The notes beneath the pieces were generated by a model. That model was not told where the DNA came from and did no database searches. It worked only from the letters and a program-made list of their open reading frames with translations. The position numbers were made by a program, and so were the translations under genes. A stretch of DNA of 64,000 bases, from positions 64,001 through 128,000 of the forward strand of contig CAWIEK010000060.1 in assembly GCA_963835065.1 (NCBI GenBank), written 5' to 3'. Shown here in pieces: positions 1 through 64,000 of the stretch (positions are counted from its first letter, which is position 1; each line of letters begins with the position of its first letter). The DNA is from an uncultured Chthonomonadaceae bacterium. Its GTDB lineage: Bacteria > Armatimonadota > Chthonomonadetes > Chthonomonadales > Chthonomonadaceae.

Positions 1-1524
1 GGGCTGAATGGACTTGTGGGCGCGGACATACGCGAGGACGGTTTCCAGTCGCGGCGTGGTGGTTTCCGTTTTGTTGGTGATGTCCGCGAGAATGAAGCGG
101 GCGTAATAGTTGTTGGTTGCGCCGGAATACACGCGCTCGTCTTCGATGGGCTTGCCGCCAATCGTGGCTTCGGTCAACGCGCCATTTTCGTAACGATAGC
201 GGATGCCGGATACGGCGGGGCGGTTCTTTGCCAGCATATCTTTGAGCTGTTTGCCCGTTGCGCGGAACGTGACGATGGTGTTGCCGAACGGGTCCATGCT
301 TACCATGTCCGCATAGGTGATCGCGCCTTTTGCCAGGGGAGCGCGAACGCCGCCCATGTTTTCGATGTCGAATTCAAGGCCAAGCTGCTCCCGTATGGCG
401 TCCGCAACCAGATTGTACTCGGCGTGATCCGCGCCTTTTGCCGCGAAATCCCCCGCCGCCTCGCCCACGACAACCCCGTACTTCGCTTTGATCGGGTTCC
501 AGAAACCGTCTACCACACTGCGGGTTTGCGCGTCTTCGGGCGTTGCCGACGTGACCGGCAGAAGTTTGCCTTTGTATTTGGCGATGTGCCAGCTTTTATC
601 TTCGTTGCGGCGCAGGGTCAAATCCAATCGTCCCAATGTTCCCGCCCATTGAAAATCCTGCACAACAATGGTTCCATGCACGGAGTTGGGCATGGTTTCG
701 GAAGGGTGCGGAATCAGCAGGGGTTCGGGCAAAAGCGTGTGGGAGTGCCCGCCGACGATCAGGTCAATGCCCGGCACGGTTGCGGCCATTTTGATGTCCT
801 CGTCCACGCCGATGTGCGTAATGGCGACGACTAAATCGGCCTGCTTGCGCAGTTCGGGAACCAGTTTTTGCGCGACGGGAATGGGTTCGGCCATTTCCAG
901 ATCGTTGCGGGCGGCGGTGTACGTGCGCGCGTCATACGTGAGCAGGCCGAAAAACGCGACTTTCACGCCCTCGATTTCGCGGATGATATACGGCTGATAC
1001 AACAGTTTTCCGGTCGCCTTGACAGTGGAATTGGCGGACAGCAGGGGAAACTTGGCTTCGCTGATGAGTTTTTGTACCTGCGTGAGCGTGTTGCTGTACT
1101 CGTGGTTGCCGGGGCAGGCGAGGTCGTAGCCGACGGCGTTCATAGCCTGTATGTCGGCGTCACCGTGATACTCTGTTGAAAACGGCGTCCCGTCGCACAC
1201 ATCGCCCGCATCAATCAGCAGCGTGGCATGGTCTTTTTCGCGGCGAACGGCGTTGACAAGCGTGGCCCGCCGCGCCGCGCCGCCGATGCTGCGCCGGGTT
1301 TTCAGCAGGGCAACGGGATTGTTCGCGTCGAACGTATCAGGATAACTGTAGGGCAGCAAATGCCCGTGCGTATCATTGGTATGCAGGATCGTCAGATGCA
1401 CCTCTTTGGCGGCAGACGCGGCATTGGCGCGAGGCTTGTCGGCCCACGCAGAAACGGAAAGCAGGGCAGGCAGCGCGGCAAGCGTAAACAGCATTGGCAC
1501 ACAGCAGAAACGGCGAAACGGCAT
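1..1524 (-). CDS. Bifunctional metallophosphatase/5'-nucleotidase (3' end runs off the window)
   Basis: Manual translation of the minus frame from ATG at 1524 (SD AAGGAG upstream): signal peptide, then ILHTNDTHGH, IDAGD, PGNHE, THIG and GGHSH metallophosphoesterase motifs. Not in the ORF track because it has no stop in the window. Confidence 0.9.
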   Translation of the reverse strand, partial: MPFRRFCCVPMLFTLAALPALLSVSAWADKPRANAASAAKEVHLTILHTNDTHGHLLPYSYPDTFDANNPVALLKTRRSIGGAARRATLVNAVRREKDHATLLIDAGDVCDGTPFSTEYHGDADIQAMNAVGYDLACPGNHEYSNTLTQVQKLISEAKFPLLSANSTVKATGKLLYQPYIIREIEGVKVAFFGLLTYDARTYTAARNDLEMAEPIPVAQKLVPELRKQADLVVAITHIGVDEDIKMAATVPGIDLIVGGHSHTLLPEPLLIPHPSETMPNSVHGTIVVQDFQWAGTLGRLDLTLRRNEDKSWHIAKYKGKLLPVTSATPEDAQTRSVVDGFWNPIKAKYGVVVGEAAGDFAAKGADHAEYNLVADAIREQLGLEFDIENMGGVRAPLAKGAITYADMVSMDPFGNTIVTFRATGKQLKDMLAKNRPAVSGIRYRYENGALTEATIGGKPIEDERVYSGATNNYYARFILADITNKTETTTPRLETVLAYVRAHKSIQP

Positions 1525-1850
1525 TGCAAACTCCTTCTAAAAACAATTTCCAACCAACAAATTCCGAGGCAAACGCTTGAATCGCGCGTTTCCCGAAAGT
1601 AGTATACCGCAGGCGCAAACAAGTCTTTATGCCATAGAGAAAGCATTATGGCCGAATGGCCGCTTGTGCCGAACAGGTTTTTTGATGTATCCTGTAATTA
1701 GACTATGCGGCGCGTTGCGGTCACATTTTGCCTTCGCGCCGCGTAAAGTTGTTATAGAACGACAACCATTTTTGTGAAGGTTCTTGCTTGGAACCTTGAT
1801 AGCGCAGGCTGCGCAGAGATGCAGTGTAGTCAGAAGGAAAGGATGTTACT

Positions 1851-2315
1851 ATGCGAAGTTCGTACTGGAATGGAATGCTGGCGGTACTCGCGCTGGCGAT
1901 GCCGGTGATCACGGGAGCGCAGGGTGCGCCGCAGGGTGGGGGTGGCGGCATGGCTCCGCCGTTTGCGGGTGGGGCAGGCCACAAGTCCATGACCCTTGAC
2001 GAAGCCGTGAAGATGGCTCCCCAGCAGGACAAGAGCCTGGAACCGCTTGCCAAAGCCGCCACTGCCGCCGAAACCAAAATGAAGAAATCGCCCAAGGACG
2101 CGGGCGCGAAGAAAGCGTTTGTGGAAGCGGCGTACAAGTTCGGCCATGCGGCGGAATATGGCGACAAATTGCCGCCCACTGTCCGCTACCGCGCCGCGCT
2201 CGCCATGTACCGCAAGGTACTCGCTGTAGACCCCAAGCACCAGCCGAGTTTGGCGGAAAAGCAGCAGATCGAAGCCATCTATAAAAACATGGGCATGCCT
2301 GTTCCGAGCAAGTAG
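1851..2315 (+). CDS. Secreted small helical/TPR-like protein
   Basis: Signal peptide, C-terminal YRAALAMYRKVLAVDPKH TPR-like helix pair, SD upstream. Confidence 0.75.
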   Translation: MRSSYWNGMLAVLALAMPVITGAQGAPQGGGGGMAPPFAGGAGHKSMTLDEAVKMAPQQDKSLEPLAKAATAAETKMKKSPKDAGAKKAFVEAAYKFGHAAEYGDKLPPTVRYRAALAMYRKVLAVDPKHQPSLAEKQQIEAIYKNMGMPVPSK

Positions 2316-2403
2316 GAAGGGTGTTGGGGGTTGGGTATTGGGTGTTGGGAGAAGGATGTTTCTTATCCTTTACACCCTATCCCTTGATGTTGAGAGGAGA
2401 GCG

Positions 2404-3000
2404 GTGAATGAGATGCAGTATCGAATAACACGGCGTTCGATCTTAGCAGTTGGCGCAATGGCTTGCATGGCGTTGGAAGGGGGCGTTGTTTTGGCGCAGT
2501 CTTCAGAGGATAAGGCGCAGGCCGATGCCAAAGCGCATGACAAGATGGGACAAAAGGCTATTGTGAAGAAAACGGCTCCTCCGGTTAAATCCACGCCTGC
2601 GCCCAACCCGACTCAACCGCTGGCATTGACAGTCACAACGGACAAAAAGACGTATGCGGCGGGAACGGTTATCCAGATGACGCTGACGGCGAAGAATACA
2701 ACGGCTGCGCCCATGAACCTCAACTTCAACAGCGGACAACAGTACGACTTTGCGCTGCGCGAAGGAACCAAACCGGACGGCAAAATCGTGTGGCAGTGGG
2801 CCAAAGGCCGCATGTTCGCGCAAATGATGGGGAACAAAAAACTGGAACCGGGCAAATCCCTGACATTCACCGAAACCTACGATCCCAAAGCGCTTCCCGC
2901 CACAAGCGAAGCCCTCAAAGCCGGAACCTACACCCTGACCGCAACGCTGGCAACCTTCGGCACACGCCCGTTCGCCAGTACGCAGGTGACAATCAAGTGA
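2404..3000 (+). CDS. Exported protein with BsuPI-like (intracellular proteinase inhibitor) Ig-like domain
   Basis: TRR-type signal; LTVTTDKKTY...LNFNSGQQYDF...VWQWAKGRMF motif. GTG start chosen after SD GAGGAG. Confidence 0.75.
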   Translation: MNEMQYRITRRSILAVGAMACMALEGGVVLAQSSEDKAQADAKAHDKMGQKAIVKKTAPPVKSTPAPNPTQPLALTVTTDKKTYAAGTVIQMTLTAKNTTAAPMNLNFNSGQQYDFALREGTKPDGKIVWQWAKGRMFAQMMGNKKLEPGKSLTFTETYDPKALPATSEALKAGTYTLTATLATFGTRPFASTQVTIK

Positions 3001-3009
3001 AGAGTGAAG

Positions 3010-3044
3010 AGTGAGAGTGAGAGAATTTTTCTCTCACTCTCACT
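3010..3044 (+). terminator. Hairpin downstream of the BsuPI-like gene
   Basis: AGTGAGAGTGAGAGA / TCTCTCACTCTCACT inverted repeat directly after the stop codon. Confidence 0.6.
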
Positions 3045-3047
3045 TAG

Positions 3048-3405
3048 CGCCTATCAGCAAACCTCCCGCAAAACCAATCCCACAGGAAAAAAGCTAAAAA
3101 ATTAGCGAAAAAGAGCCTTACAACGCCAAAAAAGGTGAACCTTTTACCCCATTCACTCTGTCTATATAGTACAAACGTCTGCTATACAGACGGGAAGGTT
3201 GAACGCTGGTAGTTCCTATCAACTATCAACTATCAACTACTTACTCAGCAAAGGAGGTACAGGCCCATGTCCCACCCCTCCCGTTCGCCCTGACGCCCTT
3301 GAGGTCACGACGCCTCTCTCCTACAACCTGACACAACGAGACATCGGGCTGGAAGCGCTGTATTGCCAAGATTTCGACGATGCCTCTACATACTTCCTTT
3401 TTTCT
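3048..3405 (+). ncRNA. Dispersed element copy 1: ECF-like promoter, hairpin, SD, micro-ORF MSHPSRSP (3267-3293), conserved 92-nt core (3301-3392); putative sRNA
   Basis: Near-identical core at 23959-24050 and 48594-48685, same architecture in all three copies. The ncRNA call is inference. Confidence 0.6.
3137..3164 (+). promoter_or_regulatory. ECF-sigma-like promoter of element copy 1
   Basis: GAACCT-N17-GTCTA; equivalent GAACCC-N16-GTCTA and GAAACC-N16-GTCTA in copies 2 and 3. Confidence 0.6.
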
Positions 3406-3414
3406 ACATACTGT

Positions 3415-5295
3415 TTATCCTCCCACCGCCCAATTCAGCCCCGTATAGCGGCGGTAGCCATAACAGCGGGCGATATGAACGTAGCGGATAGGCGTGGGGC
3501 TGCCGGCGCGGCGGATGGGGAAGGGCGGGTCCCATTCGACGCGCTCAAAGATTTGGCGCAGGTCGTTTACATCGGATTCGCCGTCGTTGAAGAAAATCGC
3601 GTTGTCGCCAAGATGCGCTTCCAATCGTTCCACGTGCGCGGCGTACATCGTCAAGCGCCAGTGCAGGAACATATCGTAAGTGGGCGGATGATCCGGCAGG
3701 TAAAACCCCATCAGGGCGCAATACTGGTAGCCGTTGCCCGCAATAAACACCGGCTGCCCGCTTTTTGCCATGTCCTTCCGAACTTCCTGCACATGCGCCG
3801 CCAAATCGCGCCAGCCATACATCTGCGTAGTCACATCATCTTTAGGCTGCAAGCGTATGCCAACGGCTGACCGCAATTCCGGCGACAGCATCAACACGGT
3901 CAGCAGGGCGCTCGTGAGGAAGATAGTTGATAGTTGATAGTTGATAGTTGATAGAACAGGAAGTGATGAGTGATGAGTGATGAGTGATGAGTGTGCATCC
4001 AATTCATCATTCCTCATTCCGCGTTCAGCATTGTCTTCTGTTCCCTGTTCCCTGTTCCCTGTTCCCTGTTCTTCTGTCTTCTCTTCTTCTTTTCTCTTTT
4101 TCTTCTTTTCTTCCAAGCGAAGCGCCGCCCACCCCGCCCACAAAATAGTCGGCGTGATCCAGGCGCAGGGGGCCCAGTTGGCCTGTACCTGTGACCGCAG
4201 CGCCATCAGACAGAAGAACAGGAGGACGGGGAAGCCGTGACAGAAGAGGAACAAGGTTTCAGGTGTTCGGGTGTTCAGGTGTTCAGATATTGGGTATTCG
4301 GTATTCGGTGTTGCATCGTAGAGTTTGTTTGCTCTGACTTCTTCTGAGGAGGCGCGTGAATACCTGAACACCTGAACACCCGCCGCAACACACGCAAGAA
4401 ACAAGCCGGGGCCGAGCAGGAGGGCTTGCGAACCGATGAATTCACCTAAGCGGGATAGCGGCGTATGTTTGGTTTTGTAGGCCAAGTAGCCCAGATGCCC
4501 GAACGTCCACCAGTGGTGATGCGCGTTCCACCACAGGACACCCACGTACAGCAGCAGGGTTATCAGAAAGGCGGCGTAGGGTTCGGGACGGCGCAGCCAT
4601 TTGCGATGCGGGGGCGAAATCAGCAGGAACAGCAGCAGGCAGGGCAGGAGGAGCAGCATTGTGTGCTTGCTGAGAAACCCCAGCCCGACGGCAAGCCCCG
4701 CCCACAGCCACGCGCGTTTTTGACCGGCTTCGTTGGTTCCGAACAGGGCGCGTTCCAGAAACACGAGCGCCAAAGCCCAGAAGAACACAAGCGGGGGATC
4801 GTAAGTGGCGATAAGGCTGCCGACGGTCAGGAGCGGGGTTGCGGCGAGAAGTACCACCGTCAGAAATCCGGCGAGCGGCGAGAAAATGCGCTTCGCCAGA
4901 ATATACGCGCAGATTAGTGCGCCCAAACAAGAGGCCCATACCCCAATTCTTACCCCGAATTCGTTGGTTCCGAACAGCAGGGTTGTCAGGCGAATCAGAT
5001 AGGCGATGAATGGCCCCTGATCGTAGTATCCCCACGCGAGATGCCGCGACCAATCCCAATAGTAGGCTTCATCCGGCGCGAGTTCCACGCGCCATAATTG
5101 CGTCAGCCGCAGCAGGGAAGTGATTAGCAGGAACCAGAACGTGGCGCGTTCCCAACGGCGTGTTTCGGTGTTCAGGTGTCGGGTGTCGGGTGTCGGGTGT
5201 TCAGGTATTCGGGTGTTCGGGTGTTTGGTATTGGGTGTTTGGGCGTTGTGAAACTCTTTACCGGGATTGATGTTTGTGATTTGGCGTGAAGGCAT
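3415..5295 (-). CDS. Glycosyltransferase family 39/ArnT-like membrane protein with repeat-derived insertions
   Basis: LAPDEAYYWDWSRHLAWGYYDQGP motif and multiple TM helices. ATG at 5295 overlaps the upstream stop (TAATG). Confidence 0.88.
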   Translation of the reverse strand: MPSRQITNINPGKEFHNAQTPNTKHPNTRIPEHPTPDTRHLNTETRRWERATFWFLLITSLLRLTQLWRVELAPDEAYYWDWSRHLAWGYYDQGPFIAYLIRLTTLLFGTNEFGVRIGVWASCLGALICAYILAKRIFSPLAGFLTVVLLAATPLLTVGSLIATYDPPLVFFWALALVFLERALFGTNEAGQKRAWLWAGLAVGLGFLSKHTMLLLLPCLLLFLLISPPHRKWLRRPEPYAAFLITLLLYVGVLWWNAHHHWWTFGHLGYLAYKTKHTPLSRLGEFIGSQALLLGPGLFLACVAAGVQVFRYSRASSEEVRANKLYDATPNTEYPISEHLNTRTPETLFLFCHGFPVLLFFCLMALRSQVQANWAPCAWITPTILWAGWAALRLEEKKKKRKEEEKTEEQGTGNREQGTEDNAERGMRNDELDAHSSLITHHSSLPVLSTINYQLSTIFLTSALLTVLMLSPELRSAVGIRLQPKDDVTTQMYGWRDLAAHVQEVRKDMAKSGQPVFIAGNGYQYCALMGFYLPDHPPTYDMFLHWRLTMYAAHVERLEAHLGDNAIFFNDGESDVNDLRQIFERVEWDPPFPIRRAGSPTPIRYVHIARCYGYRRYTGLNWAVGG

Positions 5296-6128
5296 TAGCG
5301 TGGCAGGGCGAACAGGTCGTCGGAAAGCCCTTGATTTACTTTCACGTCGTTGATGGTGGTGATGGCCGCGCTGATGCCCTCCGCGTTCTTTACTTCTACT
5401 TGTGAGGGCAGCCAGATGCCGTCCGCAACCTCTTTGGGATTTTGATAATAGAAAGTGGCTTTCAGTTTGCCTTCCGCTCCATACCATTCCCGTTTGATGG
5501 TCAGGCGCGTTTTGGAATCGAACCACACGCGGAAATGGGAGCCGACAGCCGCGCCCTTGTAGGTCAAATCAAACACGGAAGCCGGCTGGTCATCCACCAT
5601 TTCCTGCCGAACGAATTTGCCCCGCATAAACGTCAGAGTTTCGGGCGCAAGCAGGCCACCATACTCCAGAATAGATTGGCGCTTGCCGGGCGAGTCGGTC
5701 AAGTCTTCCACCTTTTTGGGCTGAAGCGGAGCGCGAAAGTAGCGGTACGGGCCGTTCATTAAAATGGACGCATTGCCAAGCAAACTTTTGCCGGAAAGCC
5801 GCATCTTGTCCGGCTGCTTGTATTGCAGCGTCACGGTACGCAGAAGGTTCTGGAATTGATAGGAACGCGCAAAGTCGCCGCCGATTTTCTCCAGTTCTTT
5901 CGTATCGCTTGTCTGGACTCGAAGCGTCGCCTGTAAGTCCGTGATTCTGGTAGTCATGTCCGCCAGCGTGGCGCTTTCACTGGCAGCCGCGTTTGCGCCG
6001 GAAGGTTTGGGCGCGACATCGCCATGCGCTCTGCGAATGGACACGGCTGTGACAACGCACACCGCGCTCAACAGCGCCATGGAAAGCAAGGCACAACTGC
6101 GGTTATCGTATTTGCGAAGGGAAGACAT
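5295..6128 (-). CDS. LolA-like outer membrane lipoprotein-sorting protein
   Basis: Signal peptide, YKQPDKMRL, VWFDSKTRL, WLPSQVEV, VKVNQGLSDDLF C-terminus. Start set at ATG after SD AAGGA. Confidence 0.75.
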   Translation of the reverse strand: MSSLRKYDNRSCALLSMALLSAVCVVTAVSIRRAHGDVAPKPSGANAAASESATLADMTTRITDLQATLRVQTSDTKELEKIGGDFARSYQFQNLLRTVTLQYKQPDKMRLSGKSLLGNASILMNGPYRYFRAPLQPKKVEDLTDSPGKRQSILEYGGLLAPETLTFMRGKFVRQEMVDDQPASVFDLTYKGAAVGSHFRVWFDSKTRLTIKREWYGAEGKLKATFYYQNPKEVADGIWLPSQVEVKNAEGISAAITTINDVKVNQGLSDDLFALPR

Positions 6129-6333
6129 AGATAGTTCCTTCTTCATGGTTGCCTGACTGTCTGTAACTCTCTTCAACCCACAACCTGTCGGCGTGTTTGC
6201 GCAGAAACTTGAAAAATTGCTGACTGTCACAGCATGGCTTGTTTGTTCGTGCTGTATAATGATACCACTGGTTCGGGCGAAAAGTCGTAGCTAAAACAGG
6301 ATAACCCAAATTACGCCCAAAGTCAAAGACCAG

Positions 6334-7272
6334 ATGCAAGTCTCACGGAGAAAAGTGAACACAAAACGTTTTCAACGCGCTGCCTTTTTCGCAGCCCTTT
6401 TAACAATGTATGCGGCGGGATCGCATGTCGCCGCGCAAAATAAGTTTGCTAGTAAGGCTTCCAAGACCAGCATACCCCTGATACATATACCGGCGTTGAG
6501 CCAAAAGGAAGCCGAACCGCCTGCCGATGTTACCACATCCGACGCGCATCACCTGTTCCCCTGGGAACAACATGCGCCGGGCGGGAAGCCGGACTCCCTG
6601 GGCGGTTTCTCGATGGTCAATGTAATCGCGGGAGATAAGCAGCACGGCTTGTCCGTCGTGCAGCTTGTGCGCGGCGATGAGCATCTCAAAGAGATCGCGC
6701 TGACATTTGACGACGGGCCGCATCCGCCGTTTACCGAACGCCTGCTGGACTTGCTCAAGCAATTAGATGTGCGGGCAACCTTCTTCGTTGTCGGGCGCAA
6801 GGTGGACGCCGCGCCGGAGATTCTGGCGCGGATGGTGGCGGAGAAACACGATGTCGCCAATCATACGTATCATCATGTAAACCTGAAAACGTTGCCCTAC
6901 GGACTGGTGGAAAACGAGATTCGGCTGGACAATGACGCCATTCGCCGCGCCTGCGGGAAAGAGCCGGTGTTTTTCCGCCCGCCCGGAGGCCAGCGCAACG
7001 GCGAAGTGGTAGAAATCGCCCGCCGCCTGGGGATGAGTACCCTGTTGTGGACGGACGATCCCGCCGATTATGCCAATCCGGGAGCCGACATTATCGAGGA
7101 AAAACTGCTGCAGCATGTGCGCCCCGGCGCGGTCATCCTGCTGCATGACGGCGTAGAGCAGACCTATCAAATGCTGCCCGACTTGGTTGCCAAATTGCGG
7201 CAGCAAGGCTATAAATTCGTCACCGCCACCGAAATGGCGCAGCACCTGGAGGCGTCCAGTCAGACGAAGTGA
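6334..7272 (+). CDS. Polysaccharide deacetylase (NodB/CE4)
   Basis: ALTFDDGP, NHTYHH, FRPPGG and ILLHDG motifs. Confidence 0.93.
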   Translation: MQVSRRKVNTKRFQRAAFFAALLTMYAAGSHVAAQNKFASKASKTSIPLIHIPALSQKEAEPPADVTTSDAHHLFPWEQHAPGGKPDSLGGFSMVNVIAGDKQHGLSVVQLVRGDEHLKEIALTFDDGPHPPFTERLLDLLKQLDVRATFFVVGRKVDAAPEILARMVAEKHDVANHTYHHVNLKTLPYGLVENEIRLDNDAIRRACGKEPVFFRPPGGQRNGEVVEIARRLGMSTLLWTDDPADYANPGADIIEEKLLQHVRPGAVILLHDGVEQTYQMLPDLVAKLRQQGYKFVTATEMAQHLEASSQTK

Positions 7273-7282
7273 TGAGTGATGA

Positions 7283-10200
7283 ATGATGAATGATGAATAT
7301 AGCGAACAGAAAAATGATGAACGAGGAGTGATAAATGATGAACAAAATACAAATTCCAATTCATCACTCATCACTCATCACTCATCACTTCCTACGTTGC
7401 CTGTCTTTTACGACGAGCAGAAACTGCGCTGGCCCTGGCTGAAGCGCATGGCGGTTGTCGGCGGATTGGTGGGGATTTTGGCGGCTGTTGTATTGGCCGT
7501 CAGTGTTTTTGCGCCTGCGCTGCTGCCGCGCAATCCCCTGCCCCGCGCTACAACCGTGCGCGAAATAGGCAATCAAGACCCGATTCTGTCGCATTTTGAA
7601 CAGCGCCCGCACTTGGCGCAAACCAATCCGCCCATGACGCGCCTGCAGCGTCGGCAATTGGGCGTTAAGTTTACGCGAGACCGCCAGAAACTGGAAGCCT
7701 ACACCCGCCGCGAACAAAGCAAAGCCGCGGAAAACGCCCGCCGCGCGCAGGCGTTCCTCCAGCAATGGCCGAACCAGATAAAAGGGCAGGGCCTCACCGC
7801 CGGCGGCGTCATGCCGTTTGGCTACGAGGACGAAGGGAACAGGGAACAGGGAACAGGGAATAGAAAAGAAGAAGAGAAGAAGAGAAGAGAAGAGAAGGCT
7901 CAACACCCGACACCCGACACCCGACACCCAACACCCGTTGTCGCGGCGTTTTACGTGAACTGGGAAGAAACGTCGTGGGCGTCGGCGCAGCATAACATGG
8001 CGCATTTGACGCACTTTTTGCCGGAATGGCTGCATCTGAAACAAAAGGGCGCGGATGTGGGCAGTTCCAATCCCAAAACCCTGCCGTTTCTGGATGCGCG
8101 GGACGACAAGGACAAAACGGACGTTGTCAATCTGGCGCATAGCAACAGTGTGCCGATTGTGGTTTTGCTCAACAATTATACGCGGCCTAAGAACGAGGAA
8201 GAGGGCGAGGGCAAGTGGGATACGGACGCGGTACACGCGCTCGTTTCTGACCCGAAAGCGCGGCGCAATTTTGCGCGGCAGATGCGCGACTGGCTGCTTG
8301 CCAACAAATTGCAGGGCGTCAACATTGATTTTGAGGAAGTGGCGGAACAGGATCGCGACGGCCTGACGCTGTTTATGCGCGAATTGTATACGGCCCTGCA
8401 CCCCGCGAAATTGCTGGTGACGCAGGACGTGCAGGTGGAAGGCGGGGCGTATGACTTTCCCGGTTTGGCGAAATGGAACGACTGGCTTGTGCCGATGTTC
8501 TACGATGAGCATGAGTCCAGCAGCGGGCCGGGCGCAATCGCGGGCATAGATTGGACGCACAAGCATCTGGACGCGCTGCTGTCGCAGGTAGACCCATCTA
8601 AAGTGGTTATGGCGGTGGGACAGCAAGGCTACGATTGGACAAAGGGCGTGGCGGGAACCGAGTCGCTGCGCTACCAGACCGCAGTGGTTACAGCCAAAGA
8701 GTCTTACGACGGTAAGGGCATGGATGGCGTGATTCGCATGGACCCGGCCAGCCTGAACCCGATGTTTACCTATTCCGAGGATACGCTCGACAAGAACAAT
8801 CAGGCGCGGCAGGAGGAGCATACCGTCTGGATGCAGGATGCCGCCAGCGTGTACAACCAATTGCTGCTCGCCCGCCCGCATGGAATACGCGGCGCGGCGT
8901 TGTGGATGCTCGGCGCGGAAGACCCGACGATTTGGAGCTACTACGACAAAAACCTCTGGAACGGCGATTGGAAGCAGATCGTTGCCGGGGGCGCGCTAAA
9001 TACGATTTCTTACGGCGGAACGGGTGAGATTGACTTCACGGCGGAGGGCGAATTGCTCCAGCCCGTTGCCGAGCCGACAAGCGGACAGCGGACAATCACG
9101 CAGGACCCGAAAACGGGCATGATTACGGCGGAAGCGTACAAGATTGACCCCATAACCAACCGGCCCTTGATGCCGTCTTCCTACATCGTGCGTCGCTACG
9201 GGGGCAAAACGGGCAACCCGGCCAAGCAAATCGTGCTGACGTTCGATGATGGCCCCGACCCAACATATACGCCGCAGATACTCGACATTTTGAAGCGGTA
9301 TCACGTTCCCGCCGCGTTCTTCGTTGTCGGCAAAATGGCGGAAGCCAACCCCAACATCGTGCGGCGGATGTGGGATGAGGGGCACGAAATCGGCAACCAT
9401 ACGTGGGATCACCGCGACCTTGCCGAACTGACGCCCACCCATCAGCAGATTGAATTGACGGCAACGGAGCGCGTGATTCAAGCCCTGACCGGACATTCGA
9501 CAACGCTGTTTCGCCCGCCGTATGGCAACGACGTGGAGCCGACAACGGGGGCGGAAGTGCGCCCGCTCGATCTCGCCGCGCAGATGAACTACCTGACAGT
9601 CGGGCAAAAGATTGATCCGCTGGATTGGGCGCTGTACAAGTTCAAGCCGGGAACCGAGGCTTTTGATTACACGCAGCCCAAAACCGCGCAGGATATTGTC
9701 AATGGCGTGTGGGCGGAAAAGGATCAGGGCAGCATCGTTTTGCTGCACGACGCGGGCGGCGACCGAACGCATACGGTTGCCGCATTGCCGCAGATTATCG
9801 AAAAACTGCGGGCGGGCGGCTATACGTTCGTATCCGTGTCGCAGTTAAGCGGCATACCCCGCGAAAAACTGATGCCACCGATTACGGGTAAGGACATTTA
9901 TCTCGCGGGCGGCGACCGCATGACGTTTGAAGCGGCGTATCTGTTCCAGATTACGCTGACGACCCTGTTCATGCTGTCCATCGTGCTTGGCACTTCGCGG
10001 GTGCTGCTGTTCGTGGGATTGGCGCTGATACAGCGGCAGCGCGAAAAAAAGCGCGTGTTCCCCGTGGGGTTTACGCCTTCCGTGTCGGTCATTATCGCCG
10101 CGTACAATGAGGAAAAGGTCATCGGGCGCACGATACAGGCATTGCTCGACAGCGGCTATCCGAATCTGGAAATCATCGTCGTAGACGACGGCAGCAAGGA

Positions 10201-11149
10201 CAATACAAGTGAAGTGGTGCAGACGCTTTACGGCGACAATCCACTGATAAAATTAATCGTCAAGCCGAACGGCGGCAAAGCGTCCGCCTTGAATCAAGGC
10301 TTGACGGTGGCGACAGGCGACATCATGGTGTCGCTGGACGCGGATACCCTGTTTACCGCCGATACTATCGGGCGGCTTGCGCGGCACTTCATCAACCCGA
10401 AAGTGGGCGCGGTGTCGGGCAACGTGCGCGTGGGCAACACCAACAACATCTGGACGCGCTGGCAGGCCATTGAGTACACGACGAGCCAGAATTTTGACCG
10501 GCGCGGCTATGACCTGCTGAACTGCATCACGGTTGTACCCGGCGCAGTGGGAGCCATGCGGCGCGAGGCCGTGCTTGAGGTCGGCGGGTATACGCACGAC
10601 ACGCTTGCCGAAGACACCGACCTGACATGGAAACTGCGGCGTTCCGGCTGGCGTATCGTCAACGACAACACCGCAATGGCGTACACCGAAGCGCCCGAAT
10701 CGCTGAAGAATCTCGCAAAGCAGCGTTTCCGGTGGGCGTTCGGAACCCTGCAATGCCTGTGGAAGCACCGGGGCGCGTTGGGACAGCACGGCGCGTTCGG
10801 CTGGCTGGCCCTGCCCTCCCTATGGGTGTACCAGATATTGTTCCCGGCCATTTCGCCGTTCATGGACATCGGTATGGTCTGGTCGCTGTGCGCGGGCAAC
10901 GGGGCCAAGTTCGCGCAGTTTTATGTCGCCATGTTCGCGCTGGAGTTTACCGCCGCGCTGATCGCCCTGCGCATGGACCGGGGCAACCTGCGGCTTTTGC
11001 CCTGGCTGTTCTTCCAGCGGTTCTTGTACCGACAGTTGATGTACTACGTCGTCCTCCGCGCCCTGTGGTCGGCTCTGCGCGGCAACGCGGTGGGCTGGAA
11101 CAAATTCGAGCGCACGGGCACGGCGCGGGTGGAAACCAAAACGGCGTAG
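7283..11149 (+). CDS. GH18-like + polysaccharide deacetylase + GT2 (PgaC/IcaA-like) trifunctional protein
   Basis: LQGVNIDFEE (GH18-like), LTFDDGP/NHTWDH/LLHDAG (CE4), IAAYNE/VDDGSKD/LDAD/AEDTD/QRFRW (processive GT2). Exact start is uncertain because it lies in a repeat. Confidence 0.92.
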   Translation: MMNDEYSEQKNDERGVINDEQNTNSNSSLITHHSSLPTLPVFYDEQKLRWPWLKRMAVVGGLVGILAAVVLAVSVFAPALLPRNPLPRATTVREIGNQDPILSHFEQRPHLAQTNPPMTRLQRRQLGVKFTRDRQKLEAYTRREQSKAAENARRAQAFLQQWPNQIKGQGLTAGGVMPFGYEDEGNREQGTGNRKEEEKKRREEKAQHPTPDTRHPTPVVAAFYVNWEETSWASAQHNMAHLTHFLPEWLHLKQKGADVGSSNPKTLPFLDARDDKDKTDVVNLAHSNSVPIVVLLNNYTRPKNEEEGEGKWDTDAVHALVSDPKARRNFARQMRDWLLANKLQGVNIDFEEVAEQDRDGLTLFMRELYTALHPAKLLVTQDVQVEGGAYDFPGLAKWNDWLVPMFYDEHESSSGPGAIAGIDWTHKHLDALLSQVDPSKVVMAVGQQGYDWTKGVAGTESLRYQTAVVTAKESYDGKGMDGVIRMDPASLNPMFTYSEDTLDKNNQARQEEHTVWMQDAASVYNQLLLARPHGIRGAALWMLGAEDPTIWSYYDKNLWNGDWKQIVAGGALNTISYGGTGEIDFTAEGELLQPVAEPTSGQRTITQDPKTGMITAEAYKIDPITNRPLMPSSYIVRRYGGKTGNPAKQIVLTFDDGPDPTYTPQILDILKRYHVPAAFFVVGKMAEANPNIVRRMWDEGHEIGNHTWDHRDLAELTPTHQQIELTATERVIQALTGHSTTLFRPPYGNDVEPTTGAEVRPLDLAAQMNYLTVGQKIDPLDWALYKFKPGTEAFDYTQPKTAQDIVNGVWAEKDQGSIVLLHDAGGDRTHTVAALPQIIEKLRAGGYTFVSVSQLSGIPREKLMPPITGKDIYLAGGDRMTFEAAYLFQITLTTLFMLSIVLGTSRVLLFVGLALIQRQREKKRVFPVGFTPSVSVIIAAYNEEKVIGRTIQALLDSGYPNLEIIVVDDGSKDNTSEVVQTLYGDNPLIKLIVKPNGGKASALNQGLTVATGDIMVSLDADTLFTADTIGRLARHFINPKVGAVSGNVRVGNTNNIWTRWQAIEYTTSQNFDRRGYDLLNCITVVPGAVGAMRREAVLEVGGYTHDTLAEDTDLTWKLRRSGWRIVNDNTAMAYTEAPESLKNLAKQRFRWAFGTLQCLWKHRGALGQHGAFGWLALPSLWVYQILFPAISPFMDIGMVWSLCAGNGAKFAQFYVAMFALEFTAALIALRMDRGNLRLLPWLFFQRFLYRQLMYYVVLRALWSALRGNAVGWNKFERTGTARVETKTA

Positions 11150-11278
11150 GGGATGTTGAACCACCAAGAAATACAAAGAAGACATAAACCACGGGGAACA
11201 CGGGGGACACGGGGAGGATAAGGGGAAAGCAGGGCTATGCGTTAGTCCTGCTTTCTTCTTTATCTCATAAATAGAGGA

Positions 11279-12238
<960 letters not shown>

Positions 12239-12307
12239 AAATTTACCACCCGCTACGCTAGAGACACAGAGACACAGAGGTTTCACAGAGAAAAGAAGAA
12301 AAAGAGA

Positions 12308-12500
12308 GGAGAGATGGGAACCGCGAAACACACGAAATAAACGAAAAAAAGAACAAAAGGGAAGTGAAAAGCATTAAAGCACTTCAGGCAGTCACTGCTC
12401 TTCTTTGCTCCCTTTGCCTCTTTGCGGTTCTTTAGTTTTGTCTTTTTTGTTTTTTCCTTTTTTCGTCTTGGTTCGTGTGTTTCGCGGTTCCCAACTCTCC
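12308..12500. repeat. MITE-like intergenic inverted-repeat element
   Basis: Perfect 22-bp inverted repeat TGGGAACCGCGAAACACACGAA at 12315-12336 and 12472-12493, with an A-rich/T-rich interior. Confidence 0.7.
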
Positions 12501-12516
12501 TTCTTTTCTTCGCGGT

Positions 12517-14031
12517 TCAGACGGCGAGGAGTTCCAGTCGTTCGCCGCTGGTTTGCTCAACTTCGGCGTGGAGGCTGCCACCCCAACTGTCCATGGTGAC
12601 GACGGCGACGAAGTTCTGCGCATTAAGATGCCAGAGGGCTTCCGGGACGCCGAACTCTTCCAGAAAGTCCACGCCTGTTACCGCTGTGATCTTGTCGGCG
12701 TAAAACTGTGCCGCGCCGCCAATCGCGTTGAGATACACCGCGCCCGTTTCCTGCAAGCCCTGCGAGGTTTTCTTGCCCATGCCGCCCTTGCCGATGACCG
12801 CGCGGACGCCGAACTTGCGCAGAATATCGGCCTGATACGGTTCCTCGCGGATGCTGGTTGTCGGGCCTGCCGCTTTCACGTGCCAGTTGCCGTCCTCGTC
12901 CTTGAGCATGACCGGGCCACAGTGGTAAATCACCTGGCCGTTCAGGTCAACGGGCGAGTCGTGCGTGGAAAGATATTTGTGCAGGGCGTCCCGTCCCGTG
13001 TACAGCGGCCCACTCAGCATCACCACATCGCCCACATGCAATTGCCGAACATCGGCTTCGGAAAGCGGCGTGGTTAGGCGGAACTCGCGCCCGGTTGTCG
13101 GGATGCCTTCCGCTTCAGCCATGCGGGCGGGATTCTCGTCCCGGAACAGCCAACGGTTGATAGCGCCGCTTGTCGCGTCGAGATGAACGCCCAAACGCCG
13201 GTACGCCCAACAGTTATACGCGACAGAAACGAAGAAAGACGCGGGAAGCCGGTTTAATGCGCCGATTTTACAGCCGAGCAGCGTAACGCCGCCGCCGAAG
13301 CCCATGGTTCCGATGCCAAGTTGGTCGGCATGCGCCATGACGCGGGCTTCCAGTTCGGCAAGTGTAGGGTCGGGGTTGGTGTCTTCCACGTCGCGGAACA
13401 ATTGCTCTTTCGCGCCCGCGTAGCCGCTCGTGCGGTCGCCGCCGACGCACACGCCCAGAAAGCCCGCGCTGCATCCCTGCCCCTGCGCCTGCCAGATGGA
13501 GTGCAGGATGCACTTGTACACGCCTTCAATGTCGCGCCCCGCTTTGCCGACGTGTTCCAGTTCGGCGGGCAGGGAATACTGAATGTTCTTGTTTTCGCAG
13601 CCGCCCCCTTTGAGGATCAGCAAGACTTCGATCTCGTTGCGCTCCCATTGCTCGAAGTGGATAACCGGCGTTCCCGGCCCTAAGTTCAGGCCGGAATTTT
13701 TGCCCGTAATGCTGTCCACGCTGTTGGGGCGCAATTTGCCCCTCCGTGTCGCTTCGGCAACGGCTTCCTGAATGGCTTTGCGAATTTCGATCTGGTTCGT
13801 GCCGACGGGCGTATGGACATGAAACGTGGGCATGCCCGTGTCCTGGCAGATGGGCGAAACGTTGTCCTTTGCCATATCCACGTTGAGGCTGATGATTTGC
13901 AGCGCTTGCTTGGCCTGCGTATCGGGCTGTTCGCGCTTGTTGGCGCGGGCCAAAGCGCGGCGCACATCGGCGGGTAAATTCGTTGCGGTTTCCGTTATCA
14001 GTTGAATCAGGCTGTCGCGCAGTTGTTCCAT
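12517..14031 (-). CDS. fumA: Fumarate hydratase class I (Fe-S), fused alpha/beta
   Basis: PICQDTG, KGGGCENKN, YTGRD, AAGPTTSIR and IGKGGMG motifs. Confidence 0.92.
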   Translation of the reverse strand: MEQLRDSLIQLITETATNLPADVRRALARANKREQPDTQAKQALQIISLNVDMAKDNVSPICQDTGMPTFHVHTPVGTNQIEIRKAIQEAVAEATRRGKLRPNSVDSITGKNSGLNLGPGTPVIHFEQWERNEIEVLLILKGGGCENKNIQYSLPAELEHVGKAGRDIEGVYKCILHSIWQAQGQGCSAGFLGVCVGGDRTSGYAGAKEQLFRDVEDTNPDPTLAELEARVMAHADQLGIGTMGFGGGVTLLGCKIGALNRLPASFFVSVAYNCWAYRRLGVHLDATSGAINRWLFRDENPARMAEAEGIPTTGREFRLTTPLSEADVRQLHVGDVVMLSGPLYTGRDALHKYLSTHDSPVDLNGQVIYHCGPVMLKDEDGNWHVKAAGPTTSIREEPYQADILRKFGVRAVIGKGGMGKKTSQGLQETGAVYLNAIGGAAQFYADKITAVTGVDFLEEFGVPEALWHLNAQNFVAVVTMDSWGGSLHAEVEQTSGERLELLAV

Positions 14032-14430
14032 AGCTATGTTTTCCTTGCGGGTTAAAGTGTTGGTTTGTACTTCTATTGTACCGCAAGGCCGTTGATTCAG
14101 GCGGCAAAGTTTAGCGGCAGCAGTGGGCTGTGTGGCAATGCCGTTTCCTGTTTGCCCGGCGGCGCACAGCGGCGCGTAGAATGTCCATGCTGCGCCTTTT
14201 TCGGCACGATTTTTCTGCTACAGAACTTCTGCTACGAACTAATTATTAGCTGCTGCCAGTCCTACATAATGTTAAAGGGTGGGATTCTGCATCAAAAATG
14301 CGCTTTGAAAGCGCGCTTTGTGGCGGCTTCGAGGACTTCAAAGCCATGCCTTAACCATTTTTCTCTCCATTATTGTTAGCTAGCCAAACGAGATGCCGAA
14401 CAGCCCGCTTACCGTGTAGGAGATTGTCCC

Positions 14431-16797
14431 ATGCCTGAAGTTCTGAAAACTGCTTCGGACGCGAGAGGATTTACCGTCAAAGACGGACTTGCTTTCCACG
14501 AATTCTGGGGGCGCACACCGGTGGATTTGTCCTCGGATGGTCGTTTCCTCGCTTACACCACGCACAACTATCTTCAGCAGTTTCAGGAGAGCGCGGATCG
14601 CGTAGAAAACCATGTGCCCCGCGTACAGGTGGGCTGCATGGCGCATGTTCTCGACATAGAGCAGAACACTTCCCGCGTCCTGACAGAGACAGGAACCAGT
14701 TGGGGCGGACGCTGGTCGCCGGACGGAGGGCGTCTGGCCTTCTTTTCTGACCACACAGGCGAGGCGCGTCTCTGTGTCTGGCACCGGGACACCGATCATA
14801 TACAGGTCTTTTCCGAGGCCATCGTCTACGTCTTTTTCGAGTTTGAAACAGTCCGCTGGTCGCCGGATGGCAGCCGCGTCTTCTTCAAAGCGCTTGCGGT
14901 TCCACAGCGCGAAGCGCCTCCTCCGTCTACTGCGCCTGCGGAACCAGAGCAGCCTGTGCTTGCGGCATTGGAGGGGGCTGCGCCTTCAGTGCAACTCTGG
15001 GAATCACCGGCGGCCCGCAAAAAGCGGGACCCAATGGCAGAGCCGATACCGATGCGCGGCGGCGGCGCTACCGCCTTCGGCGGGGCCACGGACCTTGCGA
15101 TGGCCGATGTGCGAACGGGGTTAGTTCATCGTATACAGAGTGGCGCCAGCATCCGCAGTTTTGAAGTCTCTCCTGATGGCAGGCAGGTTGCTGTCAGCGG
15201 AAATGTTCGTTTTGAAGATATGAGCCGCGTCGAGCCAATTTTCGATCTCTGCCTGGTTCCTGTTCCGTCTGACCCGCTCCCAGCCTCACCGGAGGTCCAG
15301 ACGCCCAATCATCCTCCCTGCATAATCGGCCTTCCCCTGGGATACGGCGTTTCTTTCGCCTGGTCACCGGACAGCGCCCAGATTGCTTACACGACCGGCG
15401 GCGGCGAATCAACGGAGCCACAAGACGTTGTTGTGATAAACATACGGAGAGGCGCGTCACGCTCGCTCACGCAGCAAGCCGCCAACAGCCCGAAGGAACA
15501 GCCGTGCCGCATTGAGGTGGAGGGAACGCCCCTGCCGGGGTTCAACAACGACTACGAGCCGCCGCTCTGGACGCCCGACAGCAGGCATCTTCTCTGCGTG
15601 GGCGAGGGCGAGGTGTGGCGGTTCTCCCTGGATGGCAGCCCGCCCCAAAACCTCACGCAAGGCTTCGATAAGCGAGTCGAGATGATCCTTAGCCCGAACG
15701 TAAGCGGCACGGCTCAGACGGTGGACAGTGGCGAGGCGATTGTGGTCTTCGCTCGCGATGCCGCAAAGGGCAAATTTGGCTTCTACCGAATACCGCTGTC
15801 AGGTGGCGATGCGACCCCGTTGCTCGAAATGTCGGACTGTCTTGTTCGGGCAGATCGTTACTTTCTGGATGTTGCCGGGGAGACGGGGGCGTTCGTCTTT
15901 CATAAGGAGAGCGCGACAACGCCTCCCGACCTCTATCTGTGCGATCCGGCCACCCATGCGATGCGGCAAGTCACCTGGGTCAACCCCGCTCTGCGCGATG
16001 TCCACTTCTCCCAGCCGCAGATGCTGGAATGGAACCTGGAAGAGAACCGGACAGCGCGGGGCATTTTGCTCCTCCCGCCAACCGCGACACCCGAAGCGAA
16101 AGCGCCTCTGATTGTCTGGGGCTATCCGGGCGCTATCGTATCCGGGTACATCCACCATTTCAACCGGGCGGAGGCTTCCGTTGTATTGAACCCGGAGTAT
16201 TTTGTGGCGCATGGTTATGCCGTGCTGCACCCCGATATTCCCCTTATTGGCAACGAGCCGTTACAGGAGATCACCCATACCGTTTTGGCGGGTCTTGATG
16301 CCGCGATTGCAACCGGGATGGTGGATGGCGAGCGGCTCGGCGTCATCGGCCACAGTTACGGGGGCTATATGGTCAACTGCCTGATCACACAGACGCAGCA
16401 GTTCAAAGCGGCGGTAAGCAGCGCTCCGATTGGAAACCTGGTGAGCTTTACTCTGGGCGGCGGCGATGCTGATGGCAATGTCACAATGGGCTGGGCCGAG
16501 GGAGGACAGGGTAGAATGGGCGGCACACTGTGGGAGCAGCAAGACCGTTACATCCGCAATTCGCCCGTCTTTTATCTCGACCGCGTTGAGACGCCCCTGC
16601 TGCTAATCGCCGGAGAAGAGGATCACGGCTGTGCGCAACAGGCGGTAGAGATATTCTGCGGTCTGCGCCGCCTGGACAAAGAGGTGGTGTTGGCCCGGTA
16701 CAAAGACGGGGTGCATAGCTGGTTTTCGTGGTCGCCCCGACAGATCGAGGATTTATGGGAGCGTATGTTCGGTTGGTTTGACGCGCATCTCAGCTAA
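14431..16797 (+). CDS. S9 family (prolyl oligopeptidase-like) serine peptidase
   Basis: WSPDG beta-propeller repeats, GHSYGG nucleophile, GEED Asp and GVH His. Confidence 0.9.
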   Translation: MPEVLKTASDARGFTVKDGLAFHEFWGRTPVDLSSDGRFLAYTTHNYLQQFQESADRVENHVPRVQVGCMAHVLDIEQNTSRVLTETGTSWGGRWSPDGGRLAFFSDHTGEARLCVWHRDTDHIQVFSEAIVYVFFEFETVRWSPDGSRVFFKALAVPQREAPPPSTAPAEPEQPVLAALEGAAPSVQLWESPAARKKRDPMAEPIPMRGGGATAFGGATDLAMADVRTGLVHRIQSGASIRSFEVSPDGRQVAVSGNVRFEDMSRVEPIFDLCLVPVPSDPLPASPEVQTPNHPPCIIGLPLGYGVSFAWSPDSAQIAYTTGGGESTEPQDVVVINIRRGASRSLTQQAANSPKEQPCRIEVEGTPLPGFNNDYEPPLWTPDSRHLLCVGEGEVWRFSLDGSPPQNLTQGFDKRVEMILSPNVSGTAQTVDSGEAIVVFARDAAKGKFGFYRIPLSGGDATPLLEMSDCLVRADRYFLDVAGETGAFVFHKESATTPPDLYLCDPATHAMRQVTWVNPALRDVHFSQPQMLEWNLEENRTARGILLLPPTATPEAKAPLIVWGYPGAIVSGYIHHFNRAEASVVLNPEYFVAHGYAVLHPDIPLIGNEPLQEITHTVLAGLDAAIATGMVDGERLGVIGHSYGGYMVNCLITQTQQFKAAVSSAPIGNLVSFTLGGGDADGNVTMGWAEGGQGRMGGTLWEQQDRYIRNSPVFYLDRVETPLLLIAGEEDHGCAQQAVEIFCGLRRLDKEVVLARYKDGVHSWFSWSPRQIEDLWERMFGWFDAHLS

Positions 16798-16913
16798 AGG
16801 AACCTTCCTTGAGGTTGTGGGCGAATCCCTTTTCTTCATTTGGAGGAGCCATGCTATCCCGTTTTGACAGGCTATGTAATCTGCATCGGTTAAGGCAGAA
16901 GATTGGAGGTACA

Positions 16914-16942
16914 TTGACTGGCTGCCGAAAATGCTGTAAAAT
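16914..16942 (+). promoter_or_regulatory. Sigma70-like promoter of the vapBC-like pair
   Basis: TTGACT-N17-TAAAAT, 38 nt upstream of the antitoxin ATG. Confidence 0.6.
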
Positions 16943-16980
16943 GGCGGAAAGAATATTATACTTGCGCAGGAGTAACGCTT

Positions 16981-17226
16981 ATGACCGTCACGCTGGAATT
17001 GACAAGAGATGATGAGGAAAGACTGGCAACCGCCGCCGCTCAGGAAGGGCTGGAACCACACGATTACCTGCTGCACTTGGTGCGCCAGTTGCCGGCCTCA
17101 CGAAATAAGCGCAAATTGCAGGGATATGGAATGTTGGCCCATCTTGGCGCAACCGTCGAGGAGTTCCATCAGGAGCGGCAGAAAGACCGTGTTCGTGAAA
17201 ACCGGGCAGAGGGAGCCGAAAACTGA
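16981..17226 (+). CDS. Putative antitoxin (VapB-like)
   Basis: MTVTLEL N-terminus, 81 aa, SD CAGGAG, coupled to a PIN toxin. Confidence 0.75.
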   Translation: MTVTLELTRDDEERLATAAAQEGLEPHDYLLHLVRQLPASRNKRKLQGYGMLAHLGATVEEFHQERQKDRVRENRAEGAEN

Positions 17227-17633
17227 CAGCCACCATTCACATTCTGGATGCCGGGCCGATGATTGCCTATCTGGAAGCGGAACGCGGCGGCGATGTTGTG
17301 AAAGACATGCTGGATTCTCCTGATGATTCCTGCTATGCCCATGCCGTCAACATGGCGGAAGTGCATTACCATGTGCAGCGTCGTTCGGATGAAGCAACTG
17401 CTGACAAGGCCATAGACACGTTGATTGCGGACGGTGTAACTATCTGCGAAGACATGGATATGGCTTTTTGGAAGAGCATCAGCCGCTTAAAAGCGCGAGG
17501 CAGTCTTTCCATTGCGGATTGTTTCTGCATCGCGCTTGCCCTGCGGTTGGAAGGCGAGATTGTCACGACGGATCATCACGAGTTTGACGCGCTGGTTCCC
17601 CTCGGCTTATGCCCGATACAATTCATACGCTGA
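17223..17633 (+). CDS. vapC: PIN-domain toxin (VapC), probable CTG start
   Basis: ILDAG (upstream of ATG 17259), NMAEV, LSIADCFCIALA and VTTDHHEF acidic PIN motifs. Confidence 0.88.
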   Translation: MTATIHILDAGPMIAYLEAERGGDVVKDMLDSPDDSCYAHAVNMAEVHYHVQRRSDEATADKAIDTLIADGVTICEDMDMAFWKSISRLKARGSLSIADCFCIALALRLEGEIVTTDHHEFDALVPLGLCPIQFIR

Positions 17634-17654
17634 TCGCAAAATGTTCCAACAATA

Positions 17655-17702
17655 GCGAAGAAGCAAGGAACGGATACAGTACCCGTTCCTTGCTTCTTTC
17701 GC
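17655..17702. terminator. Hairpin terminator between convergent genes
   Basis: AAGAAGCAAGGAACGG / CCGTTCCTTGCTTCTT stem. Confidence 0.75.
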
Positions 17703-17733
17703 GTAATACCATTAAAAACAGCAAAGCGAGTAA

Positions 17734-17964
17734 TCAGTTGCCGCTATCGGTGCTGGCGCTCGTACCCGATGTGCCTTTGTCCGTAGTGTTGTTCGGGTCG
17801 TTCAGCAGGTCTACGATCTGGTTGAGTTCATCTTCGCTGATCTGGTCGCCTTCCCGTTGTGAGCCGCGGGACAGGTTGGGCAGCAGGCGCTCCAGCGTTT
17901 CGGGGCTGATGTTGAGTTCCTGAGACGCTTGCTCCAATGTATACGTGCGTTTGGGTTGATTCAT
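17734..17964 (-). CDS. Small acidic protein with HTH-like N-terminus
   Basis: YTLEQASQELNISPETL resembles an excisionase/MerR-type HTH; SD AAAGGA. Confidence 0.65.
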   Translation of the reverse strand: MNQPKRTYTLEQASQELNISPETLERLLPNLSRGSQREGDQISEDELNQIVDLLNDPNNTTDKGTSGTSASTDSGN

Positions 17965-18079
17965 AAGAAATTGTCCTTTCCGGTTTGTAGGACCGCTGTG
18001 CGCGGCGAACGCGCGGGCGGCATTTGAAAGCGCGAAGTCCGCAAATTGTTGCGCGTTCCACGCTTCTCCACACTACAAG

Positions 18080-18104
18080 AACGCAAAAACGCCTTTCAGG
18101 TTCC
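18080..18104 (-). promoter_or_regulatory. ECF-type promoter GGAAC-N17-GTT
   Basis: Minus strand GGAAC CTGAAAGGCGTTTTTGC GTT, about 115 nt upstream of 17964. Confidence 0.45.
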
Positions 18105-18208
18105 CTGCAAATAGTGAATATGTTAGACCTGAAAAGCAGCATGAGAGTTAAGAGAGGGCGGGACTGAATTCGGCAGGAACCAGCATCGTCCTGCGCGAAT
18201 AATCAGTT

Positions 18209-20635
18209 ATGGAAAATAACACCAACCCCGCTCTCTCAGCAACGCCCGCGTTTACGCCGCTCACGCTGAAAGCCGTTTTTGAAGACAAGATTTTCGACGC
18301 CAAACAACTGCGTCAGCCGCATTGGATGAAGGACGGCAGGCGATTTTGTTTTCTGGACATTCTGCCCAATACCGAAATCGTCACCGTCTGGATGTACGAC
18401 GTGGATAAGGGCGAACGCGCCCCCCTGATTTTTGCCGACGCGCTGAAACAGGCGTGGAAAGCAAATACAAGTCAAGAGGCGATAGCTAACCAACAGGAAG
18501 CGAGCCAACAAGAACTAAATCAACAAGCAACAAGTCAGCAAGCCGAAGCGAGGCAGCAGGAAGCAAATCAGCAAGACGTCAGCGTCGGTCAAGAAGCAAG
18601 CGCCGGTCAAGATGGAAAAACGGACAAGGGCAAGGAAGACGCGCTTGTCATTCACGGCTACCAGTGGTCGCCGGATGAAACGCGCCTGCTGTTGGCGCGT
18701 CTGCCGCGCCCGCACGATGCAGAAGGCGATAAGGCGCTGTACATCTACACGCCTGTCGCGCAACATCTGGAATGTATCGCGCAAACCGAGCAGGAATACC
18801 GCAACGTGAAATGGTCGCCGGACGGACGCTGTTTGGGTTACGTAAAGGCGGATGACCTTTACCTGCTCGATCTGGAAACCAAAACCGAAACCCGGCTTAC
18901 CGACACGGCCTCGCCGAGCCGGTACAACGGACGCTTCGGTTGGGTGTATCAGGAAGAACTCGATCTTGTAGACGGCTGGGCATGGTCGCCGGACGGCAAG
19001 TGGATCGCGTACTGCGAGTGCGACGAAAGCGCGGTTCCCCTCGTTCCCCTCACGCGCTACGAAACCCTCCACCTCGAACCCGAACTCCAGCGCTACCCCA
19101 AAGCCGGCGACCCGAACCCTGTTGTGCGCGTCGGCTGCATCAACGTAGGGAACCGGATAAACCACGGGGAACACGGGGAACACGGGGAGGAAGAAAAGGG
19201 AGAGATACAAGATACAAGATATAAGATACAAGAAGGGCACTCCCTATCAACTATCAACTATCAACTATCAACTGAAGACTCTTCCTCCTCTGACTACCTT
19301 GCCGGATTCCATTGGACGCCGGACAATCAACTGCTGGTACAGCGGATTCCCCGGCTGCAAAATACGCTGCATTTGCTGCGTCTCGATCCGGCGACGGGCG
19401 AAAGTACGCTCCTGCTGACAGAAACGGACCCGGCGTGGGTGGATGCGCGGGGCAAGATTGTGTTTGTTGGGGAGACAGGGGAATGGCTGTGGCCTTCGGA
19501 CCGGGACGGGCACAATCACTTGTATTTATATGACCGTGATGGCGCTTTGCTACGGCAAGTGACGGCGGGGGCGTGGGATGTGGAAGCGCTGCTCGGCGTG
19601 GATGCCGAACAAAGGACAGCGTTCTTCAGCGCGGCGCGGCAGAACGTTTCTCAGCGCGAATTATGGGCTGTTTCGCTGGATGGAAGTGAACCGAAGCAAA
19701 TTTCGCAAGCAGCAGGCTTCCATCGCGCCCTGTTTGCCCCGGACGGCAAATTGTACTTGAATACCGTTTCCACGCGGGCTGCGCCGCCACATACGGATTT
19801 GCGGCAGGCGGATGGAAGCCTGATTGCGCAAATTCTGGACAATCCCCTGCCGCAGTTGGAAGCGTATCGCGCCGGAATGGGGCAGTGGGAGTTTACTTCC
19901 TTTCAAACTGCGGACGGCATGACGCTGAACGCCATGCTGCTGCGTCCGCCGGATTTCGATCCGTCGCGCAAGTATCCCGTTTTGATGTACACGTATGGCG
20001 GACCGAACTCGCAGGTGGTATTGGATACATGGGGCAGCAGGGTGGGATTAGAGCAGCTATTGGCGCAGCAAGGCTACATTCTTGCGCTTGTGGACGGGCG
20101 CGGTTCCGGGATGCGAGGGCGCGAGTTCAAGAAATGTACCTATCTAAACCTGGGCAAGTATGAAGTGGAGGATCAGATTGCGGGCGCGAAATGGCTGGCC
20201 CAATTGCCGTATGTGGATGAAGAGCGCATCGGTATCTGGGGCTGGAGTTACGGCGGCTACATGACGTGCCTGTGCCTGCTGCATATAGCGGACGTGTTCA
20301 AAGCAGGCGTGGCGGTTGCGCCCGTGACCGACTGGAAACTCTACGACAGCATTTACACGGAACGCTACATGCGCCGCCCCGAAGACAACCCGGACGGCTA
20401 CGCGCAATCTGCGCCGCTCACCCATGCCGAGCAATTAAAAGGCCGCTTCTTGCTGATGCACGGCCTGGACGACGACAATGTACACTTCCAAAACGCCGCG
20501 CAACTTGCCGCGCTGTGGCAACAGCGCAACAAGCCCTTTCAAATGATGGCCTATCCCGGCAAGCATCACGGCCTGGAAGACGTCGCGCCGCACTGGTCAC
20601 AGATGTTTACCGAGTTCATTCTGGCGAACCTGTAA
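18209..20635 (+). CDS. Dipeptidyl peptidase IV-like S9B peptidase with two low-complexity insertions
   Basis: GWVYQEEL, RYPKAGDPNP, YGGP, GWSYGG, HGLDDDNVHFQN and YPGKHH. Confidence 0.93.
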   Translation: MENNTNPALSATPAFTPLTLKAVFEDKIFDAKQLRQPHWMKDGRRFCFLDILPNTEIVTVWMYDVDKGERAPLIFADALKQAWKANTSQEAIANQQEASQQELNQQATSQQAEARQQEANQQDVSVGQEASAGQDGKTDKGKEDALVIHGYQWSPDETRLLLARLPRPHDAEGDKALYIYTPVAQHLECIAQTEQEYRNVKWSPDGRCLGYVKADDLYLLDLETKTETRLTDTASPSRYNGRFGWVYQEELDLVDGWAWSPDGKWIAYCECDESAVPLVPLTRYETLHLEPELQRYPKAGDPNPVVRVGCINVGNRINHGEHGEHGEEEKGEIQDTRYKIQEGHSLSTINYQLSTEDSSSSDYLAGFHWTPDNQLLVQRIPRLQNTLHLLRLDPATGESTLLLTETDPAWVDARGKIVFVGETGEWLWPSDRDGHNHLYLYDRDGALLRQVTAGAWDVEALLGVDAEQRTAFFSAARQNVSQRELWAVSLDGSEPKQISQAAGFHRALFAPDGKLYLNTVSTRAAPPHTDLRQADGSLIAQILDNPLPQLEAYRAGMGQWEFTSFQTADGMTLNAMLLRPPDFDPSRKYPVLMYTYGGPNSQVVLDTWGSRVGLEQLLAQQGYILALVDGRGSGMRGREFKKCTYLNLGKYEVEDQIAGAKWLAQLPYVDEERIGIWGWSYGGYMTCLCLLHIADVFKAGVAVAPVTDWKLYDSIYTERYMRRPEDNPDGYAQSAPLTHAEQLKGRFLLMHGLDDDNVHFQNAAQLAALWQQRNKPFQMMAYPGKHHGLEDVAPHWSQMFTEFILANL

Positions 20636-20765
20636 GCGCGTTTGCGGTTCGTGTTTGTTGGGCGGTGCGGGAAATGGAATAGAGGTATAATGACGATGGC
20701 AGCCGCCACTCAACCGGAAGAAGCAGCAGAGAAAATAGCCGGTGTGCAATGCCGGGGACTCGAAA

Positions 20766-22175
20766 ATGCCCATGACTGAGCCTGAAATCCTGGCCGCGTT
20801 TTACAATAACTGTGATCCGGTCAAACCCGCCGACGCGCCGTTCTATGTGGACTGTACGGATGTGCGGGGCGGGGCGGTTTTCGCCATTAAACTTTATACT
20901 GAACTGTCGCAAACGAATGGGCGCATCCATTCGCTGTTTACGGGACACATTGGGTGCGGCAAATCCTCCGAACTAAAGCATCTTGCCGACAAGATGAGCC
21001 ACAAAACGCTCCTGTCCGGCCAAAAGCGCTTCTTTCCTGTCATCGTGAATATGTCGGAGTATCTGGATGAATACGATGTCAGCACGACGGATATTCTGCT
21101 GTCCGTTGTCACGGAATTAGCCGACGCGCTGCGAAAACAGGAAGGTATTGAGATCGCTCCCTCCTACCTCAATCGCCAGTGGGACGAAGTGAAAGACTAT
21201 CTTGGCAGCGAACGTGAGATAAAGGAAGGGGAACTGTCACTGCCGTTTATCAAGACCAAAATGCAGCGTCTGCGCACGGACCCTGTTGCGCGGCATAAGG
21301 TGCGCGAGAAACTGCTTCCGCAAACCAGCAGCCTGCTGGAAGAGATCAATCTTGCTTTTGTGGCCGCGCGGACGGCTCTGCTCAAAAAAGCGCCCCAGGA
21401 CGGCGGCCAGCGTTACTCGGATTTTGTGCTGATTCTGGACAACCTGGAAAAGGTACAACGGCTTGTGGCAAACGCGCCGGGCGACGCTTCACAGCGCGCG
21501 TTGTTTATCGAAGGAGCGCCACAACTTACCGCGCTTGACGCGCACGTTGTTTTTACCGTGCCCCTCGCTCTGGTTCGCAGCGAGGGAAATTTGCTGATGC
21601 AGAAGTACAGCAAAGAGTTATTCGTGCTGCCCATGATTAAAACCGAACAGCGGGGACACGCGCATCTGCCCTTTGAAACAGGACGCGAGAAACTGGTGGA
21701 GTTGCTGGAAAGGCGCGTACCGTCCGGCGTATCTCTTGCCGATGTATTTGAAAAGGACGCGCTTGACTTTCTGATTGAATACTCTGCCGGCCATGTCCGC
21801 AACCTGATGATGTTTGCCCGCGAAACCACGCTGTATGTCAATGGTAAACTTCCGATTCCCCTCATTGCCGTACAGCGCGCGATTGCGCAGACGGTAAGTA
21901 TCCTTGTGCCCTCCGTCCGTCCTCACGATTGGGAATTGCTGGCGCAACTCGAACTGTCGGAATTGCAGGATTGGAACAACAACGGCCTGGAGGAACGTCG
22001 TTTGCTGGAAAATCTATGCGTGATGGAGTACATCAACGGTGGTGACGATGAACCGCTGATTGAATCATCCCCATGGTACGCCGTGAATCCTGTTCTGCGC
22101 ATACAGCGCGCCTTCAAAAATGCCGTCAAAGCCGAAAAGCAAAAACAGACATTGCCGCAAATCGTCACGGCATAA
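20766..22175 (+). CDS. P-loop (STAND-like/AAA) ATPase
   Basis: Walker A GHIGCGKS, Walker B LILDNLEK, YSAGHVRNL, C-terminal WYAVNP. Confidence 0.85.
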   Translation: MPMTEPEILAAFYNNCDPVKPADAPFYVDCTDVRGGAVFAIKLYTELSQTNGRIHSLFTGHIGCGKSSELKHLADKMSHKTLLSGQKRFFPVIVNMSEYLDEYDVSTTDILLSVVTELADALRKQEGIEIAPSYLNRQWDEVKDYLGSEREIKEGELSLPFIKTKMQRLRTDPVARHKVREKLLPQTSSLLEEINLAFVAARTALLKKAPQDGGQRYSDFVLILDNLEKVQRLVANAPGDASQRALFIEGAPQLTALDAHVVFTVPLALVRSEGNLLMQKYSKELFVLPMIKTEQRGHAHLPFETGREKLVELLERRVPSGVSLADVFEKDALDFLIEYSAGHVRNLMMFARETTLYVNGKLPIPLIAVQRAIAQTVSILVPSVRPHDWELLAQLELSELQDWNNNGLEERRLLENLCVMEYINGGDDEPLIESSPWYAVNPVLRIQRAFKNAVKAEKQKQTLPQIVTA

Positions 22176-22184
22176 AGTGAGCAT

Positions 22185-23150
22185 GTGGTGGACGTACAAC
22201 AATCCTCTCTCTTTGACTTTCCGCCCGATCTGGAAGGCCAGAAAAACGCTCTGACGACGGCCCTGCAAATTGTGCAGGACTTTGCGCTGTACATCGTTGT
22301 CTCGGAACCGTCGCGCGTCCGCCCGCGCCTGATGCGCGAAATGGAGGCGCGGCTTGGCGGCAAGACTATACAGCATATTGTCGTTCCAAAAGAAACCAGA
22401 AACCTCCTCCATCTGCTTGCCGACAATCTGACCGACCCTTTGCCCGACATCGTGTTTGTCTACGGCCTTGAAAACAGCATTTCCGCGTCCGCAGAACCCC
22501 GCTCTCATCCCCTGCTTCTAAACCTGAACGCTGCCCGAAACAATTTTTATGCTCTGCTGCCGCGCCCCATGGTACTGTGGATTCCCGCCTTTGTCTTAAA
22601 GGCTATTGTCGAGGCCGCGCCGGATTTCATTTCGGTGCGAAGCGGCGTGTACACGTTCCCCTTAAACTCTGATGAACGCCGGGAAATGGCTGATTCTGCC
22701 TTAATCATTGGTCAAACAAAACTGCTTGGTTTAGAATACATGGAGGGGGAAGCCCGAATCAGAGAGATGCTTAGTCTCTTATCAGAATACCGTTCGCTCC
22801 CGACACACGCGCGCAGTTCACAGGACGAAGCGCGAATTTTGAATCAATTGGCGCTTGCTTATCATGCTATAGGTAACTACTCGGAAGCGGAGCCATTGTT
22901 CACCGAAGTATTGGCAATACGGCGTCAGAGGTTGCCTGAAGGACATGCGGACATTGCAAACAGCCTCAACAACCTGGCAGCGCTTTACGATGCACAGGGG
23001 CGCTATCAGGAAGCGGAGCCACTATACAAGGAAGCTTTGAAGATTATTCGTAAGATTTTGGGAGAGGAACATCCACAAACAAAAAGTTTTATTACAAACT
23101 TGGAGAGGTTCCTTGCTGACAAAACCAAGCGTGATTTTGCTTCTGAATAA
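22185..23150 (+). CDS. Degenerate NTPase-like N-terminal domain + kinesin-light-chain-type TPRs
   Basis: LNLNAARNNF...MVLWIP...AAPDFISVRSG N-domain; SLNNLAALYDAQGRYQEAEPLY TPRs. Confidence 0.85.
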   Translation: MVDVQQSSLFDFPPDLEGQKNALTTALQIVQDFALYIVVSEPSRVRPRLMREMEARLGGKTIQHIVVPKETRNLLHLLADNLTDPLPDIVFVYGLENSISASAEPRSHPLLLNLNAARNNFYALLPRPMVLWIPAFVLKAIVEAAPDFISVRSGVYTFPLNSDERREMADSALIIGQTKLLGLEYMEGEARIREMLSLLSEYRSLPTHARSSQDEARILNQLALAYHAIGNYSEAEPLFTEVLAIRRQRLPEGHADIANSLNNLAALYDAQGRYQEAEPLYKEALKIIRKILGEEHPQTKSFITNLERFLADKTKRDFASE

Positions 23151-23197
23151 TCTTATCAAACTTCCGGCTTCACAGGAGAACGAAAGGAAATCAGCAA

Positions 23198-23725
23198 ATG
23201 CCTGACCGGATTATACGCGAAATACCCTTGATTGAACGCTATGCGCGTCAGAACGAAAACGAAGACTGGCGGTTTCGCGCCCATTTGAAAGGCGAACTGG
23301 ACCTGTCCAACGAAGAACTCGACGCGGTTGTGAGGGAAACGACGGATGAAGTATGGAAGCAGATTGATTGTACGACGTGCGCCCACTGCTGCAAAACGCT
23401 GGAAATCGTCGTGGACAACAAAGATATAGCCCGCCTGGCGCAGCATTTCAACGTATCCGCCCGTGAGTTTACAAACCGCTACGTGAAGGTTACGGAAGAC
23501 AAAACAAAGATTTTCTCGTCCCTGCCCTGCCCGTTTTTAGGAGAAGACAACCGCTGCACCGTGTACGAAGACCGCCCATTGGCCTGCCGCGAATATCCCT
23601 ATCTGTATGAAGAGCATTTCCGTTCCCGCACCATCAGCATGATTGGAAACGCGGCCTGCTGCCCGATTGTATTCAACGTGTGGGACCGGCTCAAGCGGCA
23701 GTTCAAACCCCGCCGCAGACGTTAA
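23198..23725 (+). CDS. YkgJ/CxxCxxCC-family Zn/Fe-chelating protein
   Basis: CTTCAHCC, CPFL, CTVYEDRPLACREYP. Confidence 0.88.
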   Translation: MPDRIIREIPLIERYARQNENEDWRFRAHLKGELDLSNEELDAVVRETTDEVWKQIDCTTCAHCCKTLEIVVDNKDIARLAQHFNVSAREFTNRYVKVTEDKTKIFSSLPCPFLGEDNRCTVYEDRPLACREYPYLYEEHFRSRTISMIGNAACCPIVFNVWDRLKRQFKPRRRR

Positions 23726-23946
23726 GGGTTCGTAGCGCCAAATCCGCGCTGACAAAAGCAAAGTCTATTCTCTCTGTCGTTCCTTTCACCCGCGCCAACA
23801 CTGCCGATAGACACCACCGCACACTTACATGAAACCGCTTCCACCGCAACCCTTGTCTGAGATGTCTATTAGTACCGCTGCGACATCCTGTTGGCCGCCA
23901 CCCGTATTGCAACGGGAAGTCCTGCAAGCGTTGGAAGAGCGGTAAG

Positions 23947-24312
23947 TAGAAAAAAGAGTATGTAGAGGCATCGTCGAAATCTTGGCAATACAGCGCTTCC
24001 AGCCCGATGTCTCGTTGTGTCAGGTTGTAGGAGAGAGGCGTCGTGGCCTCGAAAGCGTCAAGGCGGATGGGAGGGGTGAAACATAGGACTGGCACCTCCC
24101 TTCTTGGTTAGGGTTTTAGGGTTCTAGGGTTTTAGGTTGATAGTTGATAGGAACTGCGAACGTTCAGCCTTCCTGTGTGTCTAACATCTGAATAACAGAC
24201 CTTATTCTACTGTTTAGACGGCTATACGTGGCAAAGGGTTCACAGATTTCGCGTTGTTTTGCTCTTTTTTCTATCTTTTTTCTGGATTGTTTTTGCGGGA
24301 GGGTTGCTGTTG
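23947..24312 (-). ncRNA. Dispersed element copy 2: micro-ORF MFHPSHPP (24058-24084), core 23959-24050
   Basis: Core differs from copy 1 at 1 of 92 nt. Promoter-like boxes at 24236-24241 and 24215-24219; SD at 24094-24100. Confidence 0.6.
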
Positions 24313-24508
24313 GCGTCGCGCGGGGAACGAGGAAGGGGCACTTGCTAACTTACCAATAATGGTAATTGAATATTGAGCAATTACATAAGAATTAAGTTGC
24401 GTTAGCCCTGTTGTCTTCGCCGCTTCGCCCGAAGTTGGGTACGAAATACGGGTATAATATTAAGTAAGCAACAATTCACAACAGGGGTAAAAGGACACAG
24501 AAGTCGTT

Positions 24509-26986
24509 ATGAGCCAGAACGCCACTCCGGGAATAGGGACTCGCGCCTTCATCAGCCACAACAGCAAGGACAAACCGTTTGTTCGCACTCTGGAAGCCGA
24601 TTTGCAAGCGAATGGTTGCACGGCCTGGGTGGACGAAAACCAGATGTATGCGGGCGATTCGCTGCTGCAAGGAATTTCAACCGGCCTGCAGAACAACGGT
24701 TACGTACTTGCCGTATTTTCAGCCCATTTTGCGGCGTCGAATTGGGCGCAACAAGAAATTTCGGCAGCAGTTGCTATGCAAAACAGTGGCAAGGGAATCA
24801 AAGTCATTGTCTTGCGGCTCGATGATACACCTTTGCCTGCTTTGCTGCAAGGCAGTATCTACGTTGATTTTCGCGGCGATTATACTGCCGGCCTGAACCA
24901 ACTCCTCCGCGCGCTCACCCGTCCCGTTGCCACACCCATACAAGCCCCCGTCACTTTGTCTGTAGACCGTGCCAAACTTGTTGCGGTACTCAATAGTTTG
25001 GATAGCGTGTCGCTAACAAGCGTCATCAATCACATTGCTGGTGCGGGTACGCATGACAGTCCTCTACAGCCCGTGCCAATACGAGTTCAGGCGTTGCTCG
25101 GATTTGCCGAAGGCGCAGTCGGGCCTGGCCTGAACGCGGTTGCATCCGTCGTTGTGCAGTTGTTCCCTAATACGGCCTCTAAAATCGGCCCTTTCCGTTA
25201 AGCCCTGCCGTTTCCGGCACAACGACAGGGCGTTCGACACTGCCAACATTCAATGCGTACTTTACGGGACGTGAATGCCAGATGAACGACTTGCGCACTG
25301 CTCTGACAAGTGGCGGATCGGCGGCGGTGACGCAGGCGATCTCCGGTTTGGGCGGCGTGGGGAAAACCGCGCTTGCCGTCGAGTACGCGCATATTTATCG
25401 TGACCACTACGATACGCTGCTTTTTGCCCTCGCTGACTCCATTACCTCGCTGAACAGCGCTTATAAAGCTATCGCCGCGCAGTTGGGATTGCCGCAGGCC
25501 GCAAGCGATGATTTTGAAGTTGTGGCACAGGCGGTAAAACACCATCTGAACACGGCAACGCCCTCCCGCAAAGGCATTACACCTTACCTGTTGATTTTGG
25601 ACAACGCCGACTTTGGCACAACGCTCAAGCCCAACGATCTAAAAAGATTTCTACCCAATACCCCGACCGGTCATGTGCTGCTGACAACGCGCGCTCAAGT
25701 CCTGCATGGCGGGTTGGGTGTAAAGCCAAACCACGTCCTGCGCCTGGACGTAATGGTGGAGGAAGAGGCGTTTCGTTTTCTGGCAGAGCGCGTAGGCGGC
25801 GAGGGCGCGATACGGACGGGCGATGAGGCAACAGCGGCCTCAGAACTGGCGCGTGAGTTAGGGTATCTGCCGTTAGCGCTGGAGCAGGCGGCGGCCTACA
25901 TCGCGCAGCCAAGTCGTACCTTTCGCAACTACCTGAACCTGTACCGCAAGCGTTCGATTGAGGTTGTGGAACGCAACGCGCCGGAAACGGGAGATTATAA
26001 CAAAACAGTAGCGACGACGTGGCAAATCAGTTTTGATGAGGTAGAGCGCGAATGTTCGGCGGCGGCGGACTTGCTGCGCCTGTGCGCGTTTGTTGCCCCG
26101 GACTCTATCCCCATAGAAGTGATTTTAGCAGCAGCGAACGGTGAGGTGGAAAGCATTACGACGTTCTTTGGAATTTTGGAAGATACTGAAGTCAACAAGG
26201 ACAATGGCAATACTTTGCTGCAAGCGCTGGCACGTTACTCCCTGATAATGTGGAAGCATGAGTCGCATACGTTCAATGTGCATCGGTTGGTGCAGGCTGT
26301 AACACGCTGGCAGATGAAAGCGGATATACGGCAAGCATGGATAAAACAAGCAGTAAACGTCTTGAACTTGGCATTTCCGAACTCTGATTTTGAGAATTGG
26401 ACACGATGTGAACGACTAACTGCTCACGCACAAGCACTAGAGAAATTGTCTCAGAAAAGACGAGCATTGCAGCGACTCGGTAACACTGCTGGGCCGCATC
26501 GCTTCTTACTTGTATCAGCGTGGGCGCTATGAGGAAGCGGAGCCACTTTATAAAGAGGTATTAGCAGTTTATCGGAAAAATTTACTCTCAAATCACCGAG
26601 AATTTGCTGTTTATCTTAACAATCTGGCAGTGCTTTATAATACGCAGGGGCGTTATGTAGAGGCAGAAGCACTAATCAACGAAGTGTTAGCATTACGGCG
26701 TAAGAACCTGCCGGAAAATCATCCCGATGTTGCAAACAGTCTTAACAATCTGGCAGCAGTTTACCATAAGCAGGGGCGCTATGTGGAAGCCGAGGTTTCC
26801 TACAAAGAAGCCGTAGTTATTCTGCGCATTAAATTTGGAGATGACCATCCAAATACAAAATTTGTCGCTGAGAACCTGAAAACATTCCTTGCTGAGAAGA
26901 AAGAGCGTACTGCCTTTGTGCAACATTTCAAACTGCCGACTTCACTTTCAAAACAGCGGCAATACCGTTTGAAACGGCCCAAATAA
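24509..26986 (+). CDS. TIR-helical-NB-ARC-TPR NLR-like protein, split by two apparent frameshifts (about 25183 and 26455)
   Basis: TIR (AFISHNSKDKPFV, SNWAQQE). The NB-ARC frame is open from 25183 and reads NAYFTGRE...GLGGVGKT...LILDNAD...GYLPLALEQAAAYI...HRLVQ, followed by LNNLA TPRs. Confidence 0.82.
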
Positions 26987-27005
26987 AACTGGCGGGAGTA
27001 AACCT

Positions 27006-27400
27006 ATGTCCTTAACCATCACGCTGCCGAATGAATTGGAACAGTTTCTGCAAAACCATGCGCAGCGCGCCGGAATTCCCGTTGAAACGCTGCTTGCGCG
27101 CACGATTGTCGAGCGGTGGGAGAGTGTCCGTCGCGCTCCCGGTCTGCCGAACCGCGAAAGTGAACTGTTGCTGCGTTTGCAAACCCTGTTCCCTCCGAGC
27201 AGACGGACGAATATCGCGCGCTTTGTGCCAAAAGCGATGCCGGAACGCTCGCCCCGATGGAGCGGGAATGGTTGTTTGCGCTCCTCGAACAGCGCGACCA
27301 TCAGAACGCTGAACGCCTCGAAATCGTCGCCGAACTCGCGCATCTGCGCGGCATTTCCTTGCGCGAAATGATGGCGCAATTAGGAATTCGACCGGAGTAG
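27006..27400 (+). CDS. Small antitoxin-like protein (apparent frameshift about 27195)
   Basis: MSLTITLP N-terminus. The alternative frame continues EQTDEYRAL...NAERLEIVAELAHLRGISLREMMAQLGIRPE to TAG at 27400, just before the HNH gene. Confidence 0.7.
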
Positions 27401-27406
27401 CGCTGT

Positions 27407-27829
27407 ATGGCGGTTGTTTCCGAAGCGATACGCGCACAGGTCGTGACGCAGGCTGGCGGCGTTTGCGAATACTGCCGCTACCCGGAGGAGTTCAATTCCG
27501 GGCGGTTCGCTGTAGACCACATCCTCCCGCGCGTTCTTGGCGGCGCAGATAACTTGAACAATCTTGCGCTTTCGTGCCGCAATTGTAACAAGCGCAAGCA
27601 GGACGCGACGGAAGCGCAAGACCCCTTGACGGAAGAAAGTGTCCCGCTGTTTCACCCACGTCGAGATCGTTGGGAAGACCATTTCGCATGGAGTGACGAT
27701 TTTCGTCATATTATCGGCCTGACCCCAACCGGACGCGCGACCATTGCCCGATTACAAACAAACCATAGTGGCGTCGTCCGGCAGCGCGAAGTATTACATC
27801 AATTGGGATTGCACCCCGTACCCGAATAA
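27407..27829 (+). CDS. HNH endonuclease
   Basis: CEYC, VDHILP, NLALSCRNCN, PLFHPR, GLTPTGRATI. Confidence 0.92.
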   Translation: MAVVSEAIRAQVVTQAGGVCEYCRYPEEFNSGRFAVDHILPRVLGGADNLNNLALSCRNCNKRKQDATEAQDPLTEESVPLFHPRRDRWEDHFAWSDDFRHIIGLTPTGRATIARLQTNHSGVVRQREVLHQLGLHPVPE

Positions 27830-27966
27830 AGCAAAAACAAAACGATGCTCACCCTTTGTGGCTTGATGTGGCTGCCGCGCTTCCTGTACTGCTGTTCATA
27901 GCAGGACTTCACCACTCCTTTCGCTAATCTCTCCTTGTTGAAATCTAACGACAAGGAGATTGTTTT

Positions 27967-29530
27967 ATGCCCCTCAAGATTGCCATGATTGGAGCCGGTT
28001 CTATCGGCTTTACGCGCCGCCTGATGGCCGATTTGCTTACCGTGCCCGAATTTGCCGACACCACCTTTGCTTTCACCGACCTCAACGCCCACAACCTGGA
28101 TATGGTGAAGCAGTTGGCGGAACGCGACATTGCCCACAACAACCTTCCCGCTAAAATCCAGTCCACGACGGATCGCCGCGCCGCTATTGCCGATAGCGAT
28201 TACGTGATCTGCATGATCCGGCAGGGCGGGCTGGAAGGCTTTCAAACCGACATTGACATTCCGCTCAAGTACGGCATTGACCAGTGCGTGGGCGACACCA
28301 TTTGCGCGGGCGGCATCATGTACGCGCAGCGCGGCATTGCGGCCCTGCTGGACTTCTGCAAGGATATACGGGAAGTCGCCAAACCCGGCGCGTTGTTCCT
28401 CAACTATTCCAACCCGATGGCGATGCTGACGTGGGCGTGTAACAAATACGGCGGCGTGAAAACCGTCGGCCTGTGTCACGGCGTGCAGGGCGCGCAGCAC
28501 CAGATTGCCGACTGCGTGACCCATTGGGCAAAGGGGCAGAAACTCATCGGGGAAGACGAGAAAGTCCACCGCCGCGATATTGAGTTCACGTTCGCGGGCA
28601 TCAATCATCAAACGTGGTGCCTGAAAGCGCAGTGGCGCGAGTATGATTTAATCCCCATGCTGCTCGGCCTGTTCCAATCCCATCCCAAGTACCCGACAAC
28701 CGAAAAAGTCCGCATTGACGTGCTGAAACGCTTCGGCTACTATTCGCACGGAAAGCAACGGGCATTTGTCCGAGTACGTGCCCTGGTATCGCAAGCGCCT
28801 GGACGAAATCAACAAGTGGATTGACCTCAGCACCTGGATCAACGGCGAAACGGGCGGGTATCTGCGCGTCTGCACGGAAGGCCGCAACTGGTTCGAGACG
28901 GACTTTCCCAATTGGCTGCAGCAGGAACCGCCCACGTTCACGCCCGACAAGCGCAGCGACGAACACGGCTCTTATATTATCGAAGGGCTGGAAACCGGGC
29001 GGACGTACCGGGGCCACTTCAACGTGCCGAACACGGGCATCATCACCAACTTGCCCGATGGCTGCATCATCGAATCATTGGGGTTTGTGGATCGAAACGG
29101 GATGCACATGGCGCACATCGGCGAACTGCCCTTAGCCTGCGCCGCAACCTGCAATGTCAGCGTCAGCGTACAGCGCATGGGCATGGAAGCCGCTGTTCAT
29201 GGCGACGTGACGCTCTTGAAGCAGGCCATGCTCCACGACCCCCTTGTCGGAGCCGTGTGCGACCCCGAAGAAGTGTGGCAAATGACGGACGAAATGCTCG
29301 TGGCGCAGGCGGAGTGGCTGCCGCAGTACGAGGCAAAAGGGGAAAGTGAAAAGGCGAAAGCCAGACTTGCCGAAGCGGAAGCGAACGGAACCCGCGTCAA
29401 GACGATGGAAGGCTTTGCAGGCATGGCGCGGCTGCACACCAAAACCGTCGAGGAGATGGCCGCGCAAAAGGAGGAAGCCCGCAAGAACGCGCAGGCTGCC
29501 GACAAAGGCAAAATGACGCAGAATGCGTAA
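27967..29530 (+). CDS. melA: Family 4 glycoside hydrolase (alpha-galactosidase/glucosidase), apparent +1 frameshift about 28747
   Basis: IGAGSIGF, DQCVGDT, LNYSNPM, GLCHGV, AGINHQ. The conserved YSTESNGHLSEY is restored by removing one C. Confidence 0.88.
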
Positions 29531-29735
29531 AAGCCGGTGGGTATAGCAGTTGGGTGTCGGTGCAGATGGAGTGCGAGAGATTGTCGAGAAGGAATATGAA
29601 ATGTCGGGTGTCGTGAAGGAAAATAGAGAAGGAATCCGTTACTCGGCGTCGAATGATACCGATAACGAAGTCGCCTGACGTGTCCCGACACCCGACACCC
29701 GATACCCGACGACCCTTCCTAAAGGACAGCCGTAA

Positions 29736-32700
29736 ATGACCCCCACAGTACCGAAGCAGACGAGTCATTTTACATCACGGGGGGAACGCTTCCGCCCGAT
29801 GCGCGTTCCTACATCGCCCGCGATGCCGACGACGCCCTGTACAACGCCCTGCTTGCCGGCGAAACCTGCTACGTCCTCAACAGTCGGCAGATGGGCAAAA
29901 GCAGCCTGTGCGTTCGCGCAATGGGCAGGCTGCAAGACGCGGGGGCGCGTACCGTTTTCCTCGATCTGTCCAAGTTCGGCGCCAATAACCCGACCGTAGA
30001 ACAATGGTACTTTACGCTCCTCAACGAAATCGGCAGGGAACTCGATTGTCGCCCCGCCCTGTTCGCGTACTGGAAGCAAAATGACGCCCTGCCGTTCGTG
30101 CAGCGCGTGTTCGGCGCTCTGACCGACATCGCGCTGCCCGCCGCCCCCTCCTCCATCGTCGTGTTTGTGGACGAGATTGACATCACGCGGACGCTGCCGT
30201 TCGAGACGGACGAGTTCTTTGCCGCGATACGGCAACTCGTGGTGGGCAGAGCAACGGACGCGAAGCTGAAGAAGTTGGCGTTCTGTCTGTTGGGAACCGC
30301 CGCGCCGCAGGACCTCATTCAAAACACGGCCATCACGCCCTTCAATGTCGGCAAGCGCGTGGAAGTGACGGACTTTACCCCGCAGGAAGCCGCGCCCCTT
30401 GCAGAAGGATTGAACCACGGGGGACACGGGGAACACGGGGGAAAGCGGGAAAGGGAAAGCAGGGGAGAGAAACTGCTGCAACGGGTATTGTATTGGACCA
30501 ACGGCCACCCCTACCTGACGCAACGCCTATGCAGCGCCATAGTCGAAGCCCAAACTCCTCCTCCGACACCCGACACCCGAAACCCGATACCCTCTCCTCG
30601 ACACCCGACACCCGACACCCGACACCCTCCGTGGACTCCCTCTGCCACAACCTCTTCCTCTCCCACGCGGCGACGGAAAGCGACGACAACCTTGCCAATG
30701 TGCGCAACCGCCTGCTCAAAAACGACGCGGACATGGCTTCGCTGCTCACGCTGTACGGGCAGATACGGGAAGGCAAGCGCGTACCGGATGACGAAACCAA
30801 TCCCCTCTGCGCGTTGCTAAAGTTGAGCGGCGTGGCGAAAGTGGAAAACGGTTTGTTGAAGGTACGCAACCGCATCTACGCGACCGTGTTCGATGCGAAG
30901 TGGGTCACAACCCACATGCCGGACGCCGAACTGCGACGGCAGAAGGAAGCGTACCGCAAAGGCGTGACGCGAACAGGAGCGTGGGCGGGAGCGATTATCA
31001 CGTTGTTTGTCTGTCTCGCCGCGTTCGCCTTCTCCAAAGCCAACGAAGCCCAAAGCAATGCAAGAGAGGCTCACAAACAGACCAGGTTGGCGCAGCAAAA
31101 TGCGCAGTTGGCACAACGAAATGCTGAGAAGGAGACTGCTGCCCGCGCCGACGCCGACAAAAGCGCGCAGCAGGCTCGTAACAATGCGCAGAAAGCACAG
31201 AAGCAGACACAACTCGCCAAACAACGTTTGAAGGACGTACAAAAAGCCAACTCGGCTACCCAAAAGGCTCTCACGAAAGCACAGCAAAATGCCATAGAAG
31301 CTAGGAAACAGGCACATCTTGCCTCCGACAACGCCCGTCGCGCGGAGCAGGCCAACGGCAATGCTTCCAAAGAGAGCGCGACACGCTCGCAAGGCAGAGC
31401 AACTCGCGCTAGAAGAGAAAGACAAAGCCAACCACAACCTGTACGTTGCCAACATGAACCTGATACAAAGGGATTGGGACAACAACAATGTCGGGAGTGT
31501 ATTGGAGTTGTTGGAAGCGACACGCCAACGATACTCCCACGAGTTCGAGTGGGGATACTGGAACCGCCAGTGTCATCTGGATTTGAAAACGCTCAAAGGG
31601 CATACAGACGATGTTGATGCCGTCGCCTTCTCTGCCGACGGCAAGCGGATTGTCACGGGCAGCAGCGACAAAACGGCGAAGGTATGGGATGCGCAAACCG
31701 GACAGGTAACACTTACGCTCAATGGGCATACGAACTTTGTTACTGCCGTCTGCTTCTCTCCCGATGGCAAGCGGATTGTCACAGGCAGTTGGGACAAAAC
31801 GGCCAAGGTGTGGGACGCGCAAAGCGGACAGCCACTGCTCACGCTCAAAGGGCATACAGACAATGTTGATTCCGTCTGCTTACTCTCCCGATGGCAAGAG
31901 GATTGTCACGGGAAGTAGGGACAACACAGCGAAAGTGTGGGATGCGCAAACCGGACAGGAAATACTTACGCTCAAAGGGCATACTCCCAGTTACTATGCC
32001 GTCGCCTTCTCTCCCGATGGCAAGCGGATTGTCACAGGTGGTTACGACAAGACGGCGAAGGTGTGGGACGCGCAAAGCGGACAGCCACTGTTCACGCTCA
32101 AAGGACATACAAACGATATTGATGCCGTACGCCTTCTCGCCCGATGGCAAGAGGATTGTCACAGGCAGTAGGGACAAAACAGTGAAGGTGTGGGATGCGC
32201 AAACTGGGCAGGAAACACTCACGCTCAATGGGCATACAAACGATGTCCTTGCCGTTGCCTACTCACCAGATGGCAAGAGGATGGTCACAGGCAGCTGGGA
32301 CGACACGGCGAAGGTGTGGGACGCCCAGAGTGGACAGGAGACACTTACGCTCAAAGGACATACTAGTTTTGTTACTGCCGTCGCCTTCTCTCCCGATGGC
32401 AAGAGAATCGTGACGGGTAGTTGGGACAAAACAGTGAAGGTGTGGGATGCGCAAACTGGACAGGAAACACTTACACTCAAAGGACATACGAACACTATCG
32501 CCGCTGTTGCCTTCTCGCCGGATGGCAAGAGGATTGTCACGAGTAGCGGAAATGTTTTTTCAGGTGGTTACGACAAAACGGCGAAGGTGTGGGACGCGCA
32601 AAGCGGACAGCCACTGCTCACGCTCAAAGGACATACGAACTTTGTTACTGCCGTCGCCTTCTCTCCCGATGGCAAGAGAATCGTGACGGGTAGTAATGAC

Positions 32701-32757
32701 CACACGGCGAAAGTGTGGATTTCCGATCCGAATGCAAAAAGTCTGCGTGAAAAATAG
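29736..32757 (+). CDS. AAA_35 (STAND-like) NTPase - TM - coiled coil - 9x WD40 protein, five apparent frameshifts
   Basis: FYITGGTL, RQMGKSS, VFVDEID, TPFNVG, WTNGHPYLTQ, VRNRIY, TM helix, Ala/Gln/Lys coiled coil, GHT...WD repeats. Breaks near 29742, 30590, 31380, 31878 and 32130. Confidence 0.82.
31585..32720 (+). repeat. Nine highly similar ~126-bp WD40 coding repeats
   Basis: Recurrent ACGCTCAA(A/T)GG(G/A)CATAC...GATGGCAAG...GTGTGGGA(T/C)GCGCAAA. Confidence 0.9.
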
Positions 32758-32854
32758 AATTCGACAGCAGGCAACAACTGTCACTAACAGTTTAGATTTT
32801 GTGCGCAACATTCCATCACGCGCCCGCAGTTCCGCGCTTTTCAGGAGGGGCTTC

Positions 32855-34927
32855 ATGCCTGCCAGCACAGCCTTTGACGCGCGTATCGCGCACGTTCTCT
32901 TTCTCGACATCGTTGGTTACTCCCGCCAGACGACGACGGCTCAGTCGCGCCTGATAGAGAAACTGAACGCTGTCCTCAACACCGTTCCCACGCTTGTCGC
33001 TGCAAAGTCCGCCGAAGCCGTCCACATTATGCCCCTTGGCGACGGCATGCCGCTCGCGTTCTGGGAGGATGTCCTCGCGCCCGTTCGCGCCGCTGTCGAA
33101 ATCGCTCATGCCGCCAACCGGAACGCGCTGCCCCTTCGCATCGGCCTTCACAGCGGGCTTGTTTTGCCGCAGATAGACGCCGCAGGCCGCGATAACTTTA
33201 TCGGGGAAGGCATCAACACCGCGCAGCGCGTCATGGACTTCGGCGATGCCGGACACATCCTCCTCTCCGCCCAATACGCCGCGTGGCTTCAGCACTTCGA
33301 CGAATGGGCTGATTTAATCCACCCGCTCGGCGAAGGAACCGCCAAACACGACCAGATCATCTCCCTGTACAGCCTGTACGGGGAGGATTTCGGGCTTGCC
33401 ACTCCGCCCGCCAAACTCACCAGGCCCGCCACAAACCAGTCCACTCCCGCCGCGCAAATTGTCGCGCCCGGCAAGCGCATCGTACTGCTGTATCGTCCCA
33501 ATCTCCAGCCCGACGAGAACGTTCTGCACACGCTCGAAGCCCGCCTGCAAATGCTGGGGCACGAGGTCTTCATAGACCACCAACAAAAAATCAGCCCCGC
33601 GTGGGCCAGAGCCGTTGAGGAGCCAATTCGCCGCGCCGACGCCGTTGTCGCCATCGTTTCTCCGCTCTCCCTTCGCTCCGAAATGCTCGAATACGAGGTC
33701 GAAACCGCGCACGACCAGTTCCTCCACTCCGGCAAACCCATCCTCCTGCCCGTTCGTATCGGCCCGGAAGAGCCGCCGGAAGGAGCCATCGTTTCCATCC
33801 TCCAGCCGCTCCATTATTTCACCTGGAACAGCCCCGACGACGACGAGCGCCTGATTGCCGAACTTTTATCCGCCATTACCGAACCCCTCAAGCCTCGTTC
33901 CGAAGAGATACAGTTGGAACCCATTGGCGGCGCGGTTCCTCCCAACTCTCCGTTTTACGTGCGCCGGGAGTGCGATGCGGAGTTTTTCAAGGCGCTGGAC
34001 GCGCGCGAAAGTATCCTGTTGGTGAAAGGGGCGCGGCAGGTCGGCAAAACCTCCCTGCTGGCGCAGGGAATCATTCACGCGGAGGAAGCAGGCTATCGCG
34101 TTGCCATGACCGACTTCCAGAAGTTCAATACCGCCCAACTCGCGTCCGATGAAATCTTCTACAAACTGCTTGCCACCATCCTTATGCGGCAATTAAAGTT
34201 TGCCTACGATTTTGAAGGCGCCTGGAACGCGATTTTAGGGGGAAATATGTGCATGGAGGACTTCCTGCGTGACCTTCTGAATTCTGCCGGGGAACATCTG
34301 GTCTGGTTCATGGACGAAGTAGACAAAGTCTTTGCCGCGCCGTTTGCCACCGACTTCTTCGCCCTCGTTCGCTCGTGGCACAACTCCCGCTCCACCGAGC
34401 GCTCCGGTCCCTGGCGCAAGCTCACGGTCGTCATCGGCTACGCCACCGAAGCCCATCTCTTCATTCGAGACCTCAATCAATCCCCGTTCAACGTCGGGCG
34501 CAAACTTAATCTGGAGGACTTCAAGCTTCAGCAGACCGCGGACCTGAATGGACGGTATGGCGGGCCGTTGAAAAGCCACGCCGAAGCCGAAGCCCTCTAC
34601 GCCCTGATTGGCGGACAGCCCTTCCTCACCCGCGCTGCCCTCGACGCGCTGGCGTCCGGGCGCGAATCGCTGCCTTCCCTCCTCGCACACGCCGACGCGG
34701 ATGACGGACCGTTCAGCGACCACCTCAAGCGCCTGCTTATCTCCGTTTCCGTTCTGCCGGATGTGGCCGATTATGCGCGGGCTGTGCTTGCCGGTTCCGC
34801 CCTGCCGCATCAGGACGCCTATTACCGCCTGCTTTCCGCCGGAATCATCAAGCATCCCGGCGGCGGCAAGGTAGATTTCCGCTGCGAACTCTACCGCCGC
34901 TATCTTTCCCGCCTGTTGCCGGCATAG
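32855..34927 (+). CDS. Class III nucleotide cyclase + TIR + AAA_35 NTPase
   Basis: FLDIVGYS, GDG, RIGLHSG, GEGINTAQRVM (cyclase); VFID...AW...SEMLEYEV (TIR); GARQVGKTS, MDEVD, SPFNVG, GGQPFL (AAA_35). ATG after SD AGGAGG. Confidence 0.9.
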   Translation: MPASTAFDARIAHVLFLDIVGYSRQTTTAQSRLIEKLNAVLNTVPTLVAAKSAEAVHIMPLGDGMPLAFWEDVLAPVRAAVEIAHAANRNALPLRIGLHSGLVLPQIDAAGRDNFIGEGINTAQRVMDFGDAGHILLSAQYAAWLQHFDEWADLIHPLGEGTAKHDQIISLYSLYGEDFGLATPPAKLTRPATNQSTPAAQIVAPGKRIVLLYRPNLQPDENVLHTLEARLQMLGHEVFIDHQQKISPAWARAVEEPIRRADAVVAIVSPLSLRSEMLEYEVETAHDQFLHSGKPILLPVRIGPEEPPEGAIVSILQPLHYFTWNSPDDDERLIAELLSAITEPLKPRSEEIQLEPIGGAVPPNSPFYVRRECDAEFFKALDARESILLVKGARQVGKTSLLAQGIIHAEEAGYRVAMTDFQKFNTAQLASDEIFYKLLATILMRQLKFAYDFEGAWNAILGGNMCMEDFLRDLLNSAGEHLVWFMDEVDKVFAAPFATDFFALVRSWHNSRSTERSGPWRKLTVVIGYATEAHLFIRDLNQSPFNVGRKLNLEDFKLQQTADLNGRYGGPLKSHAEAEALYALIGGQPFLTRAALDALASGRESLPSLLAHADADDGPFSDHLKRLLISVSVLPDVADYARAVLAGSALPHQDAYYRLLSAGIIKHPGGGKVDFRCELYRRYLSRLLPA

Positions 34928-35017
34928 CGCTCTGTTCTCCTATAGTATAATATCCTACACATCGTGTCATTCGTCAGCAGTGACTGTGGCGGTCAACCTG
35001 CGCAGGAGAGGGCATCT

Positions 35018-35140
35018 ATGAACACAAACTTGGTTGTTGAGATAGTTGGCGGTGAACCGTATGTGTTCGCGCCGTTAGGACACTACATTGTTCGTGCCGT
35101 CGGGGTTTGTGGCGGGCGTCCGACAGTCATCATGGTATAA
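35018..35140 (+). pseudogene. Truncated DUF433-like antitoxin fragment
   Basis: SD CAGGAG; YIVRAVGVCGGRPT then an early stop. Confidence 0.5.
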
Positions 35141-35170
35141 TGAAAAGCCGACGCGAAAGGAACTGTAGCA

Positions 35171-35413
35171 ATGGAAGAAAGCGAACTCTCTCCTGACGCG
35201 CAACGCGAACAGGCTGCGTTGCAAGTGTCCATCGAACGTATGCGTATCGAACGCCTTGAACTCGCTGCCCAAAACCGCGACTTACAGGCTCTCATCGAAC
35301 GCGAAGAACGGTTTGCAGCGCATCTTCGGGAGGTTATTGCAGCGTCCTGCGCCGAGCGTCAAGCCATAGAAGCCGAAAAATCCCGTATTTTTAGCGCCGC
35401 AGGACGTTCCTAA
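35171..35413 (+). CDS. Small coiled-coil hypothetical protein
   Basis: 80 aa, heptad-like; stop overlaps the next ATG (TAATG). Confidence 0.6.
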   Translation: MEESELSPDAQREQAALQVSIERMRIERLELAAQNRDLQALIEREERFAAHLREVIAASCAERQAIEAEKSRIFSAAGRS

Positions 35414-35532
35414 TGCGCCGTACTTTGCGCCAGTCTGTCCGTACTCGCTATGAATTTCGGTGTGGCTATTGCGGCATTAGTGAGACCAATATCGGGGCGG
35501 AAAGGGGTATGCGCAGTGCATGGCGGAAATGA
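35413..35532 (+). pseudogene. Truncated HNH endonuclease N-terminus
   Basis: MRRTLRQSVRTRYEFRCGYCGISETNIGAE then unrelated sequence and a stop; no DH/N core. Confidence 0.6.
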
Positions 35533-35800
35533 TTGCGGCGCAACGCTTCAACGAGCGGGAAGGCACGGTGATAGCGCGTCTCGCCGGGGTGGTGACTATC
35601 GGGGAGTTGTGGCGGTTTATGGAGTTGGAGGGAACAACCGCGCGGCTGGATTCGCGCAGTTATCACATTGATCGCTTGCACAAGATCATGGGTATTTTGC
35701 TGCATTTGACCGGGATGTGCCCCTCAACGGACGGCGCGGCGCAACCCTGAAGATAATGGCGGTCGGTGGCATTGCGAGTAAGCAGAGTGGAGAAGCCAGA

Positions 35801-37530
35801 ATGAATTGGAACGAGGTGTTGACACCGGAGAAACTTCAACACTATGCGGGAAGCCGCTCGTATGCGGCAGGTGTCGAATACGCCCATGCCGGAGCCGTCA
35901 CCGGCCTGGTGGCGAGCGAACACGCGCTTACGGCGTTTGTACAGGGAACGGAAACCTATGAGGTCACACTGGAAGTTGACGCGGAAGGCGATTTGCTCGC
36001 GGATTGCTCCTGCCCCTACGGAGCTGAAGGCAATTTCTGCAAACATTGTGTCGCGGTCGGCATTGCCTGGCGGGAAGACGCCGTTTCTGCCGAAGGAACT
36101 TCTGTGCCGACCTGGACAGCGTTTCAGGAGTATCTGGAAAAACAGGAGAAAGCAACCCTCGTCGCTCTCTTACTCGAACAAGTCCGCAAAGACACCAACC
36201 TGCAAAATCATCTCCTGCTCAAAATCGCGCAGGCTGCGCCCGATGCCCCCGACATGAACGCCTTTCGTAAAACCATTCGGCGTACCTTTGCCGTTTCGGG
36301 TTTTCTCGAATACGGGGAGGTCTACGATTATGTCAGCGGCATTGAAACGGTTCTCCAATCGCTGCGGGCGTTGCTGAAAAGCGGCTTCGCACTGGAAACC
36401 CGGCAACTGACCGAATATGCCCTCGGAGAACTGTACGAACAAATCCCCAACGCCGACGACTCCAGTGGCTCTATCGGAGGTGTGTTATCGGAACTGCACG
36501 TCCTGCATCTTCAGGCCACGCTCCAGGCTCCGCCGCCACTGCAAGAGTTGGTGGAATGGCTGTTGAAAATCGAACTGGCAACAGAGTGGGACATCGAAGT
36601 CGGCTGGAAAGACTACCTGCCGGTTCTGGGCGAATGGGGGAAGCAACGCTTCTGCGCGGAAGTAAAAGCCCGATGGGAAGCGTTGCCCCACCTTGCCCCC
36701 GGTGACAAATCCGCCTACTCCGGCAGCCGTTATGCCCTCACGCGCTTGATGATCGCGTTTGCCGAAGAACAGGATGATTTACACGCTGTTATCGCCATCA
36801 AAAAGCGCAATCTGTCCTTGCCGTATCACTTTCTGGAAATCGCCCAACTCTATAACAAGGCTGGAGAACCCGACGCTGCCCTGGAGTGGGCGGAGAAAGG
36901 CCGCGCGGCGTTCCCGGACAATACCGACGAACGTTTGCTCGACTTTCTGATGGAAGAATATACGCGCCGGGAGCGCTATGGAGACGCCTATGCCATTCTC
37001 TGGCAGCGCTTTGTGGAACGCCCCATGCTTGTCGCCTACCAACTCCTCCGCGAGTATGCGCAGGTGCGTGGCGAATGGGACGCCTGGCGCGAGCGTTGCT
37101 GGCAGCATCTCCGCGCCGCGCGGGCGCAAAAACCGAAGCCGAAAACGGCGGGATCGCTATGGTTCCCACATGCCTATGACCATTCGGAAGAGGTGCGTAT
37201 TTTGCTATGGGAGGGACGAAACGATGAGGCCTGGCAGGAAGCGAGCGACGGCGACTGTTCCAGAGACCTGTGGCTGGCGCTGGCTTCCACACGCGAAGTA
37301 AGCCATCCAGAAGACGCGCTGCGCCTCTATCAAGAGGAGGCGAGAAGAGGATCGCGGCAGCCACCGGGGATTATAGCGAACCGTTACGCTTTCTGCTCAA
37401 AGCGCGCGAGATTCTGTTGCGAACCGGACGCGGCGACGAGTTCCGCAGCTATAGTCAGCGTCTGCGTACCGAACACAAACGCAAACGCAACTTTATCAAA
37501 TTGCTCGACGCCAACCATTTCCCGGCCTGA
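35801..37530 (+). CDS. SWIM zinc-finger domain helical protein (apparent frameshift about 37343)
   Basis: VQGTETYEV, CSCPY...FCKHCVA. The C-terminal LRTEHKRKRNFIKLLD is in the shifted frame. Confidence 0.85.
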
Positions 37531-37603
37531 CGCGCCTGCCGCTTGCGACGAACCGGGGCGCAACGGGTACGGATAGAGCAACCTCGAAAATTCCTTACGC
37601 TTT

Positions 37604-38023
37604 TCAGTGCTTGAATTTGGAGGCTTCGGCGGCGACATGGGGCGGAAGCATTTCGGCGGAAAAGCGGACGAACTGCGTGGGCGGGTTTTTGCCCGGACGG
37701 TGTACGACGAGCAGACCCTTCTGAAGGTCCTCGCAGTAGATCACGTTTCCCATCGCGCCGTTCATGGTCATGCCGCCATGAATGAAGTTGTATTCCGCAA
37801 TCCGTATCAGGCGCAGGCCGTCCAGCCGCACCTTGTCGGTTTTGAAAATCTCGCCGCCAATATGTCCCAACAGTTTCAGCAGCAGGTCATCTTCCGCCGG
37901 TTCGCCAAGCGCGAAGAAGTCCGGGTCTTCGCCGAAGTTGTCGAAAAAGTATTCAAACACGTCGGCGAAGACTTTGGCGGTGGCGATTTTGTAGCGCAGG
38001 GTTTCGAGCAGGGTGATGTCCAT
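37604..38023 (-). CDS. Hypothetical protein
   Basis: 139-aa ORF with host-like codon use. Confidence 0.75.
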   Translation of the reverse strand: MDITLLETLRYKIATAKVFADVFEYFFDNFGEDPDFFALGEPAEDDLLLKLLGHIGGEIFKTDKVRLDGLRLIRIAEYNFIHGGMTMNGAMGNVIYCEDLQKGLLVVHRPGKNPPTQFVRFSAEMLPPHVAAEASKFKH

Positions 38024-38363
38024 CGGTTGGCTTCTTTCGTGTATTCATTTCACAGGGTAAGCGGGACGGCAGCGTCCTTTCTGCTTGGTATTTCGTGATT
38101 GCGCGGTGATATTCCTTTTTCCAAACTAACAGGGCGTAGATCGCAAAAAGGAGAGCCAAAGGCCGTCTTGATTCTATGTTCTCTTTCGTGCCACAATCTG
38201 CCGGGATTGGAGACGCAATGGCTCTGAAGAGGCAATGGCTCTGAAGCCGTAACGGATTTACAAGCCGGTATAACCTAATATCCGTCCGACAACTACCATA
38301 GATTGGGTTCCGACCTCCTTTTATCTCGCCGCTTAGTATTTTGTATTGGAGAGACACAGGCAC

Positions 38364-39332
38364 ATGCGTACCATCAACATCGGTTCACGGGCCAGTCAGC
38401 TTGCGCGGACACAGGCGCAGGGCATTGCGGAAATGCTGCGGCAGGCGCATCCCGGCCTGGACGCGCGGCTGCGCATTGTGTCCACGCATGGCGACCGGGA
38501 CCGAGTGACCAGCCTGCGCAGCCTGGGCGCGACGGGCGTGTTTACCAAAGAACTGGAAATCGAGCTATTTGAGGGTACGATTGACCTGGCGGTTCATTCG
38601 CTCAAGGACGTGCCCACCACCCTGCCGGACGGTTTGATATTAGGCGCGGTTCCGCCCCGCGAAGACCTGCGGGACGCGCTGTGCGGCGCGCGCTTGTCCG
38701 ACCTGAACCCCGGCGCGCGGGTTGGAACGGGTTCGCCGCGCCGACAGGCGCAATTACTGCACCTGCGCCCCGATCTGGAAATCGTTCCCCTGCGCGGTAA
38801 CGTTCCGACCCGCCTGCAGCGTCTAAAAGGCGCGGACAAAGTAGACGCCGTGCTGCTGGCGGCTGCCGGTCTGCACCGATTGGGCTACGCGCAGCATATC
38901 ACGGAACTGCTGCCGCTGGAACAGTTTCCCCCGTCACCCTCACAGGGCGCATTAGGACTGGAAATTCGGGAGGAAGACGCAGGGTTACGGGCACAGCTTG
39001 CCGCGCTGGATGACAAAAGCGCGAGTTTGGCGGTGCGGGCGGAACGCGCTCTGCTCAATGAACTGCACGGCGGATGCAGCGTACCCGTCGGCGCGTATGG
39101 GCTGGTTCAAAACGACGCTTTGTTTTTGCGGGCGCAGGTGACATCATTGGACGGGCGCGACGCGGTTATTCAGGAAATGACCTATCCCCTGAACGCGCCC
39201 GATTTCACGCCTGAAGCTGCAGGCCGCGAACTGGCAAACCGCCTGCGCGACGCGGGCGCAGGCGACATTTTAGCCCGCATCCGCATTGCCGACGATCCCG
39301 ACGTACGCAACGCGGAACAGGCGCTCACGTAA
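38364..39332 (+). CDS. hemC: Hydroxymethylbilane synthase
   Basis: IGSRASQLA, GVFTKELE, AVHSLKDVP, GTGSPRR, RGNVPTRL, GGCSVPVGA. Confidence 0.96.
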   Translation: MRTINIGSRASQLARTQAQGIAEMLRQAHPGLDARLRIVSTHGDRDRVTSLRSLGATGVFTKELEIELFEGTIDLAVHSLKDVPTTLPDGLILGAVPPREDLRDALCGARLSDLNPGARVGTGSPRRQAQLLHLRPDLEIVPLRGNVPTRLQRLKGADKVDAVLLAAAGLHRLGYAQHITELLPLEQFPPSPSQGALGLEIREEDAGLRAQLAALDDKSASLAVRAERALLNELHGGCSVPVGAYGLVQNDALFLRAQVTSLDGRDAVIQEMTYPLNAPDFTPEAAGRELANRLRDAGAGDILARIRIADDPDVRNAEQALT

Positions 39333-39510
39333 GAAGCAGGAGATATTACCTGCGATTTTCCGATATTTTACTGCTGTACGCGCCTCGCCACGAACGTTTA
39401 TGTCTGTCTGAGCCGTCATAATAATGGCACAACTTTGTTGCCGGCAATCTTTTCCTGCCTCTCGCCTTTATCCCCTGTGCCGTCTCTTTCCTGGAAGAAG
39501 TGGAGAAACC

Positions 39511-40272
39511 ATGTTGAAATCTCGCGCGTTCACGCTGATTGAATTGCTCGTTGTCATCGCCATTATCGCCATCCTCGCCGCCATCCTGTTTCCCGTCTTC
39601 GCGCAAGCGCGGGAAAAGGCGCGGCAGACAAGCTGCCTGTCTAATCTCAAGCAGATCGGTACGGCTACATTAATGTATGTGCAGGATTACGACAAATCCT
39701 ATCCCAATGAAGGCGGTTACCAAACGCCGCTGTACTTTCAGCCCACCGCCGACAGTACGCCCCTGCGCGACATCCAACCCTACGCCAAAAATTACGATCT
39801 TTACAAATGCCCCAGTTCCTCCAACTTCATCAGTCTGACGCCCGCCACGCCCCATAAGGAATACCGGGCCGCCATCCTCCCCAGCGGCGTGATCTTCGGC
39901 GTACAGTGTAAATACCAGCAGTTCGGCGGGCGTTGCGGCATGAACATTTCGGGGATTGTCCAGCCCGCTTCTGTCGTCATGATGCGCGATCACCACGACA
40001 GCTTTGACGCCGACATTCTCCGCCCCATTTACAACAGCGCCGACCACTTCTACTATGCCGTTGCCGATTCGCGCCCGGCCTCTACGTGGGGTATTCACAC
40101 GGAGGGCAACGTCCTGCTTTATTCCGATGGTCACTCCAAGTGGAAGAAGACGATTGCGATTACGCCCCGCGATTTCGGCCTGGGCAGCAATGGTACGCAC
40201 AGTGCCGACCAGGGCAATTTGACCGGGAATGAAGCGGGCCTGCCCATTGATCCCACCCTGGTAAGCCAGTGA
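39511..40272 (+). CDS. Prepilin-type N-terminal cleavage/methylation protein with H-X9-DG motif (DUF1559-like)
   Basis: [45 protein letters not shown]...[16 protein letters not shown]. Confidence 0.92.
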
Positions 40273-40404
40273 TCTATACCGACTGCCAACCGGTTTAACG
40301 TTGGCATCACAGCGGCACGGGTGTGAAGGAGATATAGCATCACTATCACGTAAGCGCCAATCGGTTGAAGATTTGCAGGGCAGTCCTGGAAGGAAACGGA
40401 AGTT

Positions 40405-41082
40405 ATGAGGATCGCGCAAGGAATTTTGTTGTCGGCGGTATTGTCCGCCGCGTCAGTGGTCCTGTTGGGAAAAATTTCCGGCGGGCAGCAAACCGTGAAG
40501 GCGCAGGCGACCGGGGAAGGCAAAATCGGCAAACCCCTGTTTGTCACGGCTGCGACAAGTATGTGTGGGCCGATGGAGCAGGAGTATCCCTTCGACGCCC
40601 AAACCTATGGCAAGGTAAGTGGGTATAGTCCCGCAACTTCCGAAGCCGCGAAAATCGTTCTTTATACCCGCGCCCTTGATAAAAACTTCTTTCGCGTCGC
40701 TGCCGCGATAGACGCGCTTGTCGCCAAGAACAAAAGCCTCACGGAGTCACTGGTCATCGTGATGGATGAAAAGGGCGCGCAGCGGGGCGGTTACAGCGTG
40801 GAAGAAGTTCAGCAGCGCCGAAATGAGATACGCAGGCTTGCCGCGCAGAATCACATCACGCATCTTACCTTCTTCCTTTCCGCGCCCAAAGCCGAATCCA
40901 TAGCCCCACGCCTGGGACTGACCGACACCAATCTGCTCATTGCCGACCTTGTCCGCGCCGACGTTCCCGACAAACACGCGCTCGTGCAGTGGTTCACGCG
41001 CCTGGATACCACGCATTTGTCCGAGCAAGCCTTTCAGGAAACTCTCGCCTCCCTTCGGGAAAGAATGAAAAGCGATGGCTGA
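40405..41082 (+). CDS. Exported hypothetical protein
   Basis: Signal-like N-terminus, 225 aa. Confidence 0.7.
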   Translation: MRIAQGILLSAVLSAASVVLLGKISGGQQTVKAQATGEGKIGKPLFVTAATSMCGPMEQEYPFDAQTYGKVSGYSPATSEAAKIVLYTRALDKNFFRVAAAIDALVAKNKSLTESLVIVMDEKGAQRGGYSVEEVQQRRNEIRRLAAQNHITHLTFFLSAPKAESIAPRLGLTDTNLLIADLVRADVPDKHALVQWFTRLDTTHLSEQAFQETLASLRERMKSDG

Positions 41083-41305
41083 TATTGAAACAGAAGACGA
41101 ACTGCGACCTGAATACGAACTGACAAGTCTCCGCGTTTGCCGTGTGGGAGCGGCGCGAACGCATTTCAAAGGTGTGCTGGTATCCCTGGAACCGGACGTT
41201 GCGGCAGTATTCGCAGATGCCGCTTCCGTCAATGAAGCGCTTCGCTTCGTAATCAAGATGGCGAAAGAGAATCCGCTATCGCTACAAAGTCCCACCAATT
41301 CATAA
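41075..41305 (+). CDS. Small BrnA-like antitoxin-type protein
   Basis: DELRPEY...VSLEPDVAAVF...SVNEALR pattern. Confidence 0.65.
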   Translation: MADIETEDELRPEYELTSLRVCRVGAARTHFKGVLVSLEPDVAAVFADAASVNEALRFVIKMAKENPLSLQSPTNS

Positions 41306-41760
41306 GGAGGACAGAGACACTATGCGTGACGATGAATTTGCAATATGACTGGAACAAAACTATCGAACGAGAAACGGTAGTCGCCTCGGAGTTTATCCGC
41401 AAAGAGATGCCAGATCGCGCTGCAAGCGGGTTGAACAGCACGAGGGTGGTTTAGACAGGCACTTCGCTCAAGATAAGATGGCAAGTCTTTTGCAAATTCT
41501 CGCCTACTCCCGCTCAGAGGAGAGGAATGGCGTGTCACCTCAATATAGTATTACCTTTAACGGAGATCCCGTAAATGGAACCACTTCTTTACGGTATGCC
41601 GTTAATCTGTACTACTTGTTCTGTCTGGATTGCCCGCCAAAAGAAAGACTGTAAGCAGCCTCACGCCATTGGTGAAGTATCTGACGCTTGAATACAATCG
41701 CCTTCCGGGCAATTTGCCGGAAGGCGGTTATACTTCCATATTGCCGAAATGTAGTGGCAA

Positions 41761-42672
41761 TCAGGCGGGCGTTTCGCCAACCGCATCAAGGCGGCGCTTG
41801 GCTTCGGCGTAAACGTCCGTTGGCAGTGGCCCTTTGGCCGCAATGTCAATGTTTTCCTGCAGGTGTTCGGGGATGAGCGTGCCGACAATGGTAGTGTGAA
41901 TGTCGGGGTGCGACAGCAGGAAGCGCAGCAGGAACCCGCTCCGGCTTTCACCTTCATCGCGCAGTTCGTCCATTTTGGCGTCCTCGAATTTCTTCCAACG
42001 GTCATGATTGCCCAGCCCCACGCCGGGTTCGCCGCGCGCTACGCCGCCCCGGTCTATAATGCCCGCGCCCGCCTGCGCCGCCCGCGTAATCACCTTCTCA
42101 TGCTGACGCTCCAGAGCCGAATAGGGAATCTGAAACACGTCGAAAACGCCCTGCTTGATGTACGTGGCGATGTGCGGCAGGGTTGCGGAGCAGCCGATCC
42201 AGCGTACTTTGCCCTGTTGCTTCATTTCCTGCAAAACCGTCACGAGATCGCCCTGCTCCACCTGCTCTACGGACGGGTTGTGCAATTGCATCACGTCCAC
42301 ATAGTCCGTCTTCATCCGTTGCAGACTTTCGTGCAGGCCGCGAAACAGATTTTCGCGCGTCCAAATGTGGGGCGTTTCGTCCGTGTTCTCGTCCTTGCGA
42401 ACAACGGTGCAGCCGCATTTGGTGGCGATGTAAAATTCACTGCGGCGGTTGCTGATGTACTTGCCGATGAACTCCTCGCTGCGCCCGTAATCGTTGGCCG
42501 TATCTATGAAGTTGATGCCCGCGTCCAGCACGGCATTTAGAATCGTGTCGGCCTGCTCTTCCGTTACGGGTCGCCCGCCCCAGATGCGCGAGCCGCGCAC
42601 TTCCATCGCGCCATAGCCAAGCGCGGTTACTTCCAGCCCCGTGCGTCCCAATATCCGTTTTTCCAATGCCAT
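41761..42672 (-). CDS. Aldo/keto reductase
   Basis: LGRTGLEVTALGYG, IDTANDYG, IATKCG, SLQRMKTDYVDVMQLH. Confidence 0.93.
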   Translation of the reverse strand: MALEKRILGRTGLEVTALGYGAMEVRGSRIWGGRPVTEEQADTILNAVLDAGINFIDTANDYGRSEEFIGKYISNRRSEFYIATKCGCTVVRKDENTDETPHIWTRENLFRGLHESLQRMKTDYVDVMQLHNPSVEQVEQGDLVTVLQEMKQQGKVRWIGCSATLPHIATYIKQGVFDVFQIPYSALERQHEKVITRAAQAGAGIIDRGGVARGEPGVGLGNHDRWKKFEDAKMDELRDEGESRSGFLLRFLLSHPDIHTTIVGTLIPEHLQENIDIAAKGPLPTDVYAEAKRRLDAVGETPA

Positions 42673-42755
42673 TGTTTTCACTCCTTGTCGTATGTTACTG
42701 CGCGCTTGTTGTGTTCTTGATCTTCTTCGGCAGGAATCGTTTCCGCGCCTCCGCA

Positions 42756-43631
42756 TCAGGATACTACAGACAAATCAGAAGGCGTCCAGAGCGCGCCGAT
42801 GTCCTCGCCGCGCGTGGTTCGCGCCTGCAAATCACGCAGAAACTCCACAAAACCTACCTTCGGCTCCCATCCGGTTTGCGTCTTTGCCTCGGACATGTCG
42901 TGCTGTTCCACGCTTTCGGGTAGGGAAATATCGTACTGCTTCAGCAACTGCGCCGCGCCGGGAACCTTCGCTTCGCACCAACCAGGGCCGTGTTTGCGGA
43001 AATCCGCGCGCACAGTTTCGGGCAGTCTATGACGTGTATGCACGATGGTACGGAATAAGCGGATACGTTTTTCAACGGCGGCCTGCAAAGCGGCGACAGT
43101 GGCGTCCGCTACGTCGCGCCGATCCACGCCGTTGCGCAGCAATTTCGCGCCGAACGCCAGATAGGATTTTGGCACGAAATCATGGTAGCGCAGCATGGCG
43201 ACGGAAGCCCCGGTTGATTCGTGGTACATGCGGCACAAATCTTCCCCGATTACTTTGGTGACGCCGTACACGCCGCCCCAGCCATACGCCATGGACGAGG
43301 CGTACACGACCGCCTGTATCTTCTGCTCCCGACACGCTTCCAGCACATTAAACGTGCCATCCACATTCACAGCAAAAATGGTGGCGTCGCTGACCGGCGG
43401 CTGATGGGCGCAGTGCCATGCCGCCAGATGGATCACGGCATCCATGCCCTGCGCCGCGTGGCGCGCGTCATCCGGTGTGCGCGTATCGCAGCGCATGAAT
43501 TCGCCCAAATCGGCATACTCTTTTGGCGGGGGCGTTACATCCGCCATGCGAATTTCCGCGCCCGTTGCCGCCAGCGCGCGGCAAGTAGCTTGCCCGGCAT
43601 TGCCCGCCGCTCCCGTTACCAATACTTTCAT
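42756..43631 (-). CDS. NAD-dependent epimerase/dehydratase
   Basis: VLVTGAAGNAG, HLAA, NVDGTFNVLEA, YGVTK. Confidence 0.9.
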   Translation of the reverse strand: MKVLVTGAAGNAGQATCRALAATGAEIRMADVTPPPKEYADLGEFMRCDTRTPDDARHAAQGMDAVIHLAAWHCAHQPPVSDATIFAVNVDGTFNVLEACREQKIQAVVYASSMAYGWGGVYGVTKVIGEDLCRMYHESTGASVAMLRYHDFVPKSYLAFGAKLLRNGVDRRDVADATVAALQAAVEKRIRLFRTIVHTRHRLPETVRADFRKHGPGWCEAKVPGAAQLLKQYDISLPESVEQHDMSEAKTQTGWEPKVGFVEFLRDLQARTTRGEDIGALWTPSDLSVVS

Positions 43632-43703
43632 AGCATTTTCCTTTGCTCTCATGCAGAACGTTTCTACAGTCGTATCAACGCCCAACACCCAATACCTAAC
43701 ACC

Positions 43704-44537
43704 TCAACCTGCTTCTTCCGGGCTGTGTTCGCGCAGCCATGCGCGCAGGGGAACGTCTTCGTCGGTCGGTGAGTAGAAACCGTTGGCGTTGACGCCCCAG
43801 CCGAGCATCTGGCGGCGTATGGGGTCGCTCTGTTCCCACAGGCTTTGTACGGTCATGTCGTCTTTGGTGCGCAGCCAGCGATAGCCGTAGCCGTAAAACA
43901 GCACTTTTCGGGTTACATCCGACCAGTTGGGACTTGCCGAATGCCACAGGCGGCGGTCAAAGAACACGGCGGTTCCGGGTTCGGCGAGTACGGGAACCGC
44001 GCCGGACGGCTGCCCGATGCCGTCTGAAGAGCGCGTTTGCGTATCGTCCAGATGGCTGCCCGGCACAACCCAGAAGTTGCCGCGTCCGGGTTCGCTCGTA
44101 TCGGAAAGGAAAAACGCCACTTTCAAGGACAGGCGCGGGCGCGGATGGCTTTCGATTTCCACATTCACGCGCCCACTGTCCTGATGCCAGCCGAACGTTT
44201 TGTCGTCTCGTTCCTGGCCGGAAGGCGGCGTTACGATCAGATGCGCGTGGTACAGATAGATATTCCAGCCGAGCAGCCCCCACACTTTCGGCAGGGTTAC
44301 GGGGTAGTCCACCAGATCGGCAAACAGCGGATCGTCGGGAATGAAGTTCGGGTAAAACAGCGATTTGCGCGGGTCGTGCCCCTGCTCCAATTTTTGCGCG
44401 AAGATGCGGTCGGAAGCCGCCGTCAATGCGGTCACTTGCGACGCTGACAGCGCGTTTTCCACCATCAGCAGGCCCGTGTCGTTGAAAGCGTGGCGCTCCT
44501 CGGCGGTGAGGCGATGTTCCAGACAGTTTGGCTGCAA
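43704..44537 (-). CDS. Phytanoyl-CoA dioxygenase family (2OG-Fe(II)) protein
   Basis: WHQD, VVPGSH, PGTAVFFDRRLWHSASPN...RK. Confidence 0.9.
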   Translation of the reverse strand: MQPNCLEHRLTAEERHAFNDTGLLMVENALSASQVTALTAASDRIFAQKLEQGHDPRKSLFYPNFIPDDPLFADLVDYPVTLPKVWGLLGWNIYLYHAHLIVTPPSGQERDDKTFGWHQDSGRVNVEIESHPRPRLSLKVAFFLSDTSEPGRGNFWVVPGSHLDDTQTRSSDGIGQPSGAVPVLAEPGTAVFFDRRLWHSASPNWSDVTRKVLFYGYGYRWLRTKDDMTVQSLWEQSDPIRRQMLGWGVNANGFYSPTDEDVPLRAWLREHSPEEAG

Positions 44538-44758
44538 GTCATTCTCCTTTTCATGGCAAGCCTGCGCCGGTTTGCCATCCTGTTTCTCAGGAGTTCACCT
44601 TTACACAGGAGTTTTCCTGCCGGAAGGCTGTATTGGCGCGCGATTTACTGTTAAGGCCGTCTCCTGAGCCGGGGATTTTCAATCCTCGGCAGAAAAGAGA
44701 GGTGTGGCGCAGTGAAATTTTTCGCCACATTTTTGCCCTGTGAACGTCAAAGTCAATT

Positions 44759-47089
44759 ATGTTACTCAGTAAACTGACACAATCTGCGCTTGGCATGATT
44801 GCGGCCCCTCTTACTTTATTAACGCTTGCGTGGACGCTGCCTGCCGATGCCGGGTCGGGCGCGTTGGCTGCGCCTGCCACCGGGCAGAAGATTTATCAGC
44901 AGCAATGCGCGTCGTGTCACGGCGCAAAGGGCGAGGGCGCGAAAGCGTACTCCAAGCCGCTGGCAGGCAGCCGCTCTCCCGGCGAATTGGCGCGATTTAT
45001 TGCGCAGAATATGCCGCCCGGCCCGCGGAAATGCGCCACGCCGGATGCGCAAAAAGTTGCTTCTTATATCTATGATGCGTTTTATTCGCCGCTTGCGCAG
45101 GCGCGGAACAAGCCTGCCCGCATTGCCCTGTCGCGCCTGACCGTGCCGCAGTTTCGCAACGCTGTTGCCGACCTGTTGAGCGACGGGCATCCGGTTGTGC
45201 CTGCGCAAGCCACTCGCGGCTTGCAGGGCGAGTATTTCAAGGCGCAGCGATTTGACAATGGCAATCGCCTGCTGCAGCGCGTTGACCCGGAAGTGAAATT
45301 TGATTTTGGCACGGACGGCCCGGTTCCCGATAAGTTCGACCCGCACCATTTTTCTATTCGCTGGCAGGGCAGCGTTCTGGCCCCGGATACCGGCGAGTAC
45401 GATTTTGTTGTCAGAACCGACCATGCGGTTCGGATTTGGGTGAATGACAATAGCAAACCTTTGATTGACGCCTGGGTGAAGTCGGGCAGCGACAACGAGT
45501 TTCACGGCTCGCTGACCCTGCTTGGCGGGCGCGCGTACCCCCTGCGCCTGGAATTTTCCAAGTCCACGCAGGGCGTAGATGATTCGGAGAAGAAGAAGGG
45601 CAAACCCGCGCCGCCCGCTTCGATTGAATTGCTGTGGAAACGGCCCAAACAGGCGATGGAAACCATTCCGCAGCGCTGTTTGTTTCCCGCTTCCGTTCCT
45701 GAAACGTTCGTTGTGGCGACGCGCTTTCCGCCCGATGACCGCAGCATCGGCTACGAGCGGGGCACATCCGTTTCCAAAGCCTGGGAGGAAGCGAGTACCG
45801 CAGCCGCGCTGGAAACGGCAGGTTACGTCACCGAACATTTGGACCGGCTTGCCGACGCCAAACCGGACGCGCCGGAGCGCAAAGCGAAATTGCAGGCGTT
45901 TTGCCGCCGGTTCGTGGAACGCGCCCTGCGCCGTCCTTTGACCGATGAGGTTGCGCAGTTTTACATTGACAAGCAGTTCCGTACCGCGCCCGATGTGGAA
46001 ACGGCGGTAAAGCGGGTTGTCGCGCTGACGCTGCTTTCGCCCCGGTTCCAATACCGGGAAAGCGAAACGCGGGCTGCGGATGCGTATGACACGGCTTCGC
46101 GCCTGTCGTTCGGATTGTGGGACAGCCTGCCCGACGCTGACCTGCTGAAAGCGGCCCGCGAGGGCGCGCTTACGACGCGAGAGCAGATCGCAAAACAGGC
46201 CGAGCGCATGGCTGCTGACCCGCGCGCCTGGAACAAACTGCGCGCCTTTCTGCTGTTCTGGCTCAAGGTGGATCAAAGCCCGGAGTTGGCGAAGAACCCG
46301 AAGAAGTACCCGGATTTCGACCCGTCCGTCGCTTCCGACCTGCGCGCCTCGCTGGAACTGTTTCTGGAAAATGTCGCGTGGGGCGAAAAGTCGGATTATC
46401 GGGAACTGATGACAACCCAAACCGTCTACCTGAACGGGCGACTGGCGAAACTGTACGGCGTCAATCTTCCCGCCGACGCGCCGTTTCAGCCCGTCGTTCT
46501 GGACGCGGCGGAGCGTTCCGGTGTGCTGACGCAGCCATATTTGCTGTCCACTTTCGCGTACCTGGACACCAGTTCGCCGATTCATCGGGGCGTTTTGCTG
46601 GCGCGTAATCTGCTGGGGCGCACTCTCAGCCCGCCGCCCGCCGCGTTCACGCCGCTTGCCGCCGACCTGCACCCGAACATGACGACCCGGCAGCGCGTCG
46701 AGATGCAAACCAAGCCCGCCGCCTGTGTGGGCTGTCACGGCCTGATCAATCCGCTCGGCTTCACGCTGGAAAAGTTCGACGCTATCGGCAGGCTGCGCAA
46801 TCAGGAAAACGGACAAGTGATTAATGCGGCAGGCAGTTACCGCGCCCGCAGCGGCAATTTGGTGACGTTCGCTTCCGCGCCGCAATTGGGCCGTTATCTG
46901 GCTGACAGCGAGGAAGCCCACGCCGCATTTGTGGAAAAACTGTTCCAGAATCTGATCAAGCAGCCGGTTCTGGCATACGGCCCGCAAACCCTGCCAAATT
47001 TAGAGCGCAACTTCGCCGCGAATCAGTATAATATCCGTAAGCTGATGGCGGATATTGTGGTGGCTTCGATTGCAGGCATCAGGCATTAG
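44759..47089 (+). CDS. Cytochrome c + PA14 + DUF1595/DUF1592/DUF1588-type protein
   Basis: CASCH, PA14 (FSIRWQGSV), ASRLSFGLWDSLPD, SSPIHRG, CVGCH...NPLGFTLEKFDAIG. Confidence 0.88.
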   Translation: MLLSKLTQSALGMIAAPLTLLTLAWTLPADAGSGALAAPATGQKIYQQQCASCHGAKGEGAKAYSKPLAGSRSPGELARFIAQNMPPGPRKCATPDAQKVASYIYDAFYSPLAQARNKPARIALSRLTVPQFRNAVADLLSDGHPVVPAQATRGLQGEYFKAQRFDNGNRLLQRVDPEVKFDFGTDGPVPDKFDPHHFSIRWQGSVLAPDTGEYDFVVRTDHAVRIWVNDNSKPLIDAWVKSGSDNEFHGSLTLLGGRAYPLRLEFSKSTQGVDDSEKKKGKPAPPASIELLWKRPKQAMETIPQRCLFPASVPETFVVATRFPPDDRSIGYERGTSVSKAWEEASTAAALETAGYVTEHLDRLADAKPDAPERKAKLQAFCRRFVERALRRPLTDEVAQFYIDKQFRTAPDVETAVKRVVALTLLSPRFQYRESETRAADAYDTASRLSFGLWDSLPDADLLKAAREGALTTREQIAKQAERMAADPRAWNKLRAFLLFWLKVDQSPELAKNPKKYPDFDPSVASDLRASLELFLENVAWGEKSDYRELMTTQTVYLNGRLAKLYGVNLPADAPFQPVVLDAAERSGVLTQPYLLSTFAYLDTSSPIHRGVLLARNLLGRTLSPPPAAFTPLAADLHPNMTTRQRVEMQTKPAACVGCHGLINPLGFTLEKFDAIGRLRNQENGQVINAAGSYRARSGNLVTFASAPQLGRYLADSEEAHAAFVEKLFQNLIKQPVLAYGPQTLPNLERNFAANQYNIRKLMADIVVASIAGIRH

Positions 47090-47158
47090 GCATCAGGCAT
47101 TAGATGCAAAGCCCTTCTGTCTCATAACTCATGCCTAATGCCTAATGCCTGATGCCTA
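47074..47158. repeat. Inverted heptamer arrays (AGGCAT(C/T))n / (TGCCT(A/G)A)n forming a hairpin
   Basis: 47074-47103 and 47131-47158 are reverse complements, at the junction of two co-oriented genes. Confidence 0.8.
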
Positions 47159-47181
47159 AATACTTGAACAAGGAAAACTAC

Positions 47182-48513
47182 GTGACTTATTCCAATAGCC
47201 GACGCGCGTTTTTGCGAGACTTGGGGTTGAGCGCCGCCGCGCTGCCGTTTCTGAGCAATCTGCCCTGCCTTGCCGCACCGGGCGGAGCGGGCAAAATTCG
47301 GCGCAAGCAGCGCATGGTGATTATGTTCAGCCCGGACGGCGTGGTTCCCAATACGTTTTGGCCGGACGAGGAAGGCGAGAACTTTACGCTCAAGGAGAGC
47401 CTGAAGCCGCTGGAGCCGTTCAAAAACAAAACGCTGATTTTGCGGGGCGTCAGTGACAAGATTCGCGGGGATGGCGACGGCCACATGCGCGGTATCGGCT
47501 GCCTGCTGACGGGCATCGAACTGTTTCCCGGCAATGTGCAGGGCGGCTCGGACACGCCCGCAGGCTGGTCGAGCGGCCTTTCGATAGATCAGGAAATCAA
47601 GAACTATTTGCAGGCGGACGCTGCGACGCGAACCCGTTTCGGCTCGCTGGAATTCGGCGTGATGGTTCCTGACCGCGCGGATACGTGGACGCGCCTGTCG
47701 TATGCCGGCCCGAACAAGCCGGTTGCGCCCATTGACGACCCGTACCAGATGTTCGGCAAATTGTACGGGCAGTTGAAAGACCAGGAAACGCTGAAAAGCG
47801 TCCTGGACGATTTGGGCGCGGATCTGGCGAAAGTGCGGGCGCGGGTGGGCGCGCAGGATAGGCAGATTCTGGACGAGCATACCACGCTTGTCCGCGAAAT
47901 GGAGCAGGAGATACGGACGGCTAAGTCGGGAAGCATCGGACACGCGGTTCCCATTTTGGAGCCGGGGGTTCGGCGCGACAACGACAGCATGCCGCAAATC
48001 AGTAAGCTGCAAATTGATTTGCTGGTCAACAACTTCGCGGCGGACTTTTCCCGCGTCGCCACGCTGCAATACACCAATTCGGTTGGGCAAGCGCGTATGC
48101 GCTGGCTGGGTATCAACGAGGGGCAGCACGACCTGTCGCATCAGCCCGACAGCGACACGAGCGCGCAGGAAAAACTCACCCGCGTCAACCAGTGGTATTG
48201 CAGCCAACTGGCGTACCTGGCGAAGCGCCTGGCGGAAACCCCGGAACCGGGCGGGGCCGGCAGCCTGCTGGATAACACGCTGCTCGTGTGGACAAACGAA
48301 CTGGGCAAGGGCAACTCGCACACGCTGGAAGACATTCCGTTCGTGCTGGTCGGAGGAGGCCTGGACTTCAAAATGGGCCGTTCCCTGAAATACGCGCATG
48401 TGCCGCACAACCGCCTGCTGCTGTCCCTGGCGCACGGCTTCGGGCATCGCATAGACCGCTTCGGCAACCCCGATTATTGCGCCGCCGGTCCCTTGCCCAA
48501 CATGACCGGGTAA
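47182..48513 (+). CDS. DUF1552 (HXXSHH) protein
   Basis: SRRAFL Tat-like signal, SIDQEI, HDLSH, LLDNTL, GNSH. Canonical partner of DUF1592. Confidence 0.9.
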
Positions 48514-48581
48514 ACTCTGCAAACTCGACCTTCGGGAAGCTCATTTGATGCCAACGGAAAGCGGCAGGCAGAGAAAAGAGC

Positions 48582-48885
48582 AGGAAAAAGCAATATGTAG
48601 AGTCATCGTCGAAATCTTGGCAATACAGCGCTTCCAGCCCGATGTCTCGTTGTGTCAAGTTGTAGGAGAGAGGCGTCGTGACCTCATAAGCGTCAGGGCG
48701 AACGGGAGGGGTGTGGGGACATAGGACTCTTCACCTCCCTTCCTATGTGTATAACGTCTAAATAGCAGACGTTGTTCTACTATTTAGACGACTGTTTGGG
48801 GCAAAGGTTTCCTTTTTTCGCGTTGTATGGGACTTTTTCTATCTTTTTTTCTGCGGAAGTGTTTTTGTGGGATGGTTGCTGTTAG
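48582..48885 (-). ncRNA. Dispersed element copy 3: micro-ORF MSPHPSRSP (48693-48722), core 48594-48685
   Basis: Core differs from copy 1 at 2 of 92 nt. Promoter-like boxes at 48806-48811 and 48785-48789; hairpin at 48753-48773. Confidence 0.6.
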
Positions 48886-48939
48886 TATCGTGTGGGGAAC
48901 CGGGGCGGGGGCGCTTGCTTTGGGGCTATCCTCAATGGG

Positions 48940-48988
48940 CCGGGCATTGAAAATACCCGGCAGGAAAGTGCAAGCGTCCTGCGGACGC
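48940..48988. repeat. REP-like palindromic half element
   Basis: CCGGGCATTGAAAATACCCGG CAGGAAAGTGCAAGCGTCCTGCGGACGC matches 50621-50669. Confidence 0.7.
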
Positions 48989-49033
48989 GAATGCTGCGCT
49001 TATTGGCGGTGGCTCTTCGTATTCGTACATCTG

Positions 49034-49537
49034 TCACTTTTCATCGGGTTTGACTCTTCTGGCCTGTTCTTTTATCAACTGGCGGATCCATACCTTATCC
49101 ATTCCATTTCGGCTCTTGCTTAAATCTTCCAGGTAGATGCCGGCCTGACCGCTCCTGCTCAGGGACAACCGCTTGAGACAAGACAGATACGCCTCTTCAA
49201 ACACATCCAGGTAGGCCATATCTACATCTGTCCCGCACGACCTGCTCAAGCCATCGAAACATTTCGCCAGCACCAACAGATCGTCCGCATCTTCAAAAGG
49301 GGCCAGCGCATTGCTTAACTTTGTTTTCTCCTCTTGTGAGAACTCATGCGAGTTGTTTCTGGCATGCGCGCGGTCATGTTCGGCGGCAAGCGTTGTCACG
49401 GTTTCCACCGCCCGCAAGACGCGCTGAATACGCGCCGCTTTGCTGTTAACGAGCTTCCCCACGCCCGTAGGGTAGGAACGCTTCGTATGCCGGGCAGTTT
49501 GATTTGTTTGCGTCTGCGGCCTGTCCGAAGACCACAA
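49034..49537 (-). CDS. Hypothetical protein (start uncertain)
   Basis: 167-aa ORF, lower GC, acidic helical C-terminal half. Confidence 0.5.
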   Translation of the reverse strand: MWSSDRPQTQTNQTARHTKRSYPTGVGKLVNSKAARIQRVLRAVETVTTLAAEHDRAHARNNSHEFSQEEKTKLSNALAPFEDADDLLVLAKCFDGLSRSCGTDVDMAYLDVFEEAYLSCLKRLSLSRSGQAGIYLEDLSKSRNGMDKVWIRQLIKEQARRVKPDEK

Positions 49538-49658
49538 ACAAGGTAAACATGGCGATCCAAAACTTCATAGTTGGTTCTCGTCATTCGTTGGATGGATGGC
49601 GTTTGCCGAGCGTCCAGCAGTCAGTTGAAAGTATCGTAACAGACAAGTCTTCACGAAT

Positions 49659-50144
49659 CTACCATGTGCCAAGCTGACCCGCTGATGTGTCCAGTTCTGC
49701 AATGTATACGGATATAGCGTCAATCGGCATATCGTAGACGGTATCAGGGTCTGGATCGTCTTCGGAAACATTAATCGCTACCCCAGCGATTCCCTGACAC
49801 ATGATAACGGCTTCCGGTTCATTGTAAAACAATGCGGGAGTATGTCTCATCGCATCCCGAACCACCATATTGACGTGTATGCTCCCGAATAACAGGCCGG
49901 CATATCCTTCCTTAGCAATGATTTTGAAGAGTTTGCCGTTGCGAACATCTACAGCCAGTTCGACTTCACCCCTGCCCAAAGTGTAACGCGCCTCAAAGGG
50001 AGATACCAACGCATAGCGTCCTTGCTGGTACAGGCCAAGGCCGGTAAGGTGTTGTTGTATCTCTGTAAGCCTGGTGCGCAGAGTAATGCCTCCAATCTCT
50101 TGATCAGGCAGTATAGGGGCATTTAGATTTGGAAATGCAGGCAC
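49659..50144 (-). CDS. Hypothetical immunity-like protein
   Basis: SD AAAGGAG + GTG; NAPILPDQEIGGITL...YAGLLFGSIHVNM alpha/beta fold. Confidence 0.7.
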   Translation of the reverse strand: MPAFPNLNAPILPDQEIGGITLRTRLTEIQQHLTGLGLYQQGRYALVSPFEARYTLGRGEVELAVDVRNGKLFKIIAKEGYAGLLFGSIHVNMVVRDAMRHTPALFYNEPEAVIMCQGIAGVAINVSEDDPDPDTVYDMPIDAISVYIAELDTSAGQLGTW

Positions 50145-50246
50145 AGCCAGTTATCTCCTTTCATCTTACAGAAGAATTTCTTGCTGTTCATTTCGCTCTA
50201 ATACTGGGATGAATCCTTGTCCTGATAGGCAAAACTCGTCCGCGCT

Positions 50247-50561
50247 TTAGTAAACATCCAGGTGGTTTATAGCCAGAAGCTGCAATTGGTGTAGACTCAT
50301 GTTTTCATTTACTTCCACGCGGGCGGCTGCCAACGAGCGCTTCAAGGCCGCAGCGAACTCCGCAATACAGGGAGCGCCTGGCACAGCGATAATCCTTGTT
50401 TCCCGCTTTGTACCCGTCACCTGTAGCTGTACGCCGTTTCCTTCTGCATCAAAACAGCGGTAAACGTCTCGCTCCACATCCTGTTCTTCAAGACAGTCGT
50501 TAAGAGCAAATTCCGTTTCAAAGATGCAGACATCTACGCCATCAGAGACGTACAAAGGCAT
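50247..50561 (-). CDS. Hypothetical small acidic protein
   Basis: Start at MPLYVSDGVDV. The upstream part of the track ORF is translated REP sequence. Confidence 0.65.
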   Translation of the reverse strand: MPLYVSDGVDVCIFETEFALNDCLEEQDVERDVYRCFDAEGNGVQLQVTGTKRETRIIAVPGAPCIAEFAAALKRSLAAARVEVNENMSLHQLQLLAINHLDVY

Positions 50562-50620
50562 TTTCAACGCTTGCTGTGAAATGGGCGTATCCTGTGTTGC
50601 CGGGTACCGACCCGAGCGTT

Positions 50621-50738
50621 CCGAGTGTTGAAAACACCCGGCAGGAAAGTGCAAGCGTCTTTCAGACGCAACTTCCCGAAAGCCTGGGCGCGTCTGAAAG
50701 ACGCTTGCTTTGTCCAGACAGGGGTTTTCAACCCCTGG
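50621..50738. repeat. REP/REPIN-like doublet
   Basis: Perfect 19-bp inverted repeat GCAAGCGTCTTTCAGACGC (50651-50669 / 50690-50708), flanked by hairpins GTGTTGAAAACAC and CAGGGGTTTTCAACCCCTG. Confidence 0.8.
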
Positions 50739-50825
50739 CAAGCACACGGGCGTTATTTCGCAGCAAGCGCTTTCGACACCCGCCAACGCGGAAACAAGCC
50801 GTTGACGCATAACTGTTTGTGTTGC

Positions 50826-51902
50826 TTAACTGCTTGAGGTCGGAGCGACAGGCTGGGAACGGCGGTCTTTTTTGAGGCGGCGGGTCATGCACAGGCCGCC
50901 TGCGGTCATGCAGGCCAGCGTCAGCAGCGTACCGGCTTCGGGGATGGGCGCGGCAAACACTTCCACGCGGTTGTTGTTGAAATCCGACACGTAAAGGTTG
51001 CCCACGCTGTCTACCGCAATGGCATCCGGCCTGCTGAACTGTCCATCGCCCGTGCCGGTAGTTCCGAATTGCGTCAGCACAGCGCCTGTGCTGTCGAATT
51101 TGACGACATAGTTGGCGCTAAAATCCGTGGCGTAAACATCGCCATTGCTATCTACAGCGACGCCATGCGGACGAAAGCGCCTGCCATTGGGGCCAGTTGT
51201 GGTAAACGATTTCACGTAAGCGCCCGAACTGTCGAACTCCTCGATACGTAGGTTTTCCGAATCGGCGACGTAGATGTTGTTGTTGCGGTCAATGGCAATT
51301 CCGTAGGGAAAGTTCAACTGCCCCTGCCCGGTTCCCGGAGTGCCTATCTGTCCCGCCGGGGTAAACGTGTTGCCTGACACCGTGTACTTCAGGATGGTGT
51401 TGGCGTTGTTGTTCACAACATAAATGCTGCCGCTGCTGTCGAACGCCAGGCCGATGGGAAACGCGAGCATGCTGGTTCCATCACTGTTTCTGCCGAATTG
51501 AGTCTGGTAGACGCCATTGTTGCTGAACTTCTCTACGCGAGGGGCCGAGGTAAGAGTGTCCGAAACAAAAATGTTGTTGCTGCTGTCTATGGCAAGGCCC
51601 TGTGGGGTTGTAAACTGCCCATCGCCCTCGCCACTTGTGCCGAACGTGTTCAGAAACGCGCCCGTGTGGCTGAACTCCTGAACGCGATCATTGCCGCTGT
51701 CGGCCACAAAGACATTGCCGTTCAAGTCAATTTTGACATCGGCGGGATTGACGAATTGCCCATTTCCGGTTCCCTGTGAGCCGAAAGAAAAGGCGAAGGT
51801 ATATTGCGCGTGGGCGGGAGCGGCAGTCAGGCCGGCAAGCGCAAGTCCCGCCAGCATGGTCAGAAGAGTACGCGCTTTACGACAACAAGCGACAGTGTTC
51901 AA
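50826..51902 (-). CDS. NHL-repeat beta-propeller protein with PEP-CTERM-like sorting signal
   Basis: Signal peptide, GxGQFxxPxG/D...VADSxNxR repeats, C-terminal PIPEAGT-TM-RRLKK. TTG start after AAGGA. Confidence 0.88.
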   Translation of the reverse strand: MNTVACCRKARTLLTMLAGLALAGLTAAPAHAQYTFAFSFGSQGTGNGQFVNPADVKIDLNGNVFVADSGNDRVQEFSHTGAFLNTFGTSGEGDGQFTTPQGLAIDSSNNIFVSDTLTSAPRVEKFSNNGVYQTQFGRNSDGTSMLAFPIGLAFDSSGSIYVVNNNANTILKYTVSGNTFTPAGQIGTPGTGQGQLNFPYGIAIDRNNNIYVADSENLRIEEFDSSGAYVKSFTTTGPNGRRFRPHGVAVDSNGDVYATDFSANYVVKFDSTGAVLTQFGTTGTGDGQFSRPDAIAVDSVGNLYVSDFNNNRVEVFAAPIPEAGTLLTLACMTAGGLCMTRRLKKDRRSQPVAPTSSS

Positions 51903-52322
51903 AATCGTTTCCTTTATAGAGGTGTCGTTTGCGGCCAGACAGCGCCGAAAAGCAGAAAGGGCAGGGTGCAGGCACACAGCAATAGACGCTGCAGCCCCTC
52001 TATTAGTATAGCATAGCCGCCCTATAACATTACGGCCGGCGAAAATTTTTATCTGCAATTTTAATGAAAAATCTTCCGCGCTTTCCAAAAACCGGAGCCG
52101 CCTCTCTCTCAAATTTGACAAAAACTCCTGCAAGTTTATAAAGCAGGGCGTATGAAAAAGTAAAAACAGGTAATTAGAGCAAAACATGACGCTTACGCAA
52201 GCGAATACCTGTGGTATAATCGAATTACGGCTCGTTCGCGCCGCCAGACGGCGCAAGTATTTTGTTTTCCGCGCACTCTCCCGCTCACGTCAGCATAACC
52301 AAAACCAATCCTGATCACCACT

Positions 52323-54599
52323 ATGCAAGAAGAAAGTTCTAAAACATCCGACATTTCCCTGCGTGAATACCTTGACCTCCTGCAGCGCCGCAAAGGCATC
52401 CTGATCCAAACGTTTGTTTCGGTATTCGTGGTGGGCGTTGTTATCACCTTTATGACCAAGCCCCTGTACCGCACCAATGCGCGCGTACTGGTGGAAGGCA
52501 AGTCGTACTACGTGCAGCAGTTCGACCCTTCCAACCCGATGGGCAACCTGTTCAGCGCGGATGCCGGGCATGAAGTGGACACGCAGCTGGAAGTGATTCA
52601 GGGCGAAAAGGTGGTTGCCGATACCTACAAGGCGGCAGGCGTTCCCGTCGGCACGGTGAAATTGCAGGCCAAGCAATCCGGCACGACGGATGTCATTGAT
52701 GTCACGACGGAATCCCGCTCCCCGCTTTACGCGCAGTTGTTTGCCAACAAACTGCCCACCGTGTATCTCGATTATGTCACGGGCAACCGCCGAACCGAGA
52801 TTTCCAAAGCGCTGGATTTCGCCTCGAACCGGCTGGCGCAGGAAAATAAGGCGCTGACGCGGGCGGAAACCGATTTGCAGCATTTCCGCGAACGGTCGCA
52901 CGTTTCCGAAGTGACCGTCGAGCGCGAGAACCGCATTAAAACCAAGGTGGCGGCGGAAGACGACGCGCAAAAATCTGCCGCGCATGTCGCGGCTCTGGAA
53001 GCGCGGCTGACGATTTTACAGCGAACCGCCAAAACATTGCCCGATTTTGTGGATAATCCGACTGCGACAACCAACGCGCAAATCCAAAGTTTGAAGGATC
53101 AGATCGCCGGCCTGCAAACGCAGCGACAGGCGCTGCTGGTTCAATCTAAGCCTGCCAATGTCAAAGTGCAGGAAGTGGACGCGCAACTGGCGCACTTGCA
53201 GGAGCGCCTGGCTGCCGCGCCGGACATGACCACAACGGTACAACGCATCCCCAACCCCGCTATTCTTGCGAATGTGGAAAAAATCGCCGCCACGCAGACC
53301 GAGTTGGACGAGGAAAAGGCGCATCTGGCGAACGTTCGCCAGAACGCCAATCTGGATGCCAGCGGCCTGGATAAGTACGGCAATCTGGAACGGCAGCAGG
53401 TGCGAATGCAGCGCGAAATCGAGCGGCACCAAGCCGCTGTCAACACGCTCACCAAAAGCGTGGACGACCTGAGCCTGCGCAAAAGCGCCACGCATGATCC
53501 CGTCCTGCTGATTTCTCCCGCGCCCCTGGGCCAGCAAATCGCGCCCAAGCCGATGAACAACCTGCTGGCGGCGACCCTCATCGGCCTGATTTTGGGACTA
53601 TGTTTCGCGCTCCTGCAGGAGTTTTTGGACGACCGCATCAATACGCCCGAAGAAGCCAAGCGCATCTTTGGCGCGTCCGCACTGGGCTATATTCCCCTGG
53701 TGGAAGACGCGGACGCGCGGCTTTTGGCGCGAACCCGTAACGGCAATCTGCTGGAAACGTATCGCGTCCTGCGTTCCAACGTGATGTTTTCGGCTGTGGA
53801 CGCGCCGATTCGCTCCATTATGATTACCAGTACGATGCCGGGCGAAGGCAAGTCCATGACCGCCTTTAATCTGGCGGTGGCGATGGCGCTGGATGGACGG
53901 CGCGTGATTTTGGTGGATGCCGACCTGCGGCGACCTACCGCGCACAAACTGGTGGGCGTGGAGCGGCGTCCCGGCCTGACGAATGTGCTGGTAGGCGAGT
54001 TGGCGCTGGATGAAGCCCTGCAGGATACGGGCGTCCGTAACCTGCGCGTCCTGACGGCAGGGCCGCTGCCGCCCAATCCCGCCGAAATTTTGAACTCGCA
54101 GGCGATGCGGCAGGTGCATGCCACCCTGCGCGACCGCGCCGACGTGATCATTTATGATACGCCGCCGTGCCTGGCGACGGCGGACGCGCAGGTGGTTTCC
54201 GCCGATGTGGACGGCGTGTTGTACGTGGCGCAGTTCGGCGAAACCAAGAAATCGGCGATGCGCCGGTCGGCGGAACTGCTGCACCAGGCGCATGCCCGTA
54301 TCCTGGGCGTAGTTTTCAACAAAATTGACATCAGCGGCAAGCGCGACGACTACTATTATGGCTACTACCGCTACTACAACTACTACCAGCAGGAGGGCGA
54401 GGGCGAGGAGGGTGGCAGCCGCCGCCGGCTTTCCACGTCCGAGTTCGACCTGATGCAGCAGCGCCGGGAAGCGATGGAAACTTCCGAACACGCCAGCGCG
54501 GTTGCCCAGGACAGCCAGAACGGCACGGCAATGGCCGCGATACGCAGCGAAACCCTGCCTGCGCTGCCGGAAATGGGAAAAGAGGAGAAGGACGCATGA
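52323..54599 (+). CDS. wzc: Polysaccharide co-polymerase/tyrosine autokinase
   Basis: Wzz-like N-terminus, coiled coil, PGEGKS, VDADLRRP, YDTPP, Tyr cluster YYYGYYRYYNYY. Confidence 0.93.
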   Translation: MQEESSKTSDISLREYLDLLQRRKGILIQTFVSVFVVGVVITFMTKPLYRTNARVLVEGKSYYVQQFDPSNPMGNLFSADAGHEVDTQLEVIQGEKVVADTYKAAGVPVGTVKLQAKQSGTTDVIDVTTESRSPLYAQLFANKLPTVYLDYVTGNRRTEISKALDFASNRLAQENKALTRAETDLQHFRERSHVSEVTVERENRIKTKVAAEDDAQKSAAHVAALEARLTILQRTAKTLPDFVDNPTATTNAQIQSLKDQIAGLQTQRQALLVQSKPANVKVQEVDAQLAHLQERLAAAPDMTTTVQRIPNPAILANVEKIAATQTELDEEKAHLANVRQNANLDASGLDKYGNLERQQVRMQREIERHQAAVNTLTKSVDDLSLRKSATHDPVLLISPAPLGQQIAPKPMNNLLAATLIGLILGLCFALLQEFLDDRINTPEEAKRIFGASALGYIPLVEDADARLLARTRNGNLLETYRVLRSNVMFSAVDAPIRSIMITSTMPGEGKSMTAFNLAVAMALDGRRVILVDADLRRPTAHKLVGVERRPGLTNVLVGELALDEALQDTGVRNLRVLTAGPLPPNPAEILNSQAMRQVHATLRDRADVIIYDTPPCLATADAQVVSADVDGVLYVAQFGETKKSAMRRSAELLHQAHARILGVVFNKIDISGKRDDYYYGYYRYYNYYQQEGEGEEGGSRRRLSTSEFDLMQQRREAMETSEHASAVAQDSQNGTAMAAIRSETLPALPEMGKEEKDA

Positions 54600-55855
54600 G
54601 ATTGAGAGCGCGTTTCGCCGCTTCCGGCTGCATCCTCGCGCTGGGATTGTGCGCAGGGGTTTTGCCGGGAAAGAATGTAAGCGCGCAGGGAGCGGTTCCC
54701 CCCGCCAAAGCGCAGCCTGCCCCTGCCGCTGCCGGGGCGCAAGCGCCCGCTGCGGCCCCTGCCGCCGACCGCGCCGCCCAGGAGTTTACGCTGGGGGCGG
54801 ACGACGTAATTGAAGTGACCGTCCGCGACCATGTGGAATTGGACCATACGCTGACGATCCTGCCGGACGGCAAAATCGCTTATCCCACCGTGGGCGAAAT
54901 GCAGGCGGCGGGTAAAACCCCTCGCGCCCTTGCCGCCGAAATCCAGGCCGAACTGGAAATCACGCTGAACAACATCCATGTGACCGTGACCGTGAAGGAG
55001 GTCCATTCCCGGCGCGTACGCATCGTGGGCGCGGTCAGAGCGCCCGGCGGCTTTGATTTGAAGCGCGACTGGCGCGTGTTCGACCTCATTGCGGCGGCGG
55101 GTGGCTTGAGCGCCAAACCGGAGCAGGTCACGGCCCGTATCATTCGCGGCGGCGCGCTGGTTCCGGTGAACGTGCCCGAAGCGATGCATGCGCCACAGGG
55201 CAGCGCAAATCTTTTGCTGGAGCGCGATGACCTGATGCTGCTGGATGAGCAGCCTGTGGTGAAACGGCAGGCGCAGGTCGTCGGCCAGGTTGCCAGGCCC
55301 AGCCTGTACGATCTCGAACCCGATGCCACGCTGCTGCAGGTGCTGGCGCAGGCGGGCAATCCCACGGACAAAGCCGCGCTATCGCGCGCTTACGTGCTGC
55401 GCGACGGAACGCAAATTCCCGTCAACTTGTACACCTTCCTGGCGGAAGGCAAGCCGGACGACAGCGTGACCAAGTTCCGCATGCAGGCGGGCGATGTGGT
55501 TTTCATTCCCGCCCAGGAAGCGCGCTTCAGCGTTCAGGGGCAAGTAGGCAAGCCGGCATTTTACCCGTATCCCGAAAAAGGCAAAGTGACGGTATTGGAT
55601 GCTTTGAATGAGGCCGGCGGCGCGGCCAACGGCGACCTGAGCAAAGCGGCCATTATTCGCATGACGGACGGCAAGTACGCGGCGACGCCCATTAACATTG
55701 ACCAGATGCTCAAAAAAGGCGATTTGACGAAGAACACGGTTCTCCAGCCCGGCGATATGCTGTACGTGCCCGCGCGCTCGTCGCGCCGGGGTGTCGGGTT
55801 CCAGGACGTGCTGGCTCCCCTCTCGCTTTTGGGATTGCTGGGCATCCGCTTGTAA
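54596..55855 (+). CDS. wza: Polysaccharide export protein with SLBB domains
   Basis: LGADDVIEV, PDGKIAYP, three GxV..P SLBB repeats. Confidence 0.88.
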   Translation: MRLRARFAASGCILALGLCAGVLPGKNVSAQGAVPPAKAQPAPAAAGAQAPAAAPAADRAAQEFTLGADDVIEVTVRDHVELDHTLTILPDGKIAYPTVGEMQAAGKTPRALAAEIQAELEITLNNIHVTVTVKEVHSRRVRIVGAVRAPGGFDLKRDWRVFDLIAAAGGLSAKPEQVTARIIRGGALVPVNVPEAMHAPQGSANLLLERDDLMLLDEQPVVKRQAQVVGQVARPSLYDLEPDATLLQVLAQAGNPTDKAALSRAYVLRDGTQIPVNLYTFLAEGKPDDSVTKFRMQAGDVVFIPAQEARFSVQGQVGKPAFYPYPEKGKVTVLDALNEAGGAANGDLSKAAIIRMTDGKYAATPINIDQMLKKGDLTKNTVLQPGDMLYVPARSSRRGVGFQDVLAPLSLLGLLGIRL

Positions 55856-55975
55856 CCGCAAGCAAGCACTCCTGCCGGGCGTGACACGGAAATTTCAGGT
55901 TCCCGGCAGCCGCCAACAAAGATTTATTCCTTTCTCAACAAAAACTTTTCAAAAACATGCAAGAAACACGCACTT

Positions 55976-55991
55976 TGGCATGAATCTTGCA
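55976..55991 (+). promoter_or_regulatory. Sigma54 (-24/-12) promoter
   Basis: TGGCATGAATCTTGCA, exact GG-N10-GC spacing, in the intergenic region before the O-antigen ligase-like gene. Confidence 0.6.
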
Positions 55992-56324
55992 ACATACCCC
56001 TATGTGCGCGCCAATACTTCGGCTTTTCATCGGCATGGCTGTTGATTTGCCTGGATACGGCTGTTTCGCATAGATATGATTTTCTTGGATTTTTCTAACG
56101 ACGGTTTTCTCCCGCAGGCGCTGTTACCGGCGCTTGTCGGATTTACCCTATAGGTTTTCGGAGCCGACCGGAAGCCGATGCTGTGCTGTTTGCGGCATTT
56201 TCTTCGGCGACTTTCACTTTGTCGGCAGATGTGTAAGGCACTGTCGGCGCGTTCCGATGGCAGCGGTTTGGCCGGATGTGTAAGGCACCGGCGAAACCCT
56301 ACAGGGAACAGAAAGGGCTTTAAC

Positions 56325-58061
56325 ATGCCAAAATCAAACTCCTGGTGGGAGCAGGCGGTGCAAAACCGACTGGTAGCCGCAGTGCTGGCTATGGTCGTAG
56401 TGATGCCGCTTGTCGCCTTGCCTGCCGAAATGCGCCGCTCCGGCTCGGCGGCTCTGGTCTTCGAGGGTTTTGCCATCCTGCTGATGGCGACCCTGCTGTG
56501 GCGTTCCCAGTGGAACCTGGACAAGGAGCGCGTAACCGCGTTTCTGAAAACCGGCGTCAACCTCCCGGTGATGGCGCTGCTGTGCCTTGCGATTGTGTCG
56601 TGCATCCGTTCTCCGCATAAAATCTACAGCGCGCAGGAAACCCTGCGTTTGGGCGCGGGCGTCCTGCTGTACCTGGTGATTTCGTATCAGTTCCGGCGCT
56701 CCGAATACCTTGCCAAACTGATAGACGTGTTGGTGTTTGTGGCGCTGGCGGCCTCGCTGCTGGGATTTGCGCAGTTCGCGAGCAATTCAACCATTTATGC
56801 GACCGGCATGTTCAACGACCACCAATTGTTCGGCTCGTTTCTGATGCTGCTGCTGCCGATGGTGGCGATCACGGCGATCACGGAAACCAAGACCAATCGG
56901 CAGCTTGCCGCGCAGGTGGCGACGATTTTGACGGCGGCCTGCCTGCTGCTGACGCACACGCGCAGCGCATGGATCGGCGGCGCGGCGGGATTGGTCGCGC
57001 TGGGCTTGCTGGCCGCCTACTCTCTTTCGCGACAAGCGCGCATTGGGCCGCGCAAGCATGCGTGGGTCATGCCCGTGATGCTGCTGTTTGTGGCGGGCGG
57101 GTTCTTCCTGATGGTATCGCCGGATACGGGTTCCATCATGGAGCGCGCGGGCACATTGACGCAGGTCGGCAAGGAAGCCGGCTGGCAGTACCGCCAGAAC
57201 AAGGCGCGCGGCTCCCTGGATATGGTGCGGGCGCGTCCGCTGACGGGCTGGGGCATCGGTTTGTACCCCTACTATCAGCGCCAGTTTACCGGTTCGGGCA
57301 CGGCGCTGTCCGGCGCAATGATGAAGCCCTTCCTGAATGAAGAGGCGCACAATCTGTATCTGCAAACGGCTGCCGAATTGGGTATTCCCGGACTGGTGTT
57401 GCTGGTCAGCATCATAATCATGTTTTTAGGGATGGGCATGGCGCGGTTGCGCAGCATGGAAGTCGGCTTGCGGCGCAATCTGCTGTTGGGTTCCATGGCT
57501 TCGCTGGTGGCCTTTGCGATAGACGCGGCGGGCAGCCCGGCATGGCAGTTGGGACAGAACTCGATGTTTCTGTGGCTGGTTCTCGGCATCGGCGTATCGT
57601 GCCTGCGTCCCAAGCCAAAAGCCAGCGAGGATACGGTTCAGCATTTCGTGCCGCAACTGGTATCGCGTCCCATGATCGCCCTGGCTTCTGTGGGATTGCT
57701 GGCCGTCATGCTGCCGACCCTTGTCGTAGCAAGCATAGGCGAGTACAAGCAGTTGGAATATGTGACCATCGTGCCAAGCCAGGCGAACCTGCGCGGCGGT
57801 TTCCAGAACCAGGCGTTTCGGCTCATCGCGACGTTCGGAAACCCCAGTCGTCCTCAAGACGGCTCGGTTGACCAGGACGTGACTTCCATGTCTACGTTTG
57901 TGAAGATGAACGGCGCGGGCGTCATCATCAACAACAACGTCTATAAGTCCGCCTTCCGCGAACGCGACCTGCCGACGGTGACGGGCACGTACACGGAAAG
58001 CAACTCCTTCCAGAATAATCAAAGCGGATCGGACACGGCGCAGTTGCGGGTCACGCCGTAA
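56325..58061 (+). CDS. O-antigen ligase/Wzy-like membrane protein with extra C-terminal beta domain
   Basis: Multiple TMs, THTRSAWIG, PLTGWGIG, AHNLYLQTAAELGIPG. Confidence 0.88.
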   Translation: MPKSNSWWEQAVQNRLVAAVLAMVVVMPLVALPAEMRRSGSAALVFEGFAILLMATLLWRSQWNLDKERVTAFLKTGVNLPVMALLCLAIVSCIRSPHKIYSAQETLRLGAGVLLYLVISYQFRRSEYLAKLIDVLVFVALAASLLGFAQFASNSTIYATGMFNDHQLFGSFLMLLLPMVAITAITETKTNRQLAAQVATILTAACLLLTHTRSAWIGGAAGLVALGLLAAYSLSRQARIGPRKHAWVMPVMLLFVAGGFFLMVSPDTGSIMERAGTLTQVGKEAGWQYRQNKARGSLDMVRARPLTGWGIGLYPYYQRQFTGSGTALSGAMMKPFLNEEAHNLYLQTAAELGIPGLVLLVSIIIMFLGMGMARLRSMEVGLRRNLLLGSMASLVAFAIDAAGSPAWQLGQNSMFLWLVLGIGVSCLRPKPKASEDTVQHFVPQLVSRPMIALASVGLLAVMLPTLVVASIGEYKQLEYVTIVPSQANLRGGFQNQAFRLIATFGNPSRPQDGSVDQDVTSMSTFVKMNGAGVIINNNVYKSAFRERDLPTVTGTYTESNSFQNNQSGSDTAQLRVTP

Positions 58062-58083
58062 GCCGAGTGGCTTGAGATCGGTT

Positions 58084-58119
58084 TTTGCGCCGACAGTTTT
58101 CCGCGTCTGTCGGCGCAAA
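58084..58119 (+). terminator. Hairpin terminator
   Basis: TTTGCGCCGACAG / CTGTCGGCGCAAA 13-bp stem after the stop. Confidence 0.7.
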
Positions 58120-58166
58120 CCTCATGTGTGAATTTGACAAAGCATGGCGTTGAACGTAAAAAACAT

Positions 58167-58196
58167 TTGACAGAGCTGCTCCAAATTATGTATACT
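58167..58196 (+). promoter_or_regulatory. Sigma70-like promoter
   Basis: TTGACA-N18-TATACT upstream of the GT4 gene. Confidence 0.55.
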
Positions 58197-58386
58197 GGTA
58201 CAGATAAATACTTATCTACGGATTAGTTTGCTTCGCAATTGTTGAGCCTCAAACGTAAACTGTGGCGCTTTCATGCGGCTTACCGCCCTTTTCCTTTGCT
58301 GCCGTTCTCGCTTCTCCCATTTGAAATTTGCTTTGTGAAGTTTGCTTTGCAAAGTTTTCTTTAACGCAGATTTTACGCGAGTAAAG

Positions 58387-59562
58387 ATGATGAAAATTGC
58401 CATTGTACACGACTTTCTAATGCAGATGGGTGGGGCGGAAAAGGTCGTCGAGGTTCTCCACGACATGTACCCGGACGCGCCTGTCTACACGTCGGCGTAT
58501 GACGCGAAGGCAATGCCATCCGCCTACCGGCAATGGGATATTCGCACCAGTTTTCTGCAAAACCTGCTGATGAAGCGGCACACGCACCGCATGGCGCTGC
58601 TGCTGTATCCCATCGCTTTTGAAGGCTTCGATTTATCCCCCTATGATGTGGTAATCAGTTCCTCGTCGGCGTTTGCCAAGGGCGTCATCACGCAGCCGCA
58701 CACGCAGCATATCTGCTACACGCACACGCCCATGCGCTATGCGTGGACGACGCGCTCCTATATGCAGAATGAGCGGATGTCGCGGATGCTGCGCGGGATG
58801 CTGCAGCCGGGTACGCACTATCTGCGGATGTGGGACTCGCTGGCGACGAACCGCGTGGATCAACTGGTCGCCAATTCGAGCGCGGTGGCGCGGCGCATCA
58901 AAAAGTTTTATCGCCGGGACAGCGTGACCATTCATCCGCCCGTAAACACGCAGCGTTTTCAGTTGTCGGAAGACCGGGGAAACTATTATATTATAGTGTC
59001 GCGCTTTGTTCCCTACAAGCGCCTGGATCTGGCGGTGGAAGCGTTTACGCGCATGGGCAGGCCGCTCAAGGTGGTTGGCACGGGCCGTCAGTTGAAGAGT
59101 TTGCAGGAGCGGGCGGGCAGCAATGTGGAATTTTTGGGGCATGTCAGCGATGCGGATTTGCCGATGCTGATGGCGCAGGCGCGGGGCTTTATCATGCCGG
59201 GCGAAGAGGATTTCGGCATCGCGCCTGTGGAAGCCAATGCCTGCGGCGTTCCCGTGATCGCGTATGCGGCAGGCGGGGCGCTGGACTCGCAGCGGGATGG
59301 CGTAACGGGCTTTTTGTTCCCGGAGCAGACGGTAGACTCGCTGTGCGAAGCGGTGGAAAAGGCGGAGCGAACGCGCTTCGATCCGATTGCGATCCGCAAC
59401 CACGCGCGCCGTTTTGATACAAGCGTGTTCCGCCGCGAAATCGCCTGCCTGGTGAATAAATCCCTGCATGGGGCAGGAAACGGTTCTTTGGAGTCCTCTC
59501 CCTCCGACGGGGCGTTGCCGTCCGATGTGGAGCATGACCGGGCGGTAGCGATGATTGGTTGA
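58387..59562 (+). CDS. Glycosyltransferase family 4
   Basis: KIAIVHDFL..GGAEKV, YTHTPMRYAW, EEDFGIAPVEANACG. Confidence 0.93.
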   Translation: MMKIAIVHDFLMQMGGAEKVVEVLHDMYPDAPVYTSAYDAKAMPSAYRQWDIRTSFLQNLLMKRHTHRMALLLYPIAFEGFDLSPYDVVISSSSAFAKGVITQPHTQHICYTHTPMRYAWTTRSYMQNERMSRMLRGMLQPGTHYLRMWDSLATNRVDQLVANSSAVARRIKKFYRRDSVTIHPPVNTQRFQLSEDRGNYYIIVSRFVPYKRLDLAVEAFTRMGRPLKVVGTGRQLKSLQERAGSNVEFLGHVSDADLPMLMAQARGFIMPGEEDFGIAPVEANACGVPVIAYAAGGALDSQRDGVTGFLFPEQTVDSLCEAVEKAERTRFDPIAIRNHARRFDTSVFRREIACLVNKSLHGAGNGSLESSPSDGALPSDVEHDRAVAMIG

Positions 59563-59637
59563 AGTGTAGTTGATAGTTCAAGCATCGGCGCGTCTTTGCG
59601 TTTGTGCGGCAGATTTGTGTAGAATTATACGGGAAGC

Positions 59638-60528
59638 GTGAGCAAGGTTATTTTGGAACCGGTATTACAGGCGGATAATTTGCGGGCGGAACCATTGGTA
59701 GAGGCGGAAAAACCGTTTTTGCTGATTACGCCGAGCAAGGGTTGGGCGGCGCTGAACCTGCGCGAATTGTGGCAGTTCCGCGATCTGCTGACGACGCTGG
59801 CGGCACGGGACGTAAAACTGCGCTACCGGCAAACGGCGTTGGGCGCGGTATGGGTCATTTTGCAGCCTCTGATGGCGGCGGGCATCTTCTCGGTGGTCTT
59901 CGGCAAAGTCGCCAAACTCCCCAGTGACGGCCTGCACTATTTCCTGTTCGCGTATGCGGGTCTGCTCGGCTGGAACGTGTTCAGCAGCACGTTAGGCAAG
60001 GTGAGCGGCTGTCTGGTCGGCAACGCGCATCTGGTGTCGAAAGTGTTCTTCCCGCGCCTGGTGCTGCCGCTTGCGACCGTGTTTTCGACGCTGGTGGACT
60101 TCGGGGTGGCGCTGGCGATGCTGGTTGTGCTGATGGTAATCTACCATGTGGTTCCGACGTTGGGATTGCTGCTGCTTCCCCTGTGGGTGCTGCTGACGCT
60201 GCTGCTGGCGATGGGCATCGGCCTGTGCGCTTCGGCCCTGATGGTGACGTACCGGGATGTGGGGTACGTGCTGCCGGTTGTGACGCAGTTTCTGCTGTAC
60301 GGCAGTCCCGTCGCGTATGCGCTGTCGGCGGTTCCGAAGGATTGGAAGATGGTTTACCTGCTGAATCCCCTGTCCGTGCTGCTGGAAGGCTTTCGCTGGT
60401 CGCTGCTCGGACGCGGAACCGTGAGCGCGCAGGGCGTGGCGTATGCGGCAGCGGTGTCCATCCTGGCGTTCCTGGGCGGCGCGTTCGCGTTCAAGCGCAT
60501 GGAGCGGAAATTCGCCGACGTCATTTAG
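59638..60528 (+). CDS. wzm: ABC-2 polysaccharide export permease
   Basis: RDVKLRYRQTALG..W..LQPL, KVFFPR, YRDV, LNPL, FADVI. Confidence 0.93.
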   Translation: MSKVILEPVLQADNLRAEPLVEAEKPFLLITPSKGWAALNLRELWQFRDLLTTLAARDVKLRYRQTALGAVWVILQPLMAAGIFSVVFGKVAKLPSDGLHYFLFAYAGLLGWNVFSSTLGKVSGCLVGNAHLVSKVFFPRLVLPLATVFSTLVDFGVALAMLVVLMVIYHVVPTLGLLLLPLWVLLTLLLAMGIGLCASALMVTYRDVGYVLPVVTQFLLYGSPVAYALSAVPKDWKMVYLLNPLSVLLEGFRWSLLGRGTVSAQGVAYAAAVSILAFLGGAFAFKRMERKFADVI

Positions 60529-60534
60529 GCAACA

Positions 60535-61737
60535 GTGGGACAATCAATCGTGCAAACCACGCAGCCCGATGCTCAACCCGTTCCAACCAACCAGGTTTAC
60601 CGCCTGCTGAATGTGTGCCGGGGGATTGCGGCACTGAGCGTGGTTGTGTTCCATACGATCGTGATACTGGTCAATCGCTTTCCTGACCTGCGCCATTTTC
60701 CGCTTTATGTGATCGGCGCGTTCGGTTTTCTTGGCGTACAGATGTTTTTTGTGGTCAGCGGCTATTGTATTGCTGCGGCTGCCGCCACAACGCTGACGCG
60801 GGGTGATAGCACAGGCAACTTTCTTTTGGCGCGGGCGCGGCGTATCTTTCCGGCGTACTGGTGTTCGCTGGCGTTTTACATACCCGCCGCCCTGCTCATG
60901 GCGTTTATGGTGGCGCATGGCCGTGTCCATTCCAGCGGCATGGCGGACGTGGATATTGTCCATCAGCGCATCGGGTTCTACCTGGCGCATCTGGCCCTGC
61001 TGCAAGAGGGGCTGCGTTACCCGGCCCTGAGCGTGGTATACTGGACTCTGTGTTATGAAGCCGCCTTTTACGTATTGGTGGCCGTGTGCCTAGCGATTGC
61101 GCAGCGTTTTGGAAGGGTTCGCGTCCTTCTCTCCTGTGCCCATGTGCTGACGGTTGTGACGCTGCTGCTGCCGTGGATCGCGCCCCGCTGGTGGGCTTAT
61201 CCATTGGATATGTGGGCGCAGTTCGGGTTGGGAATTCTGGTTTATGATTTGCTTGCCAACCCGCAGCAGAACGCGCCGAAAGCATGGGCTGTGGTAATTG
61301 CGGCGCAGATTGCCGGGCTGATCGGGGCGCATCGTATCGCGGGGATTATCGCGCCGCAGTCCAACGAATTGACGTATGCGGTCAGCCTGGGCATCGCCGC
61401 CCTGCTGTGGTTCCTGCATCGCTACGACGCCTGCCTGAGCGCGACAAAGCCCGCGCGCCTGCTGGCGGCAACGGGCCTATTTTCGTACAGCCTGTACCTG
61501 ATCCATTTTCTGTTTCTCGGCTTTATCAGTCAGGGGATCGCGCTGCTACATCTTCCGGTCGGACTGCATCTGCTCTGGTTTGCGGGCGCGATTGGATTGG
61601 CGATAGCGTCCGGGCGCATGTTCTATAAGTTCTGCGAACAGCCGTTTACGCAGCGTAAGCGCGCGCTTCCGGGCGTGGAGACTGCCGAAGCGCTGGCATT
61701 GCAAAGAGCCAGAGCAGACGGATACGTTCGTTTGTGA
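60535..61737 (+). CDS. Acyltransferase family 3
   Basis: RGIAALSVVVFH, FFVVSGY, RRIFPAY, WTLCYE, SYSLYLIH, EQP. Confidence 0.9.
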   Translation: MGQSIVQTTQPDAQPVPTNQVYRLLNVCRGIAALSVVVFHTIVILVNRFPDLRHFPLYVIGAFGFLGVQMFFVVSGYCIAAAAATTLTRGDSTGNFLLARARRIFPAYWCSLAFYIPAALLMAFMVAHGRVHSSGMADVDIVHQRIGFYLAHLALLQEGLRYPALSVVYWTLCYEAAFYVLVAVCLAIAQRFGRVRVLLSCAHVLTVVTLLLPWIAPRWWAYPLDMWAQFGLGILVYDLLANPQQNAPKAWAVVIAAQIAGLIGAHRIAGIIAPQSNELTYAVSLGIAALLWFLHRYDACLSATKPARLLAATGLFSYSLYLIHFLFLGFISQGIALLHLPVGLHLLWFAGAIGLAIASGRMFYKFCEQPFTQRKRALPGVETAEALALQRARADGYVRL

Positions 61738-61775
61738 AGCGCCAAAAGGTTTTCGACTGCTTGTAAGGATGTTCT

Positions 61776-63032
61776 ATGTCCTCCAATGATATTGCCGTAT
61801 CGGTGCGCGGCCTGAATAAAGCTTATACTATTGCTCATAACGCGGAGAAACATTCGACGGCGGCGGAAGCCCTGATGCACCGCCTGAAAAACCCGTTCCA
61901 GCGCCAGGAGAAAGAAACGTTCTGGGCGCTTAAGGATGTAGAATTCGACATCAAGAAGGGTGACGTGGTGGGCATCATCGGGCGCAACGGCGCGGGCAAA
62001 TCCACGTTGCTCAAAATCCTCAGCCGCATTACGGAACCGACAACGGGAAGCGTTGCCTTGTACGGGCGCGTGGGCAGCCTGCTGGAAGTGGGTACGGGGT
62101 TCCACCCGGAACTGACAGGCCGCGAAAACATTTTCCTGAACGGCGCAATTTTGGGCATGGCGAAAAGCGAGATCGCGCGCCAGTTCGACGCCATTGTAGA
62201 TTTTTCCGGTACAGAGCAGTTTATTGATACACCGGTAAAACGTTATTCCAGTGGCATGTATGTTCGTTTGGCCTTCGCGGTTGCCGCGCACTTGAACCCT
62301 GAAATTTTAATTGTGGATGAAGTCCTGGCTGTTGGAGACGTGGAGTTCCAAAAAAAGTGTTTGGGTAAAATGAAGGATGTCGCGCACAGCGGGCGCACAG
62401 TGCTCTTTGTTAGTCACAACATGACTGCCGTACAACAACTTTGTCAGCGAGCTGTTCTCCTTCAGGAAGGCAAGATAGTATCAGATGGCTCAATATCACA
62501 AGTGGTTGATTGCTATTTGAACAATGGCAGACAAAGTAATTCTGAGGTCGTATATAGTGATCTTAGTTTAGCCCCGGGCGATTTTAGAGCAAAATTCGCC
62601 AGTATTCGTATTCTGGACCGAGATAAGGTAGCCGATCACGTTGACATTGAACATCCTTTGCTGGTTGAGATCAACTATCGTGTTCTTGTGCCTGACGTGG
62701 TTCTCAACTTGTCTATAGCTTTGTATGATAAGAATGAGGTGTATGTGTTGGCATCCGCTTCTATATCAGATGCGGAATGGTATCAAAGGCCTCATCCTGT
62801 GGGTAATTTTCAGAGTTGTTGCATTATTCCAGGATGCTTCTTAAACGAAGGTAGCTATAGTATCAGCGCTCTATTGGTGGAGAATGGAAACCATATTATA
62901 GCTTCTGCAGAACGTGCTGTTACAGTTGAAATGGTAGATTTTGGAGCAAGCCGTCAAGGGTATCATGGAACATGGAATGGAGTAGTAAGGCCCCATCTTA
63001 TGTGGCATACGAATGTCGCCGACCATTGCTAA
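61776..63032 (+). CDS. wzt: Polysaccharide ABC transporter ATPase with C-terminal Wzt_C domain
   Basis: GRNGAGKST, YSSGMYVRLAF, ILIVDEVLAVGD, VSH. Confidence 0.95.
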   Translation: MSSNDIAVSVRGLNKAYTIAHNAEKHSTAAEALMHRLKNPFQRQEKETFWALKDVEFDIKKGDVVGIIGRNGAGKSTLLKILSRITEPTTGSVALYGRVGSLLEVGTGFHPELTGRENIFLNGAILGMAKSEIARQFDAIVDFSGTEQFIDTPVKRYSSGMYVRLAFAVAAHLNPEILIVDEVLAVGDVEFQKKCLGKMKDVAHSGRTVLFVSHNMTAVQQLCQRAVLLQEGKIVSDGSISQVVDCYLNNGRQSNSEVVYSDLSLAPGDFRAKFASIRILDRDKVADHVDIEHPLLVEINYRVLVPDVVLNLSIALYDKNEVYVLASASISDAEWYQRPHPVGNFQSCCIIPGCFLNEGSYSISALLVENGNHIIASAERAVTVEMVDFGASRQGYHGTWNGVVRPHLMWHTNVADHC

Positions 63033-63038
63033 AACTTT

Positions 63039-64000
63039 ATGACGAAAATGTTTCGTATTAAAAATCCCTTGGCTTACCTAAAACATGTATGCTTCTCAAT
63101 ACTTCGGCGCAGTGTGGCTAAAGTAGAACACTTTCTAGTGATGCTGAACAACTACCAACATCACGACTTAAATCAGGGGAATCTGATAATTCTTGATGAT
63201 TATTTTCCTAAATGTACTGACGGCGTTCAGAGTTGCTGAATTCAACGCCTATCTTGAAATCTTTCCGAGTACACAGGTTTACTCTACTTCATCGGTTGGA
63301 AGTATACCGTTCAAACAAGCCTTGAAAGAGTATGCAAGTTGCTATCCACAATTTAAGAAGCAAGTTGCCAAATTTCATCCTCTGCGTCAACTACATGGCT
63401 CGTTGATTTATATAGTTTTTCTTCATAACGCCTATAATTTTATAAGCGTCATTGAGCGGGATAGTATTCCCTTTATATTCGAGCTATATCCGGGTGGAAC
63501 TTTTCAGTTGGAAGACCCCGCGTCAGATGCAAAATTGCGACGTGTATGTTCTTCGCCTTTATTCCGTAAAGTTATTGTCACGCAGAAGGTCACATACGAT
63601 TATTTGCTTGCCAAGCAGTTTTGCAGTGTTACTCAAATTGAGTACGTATTCGGAGTGGCTCTGCTTTCAGAACAGTTAAATAGTCAGAGAGTGGTTAAAA
63701 AACGCTATCCACAAGATAAGGCCACCTTTGATATTTGCTTCGTCGCCAATAAGTATACGGAGCGTGGAACCGATAAAGGCTACGATATCTTTGTTGAAGC
63801 AGCTAAAAAACTCTGTTTCTTAAGCGGTGCTACCTGCTTCCATGTTGTCGGCACATTTTCTGAGGCGGACATAGACATAAGTGATCTGAAAGGCAGAATT
63901 AAATTTTACGGCAGTCAGAATACCGACTTCTTCCCAGAATTTTATTCGCGCATGGATATTATTCTTTCTCCGAATCTACCCTTTGTTCTTGCTCAAGGAG
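63039..64000 (+). CDS. Low-GC glycosyltransferase (GT4-like), apparent frameshift about 63212, 3' truncated by the window end
   Basis: LIILDDYFP, then the shifted frame NVLTAFRVAEFN...ELYPGG...ICFVANKY...DKGYDIF...MDIILSPN. Confidence 0.75.

Follow-up and report, generated by a model that had tools for sequence, protein, structure and literature searches.

Bacterial repeats that reach copy numbers of about 160 are normally non-coding MITEs or REP-like DNA, while an arrest peptide normally occurs just once, as the leader of a single operon, and comparable short open reading frames (ORFs) are found in Pro-stop leaders (e.g., TnaC). Stimulators of recoding and bacterial SECIS elements feature a hairpin at a fixed distance of a few nucleotides past the stop codon or slippery site, and CsrB, RsmY, RsmZ, and 6S are multicopy small RNAs (sRNAs) acting as protein sponges. 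Some MITEs, including Correia elements (CREE) and Coxiella QMITE1 and QMITE2, carry promoters or yield sRNAs, according to a MITE review (PMC10969869). The unit analyzed in this study was identified in three copies in a 64,000-nucleotide stretch of an uncultured Chthonomonadaceae genome (the window) and in many more across that genome. Like these MITEs, it is intergenic, of high copy number, and equipped with an internal promoter; one subfamily also displays terminal inverted repeats and 10-bp duplications, and a relative encodes the cognate ISAs1 transposase. Unlike in these MITEs, however, 135 of 162 units lack such ends, the promoter is of the ECF type instead of sigma70-like, the spacing between a frame-constrained mini-ORF and a covarying core is fixed, and units at orthologous sites conform to a species consensus.

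The RAPP/RxPP arrest peptides (ApdA and ApdP), as presented in PMC10951233, share with this unit a short Shine-Dalgarno (SD)-led ORF, constraint in the last residues, and an Arg two positions before the P-site Pro. In contrast to these peptides, R-x-P is followed here by a stop codon instead of Pro and then by a structured non-coding domain, 162 copies exist instead of one, and no regulated downstream gene accompanies the unit: of 156 downstream genes, 98 are convergent with it, and the 58 co-oriented ones are of unrelated kinds. Membership was therefore rejected based on the R-[S/P/A]-P-stop motif and the lack of a co-oriented regulated gene. As in recoding stimulators and SECIS, a hairpin follows the A-site codon, at a 7-nt distance that would bring it to the mRNA entry channel, yet stop codon recoding was dismissed given the TAA or TAG stops in 24 of 199 rows, the 1-nt indels downstream, and the absence of a conserved downstream frame. 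Stand-alone sRNA genes, conserved unpaired loops, and a proposed action by dose are features in common with sponge sRNAs; these, however, are few in number, whereas the ~160 units are probably translated, match no Rfam family, and lack repeated GGA loops. A CsrB/Rsm-type sponge was thus rejected, although CsrA is present, since the single loop GGA reads GAA in many copies.

Two further systems were considered and discarded. The genomes of the genus all encode a retron reverse transcriptase (RT; type XIII), and the retron msr-msd is likewise a structured non-coding RNA, but the retron has 2–3 RNAs of its own beside its operon, and these were the only genuine retron RNAs found, whereas neither the a1/a2 terminal repeat, nor a branch G, a long msd hairpin, or an adjacent RT was seen with the unit and its folds. 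The RT is also not genus-exclusive (it also turns up in 4 of the 39 family genomes that lack the unit), which together with the retron's own RNAs argues against it as a partner. One retron RNA displays an 11-nt likeness to the invariant loop that the other retron RNAs do not share. Finally, a DGR variable or template repeat was rejected, as variable columns are not A-specific and the two RTs found are the retron XIII and a CRISPR-associated one. A full-text search of openly accessible articles found no paper describing the family among those listed.

Parts, promoter, and distribution of the unit

The earlier note had described the three window copies as sharing one order of parts, and all three were located at the expected positions; over the 92 positions of the core, copy 2 departs from copy 1 once and copy 3 twice (Table 1). 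This likeness is far beyond chance, and the anticipation of many copies genome-wide was borne out, with 162 copies detected in the host genome by blastn and nhmmer (median identity to the copy 1 core 95.7%). The unit itself spans less than 300 bp.

Table 1 Features of the three unit copies, in positions of the 64,000-nucleotide window
Copy	Feature	Position	Strand	Remarks
1	A-rich upstream block	3053..3136	+	Candidate UP element; ragged 5' boundary
1	ECF/RpoE-type promoter	3137..3164	+	-35 GAACC, -10 GTCTA; box conservation, comparison with RpoE promoters (PMC4336711)
1	Second -10-like motif	3177..3191	+	Hairpin of the earlier note; candidate sigma-dependent pause element
1	Variable 5' UTR	3192..3252	+	CTATCAA heptamer repeats, optional (missing from copy 3)
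1	Shine-Dalgarno GGAGGT	3253..3258	+	Predicted paired, mostly to the C-rich codons of its own ORF
1	Micro-ORF MSHPSRSP-stop	3267..3293	+	
1	92-nt core	3301..3392	+	
1	Hairpin A	3301..3316	+	Starts 7 nt past the stop codon
1	Stem B	3338..3392	+	Around a large loop; 3' end ACATA
1	Near-invariant 15-mer	3354..3368	+	AGCGCTGYATTGCCA, in the stem B loop
1	Pyrimidine/U-rich tail	3393..3405	+	Weak conservation (column identity 0.62)
2	ISAs1-type terminal repeat remnant	24392..24410	-	Degenerate and weak; one side only, 5 mismatches
2	ECF-type promoter	24215..24241	-	
2	Second -10-like motif	24186..24200	-	
2	SD and micro-ORF	24058..24099	-	SD 24099-24094; MFHPSHPP-stop 24084-24058
2	92-nt core	23959..24050	-	Hairpin A 24050-24035; invariant 15-mer 23997-23983
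3	ECF-type promoter	48785..48810	-	
3	Second -10-like motif	48756..48770	-	
3	SD and micro-ORF	48693..48738	-	SD 48738-48733; MSPHPSRSP-stop 48722-48693
3	92-nt core	48594..48685	-	Hairpin A 48685-48670; invariant 15-mer 48632-48618

The family was detected in all three genomes of the genus, i.e., the host genome (G000, 162 copies) and two others (G002, at least 46 copies; G001, 13 copies), and in no other genome searched. A covariance model (R1) yielded no homologue in 39 other genomes of the family (84 candidates scored per genome) or in 150 genomes of the phylum (23 candidates scored per genome), and distant forms may be missed because only these numbers of candidates were scored. Pattern scans returned no match in JGI metagenomes or viral contigs and at least 33 stretches in genome contigs; among the matches listed, 32 came from Chthonomonadaceae records, and a single alphaproteobacterial stretch, located in apparent coding sequence and without the other unit parts, was dropped. 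Likewise, Rfam provided no match in the window at gathering thresholds, and only three at E ≤ 10, all of which fall on a hairpin (3010-3044) that precedes the copy 1 unit.

An ECF-type promoter, defined by a GAAC-like -35 box, a GTCTA-like -10 box, and a 16–17 bp spacer, precedes 152 of 162 copies (6.5% of shuffles), in agreement with the ECF/RpoE promoter shape noted in the window and with the RpoE promoters used for comparison (PMC4336711 Table 1). Column identity reaches 0.94 and 0.97 in the two boxes and 0.51 in the spacer between them, and 50 sigma region-4 matches above cut-off were found in the host genome. The 5' hairpin that had been listed as a conserved part was not retained: a hairpin-like sequence occurs there in only 66 of the 146 copies, and what is conserved instead is a second -10-like motif ([GA]TCT[AG], 15–21 nt past the -10 box, in 146 of 152 copies), a candidate sigma-dependent pause element (cf. 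PMC5389655). Five of the 13 G001 copies display another promoter-like motif, yet retain the core and its 7-nt distance from the Pro-stop.

The micro-ORF and the conserved core

The micro-ORF appears to be under selection for translation. Among the 160 host copies with an ATG, the distance from ATG to stop is 24, 27, 30, or 33 nt in 155 (mostly 8–9 codons) and out of frame in 5, which supports the translated frame originally proposed, and the ORF keeps its frame at all 30 loci in G002 and at 8 of the 9 in G001 that start with ATG; four non-ATG G001 starts provide no frame test because they were picked in frame. The neighboring SD spacer and post-hairpin linker, meanwhile, change in 1-nt steps. 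Across 199 anchored rows, the last codon always encodes Pro, using all four Pro codons (39 rows with a codon other than CCC), the third-last residue is Arg in 181 rows through four Arg codons, the stop is TGA in 175, TAA in 23, and TAG in 1, and hairpin A starts 7 nt past the stop in 192. Overall, the ORF ends in R-[S/P/A]-P-stop with synonymous variation; among the 4884 genes predicted in the host genome, none terminates in R[SP]P-stop. In G002, two copies carry Ser or Thr as the last residue, and one G001 copy has an early stop. The N-terminal part varies freely (MFHPS, MPVYT, MLCLLP, and others), and the data do not support the peptide as an effector: only R-x-P-stop and the frame are kept.

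Our leading reading, to which we assign a probability of roughly 0.4, is that the 162-copy units make a 170–260-nt RNA that holds one ribosome at the proline-stop, beside the conserved 92-nt core. Transcription would be driven by an ECF sigma factor under stress, the SD would load one ribosome for translation of the short ORF, and slow termination at the Pro-stop would park this ribosome with hairpin A at its predicted position in the mRNA entry channel. The invariant 3' loop would then probably bind the parked ribosome or a translation factor, and the many copies could provide dose for ribosome or factor sequestration. PMC10951233 describes stalling at RxPP and the part that the Arg plays in it. 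Signs of transcription come from a 197-nt soil-metatranscriptome contig covering the end of the micro-ORF and 78 nt of the core of a relative, detected in one run at a depth of 5.6 (run share 0.07), with a 5' end that cannot be placed relative to the promoter. RNA libraries can also hold DNA. The longest pairings to rRNA were 7 nt for 16S (10 with G-U), at or below shuffles, and 9 nt for 23S (14 with G-U), a length reached by shuffles; tRNA pairings were ≤9 nt, with no control set.

Column identity drops from 0.94–0.97 across the core to 0.62 for the tail and 0.30–0.31 for the outer flanks, consistent with the strong constraint ascribed to the core early on, although conservation within a genome is inflated by gene conversion. 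The covariance check suggested for the core revealed some covariation, in the two core helices (hairpin A and stem B): 92.7% of cells were paired, compared to 37–62% in slid controls, and 16 cells had changed on both sides, compared to 3.0 in shuffles, with these changes in only 3 of 14 pairs, a number reached by 163 of 500 shuffles, and mostly from one G001 subfamily. Core folding is no better than that of shuffles (mean z -0.08, 25 copies), and a mutual-information scan, dominated by phylogeny and codon effects, revealed no new helix or pseudoknot. The post-hairpin linker tolerates 1-nt indels (distance 50–55 nt). On sequence inspection, no short hairpin lies directly 5' of the U-rich tail, which therefore does not form a canonical intrinsic terminator.

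These properties of the core also bear on an alternative that we consider rather unlikely, in which the paused ribosome serves as a shield or switch, protecting or refolding the 3' core (e.g., against 5' decay), and the core then acts elsewhere as a protein-binding or base-pairing sRNA. Such a role would fit with the predicted probabilities of hairpin A and stem B, higher in the isolated core (0.82 and 0.66) than in the full RNA (0.62 and 0.23), where the SD competes for both, and with the most invariant bases being located in unpaired loops; ribosome binding has been linked to the stability of ermC and gsiB mRNAs (PMC7509114), and CsrA is encoded in all three genus genomes. However, no mRNA target was found for the invariant 15-mer, with a single antisense match in genes at ≤1 mismatch, the GGA-to-GAA change is unlike a CsrA sponge, and the exact 7-nt spacing is not obviously needed for a shield.

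Mobile DNA and genomic placement

The earlier note had seen neither terminal inverted repeats nor a target duplication or transposase. This holds for copies 1 and 3, which have no terminal repeats, and no target-site duplication was found at any of the three window copies, but copy 2 has a one-sided, 5-mismatch remnant, and across the host genome ISAs1-type ends flank 13 copies on both sides and 14 on one side. An absence of any link to mobile DNA is not supported, as a subfamily is carried in an ISAs1-type MITE: in 13–14 copies, a shell of ~420–650 bp (about 460 bp) with 19-bp ends and no transposase inside surrounds the unit, and 8 of 14 shells show 10-bp duplications with 9 or 10 matching positions. 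A match to an IS or MITE end, listed at the outset as evidence against the family, thus partly applies to these 13–14 copies; 135 of the 162 show neither end, and the core is no IS end. An autonomous partner is found in G002, namely a 1271-bp element encoding a 388-aa PF13808 transposase, whose ends, and nothing else, match the shells. No autonomous ISAs1-type partner was found in the G000 (92% complete) and G001 assemblies, although G000 retains a GIPSHDTF remnant at C48:46866.

Copies cluster by species, and those at orthologous sites follow the consensus of their own species (13 candidate syntenic pairs, of which 3 with poorly matching flanks, opposite orientations, or a large offset were left out before ranking), i.e., they undergo concerted evolution. 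The sites of the window copies are empty in G002. Copies were also considered as hot spots of rearrangement, but synteny is broken in 24 of 47 element-free gaps as well, and just 3 G002 element gaps were scorable. We propose that the family spread through the ISAs1 transposase acting on the MITE shell along with ectopic gene conversion. The same data could reflect a selfish repeat, in which a MITE of ISAs1 origin picked up a promoter together with a mini-gene, multiplied, shed its ends, and is homogenized by gene conversion, with any RNA serving the element or nothing. This would be in line with the shells, their duplications, and the matching G002 elements, with the widely different copy numbers, the empty sites, and the clustering by species, and also with the tendency of the unit not to point into downstream genes (59 vs 24), as expected of tolerated insertions. 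We nevertheless judge it unlikely: most copies have no ends, no shell was seen in any G001 copy examined, the shell resembles the autonomous IS at the ends alone, and DNA transposition needs no reading frame, whereas frame, synonymous codons, spacing, and compensatory pairs are kept over three species.

Copies are evenly spaced: only 4 of 105 neighbor gaps are <10 kb, where random placement would give ~22%, and this holds both for direct pairs (3 of 58) and for inverted ones (1 of 47). Dose alone does not explain this even spacing or the orientation bias. The neighbors of the 13 G001 copies are unrelated, and the idea of a founder locus next to a protein gene dedicated to the unit was accordingly rejected. 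Even spacing, the second -10-like motif, the predominance of convergent downstream genes, and the location of 111 of 153 strict genome-wide promoter matches at family copies may instead point to a DNA-level role, with units as regularly placed decoy promoters or transcription points (a sigma or RNA polymerase sink with a promoter-proximal pause, antisense transcription into convergent genes, or chromosome domain boundaries) whose ORF and core stabilize or end the transcript. This appears distinctly improbable, since core and promoter boxes are equally conserved, the core persists despite the promoter swap in G001, and even spacing could also come from recombination purging close copies. Least probable by far is a peptide product, either an 8–16-residue micropeptide or a longer one extended into the core by read-through, by selenocysteine insertion, or by a +1 shift at CCC-UGA: the +1 frame of copy 1 is open across the core (ORF 3199-3870), CCC-UGA-C is the commonest stop context, and the host genome encodes tRNA-Sec, but the free N-termini, the non-TGA stops, the last codons other than CCC, the linker indels, and the CGA-to-TGA changes in the +1 frame of some copies all speak against it.

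Implications of the proposed ribosome holding

If the parked-ribosome reading is extended, the units could represent a new class of RNA gene, a "ribosome trap" under a stress sigma factor: a dummy ORF would load a single 70S, Arg-x-Pro-stop and the entry-channel hairpin would freeze it at termination, and the invariant 3' domain would dock on it. Once seeded by an ISAs1 MITE, some 160 evenly spread copies that rewrite one another would make up most of one ECF sigma regulon, and ribosomes would be stored or withdrawn by RNA alone, without a hibernation protein. We regard this fuller scheme as speculative and, on balance, doubtful. A whole transcription-translation unit is nonetheless kept in ~160 copies, with selection apparently acting on the frame, the last codons, and the 7-nt offset to a folded RNA, and not on the peptide. 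Even if selfish, the family shows clearly, in a bacterium, how small genes dispersed over a genome can evolve in concert. If ribosome trapping is true, it would constitute an RNA-only throttle or store of translation capacity, and a short, portable termination-stalling module.

Size, range and placement of the family

All three copies described in the window by the earlier note were found in place, with the 92-nt cores of copies 2 and 3 showing 1 and 2 differences, respectively, from that of copy 1. Its expectation of many copies genome-wide was also borne out, as blastn and nhmmer each returned 162 cores in the host genome (G000; 8.0 Mb, 57% GC), of which the window is C60:64001-128000, at 81.5–100% identity to copy 1. 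Three pairs of these lie within larger duplications and one further pair has a 2.4-kb stretch in common, while the remaining copies have ragged ends. A covariance model of the core, built from 40 copies, gave 13 matches in G001 and at least 47, one of them weak, among 84 candidates scored in G002, these being the genus's two other genomes. Since the model matched none of 39 other family genomes or 150 phylum genomes, and pattern scans of metagenomes and viral sequences were likewise empty, the family is restricted to the genus among the genomes searched; distant forms may escape. In line with the earlier proposal of an undescribed system, the unit has no known relative in Rfam (no match at gathering, none on the unit at E ≤ 10), and searches of the main texts of openly available papers brought up no description of it. 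The whole unit also failed the defining tests for an Rfam family, a RAPP leader, a SECIS element, a Csr sponge, a retron, or a DGR.

Based on gene calls made within this analysis, 159 of 162 copies are intergenic. In co-directional gaps, copies were oriented against the genes in 59 cases and along them in 24 (p 1.5e-4). Of 156 downstream genes, 98 were convergent, so that the units are not leaders of downstream genes. Copies are also evenly spaced: just 4 of 105 neighbour gaps measure <10 kb, where random placement would give ~22%, and direct pairs do not differ from inverted ones in this respect.

Promoter, micro-ORF and core

A motif of the form AAC-N15-18-GTCTA lies upstream of 152/162 copies, compared to 6.5% of shuffled upstream regions, and its two boxes are far more conserved (0.94 and 0.97) than the spacer (0.51). 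A stricter pattern has 153 matches genome-wide, of which 111 fall at unit copies. Five of the 13 G001 copies instead carry CTAAA-N16-ACATAT, which we take to resemble a sigma28 promoter, and retain both the core and its spacing to the Pro-stop. The proposed likeness to ECF promoters was upheld, the boxes fitting the RpoE promoter shape given in PMC4336711 (Table 1). A second [GA]TCT[AG] follows the -10 box by 15–21 nt in 146/152 copies. PMC5389655 describes sigma-dependent pausing, with sigma70 and sigma38, at -10-like repeats of the initially transcribed region, and by analogy the unit's second motif may be a pause element of this type. The conserved 5′ hairpin proposed earlier did not hold up, being formable in just 66/146 copies.

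Taking the first ATG past the SD whatever its frame, the micro-ORF was in frame with its stop in 155/160 G000 copies (24, 27, 30, or 33 nt long) and out of frame in 5; two more copies had no ATG. In G002, 30 of 30 copies were in frame, as were 6 of 9 additional loci, the other 3 escaping the pattern (by eye, two of these have Ser or Thr as last residue). Of the G001 copies, 8 begin with ATG and were in frame, and one had an early stop; starts of four copies with GTG, TTG, or CTG were picked in frame and therefore do not test it. Across 199 anchored rows (157 G000, 29 G002, 13 G001; 5 G000 rows with an atypical hairpin excluded), the last codon was always Pro, using all four codons, and the third-last residue was Arg in 181, using four codons. 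The stop was TGA in 175 rows, TAA in 23, and TAG in one, and hairpin A began 7 nt past it in 192. An R[SP]P C-terminal end occurs in none of 4884 predicted host genes. Because frame, Pro and Arg residues, and this spacing are kept while N-termini vary freely, selection appears to act on translation to a Pro-stop at a set distance from the core, rather than on the peptide product.

Two helices of the core, hairpin A (a 5-bp stem with a 6-nt loop) and stem B (6 bp around a 42-nt loop), had 92.7% of cells paired, against 37–62% in slid controls, and 16 cells altered on both sides versus 3.0 in shuffles. This support is modest, since the both-side changes are confined to 3 of 14 pairs and come mostly from a single G001 subfamily, and since shuffled sequences fold as well as the core does (z -0.08). 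Invariance is greatest in a 15-mer of the stem B loop, AGCGCTGYATTGCCA.

Other elements in the genome and window

Coordinates of the window copies and of other elements in G000 (C, contig; L, locus)
Feature	Location	Strand	Remarks
Copy 1	window 3048-3405	+	
Copy 2	window 23947-24312	-	
Copy 3	window 48582-48885	-	
Truncated unit	C54:108950-109180		upstream block, promoter, second GTCTA, heptamer repeats; without SD, ORF, core
~80-bp element	C34:78138, C55:7337, C63:52096		ISAs1-type ends, no core; at least 3 copies
Separate intergenic repeat	C8:75723, C23:27382, C23:31921		>200 bp, near-identical; at least 3 copies
Heptamer tandem repeats	window 3000-3045, 3219-3240, ~3915-3955		GTGAAGA/GTGAGA, CTATCAA, as inverted arms
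Type XIII retron	C50 (RT 52485-53912)		SWIM-BRCT gene, Mx162-like RT, PADLOC RT_XIII
Tandem retron-like ncRNA array	C50:59800-60530	-	upstream of type XIII retron operon
CRISPR-associated RT, L159	C49:680160-683777		between cas2-like and cas1-like genes
TPR, TIR_2, NB-ARC genes	window 20742-26532		flanking copy 2
Guanylate-cyclase-TIR-AAA gene	window 32696-34927		further along

Throughout the genus, heptamer repeat arms abound in the spaces between genes, and they are also inserted in the unit's 5′ UTR. The type XIII retron has counterparts in G001 (L170) and G002 (L171), and the arrays hold three retron-like ncRNAs apiece in G000 and G002, and two in G001; every ncRNA has its own a1/a2 repeat, a common msr, and a distinct long msd hairpin; a single type XIII RT with several templates may merit separate study. 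About 17 tRNA genes of G000 are clustered within 2 kb of one contig, separate from tRNA-Sec. The TPR, TIR_2, NB-ARC, and guanylate-cyclase-TIR-AAA genes resemble NLR-type genes of defence or signalling.

Possible modes of action

The unit is very probably some form of RNA gene that is both transcribed and translated. One soil metatranscriptome covered a small share of the window region: a single 197-nt contig aligned, in which 78 nt are core and the other 119 nt are the upstream part of a relative, which ends in a PVYTRPP-type micro-ORF, a weak hint of transcription in that relative. Termination at Pro-stop is slow, the ORF end resembles arrest peptides, and the mRNA entry channel lies at +14 from the P-site codon. 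Our preferred reading, at a probability of roughly 0.4, is that a stress-type sigma drives an RNA that would load one ribosome and keep it at Arg-x-Pro-stop, with hairpin A placed at the entry channel of the parked ribosome, the invariant loop binding this ribosome or a factor, and the many copies supplying dose.

In the isolated core, hairpin A and stem B reach predicted probabilities of 0.82 and 0.66; in the free full RNA, the SD is predicted to pair mainly with C-rich codons of the ORF itself, and stem B has a low probability (0.23). The 15-mer had no partner beyond chance in rRNA and none evident in tRNA or mRNA.

The earlier note saw no terminal inverted repeats, target duplication, or transposase at its three copies. 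Within the family, a subfamily sits in a ~460-bp shell with 19-bp inverted ends; 13 of 162 copies have both ends, 14 have one, and 135 have neither. Of 14 paired shells, 8 are flanked by a 10-bp duplication in which 9 or 10 positions agree. The shell is of a known kind, an ISAs1 MITE: ISAs1 elements of G002 (PF13808, 388 aa) carry the same ends, which are all they have in common with it, and G000 keeps only an ISAs1 remnant. MITE-derived sRNAs are covered by the review PMC10969869. A same-junction G000 copy exists for 8/30 G002 copies; G002 counterparts of the three window sites hold no copy, and at the copy 1 site the genes on either side are in synteny, with a different small repeat occupying the gap. 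In 10 syntenic G002/G000 pairs the G000 partner ranked 22nd to 129th of 162 in core identity, flank homology often restarts directly past ACATA, and 114 copies placed in a tree, among them 62 of the 162 G000 ones, group by species (8 changes versus 43.7 shuffled). This pattern suggests in-place rewriting of copies, for which gene conversion would be the simplest route.

Among the alternatives, a ribosome that acts as a shield for a free-acting core is doubtful and a selfish MITE remnant is unlikely. A DNA-level decoy or boundary is improbable, and a peptide or recoding function is highly improbable.

What the first reader, a model, noticed from the sequence alone, without database searches (positions are those of the whole stretch)
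3920..30630. Mosaic 7-9-nt tandem-repeat cassettes inserted in frame into many unrelated proteins
Seen: short arrays of 3-5 units from a shared vocabulary are strung together inside coding sequences. (GGGAACA)n gives GNREQGT, (CACCCGA)n HPTPDTR, (TCATCAC)n SSLITHH, (CTATCAA)n LSTINYQ, (GGCAATC)n GNRQSAI, (CAGAAGA)n QKTEDRR, (GATACAA)n DTRYKIQ and (CACGGGGAA)n HGE. Locations: GT39 (3920-4112, 4258-4381, 5162-5245), GH18-GT2 (7835-7937), CbiX (11672-11779), DPP-IV (19150-19290) and AAA_35 (30413-30470, 30562-30627). Units whose reverse strand contains stops (TTGATAG, GTGATGA) appear inside genes only in the stop-free orientation. Established: similar heptamer STRRs occur in filamentous cyanobacteria, largely intergenic. 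Inference: an active repeat-seeding process that creates protein loops. The mechanism is unknown and no responsible enzyme is visible here.
Basis: partly seen in the sequence, partly recalled or inferred. Interest (0 to 1): 0.78.

Follow-up and report, generated by a model that had tools for sequence, protein, structure and literature searches.

The report
Heptamer hairpin arms rewriting protein loops
About 160 genes of this bacterium carry extra in-frame segments built from 7-base repeats, and these are mixed left and right arms of a hairpin family that elsewhere brackets a small four-helix-bundle gene, likely copied between sites and likely kept inside genes only where they read as floppy, water-loving loops.

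Summary
The arrays are real: 258 exact 7-mer arrays per Mb against 1.5 in a Markov control. Eight of nine cited cassettes are in frame. The second AAA_35 array is frameshifted in this assembly but in frame in a related contig. The arrays are not free-standing STRRs. They are polarised left (L) and right (R) arms of ~120-nt hairpins, mostly intergenic and starting at a stop codon. The same arms bracket all three four-helix-bundle (TIGR02436/PF05635) genes of the genome; 8-10-mer arms bracket its three GxxExxY genes. Inverted arms flank 32 of 76 such genes in other phyla, against 0 of 1184 controls. Inside genes (177 cassettes, 161 gene models) the L-then-R order is kept, but the arms are usually mismatched and read in the hydrophilic orientation, which explains the mosaics. 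Relatives often carry different words in the same loop, and junctions recur in unrelated loci, so arms are likely copied and overwritten in place. RT and HUH genes carry no such arms. A causal role for the four-helix-bundle protein is inferred only. I did not find this link in print. The scan noted both the cassette and in-frame heptamers before, on other genomes. New variant of a known kind.

The parts
3920..4112 (-). In-frame cassette in GT39 (PMT_2) gene 3415-5295: purine tract, L arm (GGGAACA)n 4038-4071, spacer, R arms (TCATCAC)n 3962-3993 and (CTATCAA)n 3922-3954
   Evidence: G001 and G002 have cassettes with mostly other words in the same loop; its L-arm junction recurs 14 times in the genome
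4258..4382 (-). Matched 8-mer hairpin (GGTGTTCA / TGAACACC arms) read in frame in GT39
   Evidence: inverted repeats I7, I8, I11; same family in G002, no repeats in G001
5162..5245 (-). R-type arm (CACCCGA-like) in the predicted N-terminal extension of GT39; translation depends on the start codon
7266..7391 (+). Matched hairpin (TGATGAR)n ... (TCATCAC)n starting at the stop codon of the deacetylase gene; the R arm reads SSLITHH if the ATG at 7283 is used
   Evidence: 33-nt arms, 94% complementary; z -5.67; both arms carry another word in G002; peptide kept in P0007
7834..7937 (+). In-frame chimeric cassette in GH18-deacetylase-GT2 gene 7283-11149: L (GGGAACA)n, purine tract, R (CACCCGA)n
   Evidence: left arm differs and right arm is kept in the 96%-identical P0007
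11150..11270 (.). Intergenic (CACGGGGRA)n arm of the GxxExxY type between convergent genes
   Evidence: same arm upstream of a GxxExxY gene in L080
11672..11779 (-). In-frame cassette in the linker between the two CbiX domains (gene 11279-12238): L (CAGAAGA)n, L (GGGAACA)n, R (GGCAATC)n
   Evidence: other words in G002, none in G001 and ten more relatives; L-R junction found 13 times in the genome
12240..12501 (.). Intergenic GxxExxY-type arms ((ACACAGAG)n and a 52-nt inverted pair)
19150..19290 (+). In-frame cassette in a beta-propeller loop of DPP-IV (18209-20635): (CACGGGGAA)n, (GATACAA)n, R (CTATCAA)n; it also replaces a strand motif conserved in relatives
   Evidence: pLDDT <50 at residues 319-348 and 354-359, model mean 82.3
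29540..29710 (+). Decayed gene-less hairpin (GGGTGTC ... CACCCGA) just after the GH4 stop codon; relative G021 has a full four-helix-bundle cassette after the orthologous gene, G001 has none
30413..30470 (+). In-frame (CACGGGGRA)n arm in the AAA_35 gene
   Evidence: one 9-nt unit fewer in a contig of run X2
30562..30627 (+). R arms (CACCCGA)n in the AAA_35 gene; reading frame broken here in this assembly
   Evidence: in frame in a bridging contig of run X2
47073..47159 (+). Matched (AGGCATT)n hairpin at the junction of two co-directional genes, the typical form of the element (outside the finding's range)

Best explanation
The in-frame cassettes are gene-less, mismatched left-plus-right arms of a hairpin repeat family whose gene-bearing form brackets a four-helix-bundle or GxxExxY gene; the arms are likely copied between sites and overwritten in place, and likely survive inside genes only where the frame holds and they read as a flexible hydrophilic loop. 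Steps. (1) Shown: the unit is L arm (about 4 heptamers), spacer, R arm, with fixed polarity; intergenic copies mostly begin at a stop codon between co-directional genes. (2) Shown: the same arms, in the same polarity, bracket four-helix-bundle genes here and across phyla, and such cassettes are present, gene-less or absent at orthologous junctions. (3) Shown as a pattern, mechanism inferred: arms and arm-spacer junctions recur in unrelated loci and single arms change at fixed sites, which points to short-tract gene conversion plus slippage by whole units. (4) Inferred: a matched hairpin in a gene forces one arm into its stop-bearing or hydrophobic reading, so selection leaves chimeras of a benign L word and a benign R word. 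(5) Inferred, untested: the four-helix-bundle pentamer binds its arms as RNA or single-stranded DNA and promotes their spread or upkeep.
For: Pairing: 699 of 2489 arrays have a reverse-complement partner within 300 bp (label shuffles mean 47.7, max 76); gap peak 50-75 nt; left-arm bias 65:1, 62:0, 19:0. Neighbouring arrays of different words: LR 100, RL 2, LL 40, RR 44. Arm length mode 4 units, 15 of 2066 reach 6 or more; 263 of 326 intergenic L-R cassettes lie between co-directional genes, and 207 of 326 measured distances to a stop codon are within 10 nt. 3 of 3 PF05635 and 3 of 3 PF13366 genes of G000 have inverted arms. By eye 17 of 21 PF05635 loci in relatives and at least 11 of 19 GxxExxY loci do too. 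Other phyla: 63 of 76 loci with an arm, 32 with an inverted pair, controls 0 of 1184. 18 of 18 L-class heptamers of G000 fit a profile of 64 other-phyla arms better in L orientation. A G000 cassette is absent at the orthologous junction in G001 and G002. Coding cassettes: 115 of 177 read L then R and none R then L; 17 of 125 multi-array ones have matched arms against 307 of 530 elsewhere; for all ten listed units with no stop on either strand the hydrophilic reading is preferred, e.g. 93:11, 26:0, 23:0, 21:0. Turnover: in 21 of 43 orthologue pairs the relative has its own repeat at the site (one shares a word), and 17 of 43 lack repeats and are >=8 aa shorter (counted by hand). One arm of a GxxExxY cassette differs between G000 and G002 while the other is shared. 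23 of 135 coding spacers have a near-identical partner elsewhere, shuffles 0-4. Array load per Mb: G000 258, G002 135, G023 130 (gene found); G001 17, G013 0 (not found). Coxiella's 23S IVS has GACAGAT heptamers before its S23p ORF (PMC4990558, passages).
Against: No activity of the four-helix-bundle protein was tested and none is known to be catalytic. G015 has 62 (GGGAACA)n matches and G001 14 with no such gene found by two profiles (G015 has 940 contigs). Half of the 18 genomes with the gene have few arrays of the probed type, and G005's word occurs only within 15 kb of its gene; cognate arrays were seen in the flanks of only 8 of 50 other-phyla loci. Several top words of G000 (CTATCAA, AGGCATT, AAGGATG) have no cognate gene in this 92%-complete assembly. 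No four-helix-bundle remnants lie in the gene-less spacers, and spacers of matched hairpins are mostly unique (6 of 120 above 0.85 similarity), so whole elements are not recent clonal copies. No target-site duplication at the one empty site examined. L words are purine-rich, so the 18-of-18 profile result may partly reflect composition. Protein-to-word covariation was weak and uncorrected for kinship (z up to about 7). No raw reads or RNA data.
Confidence: 0.58

Rival explanations
1. The arms are host-maintained hairpins (mRNA processing or insulation sites) that spread by ordinary recombination; four-helix-bundle and GxxExxY genes merely ride inside some of them and do nothing for their spread.
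For: Position right after stop codons inside operons; the Coxiella IVS stem is cut by RNase III and S23p appears not to be made in vivo (PMC4990558, passages); arrays occur in G001 and G015 without the gene.
Against: Two specific small gene families, and not the RT or Y1 genes, are armed. All 9 genomes with 20 or more TNAG-periodic matches (pattern plus reversed pattern; threshold set after seeing the data) have the gene, and none of 23 without it reaches 20 (kin not independent).
Confidence: 0.2
2. Each array arises locally by polymerase slippage with a 7-nt bias and is then filtered by selection; there is no copying between loci.
For: A slippage origin of heptamers is the published proposal as reported in PMC4679880 (passages); whole-unit length change is seen; adjacent words often differ by one base.
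Against: Does not explain inverted pairing, fixed polarity, the 4-5 unit cap, junctions found 13 and 14 times, or words that follow the genome rather than the gene.
Confidence: 0.08
3. A reverse transcriptase or HUH (RAYT-like) transposase acting in trans seeds the cassettes.
For: The architecture resembles REPINs (PMC3116915, passages); G000 has two RTs and Y1 genes; PF05635 proteins resemble Avd, which works with an RT (PMC10053308, passages).
Against: These genes are not bracketed by the arms; the two full Y1 genes have their own ordinary palindromes. G035 has 154 array matches and no Y1 hit, while G008, G017, G018 and G024 have Y1 and 0-1 matches. RT distribution across relatives was not tested.
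Confidence: 0.08
4. The coding arrays are contingency loci that switch genes on and off by 7-nt slippage.
For: One cassette coincides with a frameshift; a 7-nt step shifts the frame.
Against: Arrays are short (mode 4 units); the unit-number change seen was an in-frame 9-mer and the frameshift is one base, not seven; several nearby genes without arrays are also split; host genes are functionally unrelated.
Confidence: 0.04
5. The arrays are an assembly artefact.
For: The assembly has several split genes; the source reads were not available.
Against: An independent ENA protein keeps two of the repeat peptides; contigs of two other runs cross or enter the arrays; relatives have cassettes at the same sites.
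Confidence: 0.02

Closest known systems
Bacterial heptamer repeats: cyanobacterial STRR (Mazel 1990, not held, recalled), Xanthomonas/Nostoc arrays (PMC4692102, passages), TAACTGA arrays (PMC4679880, passages)
   Same: 7-nt units, preference for four units, mostly intergenic near stop codons, a minority inside ORFs, stop-free orientation in genes; origin called unexplained in the passages read.
   Different: Here the arrays are shown to be polarised L/R arms, tied to four-helix-bundle genes, with 177 chimeric coding cassettes. The Beggiatoaceae paper has no hit for 'four helix', 'S23', 'IVP', '23S' or 'GxxExxY'.
S23p-encoding intervening sequence (IVS) of 23S rRNA, Coxiella (PMC4990558, passages)
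   Same: PF05635 ORF in the loop of a stem; tandem heptamers upstream of the ORF, of a word class also abundant in G000; unit number varies between strains.
   Different: Here the cassettes sit between or inside protein genes, are mostly gene-less and number over a thousand; RNase III excision untested.
REPIN/RAYT system (PMC3116915, passages) and intragenic REP/RPE elements (PMC3733652, passages; Ogata 2000 recalled)
   Same: Inverted doublets with a variable spacer, a small gene flanked by its own repeats, in-frame copies adding 20-80 aa to unrelated proteins.
   Different: Arms are tandem heptamers, not palindromic GTAG/CGTC REPs; the flanked gene is not an HUH transposase; coding copies are chimeras whose arms change at fixed sites.
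Nostoc trnL intron P6b stem-loop (PMC4476775, passages)
   Same: A stem built of 7-nt motifs in which one motif class has repeatedly replaced the other; its Class II motif NNTGAGT matches a G000 word.
   Different: One RNA site, with no link drawn to a gene family in the passages read; here the switch is genome-wide and reaches protein sequence.
DGR accessory protein Avd
   Same: Weak profile match of both G000 proteins tested (32.9 and 28 bits); closest solved relatives 2GSC and 2RLD have five chains each.
   Different: Far below the Avd cut-off of 80 bits; no RT beside the genes.

Membership tests
STRR-type heptamer repeats | Dispersed short tandem arrays of 7-nt units far above chance | tested here: met
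   258/Mb vs 1.5/Mb
STRR-type heptamer repeats | Mostly intergenic, about four units | tested here: met
   947 of 1491 intergenic; mode 4 units
STRR-type heptamer repeats | Identity with the three named Calothrix STRR words | not tested
   Mazel 1990 not held
S23p/PF05635 IVS-like element | PF05635/TIGR02436 ORF between inverted arms | tested here: met
   3 of 3 genes in G000; the window's own cassettes are gene-less
S23p/PF05635 IVS-like element | Located in 23S rRNA | tested here: not met
   The three G000 copies lie between protein genes; no Rfam hit in the window; G000 rRNA genes not inspected
S23p/PF05635 IVS-like element | Excision of the RNA by RNase III | not testable with these tools
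   no RNA holder listed
REPIN/RAYT | Inverted doublets with preferred spacing that fold as hairpins | tested here: met
   z -5.67 for 7270-7400; four coding chimeras fold weakly (z -2.1 to +0.8)
REPIN/RAYT | Cognate HUH tyrosine transposase flanked by the same repeat | tested here: not met
   Y1 genes carry other palindromes; distribution does not track
REPIN/RAYT | Short palindromic REP with GTAG/CGTC tag | tested here: not met
   arms are tandem 7-10-mers
MITE / classical non-autonomous transposon | Near-identical whole copies with target-site duplication | tested here: not met
   spacers mostly unique; no duplication at one empty site
Diversity-generating retroelement | Avd above cut-off next to an RT with TR/VR | tested here: not met
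   scores below cut-off; the two RTs lie on other contigs; TR/VR not searched
Phase-variable contingency locus | Frame-shifting unit-number alleles within a population | tested here: inconclusive
   only contigs of relatives available; one in-frame 9-nt difference, one 1-nt difference

The most novel reading that the evidence does not exclude
Four-helix-bundle (Avd-like) pentamers are sequence-specific binders of their own 4-5-unit heptamer arms and drive a transposase-free, template-directed rewriting of such arms across the genome, with GxxExxY proteins running a parallel 8-10-mer system. This would name the long-sought source of bacterial heptamer repeats and make it a standing generator of new loop sequence in hundreds of proteins.
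Probability: 0.22. Interest if true: 0.86.

Novelty: new variant of a known kind. Interest (0 to 1): 0.6.

Why it matters
Heptamer repeats have been an unexplained feature of many bacterial genomes since 1990, and TIGR02436 and GxxExxY are large families without a function. Reading the arrays as left and right arms tied to these genes turns both puzzles into one bench question: does the protein bind its own arm and promote its copying? The coding cassettes also show about 2.5% of one genome's gene models gaining loops from repeat DNA, with orientation following hydrophilicity and content turning over between 96%-identical orthologues. In practice these peptides create false homology: CbiX hit 49 places in its own genome, mostly through the repeat segments.

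Tried and rejected
Rfam scan of the window: no hit. Sequencing runs: no close holder (share <=0.10), no RNA holder listed, only contigs, so no read-level polymorphism. Search for four-helix-bundle remnants in all six frames of G000: only the three genes. Protein-to-word covariation on 74 loci: top signals at invariant columns with single outliers and in the loop after NIAEG; uncorrected for kinship, inconclusive. Single-sequence CbiX model poor (mean pLDDT 60.9); it only places the insert in a low-confidence linker. G002 orthologues of GT39 and GH18 are frameshifted in that assembly, so DNA alignments were used. A wider unbiased array census in about 25 more relatives could not be made; fixed patterns were counted instead, which miss other words. 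Literature: nine searches, with terms such as 'GxxExxY'+'repeat' (1 unrelated paper) and 'four helix bundle protein' with repeat terms (no listed paper held the phrase), found no account of the gene-arm link or of chimeric coding cassettes. Elhai 2008, Mrazek 2007 and Mazel 1990 were not held and may already describe intragenic heptamers. No supplements were read. The organism's lineage was not identified by any search.
Full report
Observation. An exact-repeat scan of the window finds 20 arrays of period 7 against 10, 9, 3 and 1 of periods 5, 6, 8 and 9, at the coordinates given. The window is G000:C60:64001-128000 of an 8.0-Mb, 71-contig genome that holds 2066 exact 7-mer arrays of at least 2.5 copies. 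That is 258 per Mb against 1.5 in a 5th-order Markov control. Pfam confirms the five host proteins and the translations give the stated peptides. One of the nine cassettes, 30562-30627, is not in frame in this assembly. A 350-nt contig of another run bridges it with one extra base and is in frame, and another contig of that run lacks one 9-nt unit at 30424. Neighbouring genes without arrays are also split, so an assembly indel is likely.

The arrays are arms. Of 2489 arrays of period 7-10, 699 have a reverse-complement array of the same word within 300 bp; 50 label shuffles gave a mean of 47.7 and a maximum of 76. Direct partners are depleted (22 against 46.7). The gap peaks at 50-75 nt and each word has a fixed side, for example 65:1, 62:0 and 19:0 (examples). 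Adjacent arrays of different words keep the order: LR 100, RL 2, LL 40, RR 44. Arms have four units as a mode and rarely reach six (15 of 2066). Of 326 intergenic L-R cassettes, 263 lie between co-directional genes, and 207 of 326 measured distances to a stop codon are within 10 nt. With my own gene model (6431 genes, 74% coverage), 947 of 1491 cassettes are intergenic, 211 overlap a gene edge, 156 are terminal or weakly supported, and 177 are internal to coding sequence. Random placement gives 332 intergenic and 617 internal.

The gene-bearing form. All three PF05635/TIGR02436 four-helix-bundle genes of G000 sit between an L arm that starts at the upstream stop codon and its reverse complement. 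Their words are (GGGAACA/GGTTACA), (AGTAGTC) and (GGAGAAAA), all abundant in the genome. The three GxxExxY genes (PF13366; TIGR04256 confirmed for two) have inverted 8-10-mer arms. A GxxExxY gene of G002 carries the CACGGGGRA arm that reads HGE in DPP-IV and AAA_35. In relatives I read both arms by eye at 17 of 21 PF05635 loci and inverted arms at no fewer than 11 of 19 GxxExxY loci. A scan of GTDB genomes returned 80 loci from many phyla. Four were dropped for short flanks; 63 of 76 have a 7/8-mer arm and 32 an inverted pair, against about 3% per side and 0 pairs in 1184 control positions. All 18 L-class heptamers of G000, defined only by pair order in G000, score better in L orientation against a profile of 64 of these arms, though composition may contribute. 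The G000 C8 cassette is absent from the orthologous junction in G001 and G002, where a short spacer and no duplication are seen. Of ten relatives' cassettes compared, G000 has a gene-less hairpin or arm after the orthologous upstream gene in five, nothing in three, and no orthologue found in two; one of the five is window 29540-29710.

Why coding cassettes are mosaic. The 177 internal cassettes fall in 161 gene models (a few are duplicated contigs). 115 read L then R and none R then L. Only 17 of 125 multi-array ones have matched arms, against 307 of 530 elsewhere. The bias is as strong where neither strand has a stop, and there it favours the hydrophilic reading in all ten such units listed: NREQGTG over PCSLFPV 93:11, NRQSAIG 26:0, NTQHPTP 23:0, KTEDRRQ 21:0. 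A matched hairpin must present both readings, so I infer that selection leaves a benign L word joined to a benign R word of another family. Four such chimeras fold weakly as RNA (z -2.1 to +0.8), while the matched hairpin at 7270-7400 gives -5.67. In an AlphaFold2 model of DPP-IV from 18 sequences (mean pLDDT 82.3) the cassette is the unmodelled loop between two propeller strands. In CbiX it lies in the inter-domain linker.

Turnover. The DPP-IV loop is 38-43 aa in 15 of 18 other relatives, 48-56 aa without repeats in three, and 67 aa in both G000 and G002 with no word in common; in G000 the repeats also replace a conserved strand motif. At 7266-7391 both arms differ in step between G000 and G002. 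A 96%-identical orthologue of the GH18-GT2 protein from another assembly has a different L arm and the same R arm. I compared the 177 cassettes with 2.2 Mb sampled from G001, G002 and G023 and obtained 43 pairs, including one duplicated gene and some probable paralogues. In 21 the relative has a repeat of its own at the site (one shares a word), in 17 it has none and is at least 8 aa shorter, and five fit neither (counted by hand). In one G023 pair the word is the arm word of G023's own four-helix-bundle cassette. Non-repetitive junctions are shared: the CbiX L-R junction occurs 13 times and a GT39 junction 14 times within two mismatches, while five other probes gave 1-2 hits. 23 of 135 coding spacers have a near-identical partner elsewhere (shuffles 0-4). 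Spacers of matched intergenic hairpins are mostly unique. This fits copying of arms and short tracts onto existing sites better than clonal transposition of whole elements or purely local slippage.

Does the gene track the repeats? Sampled 7-mer load per Mb is 135 in G002 and 130 in G023 (gene found), 17 in G001 and 0 in G013 (not found). With one 7-periodic pattern and its reverse, 9 of 18 genomes with the gene and 0 of 23 without reach 20 matches (overlapping matches, threshold set afterwards, kin not independent). Against a strict dependence: G015 has 62 and G001 14 (GGGAACA)n matches without the gene, G005's word stays beside its gene, and several top G000 words lack a cognate gene in the assembly. 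HUH Y1 genes do not track and carry other palindromes. The two RTs are not bracketed by arms. A residue-to-base code, suggested by an earlier scan note, was inconclusive here.

Known background. Read as passages: PMC4692102 and PMC4679880 (heptamer arrays, four-unit preference, near stop codons, some intragenic, mechanism open); PMC4990558 (Coxiella IVS with heptamers before S23p, RNase III excision, protein probably not made); PMC4476775 (repeated switch between 7-nt motif classes in a Nostoc intron stem); PMC3116915 and PMC3733652 (REPINs; intragenic REP/RPE); PMC10053308 (PF05635 resembles Avd); PMC10910872 (legend mention only). Mazel 1990, Mrazek 2007, Elhai 2008 and Ogata 2000 are recalled, not read. 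Nine searches found no account of the gene-arm link (see Tried and rejected). I reached the link, before looking at scan notes. Those notes report the cassette in 235 findings and in-frame heptamers in 107 findings on other genomes; they are not independent support.

Verdict. Real, and largely explained at the level of anatomy. It works like a REPIN or IVS system but fails membership of REPIN/RAYT, MITE and DGR. The copying step is inferred from pattern and the role of the four-helix-bundle protein is untested. New variant of a known kind; interest 0.6.

Noticed in passing
window 3100-3412: Copy of a separate ~300-bp dispersed repeat family (171 blastn pieces in G000; many in G002), here with a (CTATCAA)n array inside it. 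Scan notes e1-9895131 and e1-8417203 appear to treat this family.
   Followed up: partly
window 24509-32757: Several genes split into adjacent ORFs (TIR, NB-ARC, TPR; GH4; AAA_35-WD40), suggesting indel errors or a decaying island of STAND-type genes.
   Followed up: no
G000 C19:8329-8673 (L064) vs L062: GxxExxY cassette shared with G002 in which the left arm belongs to a different, locally abundant word family while the right arm matches G002's pair.
   Followed up: partly
L061, L071, L077, L078: Some GxxExxY genes are flanked by direct or tandem hairpin repeats rather than one inverted pair.
   Followed up: no
L310 (G023) and G000 C24:82657-83577: Small two-gene modules that look like toxin-antitoxin pairs (by eye, not scanned) occupy junctions where relatives have a four-helix-bundle cassette.
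   Followed up: no
window 18460-18620 (DPP-IV residues about 85-135): A second, Gln/Ala-rich segment absent or shorter in G001 and G002, not built of heptamers.
   Followed up: no
L013-L016 and other CbiX loci: In several relatives the two CbiX domains lie in separate reading frames, so the linker that holds the cassette may derive from a former intergenic spacer.
   Followed up: no
G000 C27/C29, C1/C31, C13/C14/C63: Apparently duplicated genes across contigs, which slightly inflate the counts.
   Followed up: no
G000 C49:681660 and C50:52695: Two reverse transcriptases, unclassified here.
   Followed up: partly
window 50616-50743 and 17658-17698: Inverted repeats unrelated to the heptamer words.
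   Followed up: no

Follow-up and report, generated by a model that had tools for sequence, protein, structure and literature searches.

The window, by which we mean the whole 64,000-nucleotide stretch of contig CAWIEK010000060.1 analysed here (uncultured Chthonomonadaceae bacterium, assembly GCA_963835065.1), contains two adjacent genes, B and A, which lie in the same orientation on the forward strand with 97 bp between them (Table 1). Both products match AAA_35 (Pfam PF14516; A: E-value 1e-70, 238.6 bits; main B piece: E-value 8e-17, 61.5 bits), for which membership was defined as a score above the Pfam curated cut-off of 27 bits, so that the adjacent, co-oriented AAA_35 pair described in an earlier note on this DNA is borne out. 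The cyclase-TIR-AAA_35 order that the note assigned to A is likewise recovered, through further Pfam matches to Guanylate_cyc (E-value 1e-6) and TIR_2 (E-value 1e-14); the architecture of A stops at the ATPase domain, and A carries no sensor of its own. Its most likely start is 32855, because a Shine-Dalgarno sequence (AGGAGG) stands just upstream and the homologues begin there; the start proposed by the ORF-finder at 32696 was rejected on the same two grounds. Neither A nor the ATPase of B was matched in NCBIfam, the ATPase of A was unmatched in a phage collection of 50,697 records, and a promoter and terminator scan gave chance-level results (2 vs 2.2 and 9 vs 7.8, respectively).

Table 1. 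Coordinates of the two genes and of their domains and insertions within the window.
Feature	Position	Strand	Remarks
Gene B: AAA_35(type B)-TM-coiled coil-WD40 x9	29736..32757	+	five frame changes in assembly; AAGGA upstream of ATG
Type-B AAA_35 STAND-like NTPase domain	29768..30920	+	Walker A NSRQMGKSS 29879-29905; Walker B VVFVDEID 30158-30181
In-frame short-repeat insertion in B AAA domain (GGHGEHGG...)	30411..30465	+	9 bp less in relative's contig
In-frame CCCGACA heptamer-repeat insertion in B AAA domain (TPDTRHP)	30561..30632	+	contains second frame change
Single predicted transmembrane helix of B	30976..31038	+	N-in/C-out predicted; hydropathy 2.11; basic residues on N-terminal side
Ala/Gln/Lys-rich predicted coiled-coil stalk of B	31040..31430	+	from sequence; helix 395-445 in model of L043 relative
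Nine WD40 repeats of B	31586..32742	+	126 bp units (two of 127, one of 147)
Gene A: class III cyclase-TIR-AAA_35(type A)	32855..34927	+	690 aa, intact, no transmembrane segment
Class III nucleotide cyclase domain of A	32876..33424	+	D18, D63, N121, R125 kept; Met59, Asn114 at base-selecting positions
TIR domain of A	33467..33889	+	E281 aligned with Glu of AbTIR DWTNYELD; Met replaces Trp
Type-A AAA_35 NTPase domain with C-terminal helical/winged-helix part	33902..34918	+	Walker A GARQVGKTS at 34028-34054

Gene B has no N-terminal head or effector, and its transmembrane segment precedes the sensor. The AAA_35 domain shares 66% identity with that of locus L043, where B is intact, and is interrupted by two insertions, of which the heptamer repeat belongs to a dispersed type found in 30 clusters in the genome. 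The hydrophobic segment at 30976 is preceded by RRQKEAYRKGVTR, and a transmembrane segment stands right behind the ATPase in 84/98 B partners; on hydropathy and charge, the WD40 propeller of B is predicted to lie outside the cytoplasm. Mean nucleotide identity among the WD40 repeats is 78%, with the variation at repeat positions 8, 9, 11 and 27. The earlier note had read B as a single AAA_35-TM-coiled coil-WD40x9 gene: the domains, the transmembrane segment and the nine WD40 units stand, and the single reading frame does not, as the frame changes at ~29750, 30590-30625, 31370-31430, ~31876 and ~32129.

The catalytic residues that the earlier note had picked out in A are present and conserved among ~120 homologues. 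Both metal-binding Asp residues of the cyclase (D18 in 100/105 and D63 in 104/109 aligned homologues) and its N-x3-R motif (N121 in 116/117, R125 in 115/117) are kept, and A thus has the two Asp residues and the N-x3-R by which a catalytically competent class III cyclase would be recognised. At the alignment positions that we take to be base-selecting (a Lys/Asp or Glu/Cys pair), A has Met59 and Asn114; among homologues, position 59 is Leu in 70 and Ile in 23, with Lys and Glu never among the top residues, and position 114 is Asn in 107/116. By this pair, A would be neither a canonical adenylyl nor a canonical guanylyl cyclase. Base selection in EaPycC is by F100/R142/Q144, the probable counterparts of which in A, by offset from the Asp residues, are F16/M59/L61, and the unusual base pocket may lead to an unexpected product. 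In the TIR domain, the Glu of the LEYE motif (E281) is invariant in 120/120 aligned homologues and aligned with the catalytic Glu of AbTIR, 7uxr and Cat1, as would suit a TIR NADase (catalytic Glu, helix C), and the Trp four residues ahead of it is Met. Judged from these residues alone, A would have both cyclase and NADase activity.

A structural model of A matched 3et6 in its cyclase part (Z 20.0, rmsd 2.2, 167 aligned residues) and, in its ATPase, 2qen (Z 21.5, rmsd 4.0, 307 aligned) and 2fna (Z 20.7, rmsd 3.9, 305 aligned). These last two structures (Paby2304 and SSO1545) we take to be MNS-clade STAND proteins; as the closest folds they constitute the likeness of A to that clade, and the modelled ATPase fits an MNS-like STAND fold (P-loop with helical and winged-helix extension) nearest to these archaeal proteins. 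Pycsar-type structures scored Z 16.6 (8jsz) and Z 15.3 (7r65), which ordinary adenylyl and guanylyl cyclases equalled or exceeded. For a model of a B relative, the list of fold matches was filled by propellers, and a PDB sequence search with the B profile returned no match; the ATPase of B is tied to that of A by sequence alone.

The synteny survey that the earlier note had called for found an adjacent B-type gene beside 114 of the 130 A-type genes that could be decided, and beside 37/45 of those bearing a cyclase. A and B domains form two sister clades (support 1.0; 26% identity between cognates), and their tree distances are correlated with r = 0.886 over 98 pairs (maximum in 999 permutations: 0.28), with a nearest neighbour common to A and B in 39/96 pairs where ~1 is expected; these mirrored trees measure co-inheritance rather than contact, and the kin compared are not independent. 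The order of the genes is reversible, B coming first in 12/17 paired genes of this subclade and A in most others. Walker A and B motifs are intact in 98/98 A and 97/98 B domains, and an Arg, presumably the arginine finger, follows PFNxG within at most 2 residues in 90/98 A and 95/98 B domains. The adjacency, the mirrored trees and the Walker motifs kept on both sides give genetic support to the earlier idea of a sensor/effector pair. Tandem B-B and A-A arrangements also occur (L043, L121, L144; L077, L082, L092), and this genome holds several B genes with no adjacent A (C44, C53).

Across the family, the heads (cyclase, kinase, wHTH/BTAD, TIR) and the post-membrane tails (WD40, PEGA, TPR, NHL) are swapped in several phyla, and pairs with swapped inputs or outputs were found in Armatimonadota, Acidobacteriota, Verrucomicrobiota and cyanobacteria. 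The cyclase-TIR effector proposed earlier therefore holds as an architecture and is one of several heads, the kinase being the commonest other (extra N-terminal regions, n=73: kinase 47, wHTH 13, BTAD 11), so that the module is broader than first described. PEGA and carboxypeptidase-regulatory-like domains, both of which occur among the B tails, are extracytoplasmic. Recurrent neighbours are an outer-membrane barrel (18 loci) and an ECF sigma factor (7 loci); in only 4 loci is A separated by 3-19 bp from a gene for a small cNMP-binding protein. The family is patchily spread (27/151 genomes of the phylum) and is carried by 45 plasmid records; AAA_35 has 21 matches in this genome, and in a congener the slot is empty.

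The name Npun2340/2341 we take to denote two adjacent genes. Counted here among the MNS-clade STAND ATPases, the Npun2340/2341 family (Leipe et al. 2004) is named in PMC8195603, and AAA_35 was set beside it by name and architecture rows rather than by sequence. The uses that PMC8195603 describes are single STAND-FGS, MNS-GT4 or STAND-TPR-GreAB-PIN proteins, whereas A and B would form an effector/receptor pair across a membrane. Avs and other bacterial NACHT proteins (PMC13581612) share with A/B an effector, a STAND switch, a repeat sensor and activation by oligomerisation (the last presumed for A/B); in them a single cytoplasmic polypeptide carries all the parts and binds phage proteins, whereas here the parts are split over two STAND proteins, the sensor stands behind a transmembrane helix, and no PADLOC match was obtained. 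Pycsar and Pucsar (PMC11224242; 10.64898/2026.08.12.744502) resemble A in that one locus holds both a TIR and a class III cyclase, but they encode the cyclase as a protein of its own and control the TIR through a cNMP-binding domain, which Pfam does not find in A; PADLOC gives no match for A either. The effector in these systems may be a cNMP-binding TIR or transmembrane protein, and the cyclase product is cUMP, cCMP or cGMP. Thoeris shares the TIR domain with its catalytic Glu, but the TIR of A is fused to an ATPase, A is unmatched by the ThsA/ThsB profiles, and no recurrent ThsA-like gene, which in Thoeris stands beside the ThsB TIR, was found among the neighbours of A. Domain content and the PADLOC non-match thus agree with the earlier statement that the architecture differs from Pycsar, Thoeris and Avs. 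In plant sensor/helper NLR pairs, labour is divided between two linked NLR-like genes, as it would be here. The fungal HNWD receptors (PMC12881547) share WD40 repeats with strong internal conservation. A/B differs from both in its ATPase family, in a sensor predicted to lie outside the cytoplasmic membrane, and in swappable enzymatic or regulatory heads. Literature and supplement searches returned no description of the A/B pair.

From the observed domains, conserved residues, pairing, mirrored trees and swappable heads and tails we propose, at roughly even odds, that A and B are paired sister STAND-like ATPases acting as a two-part inner-membrane relay for surveillance signalling. B would act as a receptor that crosses the membrane once and exposes its WD40 propeller to the periplasm, where it would bind a cue that is likely foreign or derived from the envelope; binding would cluster the cytoplasmic ATPases of B, which would co-assemble with the ATPase of A and thereby let the cyclase domains of A pair as active dimers and its TIR domains form an array that consumes NAD. 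The output would be a cyclic-nucleotide message together with an NAD-derived signal or growth brake, rather than a dedicated intracellular phage trap. Dimers are the working form of class III cyclases, and TIR NADases work when assembled, which is why A may be activated by oligomerisation. The relay is suggested by the pairing, the mirrored trees, the survival of the pair through order reversal, the retained Walker and PFNxG-Arg motifs, the transmembrane segment behind the ATPase of B and the extracytoplasmic tails; the kinase, wHTH and BTAD heads point to regulatory outputs, and the recurrent barrel, ECF sigma and cNMP-binding neighbours also speak for it. A role in surveillance is suggested by near-identical WD40 repeats that vary at the same few positions, the patchy spread, the 21 AAA_35 matches, the empty slot and the plasmids. 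Several results count against the relay: the missing base-selecting residues and TIR Trp of A, a Gln in place of the Glu in 8/122 TIR domains of the family, the 16/130 decidable A genes with no adjacent B, and the absence from this genome of any protein closely related to the small cNMP-binding neighbour (best E-value 1e-6). A contig from run X1, with 49 differences over 2063 bases, in which the upstream leader is joined to A and B is skipped, also speaks against it; that this joint is a mere dispersed-repeat match was checked, and 29648-29700 proved single-copy in the genome, although the contig's preceding 287 bases are off the window. Next to an A orthologue of 82% identity, neither the 405 upstream bases examined contain the end of a WD40 region nor do the 10 kb downstream contain a B.

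The copy of B studied here could be a true pseudogene, a caveat that the earlier note had itself raised, with A orphaned or served in trans, a question separate from the mechanism of the family; we consider this rather unlikely. Its five frame changes in 3 kb far exceed the genome background of 0.115 per kb (P = 3e-5), which also counts against the relay, but they are frame changes only, the coding segments being free of nonsense codons, and 13/105 ordinary genes in the assembly are likewise frameshifted. Nine WD40 repeats, against 13-14 in relatives, the two repeat insertions inside the ATPase, and the near-identical strain of run X1 with no B at the same place would fit decay, as would the fragmentation of 6/9 judgeable B-type genes in this genome (short frames elsewhere: 9/95). 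A neighbouring glycoside hydrolase gene is, however, also frameshifted here, whereas four relatives yield five matches in which it is unbroken (open frames of 532-614 aa), and its extra base is absent from runs X2 and X3; relatives' contigs differ from the assembly by one base near 29750 (X3) and show a single gap that spans the region around 30600 (X2), and the two extra bases of the propeller share one repeat column, as expected of a systematic consensus error. Each of the sequencing runs listed, with no RNA run among them, contains at most 0.16 of the sequence words. Assembly error is the more likely source of the five frame changes.

That A and B are instead a dedicated anti-phage abortive infection system, in which B would sense, at the envelope, that a phage adsorbs or injects its DNA, A would kill by NAD depletion and the cyclase would alert a further effector, appears improbable. 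The invariant TIR Glu of close homologues, the patchy, plasmid-borne occurrence in a variable slot and the conflict-type genes within 10 kb in the window (TIR, NB-ARC-TPR, HNH and a SWIM protein matching PDC-S62) would suit such a role, and cyclase-STAND fusions are termed an immune clade in 10.64898/2026.08.12.744502. PADLOC, however, matches neither A nor the ATPase of B; neighbours within 5 kb with PADLOC E-values ≤ 1e-30 number 5/148 against 2/148 in controls (Fisher p = 0.45; a small sample at a strict cut-off, with the control from one genome); the other heads are mostly kinase or transcription-regulator domains; and the genes that recur nearby encode outer-membrane barrels and ECF sigma factors. 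With no PADLOC match, no enrichment of defence neighbours and a sensor predicted outside the cytoplasm, the immune-system reading of the earlier note gained no positive support. Least credible, and to our minds quite doubtful, is co-inheritance with no cognate complex (each protein self-oligomerising, A serving any B in trans, or A acting alone on a cytoplasmic cue), for which the lone A genes, among them this gene's closest relatives, the B genes with no adjacent A and the tandem copies could be cited, but against which stand an adjacency kept across phyla and order reversal, the mirrored trees, and the lack of a sensor in A and of an effector in B.

Returning to the two-part relay, we tentatively extend it, at somewhat less than even odds, to the family: AAA_35 A/B pairs may constitute an unrecognised class of bacterial transmembrane signalling, a kind of two-component system in which a membrane STAND receptor and a soluble STAND partner co-assemble in an ATP-dependent manner in place of His-Asp phosphotransfer, with WD40, PEGA, TPR or NHL inputs and cyclase, TIR, kinase, wHTH, BTAD or protease outputs. 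The locus described here would be the cyclase-NADase version, with a hypervariable propeller sensing non-self and possibly a non-canonical cyclic nucleotide. To our knowledge, every bacterial NLR-like protein characterised so far senses phage proteins and consists of one cytoplasmic chain. If the proposal is true, NLR-type oligomerisation would also carry signals through a membrane, bacteria would have a counterpart to sensor/helper NLR pairs, and many natural combinations of input and output would be available for testing, of which the cyclase version would be the easiest to assay.

Gene A is a real, intact cyclase-TIR-STAND protein gene adjoining a frameshifted membrane STAND receptor gene, gene B. 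Its Pfam order (Guanylate_cyc, TIR_2, AAA_35) bears out the domain architecture proposed in the earlier note. In an AlphaFold2 model (78 homologues as input; mean pLDDT: 89.9), the cyclase domain resembled class III cyclases (Z: 20.0 and rmsd: 2.2 with 167 aligned for 3et6), the TIR domain resembled other TIR structures (Z: 15.8 and rmsd: 2.7 with 133 aligned for 8p2m) and the ATPase domain resembled archaeal ATPases (2qen, Z: 21.5; 2fna, Z: 20.7). The cyclase metal Asp residues, N-x3-R motif and TIR Glu that had been described as kept are indeed conserved among the 120 best of 1386 homologues, in which Asp18, Asp63, Asn121 and Arg125 of the cyclase, Glu281 of the TIR domain and both Walker motifs were retained. 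This Glu aligns with those of AbTIR, 7uxr and Cat1, with the preceding Trp replaced by Met; across a wider sample of 122 TIR domains, Glu was present in 113 and replaced by Gln in 8. The best profile match of the cyclase was Rv1900c (E-value 4e-9). In this family, the base-selecting positions of adenylyl and guanylyl cyclases are occupied by Leu/Ile/Met and by Asn, residues from which no particular product can be predicted. Named homologues of gene A belong to Chthonomonadaceae, Fimbriimonadaceae and Capsulimonas, which makes a host within Armatimonadota most likely.

Coordinates of the two genes and of associated features (G000: genome of the window; C: its contigs; L: collected loci)
Feature	Location	Remarks
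Gene A	window 32855-34927	co-oriented with gene B; single frame, 690 residues
Gene B	window 29736-32757	co-oriented with gene A; six frame segments
Stand-alone cNMP-binding protein	L063:12062-12544; L136:1042-1515; L137:12057-12647; L149:878-1417	tail to tail with A
P-loop and TPR genes	window 20742-23150	477-aa P-loop protein without Pfam, NCBIfam or PADLOC match, then 321-aa TPR protein
TIR gene and pieces	window 24509-26986	TIR gene, then NB-ARC/DUF7779 and TPR pieces in differing frames
Small ORF and HNH endonuclease	window 27006-27829	ORF frameshifted-looking; HNH endonuclease with weak PtuB matches; just upstream of GH4 gene
GH4 (family 4 glycoside hydrolase) gene	window 27967-29530	split by one surplus base near 28743
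Tandem CCCGACA heptamers	window 29683-29716; 30561-30632	intergenic and inside reading frames
SWIM zinc-finger protein	window 35717-37576	PADLOC PDC-S62 match, E 1.5e-44, across about 500 residues
Cyclase fusion	G000:C11:121458-122843	same cyclase subfamily, FGE-sulfatase-like domain (by eye)
Divergent pair	G000:C29:23624-27000	head of A protein trypsin-like (by eye)
Cyclase-WD40 fusion	L236:6970-8703 (congener G001)	same cyclase subfamily fused straight to WD40 propeller (no ATPase, no TM); immediately upstream of GH4 gene

The synteny survey suggested in the earlier note was performed on 171 loci (L024, L041-L210) scored with purpose-built profiles; all were collected by likeness to gene A, so the sample is biased towards its relatives. 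These loci contain 174 distinct genes of the A type, 44 of them too close to a contig end for judgement, and a B-type gene adjoins 114 of the 130 decidable ones. Within the subclade of gene A (31 genes), B preceded A in 12 cases and came downstream of it in 4; it was convergent with A in 1 case, absent in 2 and unjudgeable in 12; outside it, the commonest order was A then B (86/143). That order also occurs on plasmids of the cyanobacteria Nostoc HK-01 (TIR protein gene, then WD-40 protein gene) and Tolypothrix PCC 7910 (two AAA-like genes) and on one of an Abditibacteriota member; four plasmid regions were inspected, and one of them had no second gene listed. Plasmid matches numbered 99, across 45 records.

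An adjoining B was lacking for 16 of the 130 decidable A-type genes. A contig from sequencing run X1, 97.6% identical across gene A, connects window position 29700 to 32872, and gene B is therefore absent from it. No B was found in the DNA surrounding the closest genome orthologue of gene A (82%, relative G020), the upstream scope being 405 bases. In congener G002, sequence matching window position 35401 comes immediately after the GH4 gene, which makes the whole pair an insertion at a variable slot. A-A tandems without B (L077, L082, L092) and B-B tandems adjoining a single A (L043, L121, L144) were also observed.

Both proteins vary in their terminal domains. The 174 A-type genes comprised 59 cyclase-TIR-ATPase, 68 TIR-ATPase and 47 without TIR by the purpose-built profile; extra N-terminal regions (73 of 75 scanned) matched kinase (47), wHTH (13), BTAD (11), TIR_2 (5) and trypsin (1). 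A hydrophobic segment directly followed the ATPase in 84 of 98 B partners, a single one in 83 of those; of the remaining 14, eight were truncated or carried a frameshift at this place, and two appear to be without the segment. Among 83 B tails (the part after the membrane segment), 35 had at least 3 WD40 hits, and one cluster of 23 contained two scanned members, both matching PEGA. Tail representatives (22 of 26 listed were scanned) matched WD40 (7), PEGA (2), TPR (3), PQQ/TPR (1), carboxypeptidase-regulatory (1), NHL (1) or nothing (7). The PEGA-tailed sub-family (L067, L068, L071 and 20 more loci; tail of ~420 residues) often lies beside an outer-membrane barrel gene. For the nearest intact B, that of L043, the modelled structure comprises an ATPase, a helix, a TM stretch of low confidence, a second helix of 50 residues and a double propeller with 14 blades.

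All parts ascribed to gene B in the earlier note are present, including nine WD40 units and a single hydrophobic stretch (at 30976, preceded by basic residues), but they are distributed over six frame segments. The broken frames raise the pseudogene reading that the note had considered damaging, and assembly error, rather than decay, is the probable explanation. Of 105 orthologue-like genes drawn from 400 kb of G020, 13 are frame-changed in this assembly (0.115 per kb), so the assembly is error-prone; the five frame changes in 3 kb of gene B exceed this background rate (P 3e-5). Decay is favored by the nine repeats against 13-14 in intact relatives, by repeat insertions inside the ATPase, and by 6 of 9 judgeable B-type genes of the genome being in pieces (C7, C29, C53, C54, C58, C60; long-framed: C1, C44, C68; the C48 copy is truncated at its contig end); by comparison, frames of at least 680 residues were seen in 86 of the 95 B genes elsewhere. 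In favor of error, gene B is free of nonsense codons, both surplus propeller bases fall in one repeat column, the adjoining GH4 gene is broken here and whole in relatives, and relatives' contigs from runs X2 and X3 have one-base differences at or near three broken places of gene B and GH4. That gene B is dead in this strain, a separate question, we consider doubtful. The CCCGACA double unit occurs in 46 copies (30 clusters) across the genome; a CACGGGG-type repeat is also present.

Neither ATPase nor whole A matched PADLOC or NCBIfam. Of 218 neighbours at 34 Armatimonadota loci, 148 were compared with PADLOC over their first 450 residues; 5 gave a match, several of these partial and to general domains, versus 2 among 148 controls drawn from the genes of G020. 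Families recurring among 817 neighbours were outer-membrane barrels (18 loci), ECF sigma factors (7) and small cNMP-binding proteins, which are candidates for receiving what the cyclase makes. The gene of such a cNMP-binding protein lies 3-19 bp from A in four loci of related, non-independent organisms. These neighbours point to a signalling role.

Among 151 genomes of the phylum, 27 carry AAA_35, versus 0 of 14 control genomes; the genome of the window has 21 matches. The WD40 repeats of gene B are 78% identical and vary at positions 8, 9, 11 and 27 (5 whole in-frame units compared); much the same positions vary in two of three relatives' genes, while the third, with 6 units, one out of register, gives no clear pattern. 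This patchy spread, expansion and near-identical but variable repeats point to a conflict role; the repeats resemble the internally conserved ones of fungal HNWD non-self receptors (PMC12881547). Further conflict-type genes lie near the pair within the window. The P-loop and TPR genes look like another two-gene ATPase/TPR module, and the TIR gene with its pieces is probably a TIR plus AP-ATPase-TPR locus, likewise broken in assembly.

The most likely mechanism, to which we give about an even chance, is a relay through co-assembly of the A and B ATPases, extrapolated from domain content and pairing. A cue would bind the periplasmic propeller of B; B would then cluster and its ATPase would co-assemble with that of A, and proximity would activate both enzymes, the cyclase working as a dimer and the TIR domain as an assembly. 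A dedicated anti-phage suicide system, with the conflict-type features on one side and the signalling-type neighbours and PADLOC results on the other, is improbable. Co-inheritance of A and B without cognate contact is less probable still. Across 98 pairs (two B genes entered twice), the domains of A and those of B fall into separate clades, with tree distances correlating at 0.886 and a common nearest neighbour in 39 of 96 pairs. The two are thereby shown to be inherited together, among non-independent kin, which is distinct from contact.

No description of AAA_35 pairs or their function was found in the literature searched, which excludes most subscription journals. The gene pair may have been noted already by Leipe et al. 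in 2004. The MNS Npun2340/2341 family is named in PMC8195603, in architectures other than the A/B pair, and the text passages and supplements of PMC13581612 (589 clades) yielded no AAA_35 label or tested accession. Cyclase-STAND fusions are designated immune clade 1 in 10.64898/2026.08.12.744502, Table S1 of which may already list the family; PMC10907252, PMC7159879 and PMC11224242 are further cited. The A/B pair is one member of a widespread, modular two-gene family and belongs to the known STAND/NLR signalling kind.
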